Shown here: piece after piece, positions 1 to 53,265 of the stretch
How positions within the stretch are numbered: the stretch's first letter is position 1
Layout: each line of letters opens with the position of its first letter
Assembly (NCBI GenBank): GCA_004431415.1
Contig: QPMI01000051.1
Location: 1-53,265 of the forward strand
Length of the DNA: 53,265 bases
Reading direction: 5' to 3'
DNA from: Cyanophora paradoxa CCMP329
Lineage: Eukaryota > Plantae > Glaucophyta
Position numbers and translations under genes: made by a program
The notes under the pieces: generated by a model
What the model saw: only the letters and a program-made list of their open reading frames with translations
Databases searched by the model: none
Told to the model about the DNA's origin: nothing

Positions 1-3000
1 AGAGAGCTTACTTCTCTCAATCTCAGCAGTTCTGAAACTGTAAACTTTGGCTCTCAGACCTACATACTCCAATATGCAGAACCTGGCATCTCATTTTTTA
101 TTTACCTGGGTCATTCTGGAATCACCTCAAGGTCTAATGCATAAGATATATTCTCTATCTTTTGGAATGGTCTTAGATTCAATATATAGACAGAAGGAGT
201 CAGTATCATGGAATAGTAACTTTGCTTTTGTCCATTGGGACCTTACAGTATCATAGAAGAACTGGTAATTATGCAGTTTGGCTGCATCCAAAACATAAGC
301 CCCAATTGCAACAGGCTTATCTAGTTTCACATGCTTTGTGTAAAACTCAAAGGCAACTGCTTTTTCGTTATGGGGCTTGTTGATTTCACCAATGGGGAAG
401 CTGCATATTTCATAAATAGTTCTCACTGTTGCAATCTTAACACAGATCTACCTCTGCAGATTCAATGCATTCCCATAGATTGAATTATTCATGAGCTTGT
501 AGAGAATCAGCCTCGAATTTATTCACTGCTTTCCTTCTCATCAGTATTCAGCTCAATATAGGGTTTCATTACAGGAGCCACAGTAAATGATAGGACCCTG
601 TGAACTTTTTTAATTTCACCCCTTTGTCCAACAGATATTAGGAGAGGCTCAGAAATCACATAGTTTGGTCACAGAACCAAAGGTTGCAGTTAGCTTTGGG
701 TTTTATCAAGCTCTTCTCCTGAAGATCTAATAGGCTTTTTGATATTGTGATAATTCTGCATATTCTACTATTTTCTTGTTAATAATTAGGGGGAAATCAC
801 TGTGGTCTAGATATAGCCTAATTGGGTAATCCAGATCAAACTTCCAGGAAACTGGATCTGTTATCTTGTGGGTTGAATTCGGTCTCCCATCTAAAATCAC
901 CAACTGGATTGGCTGACTCAAACAGTAGCCATACAAGTTGTTAGCATCAAAAGCATAATATGGGAGTTCTCACCATCAGCCTCAGCATACCTACAAGGCA
1001 TTGTTGCAAAGCCACCCCTGATTCCCCTCTCAACAAATTCGTATTGCTCTACATCACTTATAAGCTCTATTTTTGCCTTGGTGGTCCTAAGCATAGCATC
1101 CCAAGATAACCCAGGTGCAGATACATAATGAACTGGGTCAAGTCCATATACTGAGTGTGAAAGCCTTCTGAAGCTTGGAATTTGTTCATTAACTCATCTA
1201 CATCAGCAGCTCCAAATCCATGAAATTACTTGCATCAATGAACTTGTAAAGACCCATTGCAATGAAAGGTATTGATCAAAGTTTTTCGAAAGGATTTCGA
1301 TTCGCTTTTTATCACCCATGCCTGCTATTTTCTGAAAATGAATGTCCCACAGTCATCCATTTGGTCAACAACACTGCTACTTTGTTTGCTTTGAGATTCT
1401 CCTATGGAGATTGCAGTTTCTGCATGCAGGAGCAATATAATGACCTGTGTGGTGATCATGATCCCTGCATTTGAAGTTCTCTTGTGAACCTCTCACTGCA
1501 AAGGTAACAGTGTTTTAGTAGCCCTGTAAACAGCCTTTTGCTCATCTGTGAGTTCATTCATGGGAATATTGGTAAACAGGAAGTCAATTAGCTCTCTTGC
1601 TTTGGATTCCAAGCATTCAAACAGACCTCCCATTGGATCCTGACCCTCAAATCGAAAATCTTGAACATCTGCCCCAGTGACTATTCTAATGTTGACTGCT
1701 GAGACTTCCCTCTTGGATTTCGATGCATCTATGGGATGCTTCTATGTTCAATCTTGCAGTAAACAAACAGGAAGCCAACAGTTTTCCTGAGGTTTTTCAG
1801 TCCAAACTCTATGGTGGTCTCAGGTTTTGGTGTGATTCCCTTTGAGAGTCTCCAATCAATGCATCTGTTTGAGTCCACATGAGCAGTGAGTTTAGCCTCA
1901 GACCTGAATCGAGATAAGCATGTGTCACAGTAGTGTAACTTCTGATCATTGTATGTTTCATGGTTTACTTTCAATAGCCTTGAAAGGGACATGATTGTAA
2001 TATAGTGACCATTCCCTTCATCATCAAATATCAGCATGAGATTAACCTTATGCTTTCTGCCTGGGTTACTTGATTGATGCAGGGGATAAATAACCTCTCC
2101 ATCGATTCCAAATATATTAATGCTAATGCCTGCATTTTGAGCCTCGAATTTATCAATAATATCAGCATCACAGGCAACAGGGAATGGGATGTTATCGAAA
2201 TTGAGAGCCAGCGGATTATAAGCGATTGCTGAGTATTTCCATTTGCGATATTGTGAAAGCTCATTCCTCTTATGGAGTTTATCGCTTTTCTGTGAATATA
2301 TGCCAAAATTGCATTTTCGAAGCAGGAATCATCAATATTTCGAATATTTACTGTGGCTCTCTTCCTAGCAATCCACTCTGGGGTTTGTAGAAAGCATCCA
2401 CCAGTTGGAGCATAACTCATAATAGCCACTCTGAGTATTTCAATTCTTTCTAAGCGATAGCTATCAACCACATTCATCTGCTCCTGACACATTTGGGCTG
2501 CTTTATTCAGCTCAGTTCGAATATTTCTCGACCTGGTTAATACAAGTAATCACTGTAAATGTATTTCGATATCCAAACCTGTGGATTGCTCACTTTAACG
2601 AACTTGCAGATAAAAGACAAGCGAACCTTGATTGCCCTGAATTGATCTAAACCCTGCTTTAATCGATTTGGAAGGGATGTAGCAATTCTGTCCAGGAATT
2701 CAATCACATCTACAACAACTTCCCTTCTGGCTCTGTAAGTGAGCCAGCGATATAATTCATTCATGGCTGTTCCATCTTCTGCCTCTGGTTCTATTTGCCT
2801 AGCCTATCCAATTCATCCAAGGTTTCAATTTTATCATATAGGTTATTTGCTTTTCTGGTTAATCTGCTAAAGTGGGTCTGCCCTTTGCAATTAAATCTAT
2901 TTCCTCATATTCAGCCTCTGTAATTTCATGGCTGCATAAGTGTTCCCAGCAATCCCATGAGTTCCCATTTCTTTCCCTTATGAGTTTGTTGGTAATTCGG

Positions 3001-3005
3001 GGCAT
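1..3005 (-). CDS. polB: Protein-primed family B DNA polymerase (Polinton type), fragmented by many frameshifts and truncated by the window edge
   Basis: Minus-strand motifs read across frames: YAFDANNLYG (motif A, ~930-958), YKLMNNSIYG (motif B, ~470-503), FHDTDS (motif C, ~195-215), YGLDPVHYVSAPGLSWDAML (~1090-1150), ERGIRGG, EYVGLRAKVYS. The N-terminal part has GGCFLQTPEWIARKRATVNIRN..CF (OTU-like), a C2H2-type finger and an endonuclease-VII-like RDHDHHTGH..ACRNCN. The start ATG at 3005 is inferred. Confidence 0.93.
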
Positions 3006-3156
3006 TATTCCTAACTTGTTCCTATTCTAAGGGGATATTTTATTTTAGGATGTTCTAAACGCAATTTAAAATGTTTTAATGGATCCACTGGCTTCCTCTG
3101 AATGGAATCGCAAAAACCTATTAATCTAAATCGGGATTTCGGTTTTTGTAAATTGA

Positions 3157-3414
3157 CTATCCAAGGTTCAAAGAGATACATGTAATATGCTTCTTGTTCA
3201 TTAGGTCTTCATGCCCACCCTTCTTACTTGAATACAGGACTGAGAACTTCACATCAGAAGCCTTGCATAGGTCTGCTGTAGATGGCATTTGACCTGATTT
3301 GTGTTGTCTCCATCTTTTTTGAAGTGGCTGTGAGGTTCTTCCTATGTAGACTTTGTTCATTTCCTGACTCTCAATCATATAGATCGATCCAGAATCATGA
3401 TCTGTTCCAGCCAT
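3157..3414 (-). CDS. GIY-YIG endonuclease (short; C-terminus probably frameshifted)
   Basis: GSIYMIES...KVYIGRTSQPLQKRWRQHKS is the canonical GIY..YIG..R..QH pattern. Confidence 0.85.
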   Translation of the reverse strand: MAGTDHDSGSIYMIESQEMNKVYIGRTSQPLQKRWRQHKSGQMPSTADLCKASDVKFSVLYSSKKGGHEDLMNKKHITCISLNLG

Positions 3415-3465
3415 TTCTTACTAGTTACATATAAATATATTTTTCTATCTCTTAAATCATTTTTT

Positions 3466-3660
3466 GGTTGACTTAGTGGGTGGAGTTGAGGCACTTTTTA
3501 TTTCTTTTTAGGGCAGAGTCCTCTTTTAGAATCTGTGAAAAAATGAGTCAACTCCCCCCACTTAGTCAACCTAATCGATAAATAAACCATAAATAAAAGA
3601 CTGTTTGGGTCTTTTATGATAAATTTGAGTCAACTGTGAGTCCACTTTTGAGTAAACCTA
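3466..3660. repeat. Inverted-repeat/iteron block A (candidate origin or recombination site)
   Basis: GGTTGACTTAGTGGGTGGAGTTGAG (3466-3490) is an imperfect inverted repeat of GTCAACTCCCCCCACTTAGTCAACC (3547-3571). Further GAGTC(A/C)AC units occur at ~3625-3650. Homologous to block B. Confidence 0.8.
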
Positions 3661-6237
3661 AACTTCAACATCAGAGTCATAATCTGATGCATCAGGATCA
3701 GCAGCAGGTAGTTCTTGTTTCATCCTTGGATTAGCTTCTTCCTCAATGGTCTCATCATCTACAAGCTTCATCTTTCTGAATTCCTCAAATACTTGTGGGA
3801 ACAAGAAATGATAGTATTGTTTGCCATTTGTAGTTTTCACTTGGATATATGTACACTTCGCATTTCTGTATAATATCTGCGACTATTATAATCGTTTTTA
3901 TATTTGTTGCTGGTAATAACTCCTGGAACCATTTCCAGGTTTCCACAAGGCTACCAGACTTGCATTTATTCTCGGAAATTAAGCCTCGATCCACAAGCCA
4001 CTTAGTGAACATAAGAATGATTGGGGCGCATACCTGCTGGGCTAAATAGTATTTATTTGTAAGGGGTCTATCAGCAATCCAGTTCACATCCTCACAGTCA
4101 ACTTTGGTTCTCAAATAGTGGGCAATGTTTCGAATATTGCAGTGATCATTTAGCCATTTTACAAGTGGAAGGAAGTATGACCTATCCTTTGCGAATTTCT
4201 TACTAACTTCAACAACCACAAATCGCCTATCTCCAGCTTCAATTTTTACTGGAATGTTGTTATTGCTGGTGAATATAATCCTGGCAAAGTTGCTTTTTGT
4301 GTATGAATCTATCCCTTTGTGTTCAATTACAATCTTATCAGAAGTTATGAGATCTTTGAGCATATCATTATTTTCGAATGTGTCCTTGCCTGAGGCTTCA
4401 TTGACAACAATCAAGATCTTATCCTCTCTATGGGCAAATCGACCAAACAGATCCTCTTTTGGCTTACCAGTTGCATAACTCAGGGCATCTCCAAGTATCT
4501 TCTTTTGGAAAGTATCAACCAACACATTCTTACCAGTTCCCTGTTCACCAATGAAGATTAAGGATACTCCATTGAGTTCCCCAGGCTTTGCAGCATGTGG
4601 GCAAACCATTTCAACAGATATTCATAGGTATTTGATCCTCACCAGACATTAAGAACAAGTGATCAAGGAACAGGCTTAATCATCTCAGCAGTTACATCCT
4701 CTGGAGCATTTTCGAATTGCTGATGGTCGACCTTCATTCCTGGATAGAGATTAAATACAGGACTTGCATTTTGCACTGAGAGTAGCAGGAGGTGGGAGGA
4801 AATCCATGTAAGTTGATCTTGTGGCTGTTGGATCCACAATCCATTTCCTAAATGATTGCTCCCATTTCTCTTTCTCATTATCTGTCCCCATTCACAATCA
4901 CCTTATGCATCAATGTGGGGAAATGCTTGTAGACAGTTTTCCAATGTCTTTGGGCATCCAGCAAAAGTAGTTGTTCATCCCAGAGCATCACACAACCAAC
5001 ATTTTCAACATGATGCATGCGAGCATTGAAATACCTCTAATGCACATTGTAATGTTCAGCCAAGGAGGGATACTTGCAGTCTTGTAATCGATTTCATCTG
5101 TGTCCTCTGGTAGGAATGCATACTTTTTGGGGAAGAGTTCCTTGAAAAGCTCATTGTTATCTTGCTCAACCAATAAACCAAGGATTTGAAGGTCAACACT
5201 TTGCCAGGCTCAGCCTTCTTCTTGCTTCTGCGAAGCTGTGTAAACTTCTCCTGGCATTCATCATAATCACTTGTCACTCTGTTCTGAGAATTGGTGGAAG
5301 AGTTCAGCTTGCATTTTAGGGGTAAATTTGTTGTCTTCCCCAACATTGATGATGACCAGTCCTACATCAATCAAGTTTTATACTCATTAGCTCTCTCACC
5401 ATTCAGACCATTATAACACTTTGTAGCAGTTCGAAAGTAACAGGATTTTCGGGTTCAGTGTCTTTTTCAGCTTCTACCTTCTCAGTCTTCACTTTATCAC
5501 TTTTTGGCTCCTTTTTAACTGGTTTTGGCTCAGGGCTATAATTTGCAATGCAGAAATATTTGATTCATCCACAAGTTTAGTAGTAGCTGAGAAGTAAGAT
5601 ACAAAGAAGTCCTCATTTCGCATTAACACTTTGTCACAGTCAACGAATTTCTTAAAGCAAACGTTTTTATCAACATCTTTTTTCGACTTATTTTGAGCAT
5701 CCAGAGTCTCACCTTTGCAGCAATTGAGGCAGATTAGGTTCTGTGTGGAGCTGTAAACTCCACTGTCATAATCCTCATTTTTCACCAATCCCATCGCTTT
5801 GAAAAGCTTGGGGATATCTTCATGTTTGCATGCAAGCGATTTAATAATAAAGTGGGCTGAATCTTGAACTTGGTGACATCCTCCTTAATCAAATAAACCC
5901 TTCTATGGCGAACTGCAACAGCAATATCGTTAATAGAAGTGGTACCAGATCGCTTCCATAGCTTATCTCTCATCTCTCTTACAACAGTTTCCGCCTCAGC
6001 ATAGTTATCAGCAATGTTCTCCTTCAAATCAGCGAATTTATCCAGGTCCAGGTAAACTCTGGTCACTTGCTCAGGTTGAATGCATTCAGCCCAGGTCTTA
6101 ACTTGCTATTATCAATGGCTTCAAGGGCATCTTCGGCAGAATCAAATACATGGGTGACCTTGTTGCGATCACCAATGAGAGTACTAAGGAATGTAGCATT
6201 TTTCAACAGGGGTGGCGAATTTCTCGATTTTGTTCAT
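3658..6237 (-). CDS. D5-like AEP primase - PriCT-2 - superfamily 3 helicase fusion (fragmented by frameshifts)
   Basis: RVYLDLD (AEP motif I) and DSGVYSSTQNL (AEP motif III); LTFKSLVYWVEQDN (PriCT-2-like); GEQGTGKN Walker A, ILIVVNEA Walker B, IIFTSNN motif C and DRRF in ORF 3785-4609. The start ATG at 6237 is inferred. Confidence 0.88.
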
Positions 6238-6419
6238 TTTCGATTTTGGGGACTTCTACCTTTAACGAAGAAAATAATTTCGGAAGGAGGAATTGTCTTT
6301 TAATATAATTCCTATTATTTGCAAGTCCTTAAGTAGTTTTGGGTCGGGATACTGTCTCGATATAGTAGGGTACAGTTTTTAAAAAAGAGGGAAGGAAAGC
6401 TGTCATTTTTTTGCTCCGA

Positions 6420-6790
6420 TCAAATCGATTTCTACAAAATTTGTTTCGATCGAGAATTTATTCTTCGATATATTTCGCGAGGTCTTCCAACCGGTTTATG
6501 CTCTTTGGGTTTCTTGGGCTGTTCATCTTTCTTCTTGTGGTAATATTCCAGCGCTTTGCCTTTTTTTGCTCCGCGATATTCCTTCATTTTTCCACTGTTT
6601 TCCTCTGGTGTCTGAGGGCAATCTTTTTGAGTTCTTTCTGGTGTGTGAACTGTAGCGGCTCCTTGGGATAATCGTTCCTGCTTCTTTTTATGATAGGCTT
6701 CGCGTTTTCTTGGGCATCTTGGCTCCCTTTTCAGTCTCGAAGCTTCTCTGCTTTTTCATCATCTGTGAGTATCTTGCGGATATTCGGCAT
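6420..6790 (-). CDS. Small Lys/Arg/Glu-rich hypothetical protein (frameshifted)
   Basis: ATG at 6790 (MPNIRKILTDDEKAEKLR...) preceded by TATTAAAG, followed by K/R/E-rich broken frames. End is approximate. Confidence 0.4.
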
Positions 6791-6936
6791 TTCTCTTTAA
6801 TAGTAGATACGAAAATATTTTTCCTCAATACAATCTATCTACTTTCCTTAAGTCATTTTTTGTTGCGAACACCAGTTCCTGTCTGTAAACTTTTATAGCT
6901 GCCTCCAGTGGCATAACTGAGACCGCTTTTTCTCAA

Positions 6937-7155
6937 TTATCTTATAGACCTGGGGTCCATTGCTACTTTCAGTAGGCAAATAATATTTAATTGTCTAGCG
7001 CTCTGGGTCTCTGCTTCCCTTTTTGGGCTTCTTCTGCGGATAGATAGGATGCCAGGGCTTGCTGCTTTTTTATACTCTCTATATGCTGGGTCCTCTCTAT
7101 ATCGTTTCTGCATTGCTAGAATGTGTCTAATAGACCTCAGTAACAGGTTCATCAC
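6937..7155 (-). CDS. Small basic hypothetical protein
   Basis: MQKRYREDPAYREYKKAA resembles the basic helical DNA-binding segments common in small viral ORFs. Boundaries uncertain. Confidence 0.35.
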   Translation of the reverse strand: MMNLLLRSIRHILAMQKRYREDPAYREYKKAASPGILSIRRRSPKREAETQSARQLNIICLLKVAMDPRSIR

Positions 7156-7173
7156 TGGTAAAACTCGATTAAA

Positions 7174-7447
7174 CTAATAGTGTCCTCCATTTATATTCCA
7201 GAGAAAAACGTTTTCTGGCTGGCAGAGAACTTCTCCTTGATACTCCTGTTGCTCATATGTATACTCTGTGGGGTCTGCTGGCATTGACTCCACAGAAATC
7301 GTAGACCTCCTTCTCTCTCTTGCTTCTGAGGCATTATCCTCAGTATCTGACAATCTCAAACTCCACTCTTGTCTCACAGCATCCACTGTGGCAATTGCTC
7401 ACCACATGCAGACTGAACATCTCGAAAAACTTTCGTATTATATCCAT
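7174..7447 (-). CDS. Small hypothetical protein with SNCHSGCC cysteine motif (frameshifted)
   Basis: ATG 7447 gives MDIIRKFFEMFSLHVVSNCHSGCCETRVEFEI, then shifts into the 7174-7386 frame. Confidence 0.4.
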
Positions 7448-7656
7448 GTCTCTAATAAAACAGAGATAATTAAAAGCCAAACTCGTCTTTTATATACTGT
7501 GGGAGCTACTCCCTTTCCTACTTCAGCTTTAGTGGCACCAGGTTCAATGGTTCCCTTCTGGGTCTTTGTTTTCATTTCATCTACTGCCCTGCTCATCGAT
7601 TTGTGTTCTCTTTCTTAGCAATAAACTGTTTATCTGGGACACCAGTAATGCCCATT

Positions 7657-8209
7657 TTAATAAACTTCCTTTCGAAGCATCTCCTTTAGCTTGGCTCTCT
7701 CTTTCTTCTCAGTAACATACTGCTCCAAGGCACTTGATTTGGCTTCCAGATCTTTGAGTTTAGCAGTCATCTCATCCCATTGAGCCTTGGGAATTCGATG
7801 AATATTTTGAGTGGGAGCAGTCTTATATGTGACTTCACCAGCCATAGACTGGATTACCTTGTCTGATTCTTTACTGAGACCCTCACCTTTGCGAGCCAGT
7901 GATAGATCTTGCAAGCCTAAACCTTTATCATCAGCAGCACCAATAATTCGCCTGGCTCCCGCTCAGCAACAGCCTTCATCTTTGAGGCTTCAGGTGAAAT
8001 GTTGGAGTTGGTCACTGGTTGAAGCCTGTGGGGCTTTGTCATCAAATGATTCCTCATAGGCAGCATTGAGGGGGTCTTCTTGTTGTTGAGAGGGCTTCAC
8101 TTCATTCATACCATTGAATTCAGTGGGTCTGTGTTAATGGATCCATTGTTTCCACCACCTGAATAGCCAACAGCCCCAGCTGGGATCCTATCTTTCGTTT
8201 GGGAGGCAT
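7657..8209 (-). CDS. Hypothetical protein with N-terminal PPKRK and C-terminal coiled coil (possible core protein; frameshifted)
   Basis: ATG 8209 MPPKRK preceded by TAATAAAG. ORF 7657-7914 contains the coiled-coil WDEMTAKLKDLEAKSSALEQYV. Confidence 0.45.
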
Positions 8210-8271
8210 TGTATCTTTATTAGAATGAGAGATAATTTTATAAACCGCGTTTATATCGCATCAATTTATTG

Positions 8272-9015
8272 CTATGGACTTGGCTTTTCACTTCTTTGGG
8301 GCTTCCTCTTTCTCTGGTGGTTTCAGTTCATCTTCTTTCTTTTTGGCTTCCTGTGGAAGCGAGGAAATGGGAAATCTTTCACAAGCTCAGCTTTATCTAC
8401 ATAGTATTTAACTGAGTAGTTTGCAGAGGACCAAATGATATACTGATAGGAGTGAACATACTCTTCAAACATCTTGTAGAAATCCTCTTTATTTCGCATA
8501 TATTGTATTCTTCCTCTATGGCTTCCAGTTCTTTGCGATTTGCAGCACTTAGAAACATTGCATAATCCGAATTTACTCGAATAGTCGAAGAGACTTTTCT
8601 TAGCTTTTGTGTGATGCAGATAATGGATATTTTCGAATGGCGACCTCTGGAATACAGAGATCCGATTATTTATCCCTTGTGAGATCGACTATCTCATTAT
8701 CGATTAAATCATCTAAAACCAACACAATTGGTTAACAGGTTCACCTTTCTCTATTTTCTCTTGCCTCTCATCTAGCAATTTAGCAATGTAAGGGGCATCC
8801 CATTTTCCCAGTTGCAGTGTTGCCACTTTATCCCAGAAATGATTGAAGCTGGTTCCACTCACAACTAATACAACATCAATCTTTTTGGCATCATGTAATT
8901 GCTTTAACCAATACTTTACAGCTTCTGATTTACCAGTTGCTGATTTTCCTATTGCCAATACACGAAATGGTGGTTCTATCATTTCACCAGCCACAAATTC
9001 ATCCAAATCAGTCAT
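8272..9015 (-). CDS. A32/FtsK-HerA family genome-packaging ATPase (frameshifted)
   Basis: PFRVLAIGKSATGKS Walker A. After a shift near 8715 it reads ..DDLI (Walker B) and GSLYSRGRHSKISIICITQKLRKVSSTIRVNSDY (the A32 RGRH..Q..R.N signature). End is approximate. Confidence 0.92.
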
Positions 9016-9080
9016 TGTTGTATATCTTTCTTAATAAAGACATATAAAAATAATGCAGGGAGACTGAAAATCGTAACAAT

Positions 9081-10450
9081 CTATAAATTAATTCTGCGTA
9101 AACCATCTTTGTCGACAATAATAAAGCTATGCATGAGAGCGCGAACATTAACATCGATTACCTTATCTGAGGGCATGTAGAGGGTGAGGAAGGAAGAAGA
9201 GGAATTTGTTAAATCAACATAACCAGACTGGGCAATATTTCGAATTGCCTTTTCTCCATCAAGACAGAATGGGAGTCCTGAGAGGACATAGCGATCAGCA
9301 ACCTTATCCATGTTAGAGCATTTGAAGGCATCAGCAATTAGCTCAGCACCTTTGAGTAGGGAAATTGGCTCAGTGGCAAAAAGTCGCTGACCATTTATTT
9401 CAGTTGTAAATGTTATGTCTTTGGATTGGCATAGGTCTTAAGAACACTGTGGGAGCCATTGGATTTGTCAACAGTTTCATGATCACGAACTGAAACAAGC
9501 AGAGCATATACAAGACCTGAGATTTGAGAGAGGTTAATTCGATTGGGTTGGGCATTGCCCTTGGCAGGGAAAGCACTAGCATCTACAAATCCAATATCAA
9601 GGGAGGGAATAGCCATGCCAGTTGTCTTAACCTTTTCAATGACAGTAGCGAAAAGCTCATCAGAAACATTAATAGCATGCATGTAAAGGCGAGGAGAAGT
9701 AATAGAAATAACAGGAGTTGTTGCACCAAGACTGAAAGTTGTGATATTTTGACCAACATGGGCAAGTGTGGCATTAGCAGTATCACCAAGACCATCATCT
9801 TCTGTCTTATCAGCAACTGTCCCACCAACAACAGGGAGAGAGCGACCACCATAGGAAGTTTCAACATAACCCTTTCCAGCATCCTTAAACCAAACAGTAA
9901 CAACCATTTCACCAGATAAAGCACCAAGGGGAAGGTAGTGATTTAGCCAAGGCACAGGGATTTCAACAAAGAATGAGCCACCAAGGCGGTTGGTTCCATG
10001 AGCAGGGATGCCATGAACCATGCCCATTGATCGCTTCTTTTTAGCTAGTTGATCCTCCGAATAATAGACCAGGGGGAAATGAGCAAGGAAATCAGATGGA
10101 ATATGGTAGGTGTAAGATCCATAGGTAATTTCAAGTCGCTGAACTAAAGCACCAACTGGGCGAGTGTATCCATTGCGAACTAGGTCAGTATCACCAGCAA
10201 ACGTGATGGCTGGAAGGTCGAAAGCAAGTTCGAGTTTTCCACAGAAATTGTAGCGAGGTAGCTTGAAGGAAATGCGATTTCCAACATTATTCTCAAAAGT
10301 ATTGCTGGGATTCACAACAACTAGAACTGGCTTAGATTTGGATTCGAGACCAAGCATAAGGGAGTTATCCAGGAAAAAGGCTTTCGCCTCTTCTGGGGTT
10401 GTTAGGGCTTCTTTCAGCGAAAGTCTTTGAAGAGTGGAAGTGATATCCAT
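9081..10450 (-). CDS. Major capsid protein, double jelly-roll (ORFs 9413-10492 and 9081-9311 joined by one frameshift, ~455 aa)
   Basis: ISFKLPRYNFCGKLELAFDLP..ALVQRLEITYG..FFVEIPVPW..LPLGAL..SGYVDLTN fits the PLV/NCLDV MCP pattern. Size and position between ATPase and penton fit. Likely start is MDITS at 10450. Confidence 0.8.
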
Positions 10451-10503
10451 TATATTCTCTTTTATTATACTGCAACATAAAAAATCTACCAATGATCCTT
10501 AAT

Positions 10504-11512
10504 TTATGCGAAGTTTGTAATAACTGGATAGGAAGGGTGAAGCTGTGACATTCGCATCTTGAAGTATTCATAAACTGGGTCCCCAGCTGGCTCATCACCA
10601 TAGCGAATTTCAAAGGTAAGATGAACAGGTTGACCCTCAAAATCAATTGGTTCATTAATAGCATTTACAATATCAACCGAGAAAGTGGATAATCCAACCT
10701 TTTTATTATAGTATTTGTAAAGTGGGTGAGCTTCTGTTGAATTGTAAACAACATGCTCACCATAGTCTTTATCAGGGACCACTATTTTGTGAAAGTAACC
10801 AGTCAGAAGACCATCCCCACATTGCACCAGATCACCCAGCTCCTTTACTCTCACAAACAAAACACTGTCCCTGGTCTTCTCAGGCTCAAAAGAAGATATA
10901 ATGCCATTCACGCGACCACCAGTAAAGATTCCATCAGTGAGAGCATCATAGACCTGTGATTGGATTGGGGAGTTACCATATCTTCCAGGATCAAGACCCA
11001 GCAGTCTAGCTGAACTCAACAGCTTTTGGATTGTTTGTTGGCTTGGGTTCACAGCTACTGAGAAAGCCAAGTAAAATGGTACTGCTGAGTGGAATATAAT
11101 TCGTTTCAGTGATTCATCCCATTTGCAGCGAATGGATGGTTGGGGATTCTGCCTTCGAATTTAGAGTTAATTACATTCACCAGTTGCTGGTGGCTTTGGA
11201 TGGGGGTGTTTCGACTTATAATGAATTGTTTCCATTGTTCATAGTCAGCAGCTGGGCGAACTGTTGGAATTCCTGAGCTTCCAGCTCCAGGAGTTTGTTC
11301 AGAATAATAAATGCTAAATGCATTGTCAACTGTCACATCTCTGCTTTGGTTTCACCACTCACCATAGGGATACTGTTATAAAATTCGGCTGAGACCAGTC
11401 TCACAGCCCTCACATTCTCATAACTACTGGGGAGTCTAGCCACAAAGCTTGATGTGGGACCATCACCAGAGATTGTATTAAATGAGCTAACCTCGATGTA
11501 ATCCACAGGCAT
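10504..11512 (-). CDS. Minor capsid (penton) protein 1, single jelly-roll (frameshifted)
   Basis: N-terminus MPVDYIEVSS..FVARLPSSYENVRAVRLVSAEFYNS and C-terminus LFVRVKEL..LSTFSVDIVNAINEPIDFEGQPVHLTFEI match penton termini. Confidence 0.75.
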
Positions 11513-11541
11513 TCTTCTTTTATCTATATTTATATATTAAA

Positions 11542-12474
11542 ATGAACCGGCTCGTTAATATTGATAGCAGGGATAGAAGCCAAGGACAAAATGAAAACTC
11601 TTACAGGGTCACCCTCACAACTCCAGTAGAGAGACCAAGGGAATGCAGGGTTCTATATGCAGAGATTCCAAACAGCATCTATAACAGTGTGGGAACTGAT
11701 CATCTAACAGTTCAGTTTAATTACCAAGATGGTTCATATAACCAAGTGATCACACAACAAGTGTATCCCCTTCCCAGTGGCTACATCAATCAGGGTCATT
11801 TTGGGGTAACACACCCTTATAATTATGGGCTGAACTATTCAAGCTTCCAAACCATTGCAGGCAAAACAGTAGCTTTTGAGTTCAAGATATTCTATAACCC
11901 AACTACCTATAAAGTGGAGTTTTACAGCAACCATGAGTTTCGTTTTATTGCAAGCAACCAGAGAATAGGGAAGCTTTTGGGTGTGAGTTCTACTGAATAC
12001 ACCAATGGGTATTATAGCACTCCTCCTGTTGGTGGATCACCCTATCGACCTGAGAACCTGTTAAAGTATGATGGCAAACCTATTACACCTGATCACCCAG
12101 CATGGGGAACCACCTTTTCAGGACCCAGACTCTCCTCAAAGCCCTTGCAGTATTATTTCACCAGTAATAAGATGTCTGATATGAATGCTGAGCAGTATCT
12201 GTACATGCATATTAAAGAGCTTGCCCCTTTTGCCAGCAGACACAATATAATTCCGAAATCGCAACCACATAACCAGGGGGCAATCCTTAGATTGCAATTG
12301 AGTAAGGATATAGGTGGCTATGTTTACCATAGTGGTGAACATGCAGAATTCATTCAGATAAATGACAGAAACCTGGTGATAAGGGAACTCACTGTGGAGT
12401 TTAAAGATTACTTTGGTGAACTGATTGATATGAATGGAATCGATAATTCTTTTCAGTTGGAGTTTATCGAATAA
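11542..12474 (+). CDS. Minor capsid (penton) protein 2
   Basis: Intact 310 aa. VNIDSRDR..YRVTL..AEIPNSIYN..YLYMHIKEL..IRELTVEFKDYFGELIDMNGIDNSFQLEF is the typical PLV/NCLDV penton pattern. Confidence 0.82.
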   Translation: MNRLVNIDSRDRSQGQNENSYRVTLTTPVERPRECRVLYAEIPNSIYNSVGTDHLTVQFNYQDGSYNQVITQQVYPLPSGYINQGHFGVTHPYNYGLNYSSFQTIAGKTVAFEFKIFYNPTTYKVEFYSNHEFRFIASNQRIGKLLGVSSTEYTNGYYSTPPVGGSPYRPENLLKYDGKPITPDHPAWGTTFSGPRLSSKPLQYYFTSNKMSDMNAEQYLYMHIKELAPFASRHNIIPKSQPHNQGAILRLQLSKDIGGYVYHSGEHAEFIQINDRNLVIRELTVEFKDYFGELIDMNGIDNSFQLEFIE

Positions 12475-14020
12475 AGGCACCTGTAAAGTCAACTCTCATT
12501 GTGGGAGCATTCACATACACAAGGGGATAAATGCGAATATATTTAATTCTGAGAGAAAAACCTATGTAAAAAGCATCCTTGATGCTGAGAGGGAACCCAC
12601 TCAATAGAGCCACATCACCAGAGTTGTGAGCATTGTTAATGTTCTCACAGACATATATTTTGTTTTGCCCATCTGATCGAATAAAAGACCAGTTGATCCC
12701 ATCAGTGGATGTTGCCACATTGAAAGTCTTAATAAAAGCATTGGTGTCCCCTGAGCCATAGGCAATCACAGAGGAGAGTTCAAAAGTGTATGGGAAAGCA
12801 ACTTGAAGGTATTCAGTGGGGGTTTCCCATATCTGCTCAGGAGCATAGGCTCCAGCTTCCCAGCCAAATGCTGAAGGTCTAGCCATGAAAGGCTCTTTAC
12901 CTGTCACAGAGGATGAGGCAGTGAAGGCATCATCTGCAAGCTGATACCAATTAGCATCCAAAGGTGGTGATGTAGTGAGAGTGGATGAAATGTAAGCCTT
13001 TGAAGGGTTCTTTAGTTCATAGTTTGCTACTAGTAGGCTGCAAAGCTTATTGATCATATCATTGTTTGCTGCAATGTAGGTTTCTGTGAAAGAAAGCATA
13101 TCTGGGATTTTAGAAGTGTCATCAAGGGAGCTAACTATATGGTTTGGAAGAGGGACCGATAGCCTATAGTATCTACCATAATCTTGATCATAGTTGTAGG
13201 GTAACAACTCCTCCATCTTATCAAGGGCAGAAAGCTCACTTGCAGCCATGAGCATGTTAATCAATGGGCTTCCATCTGTTGAGGCAATCCATGAGAGAAT
13301 TCCCCAGCTGTTCACAGTCTCATAAGCATAACCCACATAATCAGACTCTAAATGTGGGTCCACCTCACCACAAGAGATACTTATTACTATTATATCATCA
13401 TCATCACTGTAAATCTTCTTTGCATGGCTGTAACCACACACACTGGGATTATTGTTTCCCGAAATGGCACCATCAATGAGACAGACAAATACTCCCCGAT
13501 TGAAATCAACAATGCTTACAGGAGAGAAATATGTAGGAGCAGCAGAAGTAGCCCTAGCAGCAATCTTACAAGGCATAAAGTTGTAGTTGTTGTCATTTGT
13601 GATAAATATTGGTTTCATATTCTGAGTATCAAAGGATGTAATCACAATGTCCTTTAGGGAATCCTGTATTAGTGATTCACCAGTAACTGAATTAATTGCA
13701 GTCTCCAAGGGTCCCACATCATATTTTGTATTAAAAAGGGCATTTTCGATGATATTTCGAGGATTTGCGAAAATCAAGGGCAGTTGAGTTAGGTAAATAT
13801 TGTGTAAATCGTTTGCTGTCAGTTTAGGTTCACCTGGTTTATCAGGATGCCTGATATTCAAACCTATTGCAATGATCCCACCAGTGGAAGTTCCACTTAC
13901 AAGATCCACAAGATCGATTACTCTTCTGCCAGTTCGATTTTCGATTTCTTTTAGCAGCCTGGTTATGATAATGCCCCTTGCACCCCCGCCAGAAAGACTT
14001 AAAACGACCTTGAGAGGCAT
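12464..14020 (-). CDS. Patatin-like phospholipase with C-terminal discoidin (F5/8 type C) domain
   Basis: SGGGARG oxyanion loop, GTSTG nucleophile, ATSAAPTYF and DGA catalytic Asp. C-terminal EYLQV..FIKTFNVATSTDGINW..KYIRIYP..MRVDFTG matches F5/8C. Confidence 0.92.
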   Translation of the reverse strand: MPLKVVLSLSGGGARGIIITRLLKEIENRTGRRVIDLVDLVSGTSTGGIIAIGLNIRHPDKPGEPKLTANDLHNIYLTQLPLIFANPRNIIENALFNTKYDVGPLETAINSVTGESLIQDSLKDIVITSFDTQNMKPIFITNDNNYNFMPCKIAARATSAAPTYFSPVSIVDFNRGVFVCLIDGAISGNNNPSVCGYSHAKKIYSDDDDIIVISISCGEVDPHLESDYVGYAYETVNSWGILSWIASTDGSPLINMLMAASELSALDKMEELLPYNYDQDYGRYYRLSVPLPNHIVSSLDDTSKIPDMLSFTETYIAANNDMINKLCSLLVANYELKNPSKAYISSTLTTSPPLDANWYQLADDAFTASSSVTGKEPFMARPSAFGWEAGAYAPEQIWETPTEYLQVAFPYTFELSSVIAYGSGDTNAFIKTFNVATSTDGINWSFIRSDGQNKIYVCENINNAHNSGDVALLSGFPLSIKDAFYIGFSLRIKYIRIYPLVYVNAPTMRVDFTGAFIR

Positions 14021-14063
14021 CTTTTACTTATCAAGAATTTTATAAATCCATATAGTAAAAGCC

Positions 14064-17000
14064 ATGAGCTTCAATTACCCACCCAATCTAGAAACCATTC
14101 AAGATGATAATGCAAGCAGCACCAAGCATGTGAACTTTGATAATATTAAAGTAAAGGGTTCAGTTTCGATTGACCACAGCTCTGATAATTCATCAAAGAC
14201 TCAATCAAGGAGCATGCTTTATCTGTGAATCAAACCGATCCAGATAAAGAGGAGGTCAGTGTTGCTTTTAGTTTGGGTAATGTGAAAGCAAACCAAGTGG
14301 CAGAGATCAAAGCAACAAGAAGGAGACCTAGGAAACTAAAAACCAGTGGCACTCACCCAGATATACCTTCCAGGTTCGATAGTGGTCGATTGATTTTCAA
14401 TGTTCAAGATGAGCAGGGCAAACAGAACACAGCTTTGCGAATTTACAATGAGGGCAGCACTGCAAAAGCTGAGGTCCCCCAAGTATTGCAAGTGGGTCCC
14501 ATTGCCAACACAAATCAGGTCTCCTACACAAATGATGTCTACCCAAAGGATATTACATATGACTTTGCAAGGAATGAGCCTTTTGGGTTCTTTACTCCAA
14601 AAGATGTCCATCAAAAAAAGCCATCAATTACAATCAACAGTAGCCCCAGTCAACCAGTAGCAATCCATTTACATCCTGATTTAGTCGAAATGGATAGGCA
14701 CCTTTTGCCTTTGTATAGCAATGTGAAAGACCTTGGAATTCGAACCAGGCAATGGCGAAATATCCATGGCAGTAATGTGTATGCAAATGGTGAGAAGCTT
14801 GTAAGTGAGAAGACCATAAGAGAGATCTTTGAGTATTATGGACCTGTCCCAGTTCCCTTCCCTCTTCCATGGGATCCACCGGATTTAACACCAAAGAAGC
14901 AGCCTGGAAGAGAATACACAGCAACTGAAGATGTAGCCTTTGGGCAGCATATTGTTAGTTGGGAGCAAGTTCGCAATAAACCGATAATTGAACCCAGAAA
15001 GCAAATAGATGAGCAGTATTTACCTCCTGAAGTCGATATTTTAGAGCTTGATGAATATCAATTCGTTCCAGATGAGGAGGAGTATTTACCAGATGGTTTT
15101 GACCCACAAGAATATGAATATGATCAGTATGACCCCAATGAGGAGGAGATACTACCAGATGGCTTAGATCCTCAAGAGTATGAGTATGAGCAGAACTATG
15201 AACCTGATGAGGAGTATTTACCAGATGGTCATGATCCACCAGTTGTTGACTATGAGCAACCTTATGAACCCCATGAGGAATTATTACCAGATGGATTTCG
15301 ACCTGAGATCTGGGAGTTCTTTCCTGATTATGAACAAATTAATAATAAACCTGCAAAGTATCCCCCAGAGGATCACAATCATGATTGGGATGAGATCTTA
15401 GGCAAACCTCAAAAGTATCCACCAGAGGATCACAGGCATGATTGGGGTGAAATTGATGGGATACCTACTGAGTTCCCACCAAGCAAACATGAACATATTT
15501 GGGATGAGATCAATGACCAACCAGAATTTGCAAAGGTAGAGCCTCTTGATAACTTGGGGGTTTCTCTTTACCAGACTTGCAATGTCCCTGAAAGAATCTT
15601 TTTGAATGAACACTATGTACATGTGAATGGGACACTTGCGAATTCAGCTATGAGAGGACCACTTCATATTAGGACATTACCAGGCTCTTTTGAAACCCCA
15701 CCACCACCAGGAGCAACCATACCAAATATCTTTGTGTCAAGCTACATGGAGGCTGACATTCCCACAGATACATTCAGAGTCCCAACAGACCCAGCAACCT
15801 ACCAAAATTACAACTCTGCTATACAGGTTCATGTAGCAGATGTAAGCAGCTTAGATGGCTCAAGACCAATGATAGTATTCAGTCGAGATAAATATTCCTA
15901 CATTCCCATAGTGGGAACTGCAAATGATAACTATGGGAGGGCAGAGCTTGCATGGATTAAAACAAACTATGGTGGGGTTCTGGAAGCCAATCAGAGGATG
16001 GCTGCAAAGAATATTCACAATGAGACTATTTCGAGAGTGGTCACAGAGGATTACCTAACGGCTGTAATTCTCGTTAATTTCGTAACTCTTGCGATGCTTG
16101 GAAATTATGTAACAAAACCTGAACTTGCGGTGGAATTATCAAAATATCTCCCGCTTGTTGGTGGGACAATCACAGGAGATCTTACGGTTAATAGTAATAT
16201 TTACAGTAGCAACATAGAGACCAGCAACCTAAAAGTGAATGGAATTCTTACGGTTGGTTCATGTAATTTTAATACCATAAATCAACTTTACAGAGAATGG
16301 TATGATGTCCCAGCAAGCTTTGATCCAGCATTAAATATCTCAAATTGCATTTTTGCTTGGAAGGCATCAGGACAACCAGGTCAATCAGCAATGTTTACAA
16401 CTATAATAAGTAGAGTCCCAAATTCAGTTGTTCCAGACATGTTTATCTCCGGAGCCAGTTCCTATTACACCAATCCCGAAATCAACAACCAAATTAGTGT
16501 TTCAAACCCAACAGGCACTTTTTATGCATATACCTCTGCTGCAAGAACTATTGATTTCTCAAATGGGCTTACATTTTTCTTTGTGGGAAAATATCATCCA
16601 ACTACCTCTTCTATGCAAGTTCATTTGAGACTTTACAGAAGCGCCTCTCCATCACGATATTGTTATTATGGGGCAACATCTTCTACTGCTATTGGAATGA
16701 ACCAGTTTACTATTAATGGAGTATCCCAAACCCGCCCAGTTATTACGGTTCCTTCTTTAATAAATACATGGTATTACACTGACCAAACAATTACTCCCAA
16801 CAGCTACACAGTCGGGTTAAATGGAGTAGATATTCAAACACTTGTAGGAACGAATTATCTACCAGATAATACTGTCAATCATTTCGGATTTGGTAATATT
16901 GTGAATGGTGGTATTTCCGAGTTGATTGTTTTCAATAGGGCTTTGACAACTTCTGAAAAGAATGCTGTGAGGTATTACATTCAACAAAAATATGGATTCA

Positions 17001-20000
17001 CTCATACCCAGACTCTGAATATTTACAGAGGATTAAAAATAACCTCACCTGATACTGTAATAGATTACCTTACAGTTACAAGCAATGCAAATTTACCACA
17101 TCATCCAACCTCTAATGTGGTTCAAGGTTGGATTCAAAATCACACTCACACAAAAGCCCAGATTACAGATTTTGCCCATACTCACACAAAAGCCCAGATT
17201 ACAGATTTTGCCCATACTCACACAAAAGACCAAATAACAGATTTCGCCCATACTCACACAAAAGACCAAATAACAGATTTCGCCCATACTCACACAAAAG
17301 CGCAAATCACAGATTTTGCCCATACTCACACCAAAGATCAGATCACAGATTTCGCCCATACTCATTTATGGGAGCATATCACAAATCCTCCATTAACCTT
17401 CCCACCTGATTCACACACTCATGATTACTCAACAATAACCAATAGCAACCACAGACACCCTTGGAGCGAAATAGACGAAAAACCACGTTTTGCATCGACA
17501 GGTGATTTAGTAAATGGTGACGGATTTTATGGGGTCAGTTTCTACCAAAGTGATACCATCGCTGAAAGATTACAATTAAGTGAATACTATTTACACCGAA
17601 AAGGAATTGAAGCAGGCACCACAATGGAAGGAGAATTATACATTAAACAACCAACAAGAACAACATTAGTAGCAGCAGGTGGCGATGCATTAATAGACAC
17701 CAAACCGGGTATTTATCTTACAAGTTACTATAATGCGGATATCCCGTTAACAACAGGATTACCACCGCTACCATCTGATCCAGTGGGTTATAGTCATAAA
17801 GACGCCATTTTACAAGTAAACGTTACAGATGTAAGCGCAACTGATGGTTCACGTCCAAAAATTATATTTAGTCGCTCGAAATTCAATTACGTCCCACTTG
17901 TGGGACAACCATATGATGATCATGGTAAATGTGAGATGGCGTGGATTAAAACGACAACAGGTGGCGCCTTAGAAGTTAATCAGAGAATGGCGGCGAAAAA
18001 CTTACACAATGAGACCCTTTCAGGTGTTGTAACAGATGATTACATGCAAAGCAAAAATATGTAGATGATACACATACTCACACCAAAGATCAAATCACAG
18101 ATTTTGCCCATACTCACACCAAAGATCAGATCACAGATTTCGCCATTCTCATTTATGGGAGCATATCACAAATCCTCCATTAACCTTTCCTCCGGATTCA
18201 CACACTCACGATTACTTGCCTCTCACAGGAGGAACAATTTCATCAAATCTTACGATTTCATCCAATTTGAATGTTTTAGGAAAAATTCAAATTGGAGACA
18301 AAAATACAAACATTGATGTATACTATGATGCACCCTATTATCCTGTTACTTCTAATACAGACCCTGCTTCTACCATACCAAATTGCCTCTTAACAATAAG
18401 ATTAGATGGTGTCCCTGTTGGAATAAACATCAGTCATGCCTTCATTGCAAATAGAGCAACTTTGGCGAGTCCCTTTATTTCCGGAGTTACCTTTCCATGG
18501 TGTGGATTCAACACAATAACTCAATTGAGATCTGATTACAATAACCGAAACATTGCACAACAACCTACTTATTCATATACAAGCCGGGAATTTGGGATGC
18601 CGTATCCCGTAACTGTGGATTGGTCAAAAGGTATCACCATCTTCTTTGCAGGTTCTTATAGATTTTGGGGACCGTGGGTAGATCTCTTAAATTTTAGTTC
18701 ACCAGATGGAACTAATAAAGTATCCTTTGGGACAACAGGTAGCAGTATGGGTATACATTCTTATACAAGCAATGGTGTGACTTACCCAGCAGCACACTTA
18801 AATTATCCCACATCGTATTCTGAGTTGTCGCCGAATCATTGGGACTTTACAGTTTCTTCAAATGTCTGCACTTTCGGATTTAACGGACAAGATTTAGGCA
18901 CAGTCATTACAGAAGTGGATTATCTTCCACCTTCCACTTTTAGTAGGATGGGTGTTGCCTATTTCATTACGGCAGTAGGGGAATATATTATATTCAACAG
19001 AGCATTGACATTTGATGAAAGGCAAAAAGTGAGATATTATATGCAAGATTATTTTGGCTTTCCAAAAAAGCAAACAATCGTTATTCCTGATAATCTACGC
19101 ATTTCTGCTGAAAATGTTCATATTAGAAATTTAATCGTTTCTTCAAATGCAAGCATTCCAAACTATACCACATCAAATGTGGTTCAAGGTTGGATACAGA
19201 ACCACACACCTGCGTGGTCAAATATCACAGACAAACCATTAACATTTGCTCCTGATACTCACACTCACACAAAGTCTCAAATCACAGATTTTGACCATAC
19301 TCACACAAAAGCGCAAATAACAGATTTTGACCATAAACATGTTAAAGCAGATATTACAGATTTTGACCATACTCACACAAAAGCGCAAATAACAGATTTC
19401 GCACACAAACATGTCAAAGCAGATATTACAGATTTTGACCATGAACATACAAAAGATCAAATAACAGATTTCGCACATAGGCACGATTGGGACGAAATAG
19501 ATGAAAAACCACGTTTTGCATCGACAGGTGATATTGTTAATGGTGACGGATTTTATGGGGTGAGTTTCTATCAGAGTGACACCATCGCTGAAAGATTACA
19601 ATTAAGTGATTTCTATTTACACCGAAAGGGAATTGAAGCAGGCACCACAATGGAAGGAGAATTATACATTAAACAACCAACAAGAACAACATTAGTAGCA
19701 GCAGGTGGTGATACATTGATTGATACCAAACCGGGTATTTATCTTACAAGTTACTATAATGCGGATATCCCAGTTACAGGAGGATTACCACCGCTACCAT
19801 CTGATCCAGCAACTTATGATGACAAAGATGCCATTTTGCAAGTGAATGTAACAGATGTAAGCGCTACTGATGGTTCACGTCCAAAAATTATATTTAGTCG
19901 CTCCAAATTCAATTATGCAACTCTTGCGGGACAGCCAAAAGATGATTTCGGGAAATGTGAGATGGCGTGGATTAAAACATTAGCAGGTGGCGCCTTAGAA

Positions 20001-21410
20001 GTTAATCAGAGAATGGCGGCGAAAAACTTACACAATGAGACCCTTTCGGGTGTAGTCACAGATGATTATTTGCAAAGTAAAAACTATGTGGATGAAACAG
20101 AATTGGGAGTCGCACTTCAAACTCACAATCATTTATGGGAGGATATTACAGATAAACCTTTAACATTTCCACCATCCCTACATACACATTTATGGAGCCA
20201 TATTACGGATAGACCCACCTTAGCAACAGTTGCAACAACAGGGAATTATGATGATCTTATAAATAAACCAACATACACATCTCCCATTAACTTTGATGCC
20301 ACAAATGGTCTTTCCACAGATCGCACAGGTGATTGGAGATTTTTTACATTCATATCTCCTTACTCAGGAGCAAACACATGGGCTTCTGGTGATGAAGATT
20401 GTAGTAGCTACAAGATGTTATGGACTGTCCCCGCGGGAATGAAAACATGCTATATCTTCTACATGTGTCAATATAATAGCAGATACTTCGATGTTGTGGG
20501 AGTTTATCCATCAACGAATTCTTATACACTTTCGAGAGTAAATGCTTATTCTCCTGGTATTGACCCAAGTGTAGAGTATAGGCAATATGTCGGAGTGAAT
20601 TGTGAAGGGCTGAGTAAAGTGGGTGTTCAAGGGCGAATAGGAAGGATTTACCTTGTGGGTCTTGTAGGTTGGAGCAAGAACCCTGCTGTATCTTCACATA
20701 GTGGATACATGCATTGGGATAATATTTATGGGAAACCAACAGCTTCAACATCAGTTGGACCTCATTCCCACACTAAATCAGAAATCACAGATTTTGCACA
20801 TACCCATACAAGAGCGCAAATAACAGATTTCGCCCATACTCATACCAAATCGGAAATCACGGATTTCCCAAGTTTAGACCCGTTCACAGCCAATACGATC
20901 ACAGCAAATAATACCATGTATGTAGGATCGGGTTCAATAGTAACGCCCGCATCACCAACAAATGAGGAGACTTGGTTCTTCCACAATTCCACAAACTTTT
21001 ATGATAAAACCCTACTGTGTCGCGGAAATGCTTATGCGAGAGCATTTTATGCAATGAATGCGGGAACAACCAACACAATTAGCCAACTTCCAACATGGTA
21101 TGATATAGAAAGACGTTTCAAATCAGGAAAATACGAAGCTACAAGTGGTGTGATAAGCGCGGGTCAAACAACACAGCATGCATATGTTTTACATTGGAAT
21201 CCTGCTTTTTACACACAAACACCTGTTGTAAATGCCACACTTCAAGGAACTCCTGCAACAAACCCAGGGGATATAGATTTTAGAATTGGAATCTCAAACT
21301 CCACATCTAACTATACAACAATTTATGTGACATTCATAGCATCCCCTACTCTATCTTCAAGCCGAAGTATCACTTGCACAATCCATTGGACAGCATATGG
21401 AATCCCATAA
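14064..21410 (+). CDS. Giant modular fibre/adhesin-like protein (~2,450 aa if ORFs 14225-18064 and 18216-21410 plus a 14064 leader are joined)
   Basis: HTHTKxQITDF(A/D) and HxHxW repeats (phage-tail-repeat-like); three copies of a ~200-aa module; two LamG/ConA-like domains ending ELIVFNRALT..RYY; C-terminal F..TPVV..HWTAYG tail-fibre-tip-like domain. Comparing repeat copies shows single-base losses at ~18057 and ~18143. Confidence 0.8.
15045..15530 (+). repeat. Coding tandem repeats: 4x ~22-aa acidic (E..LPDG.DP..Y.Y) then 3x ~20-aa (KYPPEDH.HDW.EI)
   Basis: Directly visible in translation and DNA (TACCAGATGG recurs about every 66 nt). Confidence 0.85.
17140..17365 (+). repeat. 33-bp coding tandem repeat (HTHTKxQITDFA) x6; further arrays at ~18070-18145, ~19260-19480 and ~20760-20870
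   Basis: CATACTCACACAAAAG..CA.AT.ACAGATTT.GCC repeated with 33-nt period. Confidence 0.95.
17461..20093 (+). repeat. ~600-bp direct repeat pair (17461-18066 and 19487-20093), with a diverged third copy at ~15500-16055
   Basis: Both copies encode EKPRFASTGD..GFYGVSFYQSDTIAERLQLS..NQRMAAKNLHNETLSGVVTDDY. Many differences are synonymous. Confidence 0.95.
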
Positions 21411-21459
21411 TAAATGCATATTTCGCATTATTTTTCTTTCCTTCTTAGTAAAAGAAGCA

Positions 21460-22314
21460 ATGGGTGAATACAATCGAGTTCAACTGCCCATTTATTCGCT
21501 TGGATCGCCAGCTATGCACTTTCGACAACATGAAGTTAATGATGAAGTCCGCGGTTTAGAATCCACAGAGAGACCCAATTCTAATGGTAACTCCTTTGAT
21601 AAAAACTCGATAATTCGTGTAAAAGAACTCCGAGCCGATAAGAATTCGGGTGTAGTTAAAACCACACGACTACTTGTAACAAATGCTAACTTCTTTCAAC
21701 CGACAAATGGAGGTCCTGATGCATACAGTGTAGATTTAAAAGCCCTCGATTTCGATAAGAATACTGCTGCTGTTACTGTGAGATCAGGAGGAGCATTTAT
21801 TGGTGGAGGTTGCAGAGTTTCAGGTCAGCTATCTTCATCTGTTTCCTACAATGATGTCCCAGATACTCTCGAACAAAATGTGGAGAACCCACAACGAATT
21901 CGTTTCTACACACCTGTTGCACAGCAACCTTTTTTGCATTTCTATGTTGCATCCTCTGTAACTCTTGAGAATTCGGAATTAGTTTCCATTACAGGAACTG
22001 ATCGAGTAAGAAGAAATATTCCTCTTCCCACTGCAATGCTTTCCATGTGTAGAGCCAATAATAATCAACCAGGTCACAACTACTTATTCTTTGTTCAAGC
22101 TTCGAACCATTTTGGCAGAGGATATTGTGTTTATAACAATTTGACATTTACCTATGATCTGTTTGTCACTGAGGTTGGAGTATACAATACTATGATTATG
22201 GGACTGAGAACAGATATAGCAGCTGTATCAGCACTTCGTGGGGTAAATGTTGCTGATATATTCACAACAGGATTTTACCAAGAATTAGATGTAATTGATG
22301 ACCCAACCCCATAA
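21460..22314 (+). CDS. Putative virion/fibre-associated protein, paralog 1
   Basis: Intact ORF; likely start MGEYN at 21460 after TAGTAAAAG. Shares ELR.DKN.G.VKTT.LLVTNANF and SGGA.IG.G.RV.G with the next gene. Confidence 0.65.
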   Translation: MGEYNRVQLPIYSLGSPAMHFRQHEVNDEVRGLESTERPNSNGNSFDKNSIIRVKELRADKNSGVVKTTRLLVTNANFFQPTNGGPDAYSVDLKALDFDKNTAAVTVRSGGAFIGGGCRVSGQLSSSVSYNDVPDTLEQNVENPQRIRFYTPVAQQPFLHFYVASSVTLENSELVSITGTDRVRRNIPLPTAMLSMCRANNNQPGHNYLFFVQASNHFGRGYCVYNNLTFTYDLFVTEVGVYNTMIMGLRTDIAAVSALRGVNVADIFTTGFYQELDVIDDPTP

Positions 22315-22337
22315 AAGATATATCCCTTTAATGTAAA

Positions 22338-23174
22338 ATGGCAGAGGCACCCACACCAATAGAGCGAATTATAACACCACAGCTATCATTAGCTGCCCCA
22401 GCAAACCATGTTTTACAGCATGCTACTTTTGATGATGTGGAAGGTCTCCAATCCACAGAGGTCCAACCTACAATGAACACCTTTGGTTCCACCCACAAAC
22501 TGAGATTGCAGGAACTCAGATGTGATAAAAATAATGGAATAGTTAAGACAACTAAGCTACTTGTTACCAATGCAAACTTTTCTGCTCATTATGGAGACCC
22601 AGATAGCTATGGAGATCCTCTTTCTACTTATTCTTTTGAATCTAGGTCGGGAGCTATTAACTGCAAATCGGGGGGAGCTTATATTGGTGATGGTCTTAGG
22701 GTTGGTGGGGCTGTTGGAGCGCCTTTATTTGTGAATGATCAACCCAATCCCATTGATCCCAATACAAGAATTCGAACCTATGTCCCCAGCATGAATGCCC
22801 CCTATATAATCAAAATATTCCCCATTGTAGTAAATGAACAGACAGCAGTAATAGATTCTCTTGTTGAGATTGGTGACCACTACAAGGTTGTTGTGGATAT
22901 TCCACCAGATGTATATGCTGTATGTCAAGTGGAGGGTGGAACTCCTAATTTTGCAGTTGTGATCACCCCATATGATAATTTTGGTATTGCTTATCATGGA
23001 GTCAATTTCGGTTTGGAAGACTATCAGTTTCTGGTGAGAGCCACCAAGTTTGGTATCTACAAGTGTGTGATGTTTGCAGAGAGAACAGATTTTATTGCAA
23101 AGCAGAATACCTATGCTGAATACTATGGCACAAATCGATATTTCCCCATTTTTGGGCAGGATACTGCTCCATAA
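22338..23174 (+). CDS. Putative virion/fibre-associated protein, paralog 2
   Basis: Intact 278 aa; clear paralog of the preceding ORF. Confidence 0.65.
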   Translation: MAEAPTPIERIITPQLSLAAPANHVLQHATFDDVEGLQSTEVQPTMNTFGSTHKLRLQELRCDKNNGIVKTTKLLVTNANFSAHYGDPDSYGDPLSTYSFESRSGAINCKSGGAYIGDGLRVGGAVGAPLFVNDQPNPIDPNTRIRTYVPSMNAPYIIKIFPIVVNEQTAVIDSLVEIGDHYKVVVDIPPDVYAVCQVEGGTPNFAVVITPYDNFGIAYHGVNFGLEDYQFLVRATKFGIYKCVMFAERTDFIAKQNTYAEYYGTNRYFPIFGQDTAP

Positions 23175-23196
23175 GAATATTGGTTATATATAGAGT

Positions 23197-23469
23197 ATGG
23201 ATAGTAAAACAAAAAAGTTTATTGATGCTGCTATGACAGTCCATGGTAAAGATAAATTCGATTACAGTGAGACACATTACATCAAAGCTCAAGAGAAAGT
23301 ATCTGTTAGATGTTTGCAGTGTAATAAGGTGATCCTTACCTATCCCTTTAATCATGTGAAGGGATCAGGGTGTAGGGAATGCAACAAAAAGCACTCTCAG
23401 GCTTATAGGAAAAGGGCTACTTCATCAATTAGAGTAGAGTATAGGGATATTTGCATTAGGTTCGATTAG
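23197..23469 (+). CDS. Zn-ribbon protein (DUF723-like, as found in homing-endonuclease-associated viral proteins)
   Basis: FIDAAMTVHGKDKFDYSETHY...VSVRCLQC...PFNHVKGSGCREC pattern. No nuclease domain is attached. Confidence 0.7.
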   Translation: MDSKTKKFIDAAMTVHGKDKFDYSETHYIKAQEKVSVRCLQCNKVILTYPFNHVKGSGCRECNKKHSQAYRKRATSSIRVEYRDICIRFD

Positions 23470-23498
23470 GTTTAATTAATTTTTCTAAGGTATTCTTA

Positions 23499-23897
23499 AT
23501 GGAGACTCAATACAGAGGCTTTCATGTTATGCTTGATTACAAAGCTAAATCAGCTATAGCAACAGGATATGAGCATGTGAGCTTTCTAGGGAATTGGATA
23601 ATGGGAACCCTTGAACAAGCAGTATTAAGACAAGGCATTAGGATTGTTCATAAACACTGTGAGATATTTGATGGCAAAGTATCACCTCCTGGTTTTGCAT
23701 TGGTTCTGCTATTAGATGAAAGCCACTGTACAGCTCATTGTTATTCCAATGAAGGCATGTTAGCAATTGATATATTCAGTTGTGGTAAAGAAGCTCAGCA
23801 TAAAACACAAGCAGTAGCAGATGAGATCGATAAAACAATGAATTTCCTCACATTTGAGAAGACTGAGAGACATAAACATGATAGATTTCCGTTTTGA
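23499..23897 (+). CDS. speD: S-adenosylmethionine decarboxylase proenzyme, small prokaryotic type (pyruvoyl-dependent)
   Basis: GFHVMLD..PPGFALVLLLDESHCTAHCYSNEGMLAIDIFSCG, with the ESH self-cleavage site and the D.F.CG motif. Confidence 0.9.
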   Translation: METQYRGFHVMLDYKAKSAIATGYEHVSFLGNWIMGTLEQAVLRQGIRIVHKHCEIFDGKVSPPGFALVLLLDESHCTAHCYSNEGMLAIDIFSCGKEAQHKTQAVADEIDKTMNFLTFEKTERHKHDRFPF

Positions 23898-24136
23898 TGA
23901 GTTTCTATAATGATGATCAGGGTGATTTACCTTTTTGATTACAATAGCTTTCTACAATAATTATTTTCCGGATTCCGGACATTTTTTACGATAGAATTCT
24001 ACTGTATGATGAAGCCAAAATATGAATGCACCCTACATTTAGCAATGTCAAATAATTAGAATAATGTTCGATTTCCTTACACTAAAACCTCAGCATCTCC
24101 CCTTGATTCCCCCTATTATATAATATTTATATTAAA

Positions 24137-24575
24137 GTGGACTCAAGGTTGACTCATATTAATCGTAAAAGTAGTAATAGTATATGGATTTTGTTACGAA
24201 TTCAATGCAAGGGTTGACTAAGTGGGTTGAGTTGACTCAAATTTCACAGGAAATATTTGGGACCAAAAGTTTTCTAAAAAGGATTTCAAAAAATGTGTCA
24301 ACTCCCCCCACTTAGTCAACCCTGACCATAAACAGTAAGGATTTGAGCTAACAAGTATCACAAAGTGAACATTTTGAGTCCACTTAGAAGATCCACTTTT
24401 GAAATCCAAGTTGATTTTGCTTGAAATTTCAAAGTTGATCTAAAAGTGAGTCCACCCTGATTGATTATGGTAACAAAGTTGACTAAGTTGACTAAGTTGA
24501 GTCATCTTAAGAAATTCAAAGAGACTAAGAGTTCAAAATGTTTATGAAAAGTGAGTCAACTTAGACCACTTATGA
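24137..24575. repeat. Inverted-repeat/iteron block B
   Basis: GGTTGACTAAGTGGGTTGAGTTGAC (24212-24236) is inverted relative to GTCAACTCCCCCCACTTAGTCAACC (24297-24321, identical to 3547-3571). Many GAGTC(A/C)AC and GTTGACT units surround it. Confidence 0.85.
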
Positions 24576-24619
24576 TAACAAAGTTAAATATTTATTTGAT
24601 TTAATCGGAAAAGAACATG

Positions 24620-24848
24620 ATTTAATCGAATTTATTGATATAATTCCGATTAGATTCATTTAGGATTCAATTAAGATCAATCGAAGTTATTGATATAATT
24701 CCGATTAACTACAATTAAGATACAATATCGATTAATCGAGTTTATCGATATAACATCGATTAAATTAATTGAAAATGCATTTACAAATATGAAAATTCAT
24801 GTGAAAATTCAAATAAATTAATCGATTTTATTGATATAACATCGAATC
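24620..24848. repeat. Subterminal ~30-bp AT-rich direct repeats (4 copies)
   Basis: AATCGA.TT(T)AT(T/C)GATATAA(TTC/CAT)CGA at ~24622, ~24678, ~24732 and ~24818. Confidence 0.85.
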
Positions 24849-24921
24849 ACACATATGAATATTCATATTTTAATCCTGAGGCGGAACGCCGAGGGATTAA
24901 AATATGAATATTCATATGTGT
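24849..24921. repeat. Perfect 28-bp inverted repeat/hairpin at the virus-host junction
   Basis: ACACATATGAATATTCATATTTTAATCC (24849-24876) is the exact reverse complement of 24894-24921. The spacer TGAGGCGGAACGCCGAG contains a GGCG-GAA-CGCC mini-stem. Confidence 0.97.
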
Positions 24922-24924
24922 ATT

Positions 24925-25437
24925 GTCCGCCTTGAGTTGTGTGTGGCGAGCACCGGCGCCAGTGCCGGTAAAAGTGTCAGCCTACTCGGCGTCGACACCT
25001 CTGGCGAATCGGCCTTCCTCTGCCCCTTGCAGCGCGACAATGAGGCCGAACCCAGTGCTGCAGCTGGATCCGGAACGCATACGACCAAGCAGCGGCTATT
25101 TGACCGCCTTCCCGACTGCACTTTCCGGGTAACAACAGGGTTCTTCTACACTGCGTCGGCGCTGGATTCGGCATTTGCGGCAGAGCAGGAGCTGGGCAGC
25201 GTTCTTCGAGAAGAAAACATTAGGTTGCGCGATCGTGAGTTACGCTACCTGCAAGCACTGCTCGAGGAGGCAGTGCAGCACGTGCTCGCCACCCCGCAGA
25301 AGCCATGCAGCAAATGTATCGAGAAGGCTCTCGATGCGGTGCTGGCTATGGATTTTACATACTTGGACCCCGGCTCAGCCGATATCGACGTCCAACCACA
25401 GCGCCTCATTCTCAAAAAGACACTGCCGCAAATTTAA
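24925..25437 (+). CDS. Probable 3' fragment of a host gene of unknown function abutting the insertion
   Basis: Open frame to TAA 25437 with helical protein-like sequence (ELGSVLREENIRLRDRELRYLQALLEEAV). The called start codon lies inside the viral hairpin. Possible intron at ~25129-25188. Confidence 0.4.
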   Translation, partial: VRLELCVASTGASAGKSVSLLGVDTSGESAFLCPLQRDNEAEPSAAAGSGTHTTKQRLFDRLPDCTFRVTTGFFYTASALDSAFAAEQELGSVLREENIRLRDRELRYLQALLEEAVQHVLATPQKPCSKCIEKALDAVLAMDFTYLDPGSADIDVQPQRLILKKTLPQI

Positions 25438-25440
25438 AGG

Positions 25441-28400
25441 TCAATGTGTTAAATGAAAACTCACGTAGTAGTTCATCCACTCGATGCGGCGAGAGAGGAA
25501 CCCGATTTCCTGATTGCAGAGCGCCACGAGACGGCCGGTGGTGCCAACAGCCTCTGCAGCACTGAGCACGGATGTAAGGGCATCCCGCGCCTTCAAAAGC
25601 CTCGGGTACGCCGCCTCCGGGTCCCACTTTCCGACTTGAGTCCCGCTCAGATTAGGTATGGTGATCTCCACAGCATGCCTCTCCCGCAGGGCGCGCGCGT
25701 ATGCCTCGCGAAGAGCCGCTTCGGTTCTTGCGATCGCTTGCTGCTGCTGCTGATGCAGCAGCTGCTGATACTCCGGGCGATGCTGCTGCTGCTGCTGCTG
25801 AGGCCCCGCATGCTGCGCATCGTCCTCCCGCATTCCCCCGACGGTCGTCCGCGGCGCCGGCAGCTGCAAGGCGCCGGCGCCCGAGGTGCCCGGGAACCCG
25901 CCGCGGCGGTCGCGGGCGCCGAGGGCGGCGATGGCCTCCAGCGCCGCGCGGCAGCGGCCGGCGCGCTCCGCGTCGAGCGGCGCGAGGGCCCCCGCGAGGG
26001 CCTCGAAGTCCTCCGCCAGGAGCGGGAGGCCGTGGACGAGGAGCGGGTCCGAGGAGGCGGCGGCGGCCTCCCGGAGCTGCGCTCGCTGGTACCGCTCCAG
26101 TGCCGCGGTCGCGATGGACTCCTCTTGGACGAGCTCTGGCAGCGACAGCGTCGCCTGCGCTGTGTTAGACTTTCGGCTTTGCAAGCTTAAGCTACGTAAA
26201 AAGAAGCAGTGCAAAACTCGACAGACCAGGGTTCGTATCCGATCCGCACGCTCCGCATCCAAATCTGAGATCAGGTTCTCCAAACTACAGCTAGGCAGAA
26301 ACCAGACCGTGAGGACGTTCCCCGGATGAGGCTTGTGCAATCTCGTTACTTGCGCAGCGCGTGCAGCTGCGAGGGCCGCTCGCGGTCTCCCCAGCTTCTC
26401 AAGCGCCGATGCCAGCAACTCGTAGCCCGACACGGCCCCCTCTTGCAGCTGCGCTTCTAGATCCGCCTTGCTGGACTCGCTGAGCGCCAGTGGCACGTGT
26501 TTGTAGCTTCGATCCCGCAGAAGAGTGTGGTGCCTTGCGCATCGCGTGCACAGCACTTCCGCTTCGGCGAAGAATTCAGAGAGGAACGTGTACTTGGCGC
26601 CGGCCAGCAACGCCCGCGCGATCTCCATGCGATAGTTGTGCTCGGCGATGGAGCCCTCCGGCGGCCCGTCCTGTGCCAGCAGCGCCTCCAGCTCGTCGGC
26701 CCGCTGCGTCCCGAGCGCCAGGAAGCCGCTCGCCAGCTCCTCGTCCACGGTCGTACAGTCCACCGCCGCCTTCTCGAGCCGCTCCCGCTCCGCCTTTAAC
26801 GCGCCGAGCGCAGCGTCGAACGAGGCGAATGCACTTTGCGGTGGCGGGTCCCACTCCCTTTCTGCAAGCAGCTTTGTCGTGCCCTGCGCAGGATTGCAGC
26901 AGTCAGAGATCCATGGACTAGAAAAGCTGCGGCCGCGGGTCGCGGCGCCTCGAGCTTGCGAGCGGGGACGGACCTGGCCGGAGCGGCCATGGCGAGGCAG
27001 GATCACGGCCCGCTTCTCGAGGTAGCGGGCGAGCTCGGCCGCCTTCGCCACCTCCGCCTCGTCCGCGCCCTTGACCTCGGAGGCCTCCCTCGCGGCGCAC
27101 AGAGCTTGCGGGTAGCGCTCCTGCAGAGAGAAGACGCTGCAGAGCTTGGCGAGTGCCTGCGCGATGCAGGAGTCAGCCCGATGAAGCTCAGCTGCAAGGG
27201 ACACATAAGTAGAACTGACGCACTGTGATAAGGAGGTCCGGAGAGTCGCCGAGTTTGGCATTGTTAACGGCTGAAGCGGTAAGGAACTCGGCTTGCTGCA
27301 ACGCGTCGGGGTCCTCCGAGTTCGCAGGGATCAAAATGTTGTACAGACGCAGCGCCATACTCGCGGACAGCATGAAAGCATCGCGTGCACTTTTGTGATC
27401 GCGGAGCCGCGCGTTCAGCTTGCCCAGATCTTCGTAGTCCTGCACGAGAATTGTGTATCCGTTCCTGAGCAGGAGGTCGACGTGTCGTGCGCTGCGGGAT
27501 GGTGCCAACGAGTCCTGCAAATGTGAGAGGCGGTCCATAAACTGCCTGCAAGCGTTGAGCATTCGATCCGGAATCGATGGGTCCCAATTTACGGGCTGAC
27601 TGGAGGCGCTGGCTTCTGACTGCGCGTGTCATCCAAGAGGTCAGAAATGAGTCGGAAAATTTACATAAGCACGGATCCCGAATACAGCAAAAAGCGTGCA
27701 AACCAGGTACTTGCGGCGAGACTCGTATCTCTTCATAATCGATCTCTCCAATCTTCGGTCTTTCTCCACCAGGCCCTCCTCGGTTTCTGCTTTCAGCGCC
27801 ATCCAAGTCCGAGCCACGGCGAGGGCTTCGCCCATGCGCTCGTCACCCGTTCCAGTTACAGCATCTCTCTTGGACGCAAGGTCGATTGACGCTGCGAGGA
27901 CCTTGTGTGCCTGTACACGTGCACGCGAATGAGTAAACCGAGTTGTATACGTATACGTAGTTATAGATCAACGTGGTCAAAGAGAAATGTATAGATCAAC
28001 GTGGTCAAAAAGAGATGTTCGAGGGCCTAGGCGCACGATTAGCAGCTGTTCATGCAGATTGGGTGCCGATTCATCGATATCGCCAGCAATCGTAAGGCTG
28101 CAGTTGCAATGCTCGATGGCTCGGCGAGAATAATCCTCAGCTTCTGTGTACTTCTTGACGTCGTAGAACTGAAGCGACGCTTGGACCGTGGCGGCTACGA
28201 CCGATTTGAGAGCGCAGCGTTTTAGTGTCGTGTCGACCTCGACCCTCGACCCTTCCACAAGGCGAATGAGCTCATCCGCCTTCGGGCCCGCGAGCGCGAC
28301 GCAGGCCGCCTCCAGCTCTGCAGGGGGCAGGCTCGAATGGGCTCCATGAAGCCGTTCGATTTCAGCCGAGAAGCTGATGACCGCTTCTTCGACTTGCGAC

Positions 28401-28500
28401 CACTTAGTCGAAGCGAGTCTTCTGTCTGAGGCCGGTGCGCGCGCATCGCGATCGCGATCGGCCCGTGCGCGTGCACGTGCTTTGTGGCCAACACTGCGAT
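25441..28500 (-). CDS. Multi-exon alpha-helical (TPR-like) protein of unknown function; may be a separate gene or the 3' part of the helicase gene
   Basis: Long Ala/Leu/Glu-rich helical ORFs 25441-27261, 27188-27562, 27641-27835 and 27977-28258 (YTEAEDYSRRAIEH, TPR-like); poly-Q tract near 25740-25800. Confidence 0.5.
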
Positions 28501-28716
28501 GCGAAGGTTAAGAATGTTTGCTTAATTGAGCAATCTAGACGTAAATAACGGGCACACAGATCAAGCTAACCTCTGGCTAGCATCGATATCAGTGGAGACG
28601 TCGACCCGGTTCGTTGAACCACTCGCGCTTGCAGCTTTGTCAGAGGGCGCCAGCGGCACTGCAATGTCAAACCTGCAAAACCATGAATGGCTTTGTATAA
28701 AGATGCCGCAGTATTT

Positions 28717-31700
28717 CTATGGAATGGCACCTTTGACGACAGTCGTTGGCCCTGTCCGGCTCCCCAGCACTCTCGAACAACTTGGCAGCGGATCGCGCAC
28801 GATCTTTGCGCGCTTTCGGTGTTCCTGCTGCAAGTGAGATGGCGACGTCGAGGACACAGGAACCCTCAATTCAGCGCGCACCAGCGGCCGCGGCGCGCTG
28901 GAGCTCGAGCTCAGCCTCGGCCAGCGCGGCGAGCCGCTTGCTGCCGGCGTTCTCGAAGGCGCGCTTTGCGGCGTCGAAGAGGCGGCGCTCGAGGAACTGC
29001 CGCCCGCGCGCCTCCCACTCGGCAGGCGTGCTCTCGCTGATTCGCGAGCAGTCCTTCCCGCGAAGATCGCCCGCCAGCGCCTTTGCATCCAGGCTCTGCG
29101 AGATGACGGCGAGAAATGTGACGGAGGTGAACAGCAGGTGTCGAAGAGACGGCATCGCACCTGCGCCACGCCCACAGATGCGAAGAGGTCGAAGATCGGC
29201 CTGCGGACCGCCCTGTCCTCGTCGTACAGCCTATGAGAGCGAATTGACGGCGTGAGCTGAGACATGGACACAAGCCACAACGCGGCGCACCAGACGGCGC
29301 GCTTGGCGCGGGTGATTGCGGTGTAGAGGTGCTTGAGCTCCGTCGCGACGAGGCGGTGCTTGTGCGGGTCGAAGCCGCCCTTCCGTTTCGCCCTCTGCTC
29401 GGCTTCTGTCGGCTGCACATATGCACGTGCTTGGATATCAGACCGCGGAATAATAGACAAATCCCTGTGGCAAACCTCGCGCTCGAGCGATGCGAAATCG
29501 ACAGACACGGCCGCGCCTCGCGGAACCGCAGCGGCCTCCGCCACCCGCGCGCGCACGCCGCCCTCTGCCACCCGAGCAGCCTCGCGCCACATCCGCTCGT
29601 CGCGCCCCGGCGAGTCCGTGAAGAAGTTCAATCTGCAAGCAAGCGTCACGCCGGCAGCAGAGGCTGAGGTCCGATGTCGATCCGGGCGGCCGCACAGGAG
29701 GACGTCCTCGAACTCGAGGCCCTTGACCTCCTCCACCGTCAGCACGTTCGAGCGCCCCAGCGCGTCCCCCAGCCGCTCCTTCCGGCCCTGGCCCCGCACA
29801 ACCACCACCTGCACCCGCGTCAGCAAAGCATAGACAATTGAATGTCCAGAGAATCGGCGGGCCTGGTCGGCGCCGAGGTGCAGCTCCGCGGGCCGTGCAG
29901 TGGCCGCCTGGTCGCCGAAGAGGAACGCGGCGAGCTCCTTCAGGCCGCTGTACGGCAGCAGCAGCGGCGGGGGCCCGCTGCGCAGCCCTGCGCGCGCGTG
30001 AGCTCGAGCGCTCGACGAAGCGACCGCAGCGGCTCGCGCCGGTGTCGCGCTGGAGGACGTCGATCTCGCGGTCGAAGAGCAGCTCGAGCATGTCGACCAC
30101 GACGGAGGAGCACGCCAGGATGCCCGCGTGCGACCGGTAGTTCTGCCTCCCGATGTCAGAGTTGCCCGAGCCTGGGCGTGGAGCGCCTGCCGCAGGCACC
30201 TGGGTGAGCTGCCGGATGGGCAGCTGCCCGGGCGCGGCCAGCGTTCGCCGGGCCGCCCCCGCGCCGCCGGCCTCGAGGTGGAAGAGGGAGCGGAGGTCGC
30301 AGAAGCGGAACGAGAGGCCGCGGGCGATGGTCTGGCACGTGTCGCCGCAGAAGAAGAGGCCGCCGCCGTCCCCGCACACGAGCGCCGCCAGCGCGAGCTC
30401 CGCCTGCGTAAAGTCCTGCACCTGCCGCCGGGCGTCAGCCTGGCTTCGGATCCTCACGGCAGCAGACTCGCCTCGTCGACGATGATCTCGTGGATGGGCG
30501 GGCCGCCGTATCCCCGCGCGGCGACCTCGCGGTAGATGTGATGCACCGCGTCCTGACCGCGGGCCGCGCGCGTCAATGCATGTGCAAAGGCGGGACGGCG
30601 CGCAGAGAGAACGGACCGTCACGTCGTAGAGGCCGCGGCGGCGCTTGGCGTCGCGGTACGCGCCGTAGAGCTCGTGGATCGCTTGCCTCTGCTCGTCGTC
30701 CAGCCGCGAGCTGCGCGCAAACCGAAATGTGAGCGGAAACGCGCCCGCGGCGGCGGGGCGCGGCAAGGCGGGAGCACCGGTTGCGCCCCAGCGCCAGGTA
30801 CGCGTCCCGATCCAGAAAGCCCTCCGCGCACCCCAGGCTCTCGACGCTGCCCCTGAGGGCAGACGGGGCGGTGTCAGACGCGCCCTCAGAACACCGCCCG
30901 AGCTCGCGGGGCGCACTGGATGAGCGAGAGGAACTCGGTCCAGACGAGGGTCGGGTGGGGCAGGGGCGGGCGGGCGGCGGGGCCCTTGGCCTTGGAGAGG
31001 GCGGGCCAGAGCTCCTCCTCGAAGAGCTCGTAGACCACCAGCCGCGCCCTGGGCGGCCGCGGGAAGAACGGCCCCGCCAGCGTCCCGTCCACCAGCCGCA
31101 GCCACTTGTGCCCCGTCACTGCCCCCGGCCGTCAGCCGCGGCAGGCGGGGGATGGGGGGAGGGGGGGGGTGCGGGGGGGGGGGGGAGTGGGGGGGAGTGG
31201 GGGGCGGACCGAAGAGGGGGTACGAGTCGTCGGGGAGGGGGCGAGGGAGTCGGGGAGCTCGGCGTCGGAGCGGCCGAGCGGCGGCAGCGGCGCCTCGCCC
31301 TCGAGCGGACGCGCGAGCAGCGCGTGGCCCTCCTCCTGCCCGCCCCCGTCCCCTCAGCCGCGGCGCGCCGGGCGGGCGGCGCGGGGCGGCGCACGAGGCG
31401 GGAGAAGAGGCGGCGGACTTCGTCGAGGAGGGCGGGGTTGTTCGTGAGGAAGACGGCCCGCAGGTGCCCCGACGGCAGCAGCGCCGCCCCGCGCCCCAGC
31501 GACCAGTACGCGTGGTACCGCGCCCACAGCCTGCGGGGGCGGACGGTGGGCGGGTACGCGGCTTCGAGAGGCGCTGGCCGCACCGGACGATGGCGCAGCT
31601 CGTCTTGCCCGTCCCGGAGCGGCCGACGGCGAGCACGGGGCCGTCCGCGCAGATCAGCTCCAGCTCCGCCGCCCTGGCGGAGGCCGTGAGGCGTACACGC

Positions 31701-44248: not shown

Positions 44249-47200
44249 ATGCAGTCGGCGGCGGAACGAAGGACCCGGAGGAGCGCGGCAATGCCACCCC
44301 AGCAGCCAGCAGCAGCGCCCCGGAGCCTGTCTCCACACACTCCCGCCATGCAGCAGACCATGCAGCCTCGATTCGCGGCGGAGCGGGGGCGTCCTGCAAG
44401 GGTAGCCGTCCCCCGGGCAGGCAGCGCGGAAGCGCCCCGAGGCAGCGCAGAGGCGGAGCGCCCCGAGGCGCAGACGAGCGCGCCATCAACCCAGCGTTCG
44501 ACCAAAGACCCATCTCCCAAAGCCGCTGCGCTGTTCCGCAAGGTGAGCGCCGGAACCCTTTGACGTGTGGCAGGCTGGACGAGCAGCTGACGCGTGCTTG
44601 AAGGCGTACGGTGAGCTGGAATCTGTCTGGCAGAAGAAGGAAGCGCTTTGGAAATCCGAGAAGAAGAAGCTGCAGAACGACCTCGCCGACCTCACCAGGC
44701 GGCTGCAGTTCGCCGCAGCCGAGAAGGACGAGGCGGAGGCGCGGGTGCAAGAGGCCGAAGCGCGGCTACAGCGCTACATCGTAACCGGCACGACCACGGG
44801 GACGGACCAGCCTGCCACATCCACAGCGGCGCTCGAAGGGCGCCTGTCGGCCGTCCTTGAGATGCTTGCGACGCTTCAGCAGAAGGCGGACACGCTCCGG
44901 GAAGAGAAGCGTCAAGAGCAGCAGGCCGCACTCGGCCTGATGGAAGAGAACCGCGCGCTGCGCAGGCGCGGTCTCGCGCGCGCGCCCTTCGCCTGCTGCC
45001 TCCGACTGATCGGGCCCGCTGCGCAGCGCGCTGACGAAGCTGGACGAGCTTTGCACGCAGGCAGAAGGCCTGAAGGAGGAGAACGAGACGCTGACGCGGC
45101 GCTGCGCGGCTCTCGCGAAGGAGAACGACGAGGTGAAGGCCCAGAACAAGAAGCTGGAGGAGCACGGCCTCGAGATGCGGGGCCTCGTGGAAGTGCTCCG
45201 TGCAGAGGCCGAGAAGCTCAACGCCGAGGCCGAGGTGCGCTGCGCCGAGCGAACTCCGCCGCGCCGCGCCGCGCCGCGCCGACTCGCCCGGGCGCGCGCC
45301 AGGCCGCGTACGCGAGGATACAGAAGCTGCAGGGGGAGCGCGCGGCGCTGCTGCAGGACGATGTGCGAGCGGCGACGACGCAGCTGGAGGGTCGCCTGGC
45401 CGCGGAAGTGACGTCCCTCAAGGGCCAGCTGGCGGCCCTCGAGGGGGAGCGCGGCCGCCTCCAGGCCGACGTCGCCGCCGCCCGCGCCGACGGCGACGCC
45501 GTGCGTTTCCGCCTCGCGCGCGGGCGCGCCGGGGTGCGGCTTCGCCGTCGGCTGACGCCCGCGCAGCGGGTGAAGAAGCTGGAGGCGGCGCTGGCGGAGA
45601 GCACGGAGGAGCTGGAGCGCATGCGGGGCCGCTGCGAGGCCCTGGAGGAGGGCCTCCGCACCGCCCAGCTCTCCCCGCGCTCCCTCGAGGCCGCGCCGCA
45701 GGCGCAGCCGCAGGCGCAGCCGCAGGCGCCGCCGCCCGCCCGCATTGAGGTGCGAGCCGCCGCCGCCGCCGCCGCGGGGCGTCGTCGTTTCCGTCGTTCC
45801 TGCCCCGACCGGGCGGGCGCCCCGGCAGGCGCTGGAGGAGCTGAGGGCCCAGAACGACGCGCTGATACGCGAGGCCGAGTCGAAGCGGGCCCAGATCGAG
45901 AACCTCACGGCCGAGCTGCGGGAGCTCCGGGTACAGGCGTTCGAGGGGGGGATCAACCTCAAGGCGGCCGCGAAGAAGGCGGCCGAGGCGCGCTCGGAGG
46001 CGGCGGCGGCGAGCCAGCAGCTGGCCTCCGTGCGGGCCGCGCTGGAGCGGGCCTGCGCGGACCTCGAGGCCAAGTCGGTCGAGTGCGAGGCGGCCGAGGC
46101 GGAGCGCGCGCGCCTGCAGGAGCTCGCCGCGGACCAGGCCGACACCATCTCCCGCCTGGGGGAGGTCCAGGAGGCCCGCCCCTCCGCCCCGCCGTCCGTT
46201 TCGCGGCGCCTGACGGGCGGACGTACGGGCGCGCAGCTGCTGGAGGGCGAGCGGGCTCTCTCCGCGGGCCTCCGCGAGCAGCTGGCGGCCGCCCTGTCCG
46301 AGAACGAGGCCGCGCGCTCTCAGTCCGACGTGCGCGCCGCCTTGCCTTCTCGCCCTCTTCCCCGATGTTCTCTGACTTCGAGAGGCAGGCCGGGGAGCGA
46401 TCCGCGGCCGAGCGGGAGCGGGAGCTCGAGGACGAGGTCCGTCGCGGTGTACCCCCTCCCCCGCAGGCCGCGCTCTGAACCCGTACCCCGCAGGTGGAGC
46501 GCCTGCGGGCGGAGAACGCGCGCCTCGCCGCGCAGGCGGCGGCCGAGCCTCCCCGCCGCCCGAGCCCGGGCGAGGCCTCCCCACAGCGCGGCCCGGTCCG
46601 CTTTGTCGACCCTGACCCCTCGACGTGGCGCGCCCTGACCGACGGCGCGCAGGCGCGGCGCCTAAGGAACGACCTGGCGAAGCTGGAACGGCTGATCGTG
46701 CTGGCGCGCGAGCAGGCGGCCGTCATCGAGCGCGCCGCCGCCGACGGGGACGGCCCGCCGCCGCCAACAGCTGCGCAGCCGCAGCAGCAGCCGCAGGGAT
46801 CCCCGGAGGAGCCGCCGCGGGCCGGGCAGGCCCTGGAGGGCGCCGCTGACATTCTCGACTGGGCCGAGGTAAAGGCTTCTTGTCTTCAGCTTGAGCTTGG
46901 TTCTAATCGGCGTTGATCTCGCTCAGAACCAAATGGAGGCGCTGGAGAGGAAGCTGCGGTCCCTCTCGCGGAACCTGGCGACCCGCTCGGCCGGCGCCTC
47001 GCCGCGGCTCCCCGGCGGCGGAAGCTCCGCGCAGCCGCAGCCGCGGGCGGCGCGGTTCTCGGTGGCGAGCCCCGCGGCGCCGTCGCCGTCGCCGTCGCCC
47101 GGGACGCCCCCGCCGCACGGCTCGCCCATGCTCTCGAGCCCGAGCAGCCACGCGGTGACTCCCACCGACGCCGTGCTCGCCGACCCCACGCCGCCCCGCC

Positions 47201-50200
47201 GCGCCGCCGACTCCGAGGTCTCCGCCGCGCGGGCCGAGGCGGAGGCGGCGCGGGCGGCCCTCGCGCGGCGCGAGGAGGAGACCGTCGCCGCCCGCGTCGA
47301 GCTGCAGGTCACGCGGCAGGAGGCGGCCGCCGCGCGCGAGGCTGCCCGCGAGCGCGGCGAGGCGCTGGCGCTCACGCAGGCCGAGCTGCAGCTCGCCCGC
47401 GAGCGGGCCGAGGAGCTCGCGGCCGTCCGCGCCGAGCTGCAGGCGACGCGCCACGAGCTGGCGGCGGCGCGCGAGGCGGCCCGCCTGCCGGCCGAGGCGC
47501 TGGCGGCCACGCAGGCCGAGCTACAGGTGGCACGGGAGCGGCCGAGGAGCTGGCGGCGGCGCGGGCGCAGCTGCAGGCCGCGCAGCAGGAGCTCTCCGAC
47601 CTGCGGGAGGCGGCTCGCATGCCCGCCGAGGCGCTCGCGTCGGCCCAGGCCGAGCTGCAGGTCGCCCGCGAGCGGGCCGAGGAGCTCGCGGCGGCGCGGG
47701 CCGAGCTGCAGGCGGCGCGCCACGAGCTGGCGTCCCTCCGGGACGCGGCGCGGGCCCCGACGGAGGCGCTCGTGCGGTCCGCAACGGCGCAGCGGGCGAC
47801 GGCGGTTCTTCACTGCCTCGTCGTGGCCGGCGCGGCGCGCACGGCCGCCCAGCTCCGGTGCGCGGGCGTCGGCGCCGTCCGCTCTCGTTTCGCGACTGAC
47901 CGGCGGCCGCGCGGGCGGGCAGGGAGGTCGAGTCGGAGCTGCGGGCGGCGCGGGCCGAGGGGGCCGACCTGCGGGCGCGGCTGGAGGCGGCGCAGGCGGA
48001 GGCGCAGCGGCGGGAGCGGCGCTCGTCCTCCTCGGGGCGGCGGACGCCGACGGAGGATCCGCTCTCGCGCATGGCCGAGTCGACCGTGGCGCTCGCCGCG
48101 CGCCTCGAGGCGCTCGCGACGGAGCGGGCGCAGCTGCGGCTCGAGGCCGGCCTGAGCGCCGCCGAGACGGAGCAGCTGCGCGCGCGTGCGGAGAAGGCCG
48201 AGACGGACCTGGCCAAGGCGAAGGCACGCCTCGCCGGCATCGAGGAGGAGCTCTCGGCGCTGCAGGCGCGCCTCACGGGCGGGCGCGCCGACCCCGACGG
48301 GCCCGAGGCGCGGGTCCGCGGCGAGCTGGACCGGGCGCGCTCCGAGGCGGGGCGCCTGCAGGCGGAGCTCGAGTCGGCGCGCGCGGAGGCCGGCCGGGCG
48401 GCGGCGGCGCTGGCGGAGGCGGCGGCGGCGCGGGTGGAGGCGGCGCGGCTGGCGGGGGAGCTGGCGGCGGCGCGGCGGGAGCAGGCGGCGACGGAGGCGG
48501 AGCTGGCGGAGGCGCAGCGCGGGCTTGAGGCGGCCCGGCGGGAGGCGCGCGAGGCCGGCGCGGCGTCGAGGCGGCGCGGGCCGAGGCGGGCGCCCTCGCT
48601 GCGAGGCTCGACGGCGCCGAGGCGGCCCTGGAGGAGGCCCGCGCCGAGCTCGAGGCCCGCGGGGCGGCTGCCGGCGAGGCGCTCGCCGCGCGCAGGCGGA
48701 GGCGCAGCGGCTCGGCGAGGAGCTCACCGCGGCGCGGGCCGAGGCGGCGGCCCTCCGCGAGGCGGCCGAGGCGCTCCCGGCGGCGCAGGAGGAGGCCGAA
48801 AGGCTTCGGGCGGCGGCAGCGACGGCGGAGGGCCGCGCGGAGGAGCTGCAGTCCGCCCTCGCCGCGGCCGAGGCCGAAGCCGCCCGCTTGCGCGAAGAGG
48901 TCGCGGCAGCGCGGATTGAAACGGAAAAGGCGTCGGGGGCTCTCCGGGCGGAGCTGGAGGAGGCACGGGAGGAGGCTGACCGGAAATTCGCGGAGCTGCG
49001 GGCCGAGCGCGAGGCCGCCGAGACCGCCGCACAAGCCGAGGCGCAGAGGCTCGGCGAGGAGCTCGCAGCGGCGCGGGAGGAAGCTGCGGCCCTGCGCGAG
49101 GCGGCGGAGGCGCTGCCGGCGGCGCAGGAGGAGGCGGCACAGCTTCGGGCGGCGGCGGCGGCGGCGGAGGGCCGTGCGGAAGAGCTGCAGTCCGCCCTCG
49201 CCGCAGCCGAGGCGAAGGCCGAGCAGCTGCGCGAGGAGGCGAAGATGGAGCAAGGAGAGGCGGCCAGGGCGGTGGCAGAGCGCCTGGAGGCGGACCTGGC
49301 GGCCGTGCGGGAGGAGGCCGCACGGAAGTTCGCCGAGCTGCGGGCCGAGCGCGAGGCCGCCGAGGCCGCCGCGCAGGCGGCGGCGCAGCGGCTCGGCGAG
49401 GAGCTTGCCGCGGCGCGGGAGGAAGCAGCGGCCCTCCGCGAGGCGGCCGAGGCGCTCCCTGCGGCGCAGGAGGAGGCGGCACAGCTGCGGGAGGCCATCG
49501 CCGCGGCGGAGGCCGGGCCGAGGCGCTGCAGGCGGAGCTTGCCTCGCGGCAGGGGAGCTCGAGGCAGCGCGGCTCGAGGGCGGGCGGGCGCAGGAGGAGG
49601 GCGCGCGCACGGCGGCGCAGCTGGCGGAGACGCGGGCGCACGTGCAGCGGGTCCTGGAGGAGGTCTCCGGCCTGCGGGGCGAGGCGCGCCGCGTGGAGCA
49701 GGAGCTGGCGGCGGCGCGGCGGGACGTCGCCCGGCTCGAGGGCGAGCTGGAGGCGTCGGCGGGGCAGCTGGCGGCGGCGCGCGACGACCTATCCCGGATG
49801 ATGGGCCAGGTGGCCGAGGCGGCGGCCGAGGCGCGGCGGGCGGAGGAGGAACTCGCGTGGGCGCGCGCCGAGTCGGCCCGCGCGGCGGAGGGGCGCGGCG
49901 CCGCGCAGCAGGCGCTGGTCGAGGCGCGCGAGGAGGCGGCGAAGGCGGCGGAGGCGGCGTCGGCGGCGCAGGCGAAGCGGATGCGGGCGGAGCGGGAGCT
50001 GGCGTCCGGGCGCGAGGAGCTGGCGGCGGCGCTGGACGCGGCGCGGCGGGCCGAGGAGGAGCTGCGGGTCGCCCGCCTCCAGCTCGAGGCGACCCGGGGC
50101 GAGGAGGGCGCCGAACTGGCGGCCGCGCGGCAGGAGGCCGGCCGCCTCGCCGAGCGCCTCTCGGCGGCCGAGCGCGAGCTCGCGCGGCGCGCGAGGAGGT

Positions 50201-53200
50201 CGCGCGCGAGAGCCTGGCGCTCGCGTCGGCGCGGGACGAGGCGGCCGAGGCGCAGGCGGAGGCGGCGGCCGCGCGGCAGGCCGAGCGGCGCGGGAGGCGG
50301 CGGCGGCCGCCGCCGCCTCGCGGCGGCGGAGGCGGAGGCGGGCCTGGCGGAGGCGGAGTCCGCGTGCGCGCGGCAGGCGGAGCGGGCGGAGGCGGCCGAG
50401 CGGGCGCGCGGGGAGGCGGAGGCGCGGGCGGCGGAGGCGGCGTCGGCGGCGGCGGAGGCGCAGCGGCGGGCGGCGCACGCGGAGGAGGACGCGGGGCAGC
50501 TGCGGGGCCAGCTGGCGGCGCTGCAGGCCTCGGTGCAGGCCTCGGCGCAGGTCGCCGTGGCCCTCCAGCAGGCCGCCGACCGCGCCGCCGAGCGCGAGCG
50601 CGCCGCGGAGGCCGAGCGGGCCCGCCTCGAAGCGGCCTCCGCGAGGCGGAGGCGCGGCGGCAGCAGCCGCGGGCCTCGCCGGCGCCCGGGCCTCCCCGCA
50701 GCCGCGGCCGCCGACTTCCTCGGCTTCGACTGCGACGGCGAAGGGCGGAGCGGGGCGCGCAGAGCGGCGCCGGGTGGGGCGCGGAGGCGGCGCCTCGCCC
50801 GAGGCGGCCGAGGAGGAGCTTGCGGTGCTCCAGGAGGAGGTAGCGGCCTCCAGTCGAGCAACGAGGGCCGCGAGGCGGAGCTGGCGGTGCTGCGGGCCGA
50901 GGTCGAGCGCGCCGGCGTCGACCGGCAGCGCGCGCGGCAGCGCGCCGCGGCGCTCGAGGCGGAGGTGGGGTCCCTCCGGCGGCGCGCCGAGGAGCAGGGG
51001 CCGAGGTGGCGGCGGCCGAGGCGGAGGCGGCGCGGCTCGAGGCGCGGGCCGGCGAGCTGCGCGCCGCGCAGTCGGCCGCGCTGGAGGCGGCGCGCCGGCG
51101 GCGCGAGGAGGCGGCCGAGCGGCTCGCGGGGCGGAGCGGGCGGCCGGCGAGGGCGCGGCGCGGCTCGCGGAGCTGCGGGCGGACGTGGCGAGGCTCGAGG
51201 CGGAGGCGCGGCGGCTCGAAGACGACGCGGCGGGGCCGAGGGCGAGGCGCGGGCGCTGCGGGCGCGGCGCGGGCCTCCTCGAGTCGGCGGCGACCTGGGC
51301 GAGCGCGGGGCGCGCCTCCGGCGGGCCGTGGCCTCCCTCGAGGACGAGGTCCGGGACGCCGCCGCCCAGGCCCAGCGCCTCGACGCCGAGGCGAGCCGTC
51401 TCCCCCAGCCCGCCTGCCTCGCTCTGAGCGGGAAGAGCAGGTGGCGGCGCTGGCGGCGCGCAAGGCGGAGCTGGAGGAGGCCGTGCGGGCGGCGAGGAGC
51501 GGCGCGCCGGCGGCCGCTCCGACCTGCGCCGCCTCCAGGCCGAGGTCGACGAGGTGCGCCAAGGGACGGATCCTGTGGGCGCGCCGGCAGCGCCCTCCGC
51601 TAAGGGCGCGCCCCGCAGATGGAGGCGGCGCCCTGGGCGGGGTGGGCGAGGAGCGGGCGGCGGCGGCGCGCGCCGGGGAGCTGCGGGAGCGCCGCGCAGG
51701 CCTCGAGCGGCGGATGGACGCCCTGCGCGAGGCGCTGGCGCGCAGCGGGCGGCGGCCGACGAGGAGGCGGCGGCCGTGCGGCCAAGGAGGAGGAGGTCTC
51801 GGACCTGCACGCGGCGGTCGCCGGGGCGCGCGAGCGGGCGGCGGCGCTGCGGGAGCAGCTGGGGCGCAGGAGGCGCGCCGCCGGGAGCTGGTGGCGCAGC
51901 TGGCGGCGCGGCAGGCGGAGCTGGGGCGACGCAGGGCCGCTGCGAGCGGATCGAGGGGGAGATGGGCGGCCTGGCGCGCAGCGTCGCGGAGGCGCAGGCG
52001 GCGCTCGTGGCGCAGAGCGCCGCGCTGGACGAGGCGGAGCAGCTGCTGTCCCGGCTCCGCGCACAGCGCGAGGAGCTCTCCGCCGAGGCCGTCCGCCGCG
52101 CCGACGAGGCCCGCGCCGCCCACGAGGCCTCCGCCGCGCTGCTCGCCGAGCCGAGGCGGCCGGGCGCGAGGCCGAGGCGCGGGCGGCGGAGGCGGCGGCG
52201 CGGCGCGGAGGCGGAGGGCGAGCTGGCGCGGCGGCACGAGGCGGCGGCCGAGGCCGAGGCGCGCCTCGCGGCGGTCCTGGAGGAGCTACGGGGCGCGGAG
52301 GTCGCCGGGCGGAGGCCGAGGGCAGGCGCGCCGCGGCGGCCGCCGAGGCCGAGCGGGCCGCGGCGGCGCTGGCCGAGCGGCGCGCGGAGGCCGAGGCGGC
52401 GGAGGCGGAGGCGGCCCGGCTCGAGGCGGCGGCGCGCGAGGCGGAGCGCGAGGGCGAGGCGCTGGCGGCGCGCACGGCGGAGGAGCGCGAGCGGGTCGCG
52501 GGCTGGCGCGCGAGGCGGAGGCGAAGGCGGCCGAGGCGGCGGGGCGCGCGAGGAGCTGGCGGCGGCGCAGGAGGCGGCGCGCGGGGCGGAGGCGGAGCTG
52601 GCGGCCGTAGAGGGCCGCCTCGCGGAGCTGCGAGACGCGATGGCGGAGGCGCGGTCGCAGCTGGCGCGGGCCGAGGGCGAGCGGGACGCGCTGCTGCCCG
52701 TGCTGGAGGCGGCCGAGGCGGACGGGTCGGCGGCGGAGCGCGAGGTGGCGCGCCTCGCCGGCGAGTGCGGGCGGCGCGGCTGCGGCTGGAGGAGGCCCGC
52801 CGCGAGGCGGCGAGCGCGCGGCCGAGCTGGCGGCCGGCCGGGAGGAGCTGGCGGAGCTCGAATCCGGCGCGGCGCGGCGGCGGAGGAGGCGGCGGCGGCG
52901 CGGGCCGAGGCCGAGCAGCTCGCGGCGCGCCTGGACGAGGCGCGGACGTGGGCGACGCGGCGGCGGCGGAGGCGGCGGCGGCGACGGCGGAGCGGCTGCG
53001 GGCCGAGGGCGCGCTGGCGGCCGCCTCGGAGGAGCTGCGCTTCCGCGTGGAGGAGCGCGGGCGCGTCGCGGCGGAGCTGCAGGCGCTCCAGGCGCGGCTG
53101 GAGGCGGCGGGGGCGGCGCTCGCGGGTGAGGAGGCCTCGCTCTCGGCGCTGCAGGGCGCTCGGAGGCGGTCCGCGGGCGCTGGCGGAGCAGGAGGAGGCG

Positions 53201-53265
53201 GTGCGGGAGGTGGCGGCCCAGTGCCGCGAGGCCGAGGCCTCGTTCCAGGCCGTGCAGGCCTCCAA
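44249..53265 (+). CDS. Very large Ala/Glu/Arg-rich coiled-coil protein, multi-exon, frameshifted and running off the right edge
   Basis: Heptad-rich segments (WKSEKKKLQNDLADLTRRLQ.., ELAAARAELQAARHEL..) recur across changing frames. GT..CAG introns in the 5' part. Confidence 0.75.
48690..49515 (+). repeat. Three ~340-bp coding tandem repeats within the coiled-coil gene
   Basis: AQRLGEELxAARxEAAALREAAEALPAAQEEA at ~48700, ~49040 and ~49380. Confidence 0.85.

What the first reader, a model, noticed from the sequence alone, without database searches (positions are those of the whole stretch)
1..24921. Near-complete endogenous Polinton-like virus with an unusual accessory gene set in a GC-rich protist genome
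Seen: pPolB, AEP-SF3 helicase, A32 ATPase, MCP, two pentons, lipase, giant fibre and AdoMetDC in an AT-rich block joined sharply to GC-rich host DNA. Known: PLVs and Mavericks integrate in protist genomes. Inference: the lack of compositional amelioration and the intact ORFs in 11.5-23.9 kb suggest a recent, possibly inducible provirus; the gene combination may define an undescribed PLV group.
Basis: partly seen in the sequence, partly recalled or inferred. Interest (0 to 1): 0.8.

Follow-up and report, generated by a model that had tools for sequence, protein, structure and literature searches.

The report
Hairpin-ended Polinton-like virus in an alga
A 25-kb piece of a small DNA virus (Polinton-like virus) is inserted in a genome that is likely that of the alga Cyanophora paradoxa, where hundreds of such viruses are already catalogued, so it is mostly ordinary; its one notable feature is a fold-back palindrome at the very end, shared by many copies in one fixed orientation, which likely marks the end rather than acting as a flipping replication primer.

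Summary
The element is real. Bases 1-24,921 (39% GC) hold a pPolB, an SF3 helicase, a packaging ATPase, a double jelly-roll capsid, a penton, a patatin-discoidin lipase, a giant fibre and an AdoMetDC-like gene, joined to 71% GC host DNA. The junction word is in 4 of 4 DNA runs at host depth.

It is not an undescribed discovery. The capsid is 60% identical to a published Cyanophora paradoxa endogenous-virus capsid (366 listed), and the accessory genes are tabulated for 156 glaucophyte PLVs. The group has no name in the papers I saw.

The left end and integrase lie outside the window. The left half is heavily frameshifted, likely from long-read errors: host DNA at the window's other end shows the same gradient. 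The fibre has three breaks.

- an invariant 73-nt terminal hairpin at 75-120 times host depth, in one loop orientation (one run)
- repeat clusters near that end
- a 69%-identical inverted relic of the subterminal region between the helicase and the GIY-YIG/pPolB genes

Terminal palindromes are known from one preprint on another protist. Inducibility is untested. Interest 0.4.

The parts
1..3005 (-). pPolB (with EndoVII-like insert and zinc finger); C-terminus cut by the window edge; 26 frameshifts and 2 stops as assembled
3157..3414 (-). GIY-YIG endonuclease (first frame piece)
   Evidence: Pfam E 2.6e-9
3436..3648 (.). Internal degenerate inverted copy of the subterminal region 24,134-24,323; holds 5 GT(T/G)GACT motifs including an inverted pair
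   Evidence: 68.6% over 191 columns, E 1.7e-10; score 135 vs shuffles 37+/-6; a short contig in run X4 carries part of it (table 7)
3661..6237 (-). SF3 helicase with a long N-terminal part, probably an AEP primase (motifs only); frameshifted
6435..8260 (-). Broken small basic or coiled ORFs, unassigned; no integrase or protease hit
8326..9015 (-). A32-like packaging ATPase, frameshifted
   Evidence: Pox_A32 E 0.0017; PHROG E 2.3e-6
9084..10450 (-). [quoted passage not shown]
10507..11512 (-). Probable second penton, frameshifted (weak)
   Evidence: E 0.07; not significant
11542..12474 (+). Penton (minor capsid protein), intact
   Evidence: DUF5901 E 0.017; Atlas 0.97
12464..14020 (-). Patatin lipase fused to F5/8 (discoidin) domain, intact
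14066..21410 (+). Giant fibre (~2,450 codons) with 36-, 57- and 66-nt repeats and ~2-kb duplicated modules; three frame breaks
21397..22314 (+). Orphan ORF (305 aa), paralogue of the next
   Evidence: 33% identity, E 3e-42; no Pfam, PHROG or Atlas hit
22338..23174 (+). Orphan ORF (278 aa)
23197..23469 (+). Zinc-ribbon protein like domains of phage endonucleases
   Evidence: PHROG E 2.7e-9
23499..23897 (+). Class 1b AdoMetDC-like pyruvoyl decarboxylase, ESH cleavage motif present
   Evidence: Pfam E 2.8e-11; motif seen, its meaning recalled
24134..24570 (.). Subterminal cluster of 10 GT(T/G)GACT motifs with an inverted 35-bp pair 44 bp apart (origin-like)
   Evidence: 0.3 per kb elsewhere in the element
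24621..24866 (.). AT-rich 55-bp tandem repeats
24849..24921 (.). Terminal hairpin: perfect 28-bp stem, 17-nt loop that folds further to a GAA tip; ends exactly at the junction
   Evidence: z -8.1; next-best perfect stem in the window 13 bp
24922..25437 (+). Host flank; open frame running up to the junction, no Pfam hit

Best explanation
This is the right-hand 25 kb of an integrated Polinton-like virus, one copy of a many-copy family in what is likely Cyanophora paradoxa; it is likely intact in the cell, likely inserted by an rve integrase encoded beyond the window, and likely replicates as a linear genome by protein priming with its pPolB, with the terminal hairpin predicted to be a fixed end signal rather than a parvovirus-like primer. 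Shown: the gene set, the junction, the many-copy end, the precise end base, and one loop orientation (one run). Inferred: (1) the frameshifts are assembly errors (about 75%); (2) the integrase is rve (about 80%, from 85 rve and 0 tyrosine recombinases among 156 glaucophyte PLVs); (3) the provirus is kept silent by host CpG methylation; (4) after excision the pPolB terminal-protein domain primes at the ACACA end, while the primase-helicase loads at the GT(T/G)GACT repeats; (5) the ATPase packages the genome into MCP/penton capsids with a long fibre, and the lipase aids entry; (6) the AdoMetDC-like enzyme supplies polyamines. That it is a genuine PLV of the catalogued Cyanophora set: about 90%. 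The replication details: about 50%.
For: Junction contig starting at 24,894 with 0 differences in 4 of 4 DNA runs at depth 33.5-63.3; high-depth contigs tile the hairpin up to 24,921 and stop there; at least 6 other flanks begin at that end. Hairpin depth is 75x, 122x and 79x the flank in X1, X2 and X3, with no variant listed in 24,785-24,921. In X2 the word made of inner flank, stem and first loop base has depth 4400, equal to the word inside the palindrome (4400); a 50:50 flip/flop mix would halve it. Artefact reading: pPolB has 26 frameshifts but 2 stops (P=0.007 if decay gave 8 substitutions per indel, P=0.09 at 5, P=0.36 at 3; the ratio is assumed). Breaks rise toward base 1 (4, 10, 12 per kb), and a host coiled-coil gene shows the mirror gradient toward base 53,265 (4, 4, 8-10, 12-16 switches, no stops). 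PMC10120064 section 7 describes such artefacts in multi-copy EVEs. pPolB aligns from residue 1 of P0018 and keeps Cys and His motifs that I take, from recall, for the vOTU site described in PMC11161782. CpG observed/expected is 0.21-0.51 in viral genes vs 1.1 in host; C. paradoxa methylates CpG in repeats and viral genes (PMC12344493 passages).
Against: Only 28 letters of the junction contigs lie on the element side, under the tool's 31-letter rule for a bridge, and one run may be the source sample. No read evidence was obtained for bases 1-19,000, so intactness and the pPolB-helicase linkage are unverified. Frameshift sites are not enriched in homopolymers (58% vs 61% for runs of 3 or more). 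No integrase, left end or target-site duplication is in the window. The orientation test rests on two contig depths in one run. The preprint finds terminal palindromes mostly with non-pPolB replicases, which favours hairpin priming. Depth is not copy number and GC bias inflates it. AdoMetDC homologues can be arginine or ornithine decarboxylases. The species rests on capsid relatives, not on a host marker.
Confidence: 0.6

Rival explanations
1. Hairpin-primed replicon in transition. The ancestor was a primase-helicase PLV whose terminal palindrome primes synthesis. A GIY-YIG + pPolB cassette later landed inside its left terminal repeat, leaving the inner 200 bp as a diverging relic at 3,436-3,648. 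The hairpin still primes and is resolved asymmetrically, so it does not flip.
For: The relic starts 13 bp after the helicase frame ends and fills the gap up to GIY-YIG. The hairpin is invariant and folds almost fully. The preprint links palindromes to non-pPolB replicases and reads dual replicases as transient replacement states.
Against: One loop orientation in X2 is not what AAV- or poxvirus-type resolution gives (recalled). pPolB keeps its N-terminal part. The relic could simply be a second origin. The AEP domain is unconfirmed.
Confidence: 0.25
2. Bases 1-3,430 (pPolB, GIY-YIG) belong to another element or are a misjoin between sibling copies in a poorly covered contig end; the hairpin-ended element proper runs from about 3,436 to 24,921.
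For: An inverted repeat sits at exactly that boundary. The region is the most error-rich. Glaucophyte PLVs include pPolB (49), D5-type (40) and PIF1 (34) elements among 156; co-occurrence is not given.
Against: The repeat is only 69% identical and lacks the outer 560 bp and the hairpin. GIY-YIG starts 22 bp away, with no room for a second element's terminal repeat. GC and CpG values match on both sides.
Confidence: 0.15
3. The copy is dead: the frameshifts are real decay and the provirus cannot be induced.
For: Every gene in 1-11.5 kb is broken, including the MCP and ATPase, and the fibre has three breaks. This copy has two minority letters near its end.
Against: Few stops, a gradient toward the window end mirrored in host DNA, and intact genes from 11.5 kb on apart from the fibre.
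Confidence: 0.2
4. The AT/GC junction is an assembly chimera between a free virus or contaminant and host DNA.
For: Only 28 letters of element in the junction contigs; the window is error-prone.
Against: The same junction word is in 4 of 4 runs from different years at host depth, and other host-like flanks join the same end.
Confidence: 0.03

Closest known systems
Cyanophora paradoxa endogenous PLVs (PMC10120064 Tables S1, S2, S4; PMC12220804 Table S6)
   Same: MCP 60% identical to a listed capsid (P0001); lipase, discoidin-patatin fusion, tail-repeat fibre, AdoMetDC, pPolB, D5-type helicase and lack of protease all tabulated for this host group.
   Different: Those papers give counts only. 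I saw no group name, and 'hairpin' does not occur in either main text. GIY-YIG is rare there (5 of 156).
Halocafeteria seosinensis virophages and PLV subtype 4 with terminal palindromes (bioRxiv 10.64898/2026.07.28.741278)
   Same: Palindrome at the tip of the terminal region next to host DNA; primase-helicase; some elements with two replication genes.
   Different: Different host supergroup; 73 nt here vs 52 nt in their subtype 5; pPolB present here; one loop orientation seen here; inverted relic inside the genome.
Polintons/Mavericks of animals
   Same: The pPolB is of their type, with the EndoVII-like insert; many hits are insect proteins.
   Different: No animal Polinton capsid among the MCP hits; no Ulp1 protease or rve integrase in the window; extra SF3 helicase.
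Virophages (mavirus, Sputnik)
   Same: Double jelly-roll capsid, penton, ATPase, pPolB + SF3 helicase + GIY-YIG, integration in a protist.
   Different: The capsid model fits PBCV-1 and iridovirus (TM 0.53-0.56) better than Sputnik (0.45) or mavirus (0.42); no protease found; helper dependence unknown.

Membership tests
Polinton-like viruses | [quoted passage not shown] | tested here: met
   60% identical to P0001, whose model (pLDDT 58) matches PBCV-1 capsid at E 4.8e-16
Polinton-like viruses | Single jelly-roll penton | tested here: met
   Atlas 0.97 to penton clusters, DUF5901 E 0.017; fold attempt failed
Polinton-like viruses | A32/FtsK packaging ATPase | tested here: met
   Pox_A32 E 0.0017 and Walker A on frame pieces; below Pfam's cut-off
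Polinton-like viruses | pPolB or primase-helicase replication gene | tested here: met
   both present; AEP part by motif only
Polinton-like viruses | 14-40 kb genome with terminal inverted repeats | tested here: inconclusive
   at least 24.9 kb; left end outside the window; no genome held
Polinton-like viruses | Integrase (rve or tyrosine recombinase) and target-site duplication | tested here: inconclusive
   no hit among window ORFs and pieces scanned; left end missing
Polintons/Mavericks (strict) | Capsid in the Maverick-Polinton cluster | tested here: not met
   none among 6 hits; C. paradoxa has 0 in those columns of Table S4
Polintons/Mavericks (strict) | Ulp1-like protease and rve integrase | tested here: inconclusive
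   not found in the window; 0 proteases and 85 rve among 156 glaucophyte PLVs
Virophages (Maveriviricetes) | Virophage-type capsid and maturation protease | tested here: not met
   fold ranks NCLDV-type capsids first; MCP-VIR 0 and protease 0 of 156
Virophages (Maveriviricetes) | Dependence on a giant virus | not testable with these tools
   needs infection experiments
Palindrome-ended PLV/virophage subtypes (Halocafeteria preprint) | Palindrome at the element tip next to host DNA | tested here: met
Palindrome-ended PLV/virophage subtypes (Halocafeteria preprint) | Non-pPolB replicase in place of pPolB | tested here: inconclusive
   helicase present, but so is pPolB; their linkage was not checked by reads
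Named PLV groups (GKS1-3, SP, Trimcap, PgVV, PaM and others) | Capsid clusters with the group | tested here: not met
   C. paradoxa counts (272 + 94) stand under 'Iterative HMM searches', not under a named heading in the header row I saw; only 2 of 156 hit the MCP-POL profile; I built no tree

The most novel reading that the evidence does not exclude
A glaucophyte-specific PLV lineage caught switching replication systems: a hairpin-ended primase-helicase virus that took up an animal-Polinton-type pPolB cassette inside its terminal repeat. Its tens of copies keep the hairpin invariant and unflipped, which points to an end-processing mechanism unlike both protein priming and parvovirus or poxvirus resolution, and its AdoMetDC drains SAM to escape host CpG silencing.
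Probability: 0.15. Interest if true: 0.7.

Novelty: new member of a known kind. Interest (0 to 1): 0.4.

Why it matters
As a PLV copy it adds little: hundreds are catalogued in this host. The ends matter more. How PLVs and virophages replicate their termini is open, and a 2026 preprint proposes hairpin priming from one protist. This family offers a second host lineage with many near-identical ends in a cultured alga that has public reads and a methylome. The loop orientation and the internal relic give direct, cheap tests of that model.

Tried and rejected
- No whole genome is held, so the left end and sibling copies could not be read. No read evidence was obtained for bases 1-19,000.
- No RNA holder was listed. 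Run X15 (RNA by guess) had no depth in 12 of 12 bins over 19,000-23,811 while host genes were covered; this is not used as evidence.
- IMG/VR scans: capsid alignment, 90 candidates, none related; hairpin pattern, 0; pPolB piece, none; P0018 gave 1 locus, L001, a PLV with a 30%-identical pPolB whose capsid I did not compare, set aside.
- JGI metagenome scan with P0008: 162 candidates, none related. Two alignment-based scans could not run.
- P0003 (bacterial repeat protein) was dropped from the capsid hits as spurious.
- Exact look-up of 9 window proteins: 0 of 9 in the collection.
- Rfam on 1-26,000: 0 matches.
- The penton fold failed. The Atlas gave nothing for the 305-aa orphan. AEP was not confirmed.
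- Homopolymer enrichment at frameshifts: none.
- Earlier scan findings: none in 3 look-ups.
- No capsid or pPolB tree was built; reference sets of named PLV groups were not among my fetched sequences.
- A giant-virus fragment was rejected: compact PLV gene set, pPolB-type polymerase, precise shared end.
Full report
Observation. Bases 1-24,921 are 39.4% GC and the rest of the window 71.1%, with the step inside 50 bases. The gene list is mostly right. The pPolB aligns from residue 1 to 1010 of a 1083-residue relative at 48% identity and is cut by the window edge. SF3 helicase, GIY-YIG, patatin-discoidin and AdoMetDC have clear Pfam hits. The ATPase is supported on frame pieces. The capsid is 60% identical to P0001, and the model of P0001 matches PBCV-1 and iridovirus capsids best. 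One penton is supported, the other only weakly. The AEP domain rests on motifs seen by eye. The fibre is one gene of about 2,450 codons with three frame breaks, so the 'intact' half is not wholly intact. No integrase or protease was found among the ORFs and pieces scanned.

Host. The only close capsid relative is a Cyanophora paradoxa protein. The host side is GC-rich, has introns and carries a kinesin-associated protein gene. All 24 listed runs share one organism label, and 14 hold at least half of the sampled words. The host is therefore likely C. paradoxa; I did not test a host marker.

Junction and copies. In 4 of 4 DNA runs a contig starts at 24,894 and runs into host DNA without a difference, at depth 33.5-63.3. 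Only 28 letters lie on the element side, under the tool's 31-letter rule, and one run may be the source. But the first word straddles the junction and high-depth contigs tile the end up to 24,921. Those contigs are 75, 122 and 79 times deeper than the flank in three runs. Depth is not copy number and GC bias inflates it, so I say tens of elements. At least 6 other flanks join the same end. This is what precise, repeated integration gives.

Frameshifts. Every gene left of 11.5 kb is broken. The pPolB has 26 frameshifts and 2 stops. Under decay with an assumed 8 substitutions per indel, about 9 stops are expected (P=0.007); at 3 per indel the test is not significant. Breaks rise toward base 1, and a host coiled-coil gene shows the same rise toward the window's other end. 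PMC10120064 reports such artefacts in multi-copy elements. Against this, the breaks are not enriched in homopolymers, and no reads were laid on this half. I put artefact at about 75%.

The ends. The element stops at a 73-nt palindrome with a perfect 28-bp stem (z -8.1); the next-best stem in the window is 13 bp. No variant is listed across it, though there are three just upstream. In run X2 the word that ties the inner flank to the first loop base is as deep (4400) as the word inside the palindrome (4400). The loop thus lies in one orientation, whereas AAV- or poxvirus-type resolution would give two (mechanisms recalled). The matching rows for the other runs were not shown. Inside the end lie 55-bp repeats and ten GT(T/G)GACT motifs. 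An inverted copy of 24,134-24,323 sits at 3,466-3,648, between the helicase and GIY-YIG genes (68.6%, E 1.7e-10). It is too diverged to be the working left repeat; it is a relic or a second origin.

Mechanism. The most likely reading is a silent, probably intact provirus that entered through an rve integrase lying beyond the window. After excision it would replicate as a linear genome by pPolB protein priming, helped by the helicase at the repeats, with the hairpin as a fixed end signal. CpG depletion (0.21-0.51 vs 1.1) fits life in a host that methylates CpG in repeats and viral genes, but many viruses are CpG-poor (recalled). The main rival is hairpin priming with asymmetric resolution and late capture of the pPolB cassette. 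The AdoMetDC-like protein likely feeds polyamine supply; homologues can act on arginine or ornithine. An anti-methylation role is speculation.

What is known. PMC10120064 lists 366 capsid genes in C. paradoxa (272 + 94, 7.3% of the genome), including P0001 and a paralogue that looks closer to this one by eye. PMC12220804 Table S6 gives, for 156 glaucophyte elements: rve 85, tyrosine recombinase 0, protease 0, pPolB 49, D5_N 40, lipase 89, AdoMetDC 66, GIY-YIG 5. AdoMetDC also occurs in Cryptomonas and Rhodomonas PLVs. Its text names discoidin-patatin fusions and tail repeats in these elements. The Halocafeteria preprint reports terminal palindromes, dual replicases and a hairpin-priming model. 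I found no paper that names the Cyanophora group or describes its ends (searches; term counts). Zenodo data, figures, the cut part of one supplement and the preprint's supplements were not seen and may bear on this.

Papers seen. PMC12220804: passages and supplement rows (S6, S11, S12, end of S5). PMC10120064: passages, sections 7 and 9, supplement rows. Halocafeteria preprint: passages and section 7. PMC12344493, PMC9992855, PMC11161782: passages only. All others: search listings only.

Verdict. A real, probably young endogenous PLV of a catalogued but unnamed glaucophyte lineage. The terminal hairpin and internal relic are the parts worth following. Interest 0.4.

Noticed in passing
window 24,886: In 4 of 4 DNA runs one contig joins foreign sequence to the tip of the hairpin loop: a copy elsewhere broken or invaded exactly at the apex, as hairpin-tip cleavage would leave.
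   Followed up: no
window 24,922-25,437: An open frame of about 170 codons runs from the junction into host DNA, with no Pfam hit; the virus may have interrupted a host ORF.
   Followed up: partly
window 30,859-30,916 and 37,878-37,935: A 58-nt inverted pair, 97% complementary, 7 kb apart in host DNA; perhaps two copies of a small repeat or transposon ends.
   Followed up: no
window 46,900-53,265: Host coiled-coil gene with 28-34 frame switches and no stops, rising toward the window end: assembly quality falls at both ends.
   Followed up: yes
window 21,397-23,174: Two paralogous orphan ORFs (33% identical) in a region of much higher summed depth than the fibre; no family hit.
   Followed up: partly
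window 14,066-21,410: The fibre shows many joints and lower depth among copies: repeat number and modules seem to vary between family members.
   Followed up: no
window, 40 bases upstream of 12 viral genes: TATAT or ATATA upstream of 9 of 12 genes against 3.4 expected from shuffles; motif chosen after looking, a lead to a promoter signal only.
   Followed up: partly
proteins P0002, P0004-P0008, P0018: A capsid at 38% (Logan) and a metagenomic sister clade at about 27% (ENA contigs of 1-12 kb), plus a pPolB at 48%, suggest relatives outside this genome; their DNA could not be fetched.
   Followed up: partly
window 25,441-32,500 and 42,368-43,800: Host genes: a UvrD-like helicase with a long C-terminal region, and a kinesin-associated protein.
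   Followed up: partly
L001 1-14,451: An IMG/VR contig with a 1487-aa pPolB and capsid-, penton-, ATPase- and GIY-YIG-like ORFs by eye; a separate PLV.
   Followed up: no

What the first reader, a model, noticed from the sequence alone, without database searches (positions are those of the whole stretch)
1..24100. Context-specific CpG avoidance: CG survives almost only as TCG or CGA
Seen: by hand count 14064-16050 has 17 CpGs, 16 of them preceded by T or followed by A. The same bias is visible in the pPolB, MCP, penton, patatin and 21.4-23.9 kb genes on both strands. Chance expectation at this composition is roughly half. Inference: the palindromic class [ACG]CG[CGT] is purged, pointing to long-term evasion of, or deamination by, a flank-selective cytosine methyltransferase or nuclease. 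The adjacent host DNA is full of such sites.
Basis: partly seen in the sequence, partly recalled or inferred. Interest (0 to 1): 0.75.

Follow-up and report, generated by a model that had tools for sequence, protein, structure and literature searches.

The report
Algal virus purged of enzyme targets
A virus integrated in an alga's genome has lost most CG pairs in a neighbour-dependent way and separately lacks several short words (GGCC, GTAC, GTGC on one strand), likely scars of host methylation and of DNA-cutting enzymes, probably from a giant virus.

Summary
Positions 1-~24.9 kb are one copy of a multi-copy polinton-like virus (PLV) in Cyanophora paradoxa. In the core, 211 of 243 CpGs are TCG or CGA, and the bias survives synonymous-codon shuffling (0 of 1000). 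It is absent from a fibre module, 16050-21175 (58 of 118). The pattern is not a purged [ACG]CG[CGT] class. It is a graded, multiplicative flank effect (survival T 1.05, G 0.53, C 0.28, A 0.20), and only TCGA is spared.

GGCC occurs 0 times (29 expected), GDGCHC 0 (18), GTAC 8 (53) and CTNNAG 33 (86). GTGC occurs once against 44 GCAC on one strand, whatever the gene direction. GTAC, CTAG and CTNNAG are fully absent from the fibre module, and the host DNA keeps all these words.

Best reading: the CpG layer comes from host CpG methylation, by decay plus selection. The word layer is restriction-site avoidance, including a T7/EcoP15-like one-orientation site, most likely against nucleases of a helper giant virus. 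No enzyme was identified, and no sibling or outgroup DNA could be analysed in full.

The parts
1..16049 (.). PLV core, left part: flank-graded CpG loss plus purge of non-CpG words. The left end of the element lies outside the window
130..2803 (-). Protein-primed family B DNA polymerase, in frameshifted pieces. This module (1-3465) has 0 GCAC and 1 GTGC (7.5 and 8.0 expected)
   Evidence: DANNLYG and DTDS motifs in the translation (motif identity recalled); Atlas neighbours are polinton-type DNA_pol_B_2 clusters at 0.84, a lead only; no Pfam hit for the four pieces scanned; counts
3160..3417 (-). GIY-YIG endonuclease
   Evidence: PF01541 E=2.6e-9
3466..3648 (.). Inverted repeat, partner of 24134-24321 (69% over 191 nt)
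3788..4621 (-). Superfamily 3 helicase / primase-helicase C-terminal part
   Evidence: PF19263 E=7.7e-22; family label recalled
8400..9030 (-). A32-like packaging ATPase, frameshifted
   Evidence: PF04665 E=0.0017, below the curated cut-off; Walker A motif visible
9084..10450 (-). Double jelly-roll major capsid protein, one frameshift
   Evidence: 56-66% to P0002 over its full length; low-confidence model of P0002 (pLDDT 40) hits PBCV-1 MCP E=1.8e-5 and Tetraselmis viridis virus S1 E=3.7e-7
10507..12474 (.).
   Evidence: no Pfam hit
12464..14020 (-). Patatin-like phospholipase fused to an F5/8 discoidin domain
   Evidence: PF01734 E=2e-20, PF00754 E=2.1e-6; this fusion is described for PLVs, incl. 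glaucophyte ones (PMC12220804)
14690..18064 (+). Fibre gene 1: 5' part (to about 16049) has the core CpG bias, 3' part does not
16050..21175 (.). Fibre module: no CpG flank bias, but 0 GGCC, GTAC, GTGC, GDGCHC, CTNNAG, CTAG in 16049-21200; partly low-depth among sibling copies
   Evidence: depth and joints
18597..21410 (+). Fibre gene 2 with phage-tail repeats
   Evidence: PF12789 E=0.0011; homologs are phage tail-repeat proteins
21176..24130 (.). PLV core, right part: CpG bias resumes; two unassigned ORFs (21397-22314, 22338-23174), a small zinc-finger-like ORF and AdoMet decarboxylase
23499..23897 (+). S-adenosylmethionine decarboxylase-like gene
   Evidence: PF02675 E=2.8e-11; PDB AdoMetDC E=5.5e-5 with the ESH cleavage motif aligned
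24134..24921 (.). Right terminal region: inverted repeat 24134-24321, AT-rich stretch with repeated ATCGA words, 73-nt hairpin 24849-24921 at the host junction

Best explanation
This integrated polinton-like virus carries two separable sequence scars: a graded loss of CpG (only TCGA spared), likely left by the alga's own CpG methylation, and a near-complete absence of GGCC, GTAC, GDGCHC, CTNNAG and one-strand GTGC, likely selected by restriction-type nucleases, probably of a helper giant virus. SHOWN: both patterns, their independence from codon usage, their absence from host DNA, and their dissociation in the fibre module. INFERRED, CpG layer: resident copies are methylated by host DNMT1/DNMT3. 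Sites with A or C flanks would be methylated best and T-flanked sites worst. Methylated sites decay by deamination, and copies that shift constrained CpGs into poor contexts would stay easier to reactivate. INFERRED, word layer: during replication alongside a giant virus, unmethylated PLV DNA would be cut at the palindromic words. An asymmetric 4-bp site read as GYAC would be tolerated only if all copies face one way, as with T7 and EcoP15. That single rule accounts for GCAC kept on one strand, GTGC lost there, and the palindrome GTAC lost. INFERRED: the fibre module is a recent swap-in from the replicating virus pool, fully purged of the words but not yet eroded at CpG.
For: Codon-shuffle controls: CpG classes; GGCC 0 vs 19.0, GTAC 5 vs 43.8, GTGC 1 vs 30.2, GDGCHC 0 vs 14.6, CTNNAG 19 vs 59.8, CTAG 14 vs 33.2, each with 0 of 500 shuffles as low. 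GCAC:GTGC on the + strand is 17:1 in minus-strand gene regions, 9:0 in plus-strand regions, 14:0 in the fibre module and 156:139 in host DNA. Host DNA keeps GDGCHC (122 vs 132) and CTNNAG (179 vs 165) and GGCC (387). The fibre module has none of the six words yet keeps about 60 VCGB sites. A graded model fits the CpG layer. Flanks of amino-acid-constrained CpGs are skewed too: CGA 35 vs CGG 2, and T precedes 47 of 61 Arg CGN codons against 30% background. The host methylates CpG and viral genes and carries giant-virus insertions (PMC12344493). CTAG and CTNNAG are measured 6mA motifs of the algal giant virus AaV (PMC12700378). The window's GTAC at 23728 reads GCAC in 262.6/262.6, 4349/5346 and 6148/6148 of contig depth in three runs. 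One percent random substitution would add about 2-3 GGCC or GTGC sites, so the purge is recent or ongoing.
Against: No methyltransferase or nuclease with these specificities was found, and the host genome was not available. Mouse DNMT1 prefers TTCGAA, ATCGAT, ATCGAA and TTCGAT and disfavours C at -2 (PMC7381644), so it does not predict TCGA sparing; only its dislike of G at -1 agrees. Of five AaV palindromes only CTAG and CTNNAG match: CTNAG and TGNNCA are not depleted and GTNNAC is marginal (18 and 32 of 300), and the passages read mention no AaV nuclease. The core keeps 7+1 GTAC, 21 CTAG and 33 CTNNAG, so those purges are incomplete. GCAC itself is mildly low (44 vs 77 by Markov; 8 of 500 shuffles), and the pPolB module has neither orientation. 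TCG survives better than CGA on the coding strand (25/88 vs 14/123, p=0.005), which a purely duplex-level enzyme does not explain. An IR-bounded host segment (30859-37935) shows no CpG loss or flank bias. R-M against virophages was not supported in Acanthamoeba systems (PMC7253447). All counts come from one error-prone copy.
Confidence: 0.5

Rival explanations
1. One cause: a battery of giant-virus restriction enzymes whose sites include many CpG words (ACGT, CCGG, GCGC, ACGG, GACG and others). TCGA survives only because no enzyme cuts it. Host methylation plays little part.
For: Several CpG 4-mers are near zero in the core (ACGG/CCGT 1, GACG/CGTC 1). The element clearly avoids restriction-like words. 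The Arg codon skew points to selection.
Against: The fibre module is completely clear of the non-CpG words yet keeps the CpG words. The loss is smooth and multiplicative. Even TCGA is halved at silent sites.
Confidence: 0.17
2. The CpG layer is passive: uniform methylation plus flank-dependent deamination (the human clock signature SBS1 ranks ACG highest and TCG lowest; recalled, not checked), with no selection on CpG. The word layer is as in the best explanation.
For: CA/TG excess of 1.26 matches the CpG lost, and TTGA shows no excess where TCGA is kept. The order A<C<G<T is close to the recalled SBS1 order. The coding-strand asymmetry fits transcription-linked decay.
Against: CpGs fixed by Arg codons are as skewed as silent ones or more: CGG 2 of 37 against 25% expected from silent-site skew, p=0.002. 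Mutation alone should leave them less skewed unless selection against mutational load is strong.
Confidence: 0.15
3. The non-CpG words are self-avoidance: the cutter is encoded by this PLV family (for example its GIY-YIG nuclease) or by competing PLVs, and is aimed at giant-virus or rival DNA.
For: A GIY-YIG gene lies next to the internal inverted repeat. PLVs with nuclease plus methylase pairs have been discussed (PMC12220804).
Against: One small nuclease cannot plausibly account for five unrelated words. No methyltransferase was found among the ORFs scanned, though the left end is missing.
Confidence: 0.1
4. The one-strand loss of GTGC reflects replication asymmetry (a strand-specific nicking, priming or editing signal) and not a two-site restriction enzyme.
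For: Chloroviruses encode site-specific nicking enzymes (PMC7248222). The bias is uniform over 3466-24130 and changes at the internal inverted repeat.
Against: The transition products ATGC and GTGT are not enriched in the expected orientation in raw counts (99/143 and 60/87) and are only weakly so after codon shuffling (z 0.5-2.4). A nickase would penalise only closely spaced opposite sites, not 20 kb.
Confidence: 0.06
5. Codon or amino-acid usage, or assembly error, makes the patterns.
For: The left 11.5 kb has many frameshifts, and short-read contigs disagree at many indels.
Against: The patterns survive codon shuffling. Of the 40 best-supported differences shown (2774 more not shown), none creates GTGC, GTAC or GGCC, and only 2 create a CpG, both in the fibre module. 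Errors would add such words, not remove them.
Confidence: 0.02

Closest known systems
Endogenous polinton-like viruses of protists, incl. Cyanophora paradoxa PLVs (PMC12220804)
   Same: Double jelly-roll capsid, packaging ATPase, phage-tail-repeat fibres, patatin fused to discoidin, many copies in the host genome
   Different: The passages read describe gene content and suggest PLV methylases as protection from giant-virus R-M; 'CpG' has 0 occurrences in that text. This copy shows protection by site loss, and no methylase was found in the window.
Restriction-site avoidance in phages; T7 strand bias of EcoP15 (Type III) sites (PMC3874151)
   Same: Palindromic words missing, and an asymmetric word present in only one orientation (T7: 36 sites, all one way; here 44:1)
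   Different: Eukaryotic virus; 4-bp word, whereas Type III sites are mostly 5-6 bp (recalled; H. pylori ModH5 GACC is a 4-bp case, PMC5700931 abstract); enzyme unknown
Giant-virus methyltransferase and R-M motifs (AaV, PMC12700378; chloroviruses, PMC7248222; marseilleviruses, PMC7253447)
   Same: CTAG and CTNNAG are AaV 6mA motifs; R-M was proposed as an anti-virophage weapon
   Different: CTNAG, TGNNCA, CATG and (in the core) GATC are not avoided here; the proposal was not supported in Acanthamoeba mimiviruses
Host 5mC silencing of endogenous viruses (Cyanophora, PMC12344493; Amoebidium, PMC11244446)
   Same: CpG methylation of viral insertions; Amoebidium shows that context preference exists (CGC/GCG)
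   Different: No flank preference is reported for Cyanophora in the passages and supplement legends read; the order here (T spared most, then G) matches neither Amoebidium nor mouse DNMT1
Pandoravirus AGCT absence (10.1101/712018)
   Same: A 4-mer eliminated from a eukaryotic DNA virus
   Different: One word in a giant virus, with R-M rejected there; here several words, one oriented, in a PLV, and AGCT is normal in the element as a whole (60 vs 64.4)

Membership tests
Polinton-like virus | Double jelly-roll major capsid protein | tested here: met
   Homolog P0002 (56-66% identical) models, at low confidence, onto PBCV-1 MCP and the TVS1 PLV protein
Polinton-like virus | A32/FtsK packaging ATPase | tested here: inconclusive
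   PF04665 E=0.0017, below cut-off, on a frameshifted piece
Polinton-like virus | Minor capsid (penton) protein | not tested
   Candidates at 10507-12474 have no Pfam hit; not folded
Polinton-like virus | Replication gene (pPolB and/or SF3 helicase) | tested here: met
   Helicase PF19263 E=7.7e-22; pPolB by motifs and an Atlas lead
Polinton-like virus | Integrase or recombinase and terminal repeats | tested here: inconclusive
   None found among the 25 ORFs scanned; left end outside the window; an inverted repeat pair lies at 3466/24321
Polinton-like virus | 14-40 kb, low GC, multi-copy in a protist genome | tested here: met
   At least 24.9 kb, 40% GC against 70% host; many divergent contigs in three runs; host gene matches C. 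paradoxa
Type III-like strand-biased site avoidance | Asymmetric site in one orientation, independent of gene direction | tested here: met
   44:1, p=2.6e-12 among all 4-mer pairs; 17:1, 9:0, 14:0 by region
Type III-like strand-biased site avoidance | Cognate Mod/Res enzyme needing two inverted sites | not testable with these tools
   No host or helper-virus genome held
Type II R-M site avoidance | Palindromic 4-6 bp words depleted beyond codon and shorter-word effects | tested here: met
Type II R-M site avoidance | Matching nuclease and methylase in an interacting genome | not testable with these tools
   Only an analogy with AaV motifs, 2 of 5
Footprint of mammalian-type DNMT1 flank preference | Survivors are DNMT1-disfavoured flanks (G at -1, C at -2), and WTCGAW is lost | tested here: not met
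   G partly spared (0.53), but ATCGAA and TTCGAA are the commonest survivors and are DNMT1-preferred; C at -2 is under-represented among survivors (0.74)
Host CpG-methylation erosion of endogenous viruses | CpG deficit with TpG/CpA excess | tested here: met
   CpG 0.31, CA/TG 1.26 in 1-16050
Host CpG-methylation erosion of endogenous viruses | The element is methylated, with context levels that match the losses | not testable with these tools
   Needs per-site EM-seq; the paper's supplement legends give no context breakdown
RIP-like TpCpG hypermutation of basidiomycetes (recalled) | TCG is the preferred target | tested here: not met
   TCG is the most spared context

The most novel reading that the evidence does not exclude
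A giant virus of Cyanophora defends itself against its polinton-like parasites with a bacterial-style restriction arsenal that includes a two-site, orientation-dependent (Type III-like) nuclease for GYAC, and the PLV has escaped as phage T7 did, by deleting palindromic sites and aligning all asymmetric ones, while separately tuning its CpGs away from a host methyltransferase that ignores TCGA. Missing words in endogenous PLVs would then read out the defence enzymes of uncultured giant viruses.
Probability: 0.3. Interest if true: 0.9.

Novelty: new variant of a known kind. Interest (0 to 1): 0.7.

Why it matters
Restriction-modification as an anti-virophage weapon of giant viruses has been proposed but was not supported where it was examined (PMC7253447). 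This element names the exact words to test (GGCC, GTAC, GDGCHC, CTAG, CTNNAG, oriented GCAC), in a host with a published methylome and known giant-virus insertions. The CpG layer predicts an unreported flank preference of a glaucophyte DNMT that existing EM-seq data can confirm or reject. The fibre module acts as an internal control that separates the two pressures and marks recently exchanged DNA. Four searches and two on CpG loss listed no paper that, by title or abstract start, reports such avoidance in PLVs or virophages. The library lacks most subscription journals, and searches listed 15 of 16 and 15 of 103 hits.

Tried and rejected
Sibling or outgroup DNA was not obtained. No genome is held. 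Related-locus searches found nothing with MCP, the MCP alignment (44, 45), helicase (33), patatin (34) or AdoMetDC (83), nor did a repeat motif (84). Protein searches gave one more Cyanophora MCP and one unnamed relative, without DNA. A targeted second read-laying gave no result, so most rare 'forbidden' sites of this copy remain unchecked against other copies. No RNA holder was listed, which is no evidence on expression.

A bipartite AGC(N6)TC word looked depleted (9 vs 43). It fell within the null after codon shuffling (z -3.8; null minimum median -3.56, 5% -4.09, over 12769 patterns), and the host control gave equally small p-values, so it was dropped. TA-containing gapped words were read as TpA avoidance and not followed. 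The Atlas search for the 21397 ORF did not complete. PADLOC gave only weak homing-endonuclease hits for the GIY-YIG gene. A PDB sequence search with the MCP profile gave nothing. Earlier findings of this scan: none returned. A full correlation with the DNMT1 profile was not run; only parts 1 and 4 of 6 of that source-data file were read, and it gives binned ranks.


Full report
WHAT THE WINDOW IS. Bases 1 to about 24,900 are 40% GC and the rest 70% GC. A host gene at 41-44 kb matches protein P0001 exon by exon, and P0001 is a Cyanophora paradoxa record. The low-GC part encodes pPolB pieces, a GIY-YIG nuclease, a helicase, a weak A32 ATPase hit, a patatin-discoidin fusion, two fibre genes and an AdoMet decarboxylase. 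The capsid gene is 56-66% identical to another C. paradoxa protein, P0002. A low-confidence model of P0002 (pLDDT 40) hits double jelly-roll capsids of PBCV-1 and the PLV TVS1. Short-read contigs from three runs show many divergent copies and contradict many of the window's indels, so some frameshifts are probably assembly error or copy-specific. This is one copy of an endogenous PLV family; Cyanophora PLVs are mentioned in PMC12220804 (passages).

THE OBSERVATION. The hand count is right: 16 of 17. Over 1-24100, 269 of 361 CpGs are TCG or CGA against 0.51 expected; the host has 1194 of 4062 against 0.279. Shuffling synonymous codons within 21 coding pieces does not remove the bias. In core genes TCGA is 38 (34.2 expected), one-sided sites 56 (113.9) and VCGB 9 (88.7), and 0 of 1000 shuffles reach the observed fraction. 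The pieces cover 16.5 of 24.1 kb; short frameshifted stretches of uncertain frame were left out of the codon tests but are in the whole-sequence counts.

TWO CORRECTIONS. First, the bias stops in 16050-21175 (change point). There it is 58 of 118, or 39 of 80 after removing repeats, against 211 of 243 outside. Second, it is graded. The same order appears in three of four core segments fitted separately; in 21201-24130 C and G swap. At silent sites, retention is TCGA 27/48.0, TCGB 25/88.3, VCGA 14/123.2 and VCGB 10/194.8. Counted by the strand whose C would mutate, 5' T and 3' A protect equally (19/249 vs 20/237). Counted on the coding strand, TCG survives better than CGA (p=0.005). I cannot explain that asymmetry.

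DECAY OR SELECTION. CA/TG excess (1.26) matches the CpG lost, which fits deamination but also silent escape. Arg codons, where the CpG is fixed by the protein, are strongly skewed: CGA 35, CGG 2, CGC 18, CGT 6, and T precedes 47 of 61 against 30% background. That favours some selection on context, although selection against mutational load would look alike. The host has DNMT1 and DNMT3, 32% CpG methylation, methylated viral genes and giant-virus insertions (PMC12344493; passages, sections 5 and 9, supplement legends). No context breakdown was seen there, and its figures could not be viewed. Mouse DNMT1 does not predict the pattern: the commonest survivors here, ATCGAA and TTCGAA, are in its preferred bin (PMC7381644; passages and parts 1 and 4 of the source-data file). 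Amoebidium shows that protist DNMTs can have other preferences (PMC11244446, passages). So the enzyme preference is a prediction, not a match.

THE SECOND LAYER. Scanning all 4-mers showed words without CpG missing. On the + strand of 1-24130, GGCC is 0 (29.1 expected), GTAC 8 (53.4) and GTGC 1 (50.7), while GCAC is 44 (76.9). The 44:1 split (p=2.6e-12) holds in minus-strand genes (17:1), plus-strand genes (9:0) and the fibre module (14:0), and not in the host (156:139). Among 2122 degenerate 6-bp palindromes, CTNNAG (33 vs 85.9) and GDGCHC (0 vs 17.8) stand out beyond 4-mer effects. These words and CTAG pass codon shuffling at 0 of 500, and host DNA is not depleted for GDGCHC or CTNNAG. The fibre module has none of the six (for example CTNNAG 0 vs 17.8, GTAC 0 vs 17.8), yet keeps about 60 VCGB sites. 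The two layers therefore separate. Parts of that module have about tenfold lower contig depth, and other copies skip it (contig depth is no copy number), which fits a recently swapped module.

NOT AN ARTEFACT. Of the 40 differences shown (2774 not shown), none creates GTGC, GTAC or GGCC. Two create a CpG, both in the fibre module, and four remove one. The window's GTAC at 23728 is GCAC in nearly all other depth, as the orientation rule predicts; this is a single site. One percent random change would add 2-3 GGCC or GTGC.

MECHANISM. Missing palindromes plus an asymmetric word in one orientation is the pattern of restriction avoidance in phages. T7 has all 36 EcoP15 sites in one orientation and escapes an enzyme that needs two inverted sites (PMC3874151, passages). 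A site GYAC under that rule explains the loss of GTGC and of GTAC together. A 4-bp Type III site has precedent (PMC5700931, abstract). The likeliest source in an algal cell is a giant virus. Such viruses encode R-M systems, and their use against virophages was proposed, though not supported in Acanthamoeba (PMC7253447, passages). The algal giant virus AaV methylates CTAG and CTNNAG (PMC12700378, passages and section 19), but three of its other palindromes are not clearly avoided here. Chloroviruses also encode nicking enzymes (PMC7248222, passages), which keeps a nickase rival open. That PLVs depend on a giant virus is general knowledge and is untested for this family. The pPolB module (1-3465) has neither GCAC nor much GTGC (0 and 1), which the simple rule does not predict. 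Pandoravirus AGCT loss is a precedent where R-M was rejected (10.1101/712018, abstract and section 11).

VERDICT. The patterns are near certain. My estimates: host methylation as the cause of the CpG layer about 0.6, nuclease selection as the cause of the word layer about 0.75, a giant-virus source about 0.55, and the joint account 0.5. It is a new variant of known kinds (CpG erosion, restriction avoidance) in a setting where my searches listed no report. Other papers opened: PMC6704402 (passages: assembly method, 67.6% GC), PMC12524719 (passages, not used), 10.64898/2026.10.09.758095 (passages, not used; bioRxiv supplements are closed). Type III site lengths, SBS1, RIP contexts and polymerase motif names are recalled.

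Noticed in passing
window 23499-23897: The PLV encodes an S-adenosylmethionine decarboxylase-like protein with the ESH self-cleavage motif. It may serve polyamine synthesis; draining SAM could also blunt host methylation, as phage T3 SAMase does against restriction (recalled). Untested.
   Followed up: partly
window 24849-24921: A 73-nt hairpin with a 29-bp perfect stem sits at the virus-host junction (-31 kcal/mol, z -9.6): a possible terminal or integration structure.
   Followed up: partly
window 3466-3648 and 24134-24321: An inverted repeat (69%) lies inside the element and separates the pPolB + GIY-YIG module from the rest; a 34-nt part also recurs as a direct repeat at 3538 and 24288. 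Other copies diverge right after 24255.
   Followed up: partly
window 1-3465: The pPolB module has 0 GCAC and 1 GTGC (7.5 and 8.0 expected) and TGCA 30 against 12, unlike the rest of the element.
   Followed up: partly
window 24600-24850: AT-rich non-coding stretch with repeated ATCGA-type words; all 13 CpGs counted in 24131-24880 are TCG or CGA. Origin-like.
   Followed up: no
window 17213-18072 and 19260-20099: The two fibre genes share an 860-nt duplicated block (83%) and 36-nt tandem repeats; other copies skip or swap these parts.
   Followed up: partly
window 12001-24000: CTGG is rarer than CCAG on the + strand in the right half (12 vs 61 in 3-kb bins; z -3.6 in plus-strand genes) but not in the left half: a possible second oriented word.
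   Followed up: no
window 1-24130: AANTT and AANNTT are depleted in core coding sequence (51 vs 85.7; 67 vs 99.1), and AGNAC (50 vs 94.8 over all coding pieces). Unexplained.
   Followed up: no
window 21397-23174: Two adjacent ORFs with similar N-terminal parts and no Pfam or PADLOC hit.
   Followed up: partly
window 30859-37935: Host segment bounded by 58-nt inverted repeats (97%), possibly a DNA transposon or captured block, holding kinase-like and methyltransferase-like exons (by eye); no CpG loss or flank bias.
   Followed up: partly
window 41054-43951: Host kinesin-associated protein 3-like gene matching C. paradoxa P0001 (PF05804 listed).
   Followed up: yes

What the first reader, a model, noticed from the sequence alone, without database searches (positions are those of the whole stretch)
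24849..24921. Perfect nested hairpin exactly at the virus-host junction
Seen: 28-bp perfect arms, each containing its own 16-bp palindrome ATATGAATATTCATAT, closed by a GC-rich cap (TGA/GAG internal loop, GGCG-GAA-CGCC). Host-like sequence starts right after. Known: canonical Polintons end in simple TIRs with ~6-bp target duplications made by a retroviral-type integrase, whereas hairpin or palindromic ends typify telomere-resolvase, tyrosine-recombinase and HUH systems. Inference: a non-canonical terminus or integration mechanism, e.g. an opened hairpin telomere or cruciform substrate.
Basis: partly seen in the sequence, partly recalled or inferred. Interest (0 to 1): 0.8.

Follow-up and report, generated by a model that had tools for sequence, protein, structure and literature searches.

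The report
Fixed-orientation hairpin end of algal provirus
A 73-base fold-back palindrome forms the exact end of a multicopy Polinton-like virus inserted in what is likely an algal genome; it nearly always points one way and the virus likely inserts by an ordinary integrase, so the hairpin likely caps the exposed single strand during viral DNA copying, a variant of palindromic ends recently reported in related viruses.

Summary
The hairpin is real: 28-bp perfect arms, a 16-bp palindrome in each arm and a 17-nt GC-rich tip. It ends a Polinton-like virus with a double-jelly-roll capsid, a protein-primed-type polymerase and a D5-like helicase. Short-read contigs tile it at about 70-125 times host depth in two runs, and the arm-to-host join recurs in 4 of 4 runs, so it is no fold-back chimera. 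Six or seven different host flanks leave at 24921 (+0-3). Two flanks, from different runs, pair as a 6-bp target duplication. At least about 92% of ends share one loop orientation, so there is no 50:50 flip/flop; one end may be inverted. No recombinase, HUH or telomere-resolvase gene was found, but the left end lies outside the window. Published glaucophyte elements carry rve integrase (85 of 156), never tyrosine recombinase. The unusual end is supported; unusual integration is not. Best reading: the fold-back of the 3' strand caps the end during replication and is restored without inversion, like Streptomyces end patching (inferred). A 2026 preprint reports terminal palindromes beside target duplications in Halocafeteria elements, and this scan found 75- and 95-nt hairpin ends on other DNA of this genome.

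The parts
24849..24876 (.). Inner (left) 28-bp arm, containing the 16-bp palindrome at 24853-24868
24877..24893 (+). 17-nt tip. On the + strand, which ends in the element's 3' end, it folds as T.G, two tandem G.A mismatches, a 4-bp GC stem and a GAA triloop with a G:C closing pair
   Evidence: fold; sheared-pair reading from PMC3201870 (passages) and recall
24894..24921 (.). Outer (right) 28-bp arm; element end at 24921 (GTGT-3', i.e. 5'-ACAC on the other strand)
   Evidence: (other copies' flanks diverge at 24921 +0-3)
24922..24927 (+). First six host bases; candidate target duplication of this copy, partner not seen
   Evidence: inference
24545..24848 (.). Subterminal AT-rich repeat array (a 22-nt word about four times, near-copies of the 16-mer, a degenerate palindrome at 24750-24831); likely the inner part of a terminal inverted repeat of about 350-380 bp
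   Evidence: contig depth steps from about 1900 to about 4000 near 24575 in X1; inferred
24134..24560 (.). Iteron-like AGTCAAC block, an inverted relative of the block at 3466-3648
   Evidence: blastn E 1.5e-10; 7 copies of the word in 23900-24560
3466..3648 (.). Iteron-like AGTCAAC block just downstream of the helicase gene; candidate internal origin
   Evidence: function inferred
1..2803 (-). Polinton-type family B DNA polymerase in at least 6 frame pieces, cut by the window start; matches reach up to about 2580, the start near 2800 is inferred
3160..3417 (-). GIY-YIG endonuclease
   Evidence: E 2.6e-9
3785..6150 (-). D5-like SF3 helicase (3785-4621 shown); the upstream frame pieces are a possible primase part, not confirmed
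   Evidence: one search gave no named family for the upstream piece
8323..9030 (-). A32-like packaging ATPase, in frame pieces
   Evidence: PF04665, E 0.0017, below the curated cut-off; Walker A-like motif visible
9081..10498 (-). Double-jelly-roll major capsid protein, in two frame pieces
   Evidence: 56% identical to P0001; the P0001 model matches the PBCV-1 capsid, Foldseek E about 2e-18
12464..14020 (-). Patatin-like lipase with an F5/8 C domain
23499..23897 (+). S-adenosylmethionine decarboxylase, last gene before the end region

Best explanation
The 73-mer is the outermost part of the end of a multicopy endogenous Polinton-like virus, and it likely works as a fold-back cap and landing site on the 3' single strand exposed during viral DNA replication, while the finished duplex end is likely inserted by an ordinary rve-type integrase that leaves a 6-bp duplication. 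Shown: exact hairpin, exact end, many copies, diverse flanks, one dominant loop orientation, one 6-bp flank pair, polymerase and helicase genes, and iteron-like blocks. Inferred: (1) replication, by strand displacement from the ends or from the internal helicase-linked block, leaves the strand ending at 24921 single-stranded; (2) it folds into the 28-bp stem with a G.A-rich tip; (3) the opposite 5' end is rebuilt by protein-primed synthesis starting at the ACAC repeat, as in Streptomyces end patching, so the loop is copied but never cut and transferred and keeps one orientation; (4) the integrase gene lies in the part of the element left of the window or is supplied in trans.
For: The orientation-diagnostic 31-mer (interior + arm + first loop base) has 1.00-1.08 (X4) and 0.92-0.98 (X1) of the depth of the central hairpin contigs; 50:50 flip/flop would give about 0.5. 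Loose ends: 9 rows (10 contigs) giving 6-7 distinct flanks with the window's own, all leaving at the arm end or up to 3 chance-matched bases beyond. One left-type flank (X1) ends in ATCATC and one right-type flank (X4) starts with ATCATC; chance is about 1e-4 for that pair and about 0.7% over 21 unselected pairs. No listed variant in 24815-24955, while 22000-24800 varies among copies. The strand with the 3' end folds slightly better (-30.6 against -29.5 kcal/mol) and alone carries the GAA triloop and tandem G.A. Streptomyces telomeres pair internal origins with 3' overhang hairpins closed by sheared G:A and terminal-protein patching (PMC4513846, passages). rve makes 6-bp duplications and tyrosine recombinases do not; glaucophyte elements: rve 85 of 156, YR 0 of 156, AdoMetDC 66, lipase 89 (PMC12220804, passages and Table S6). 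Protein-primed polymerases associate with DDE integrases (10.64898/2026.10.13.758929, passages).
Against: No integrase gene is in the window, and the other end was not seen. The 6-bp pair joins flanks from two different runs and is not physically linked. The expected partner of this copy's own flank was not among the 9 loose-end rows (the listing holds only part of the flanks). One flank present in both runs abuts the inner arm; it may be an inverted-loop end or a solo hairpin. The strand energy gap is only 1.1 kcal/mol. [quoted passage not shown] A terminal-protein domain was not shown (no usable hit). The Halocafeteria preprint links terminal palindromes mainly to elements with other replicases and offers accidental annealing as an alternative. 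All function is untested.
Confidence: 0.5

Rival explanations
1. Self-priming hairpin: the folded 3' end primes DNA synthesis directly, giving a hairpin-closed duplex that is reopened at the same bond (after 24921), possibly by the integrase itself, whose freed 3'-OH is joined to host DNA. Host repair then fills the 73-nt arm and the 6-nt gap.
For: The fold places the 3'-OH exactly at the stem base, next to single-stranded template. It predicts one fixed orientation and a 6-bp duplication, as seen. Hairpin priming is the model proposed for Halocafeteria elements.
Against: The element carries a Polinton-type polymerase of the protein-primed family and ends in a dinucleotide repeat (ACAC) of the kind used in sliding-back initiation (recalled). 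No nickase other than a GIY-YIG and an HNH-like piece was found. No closed form was observed; only contigs were available.
Confidence: 0.22
2. The hairpin is a frozen by-product of fold-back synthesis. Its function is as duplex DNA: an array of binding sites (the 16-mer) for integrase or replication proteins, kept identical by copy correction.
For: Near-copies of the 16-mer and a degenerate palindrome lie just upstream. The preprint names accidental annealing as an alternative. The strand energy asymmetry is small.
Against: The tip is a compact GC stem with G.A motifs on one strand inside a very AT-rich end. Earlier notes report hairpins of other length and letters, some with G.A tips on the 3' strand, in sister elements (not tested here).
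Confidence: 0.17
3. Parvovirus-type terminal resolution, or a cruciform or telomere substrate for a tyrosine recombinase, HUH protein or protelomerase, drives integration.
For: One possible inverted-loop junction in both runs. Earlier notes report tyrosine-recombinase elements elsewhere in this genome (untested) that might act in trans.
Against: At least about 92% single orientation, diverse flanks and a 6-bp pair. No such gene in six frames of 1-9100 and 23000-25000 or in the long ORFs between. YR in 0 of 156 glaucophyte elements. The element ends after the second arm, not at the palindrome centre.
Confidence: 0.09
4. Assembly artefact (fold-back chimera or mis-join).
For: The viral genes near the window start are full of frameshifts, so the assembly may be error-prone there. 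No raw reads were available.
Against: Short-read contigs reproduce the hairpin at depth of about 4000 or more in 2 of 2 runs, and the arm-host join in 4 of 4 runs.
Confidence: 0.02

Closest known systems
Palindrome-ended endogenous virophages (subtypes 1, 2, 5, 6) and PLV subtype 4 of Halocafeteria seosinensis (bioRxiv 10.64898/2026.07.28.741278; passages and section 7 read)
   Same: Palindrome at the extremity of the terminal repeat, next to a target duplication, in an integrated virophage or PLV; hairpin role in replication proposed.
   Different: There the palindromes (52 nt in subtype 5) go mainly with non-pPolB replicases. Here the element has a Polinton-type polymerase plus a D5-like helicase, and the hairpin has nested 16-mers and a G.A tip. 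Loop orientation across copies is not reported in the section read. Its supplements were closed.
Polintons/Mavericks and rve-encoding PLVs (PMC12220804; passages and Table S6)
   Same: Polinton-type polymerase, double-jelly-roll capsid, A32 ATPase, low GC against host, probable 6-bp duplication, lipase and AdoMetDC as in published glaucophyte elements.
   Different: The end is a 73-nt hairpin rather than a plain repeat. No maturation protease was found, and the integrase is not in the window. That paper's main text has no occurrence of 'hairpin' or 'palindrom'.
Streptomyces linear chromosome and plasmid telomeres, Tpg/Tap end patching (PMC4513846; passages)
   Same: Palindromic 3' ends with GNA loops closed by sheared G:A, internal replication origin, protein-primed completion of 5' ends (here inferred).
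   Different: No homology was tested or is claimed. Streptomyces has several short palindromes over about 300 nt and dedicated Tap/Tpg proteins. This is a working analogy only.
Parvovirus and AAV hairpin termini, poxvirus telomeres, protelomerase ends (recalled; two paper searches gave no usable source)
   Same: Terminal fold-back able to present a 3'-OH.
   Different: No HUH Rep or resolvase was found and there is no bulk flip/flop; the genome is integrated with diverse flanks. One end of minute virus of mice is recalled to keep a single orientation, so fixed orientation alone does not exclude nicking.

Membership tests
Polinton-like virus (Polisuviricotina) | Double-jelly-roll major capsid protein | tested here: met
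   The window ORF is 56% identical to P0001; the P0001 model (pLDDT 59) matches PBCV-1 Vp54, E about 2e-18, TM 0.55
Polinton-like virus (Polisuviricotina) | A32-like packaging ATPase | tested here: met
   PF04665 E 0.0017 on one frame piece, below the curated cut-off; Walker A-like motif in the next piece
Polinton-like virus (Polisuviricotina) | Terminal inverted repeats at both ends | tested here: inconclusive
   Left end is outside the window. Depth roughly doubles over the last 350 bp in X1, and left-type and right-type flanks pair once.
Polinton/Maverick sensu stricto | Protein-primed family B polymerase | tested here: met
   101 homologs, many with PF03175; colinear tblastn and profile matches over 1-2582 in frame pieces; terminal-protein domain not shown
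Polinton/Maverick sensu stricto | rve integrase | tested here: inconclusive
   No hit in the part held; the element runs off the window
Polinton/Maverick sensu stricto | 5-6 bp target-site duplication | tested here: inconclusive
   One 6-bp pair among 6-7 flanks, unlinked and from two runs
Polinton/Maverick sensu stricto | Adenain-like maturation protease | tested here: inconclusive
   No Pfam hit in the part held; 0 of 156 glaucophyte elements list one; left end missing
Parvovirus-type rolling-hairpin replicon | Flip and flop isomers in similar amounts | tested here: not met
   Diagnostic to central depth ratio 0.92-1.08; this tests integrated copies as seen in contigs
Parvovirus-type rolling-hairpin replicon | HUH Rep nickase | tested here: inconclusive
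   No hit in the part held; left end missing
Tyrosine-recombinase or protelomerase element | YR-family gene and no rve-type duplication | tested here: inconclusive
   No hit in the part held; one 6-bp pair argues against; left end missing
Protelomerase hairpin telomere | Replicon ends at the centre of a palindromic target | tested here: not met
   All flanks seen join at an outer arm end; the centre is a 17-nt non-palindromic tip. The defining feature is recalled.
Streptomyces-type end patching (works-like only) | 5' terminal protein and 3' overhang intermediate | not testable with these tools
   Needs free viral DNA

The most novel reading that the evidence does not exclude
These viruses have a telomere system not yet described for eukaryotic DNA viruses. 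The 3' strand folds into a G.A-stabilised hairpin that primes or caps replication. It is reopened at one fixed bond, perhaps by the retroviral-type integrase itself, and the freed 3'-OH is joined straight into host DNA. That would unite hairpin telomeres with 6-bp-duplication integration and explain the fixed orientation, with the rare inverted end as a by-product.
Probability: 0.2. Interest if true: 0.8.

Novelty: new variant of a known kind. Interest (0 to 1): 0.42.

Why it matters
How Polinton-like viruses replicate and finish their ends is largely unknown. An invariant 73-nt end in tens of copies, beside both a protein-primed-type polymerase and a helicase with iteron-like blocks, is a small defined substrate. 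It allows a test of protein priming against hairpin priming, and of whether the integrase acts on folded ends. It extends the palindromic ends reported in Halocafeteria to a polymerase-bearing element in a likely glaucophyte host and adds a fixed-orientation constraint. The general phenomenon is already in print, which caps the score.

Tried and rejected
No whole genome is held for this window, so other copies, the left end and the empty allele could not be read directly. Exact arm patterns: 0 matches in viral contigs and metagenome contigs. Related loci: none confirmed for the capsid, helicase or lipase, so no comparative hairpin alignment or covariation test was possible. Genome contigs (prokaryotes) was not scanned. 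Homolog search with the polymerase piece 1732-2328 found none. Rfam: 13 matches, all miRNA-precursor models far below their gathering scores, read as generic hairpin matches. Cloverleaf fold using the nested 16-mers: -14.0 against -30.6 kcal/mol, rejected as the ground state. Bacterial promoter and terminator scan: at chance level and not applicable. PDB sequence search with the capsid profile: 0 hits. ESM Atlas: unnamed clusters only for the putative primase piece, nothing for the polymerase N-terminus. P0003 among the capsid hits is a repeat protein and was dropped from alignment A2; P0006 (a short fragment) was also left out. Empty allele: the host contig runs unbroken from the arm in 4 of 4 runs with no branch listed, but contigs drop rare variants and the loose-end table was cut, so this shows nothing either way. 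Contig breaks at the arm edges were first read as flip/flop; they also follow from flanks that begin like the viral interior, so depth ratios were used instead. Earlier-finding look-ups by sequence, by nearby place and by words returned nothing. Literature: searches found one paper on terminal palindromes in these viruses; two searches found no usable parvovirus source; no paper was opened.

Full report
Observation. The 73-mer at 24849-24921 is as described: perfect 28-bp arms, each holding the 16-bp palindrome, around a 17-nt tip. Nothing else in the window exceeds 13-bp arms at loops up to 60 nt, chance expectation is about 1e-8, and the folding z-score is -13. GC rises from about 32-43% to 56-85%, with the best change-point at 24924.

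Context. Bases 1-24921 are a Polinton-like virus. A capsid ORF is 56% identical to P0001, whose model matches the PBCV-1 double-jelly-roll capsid. A Polinton-type polymerase lies in at least six frame pieces and runs off position 1. There are also a GIY-YIG nuclease, a D5-like helicase, an A32-like ATPase (weak hit), a patatin lipase and AdoMetDC. P0001 is labelled Cyanophora paradoxa by its source, so the host is likely that glaucophyte or a relative. The left end is not in the window and no genome is held. Pfam found no integrase, tyrosine recombinase, HUH or resolvase in 37 ORFs or in six frames of 1-9100 and 23000-25000; long ORFs fill nearly all of 9100-23200. Whether the frameshifts are decay or assembly error was not tested.

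Artefact test. Of 24 runs listed, 14 hold half or more of the words of 21500-28500; I laid 4 on 22000-29000 and 2 of these on 24815-24955. In 4 of 4, one contig starts at 24894 or 24895 and runs into host DNA without mismatch at depth 33-95. In X4 and X1, overlapping contigs tile the hairpin at depth about 4000-4900, which is 125 and 69 times the flank contig. Depth is not a copy number: GC bias or free viral DNA could inflate it. No variant letter or indel was listed in 24815-24955; three 58-60-nt contigs with one mismatch sit below single-copy depth. These are contigs, only 16 of 97 pieces were shown, and one run may be the window's source. A fold-back chimera is still very unlikely.

Other copies. 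One search lists 9 loose-end rows (10 contigs). With the window's own flank they give 6-7 distinct flanks, all leaving at the arm end or up to three chance-matched bases beyond. So the end is exact and the targets are diverse. A left-type flank in X1 ends ATCATC next to the arm, and a right-type flank in X4 begins ATCATC: a 6-bp duplication if they are the two ends of one copy. Chance is about 1e-4 for that pair and about 0.7% over 21 unselected pairs. The two are not physically linked, and the partner of this window's flank was not listed. rve integrases make 6-bp duplications and tyrosine recombinases do not (PMC12220804, passages). That paper's Table S6 gives rve in 85 and tyrosine recombinase in 0 of 156 glaucophyte elements, with lipase in 89 and AdoMetDC in 66 (columns counted by hand).

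Orientation. The 31-mer made of two interior bases, the inner arm and the first loop base exists only in the window's orientation, apart from rare coincidences. Its depth is 1.00-1.08 (X4) and 0.92-0.98 (X1) of the central hairpin contigs, against about 0.5 for equal flip/flop. One flank, the same in both runs, abuts the inner arm, and both runs break their contigs at 24849. That fits a single inverted-loop end or a solo hairpin, but it may be a tie between the two identical arms. It is unresolved.

Anatomy. On the strand that ends in the 3' end, the tip folds as T.G, two tandem G.A mismatches, four G-C pairs and a GAA loop; the other strand has pyrimidine mismatches and TTC. GNA loops are closed by sheared G:A and are very stable, but less so with the G:C closing pair found here (PMC3201870, passages). 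That tandem GA forms sheared pairs is recalled. The computed gap between strands is only 1.1 kcal/mol. Upstream lie near-copies of the 16-mer, a 22-nt repeat and a degenerate palindrome. A depth step near 24575 in X1 suggests a terminal repeat of about 350-380 bp. An AGTCAAC-rich block occurs both after the helicase gene and at 24134-24560.

Mechanism. Most likely (0.5), the hairpin caps the 3' strand while it is single-stranded, the 5' end is rebuilt by protein priming, and integration is ordinary. This resembles Streptomyces telomeres, which have internal origins, G:A-closed 3' hairpins and terminal-protein patching (PMC4513846, passages); it is an analogy, not homology. Second (0.22), the 3' end self-primes and the closed hairpin is reopened at the same bond, possibly by the integrase. 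Third (0.17), the hairpin is a frozen fold-back that acts as duplex binding sites. Parvovirus-type resolution or recombinase integration (0.09) and artefact (0.02) fit poorly.

Prior knowledge. A July 2026 preprint reports palindromes at the ends of terminal repeats beside target duplications in Halocafeteria virophages and one PLV subtype, and proposes hairpin priming (10.64898/2026.07.28.741278; passages and section 7; supplements closed). There they go mainly with non-pPolB replicases, unlike here. Searches found no other report for these viruses in the library. The Barth et al. preprint has no occurrence of 'hairpin' (passages). This scan noted 75- and 95-nt hairpin ends and helicase-linked repeat blocks on other pieces of this genome; those are unchecked notes. 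I had reached the fixed-orientation reading before opening them, but the G.A-on-the-3'-strand and origin-block ideas came from them and were then checked on this window.

Verdict. Real feature, new variant of a known kind, interest 0.42.

Noticed in passing
window 3466-3648 and 24134-24560: Two related, mutually inverted blocks rich in AGTCAAC, one right after the D5-like helicase gene and one near the end (blastn E 1.5e-10); candidate helicase-linked origins.
   Followed up: partly
window 24849 (loose end 'before 24849' in X4 and X1): One host flank abuts the inner arm in both runs; it may be a single inverted-loop end or a solo 73-bp MITE-like unit.
   Followed up: partly
window 24545-24848: A second repeat family (22-nt word about four times, near-copies of the arm 16-mer) and a degenerate 82-nt palindrome at 24750-24831, perhaps an older, decayed end hairpin.
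   Followed up: partly
window 1-9500: Polymerase, helicase, ATPase and capsid genes are in frame pieces, while genes from 10500 to 23900 are open; decay against assembly error near the window start was not tested.
   Followed up: no
window 14189-21410: Two long fibre-like ORFs with 36-bp (12-residue) tandem repeats and a shared 300-bp block at 90% identity; no Pfam hit.
   Followed up: no
window 23499-23897 and 12464-14020: Virus-borne S-adenosylmethionine decarboxylase and a patatin lipase fused to an F5/8 C domain; both gene types are common in published glaucophyte elements.
   Followed up: partly
window 23194-23469: Small ORF matching phage HNH-endonuclease-associated domains (E about 3e-9).
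   Followed up: no
window 30859-30916 and 37878-37935: 58-nt inverted repeat pair, 97% complementary, 6961 nt apart in host DNA; may bound a host DNA transposon.
   Followed up: no
window 28717-31636 and 42793-43674: Host-side genes: UvrD-like helicase pieces and a kinesin-associated protein; parts of 25500-29000 have paralogous copies in the runs.
   Followed up: no
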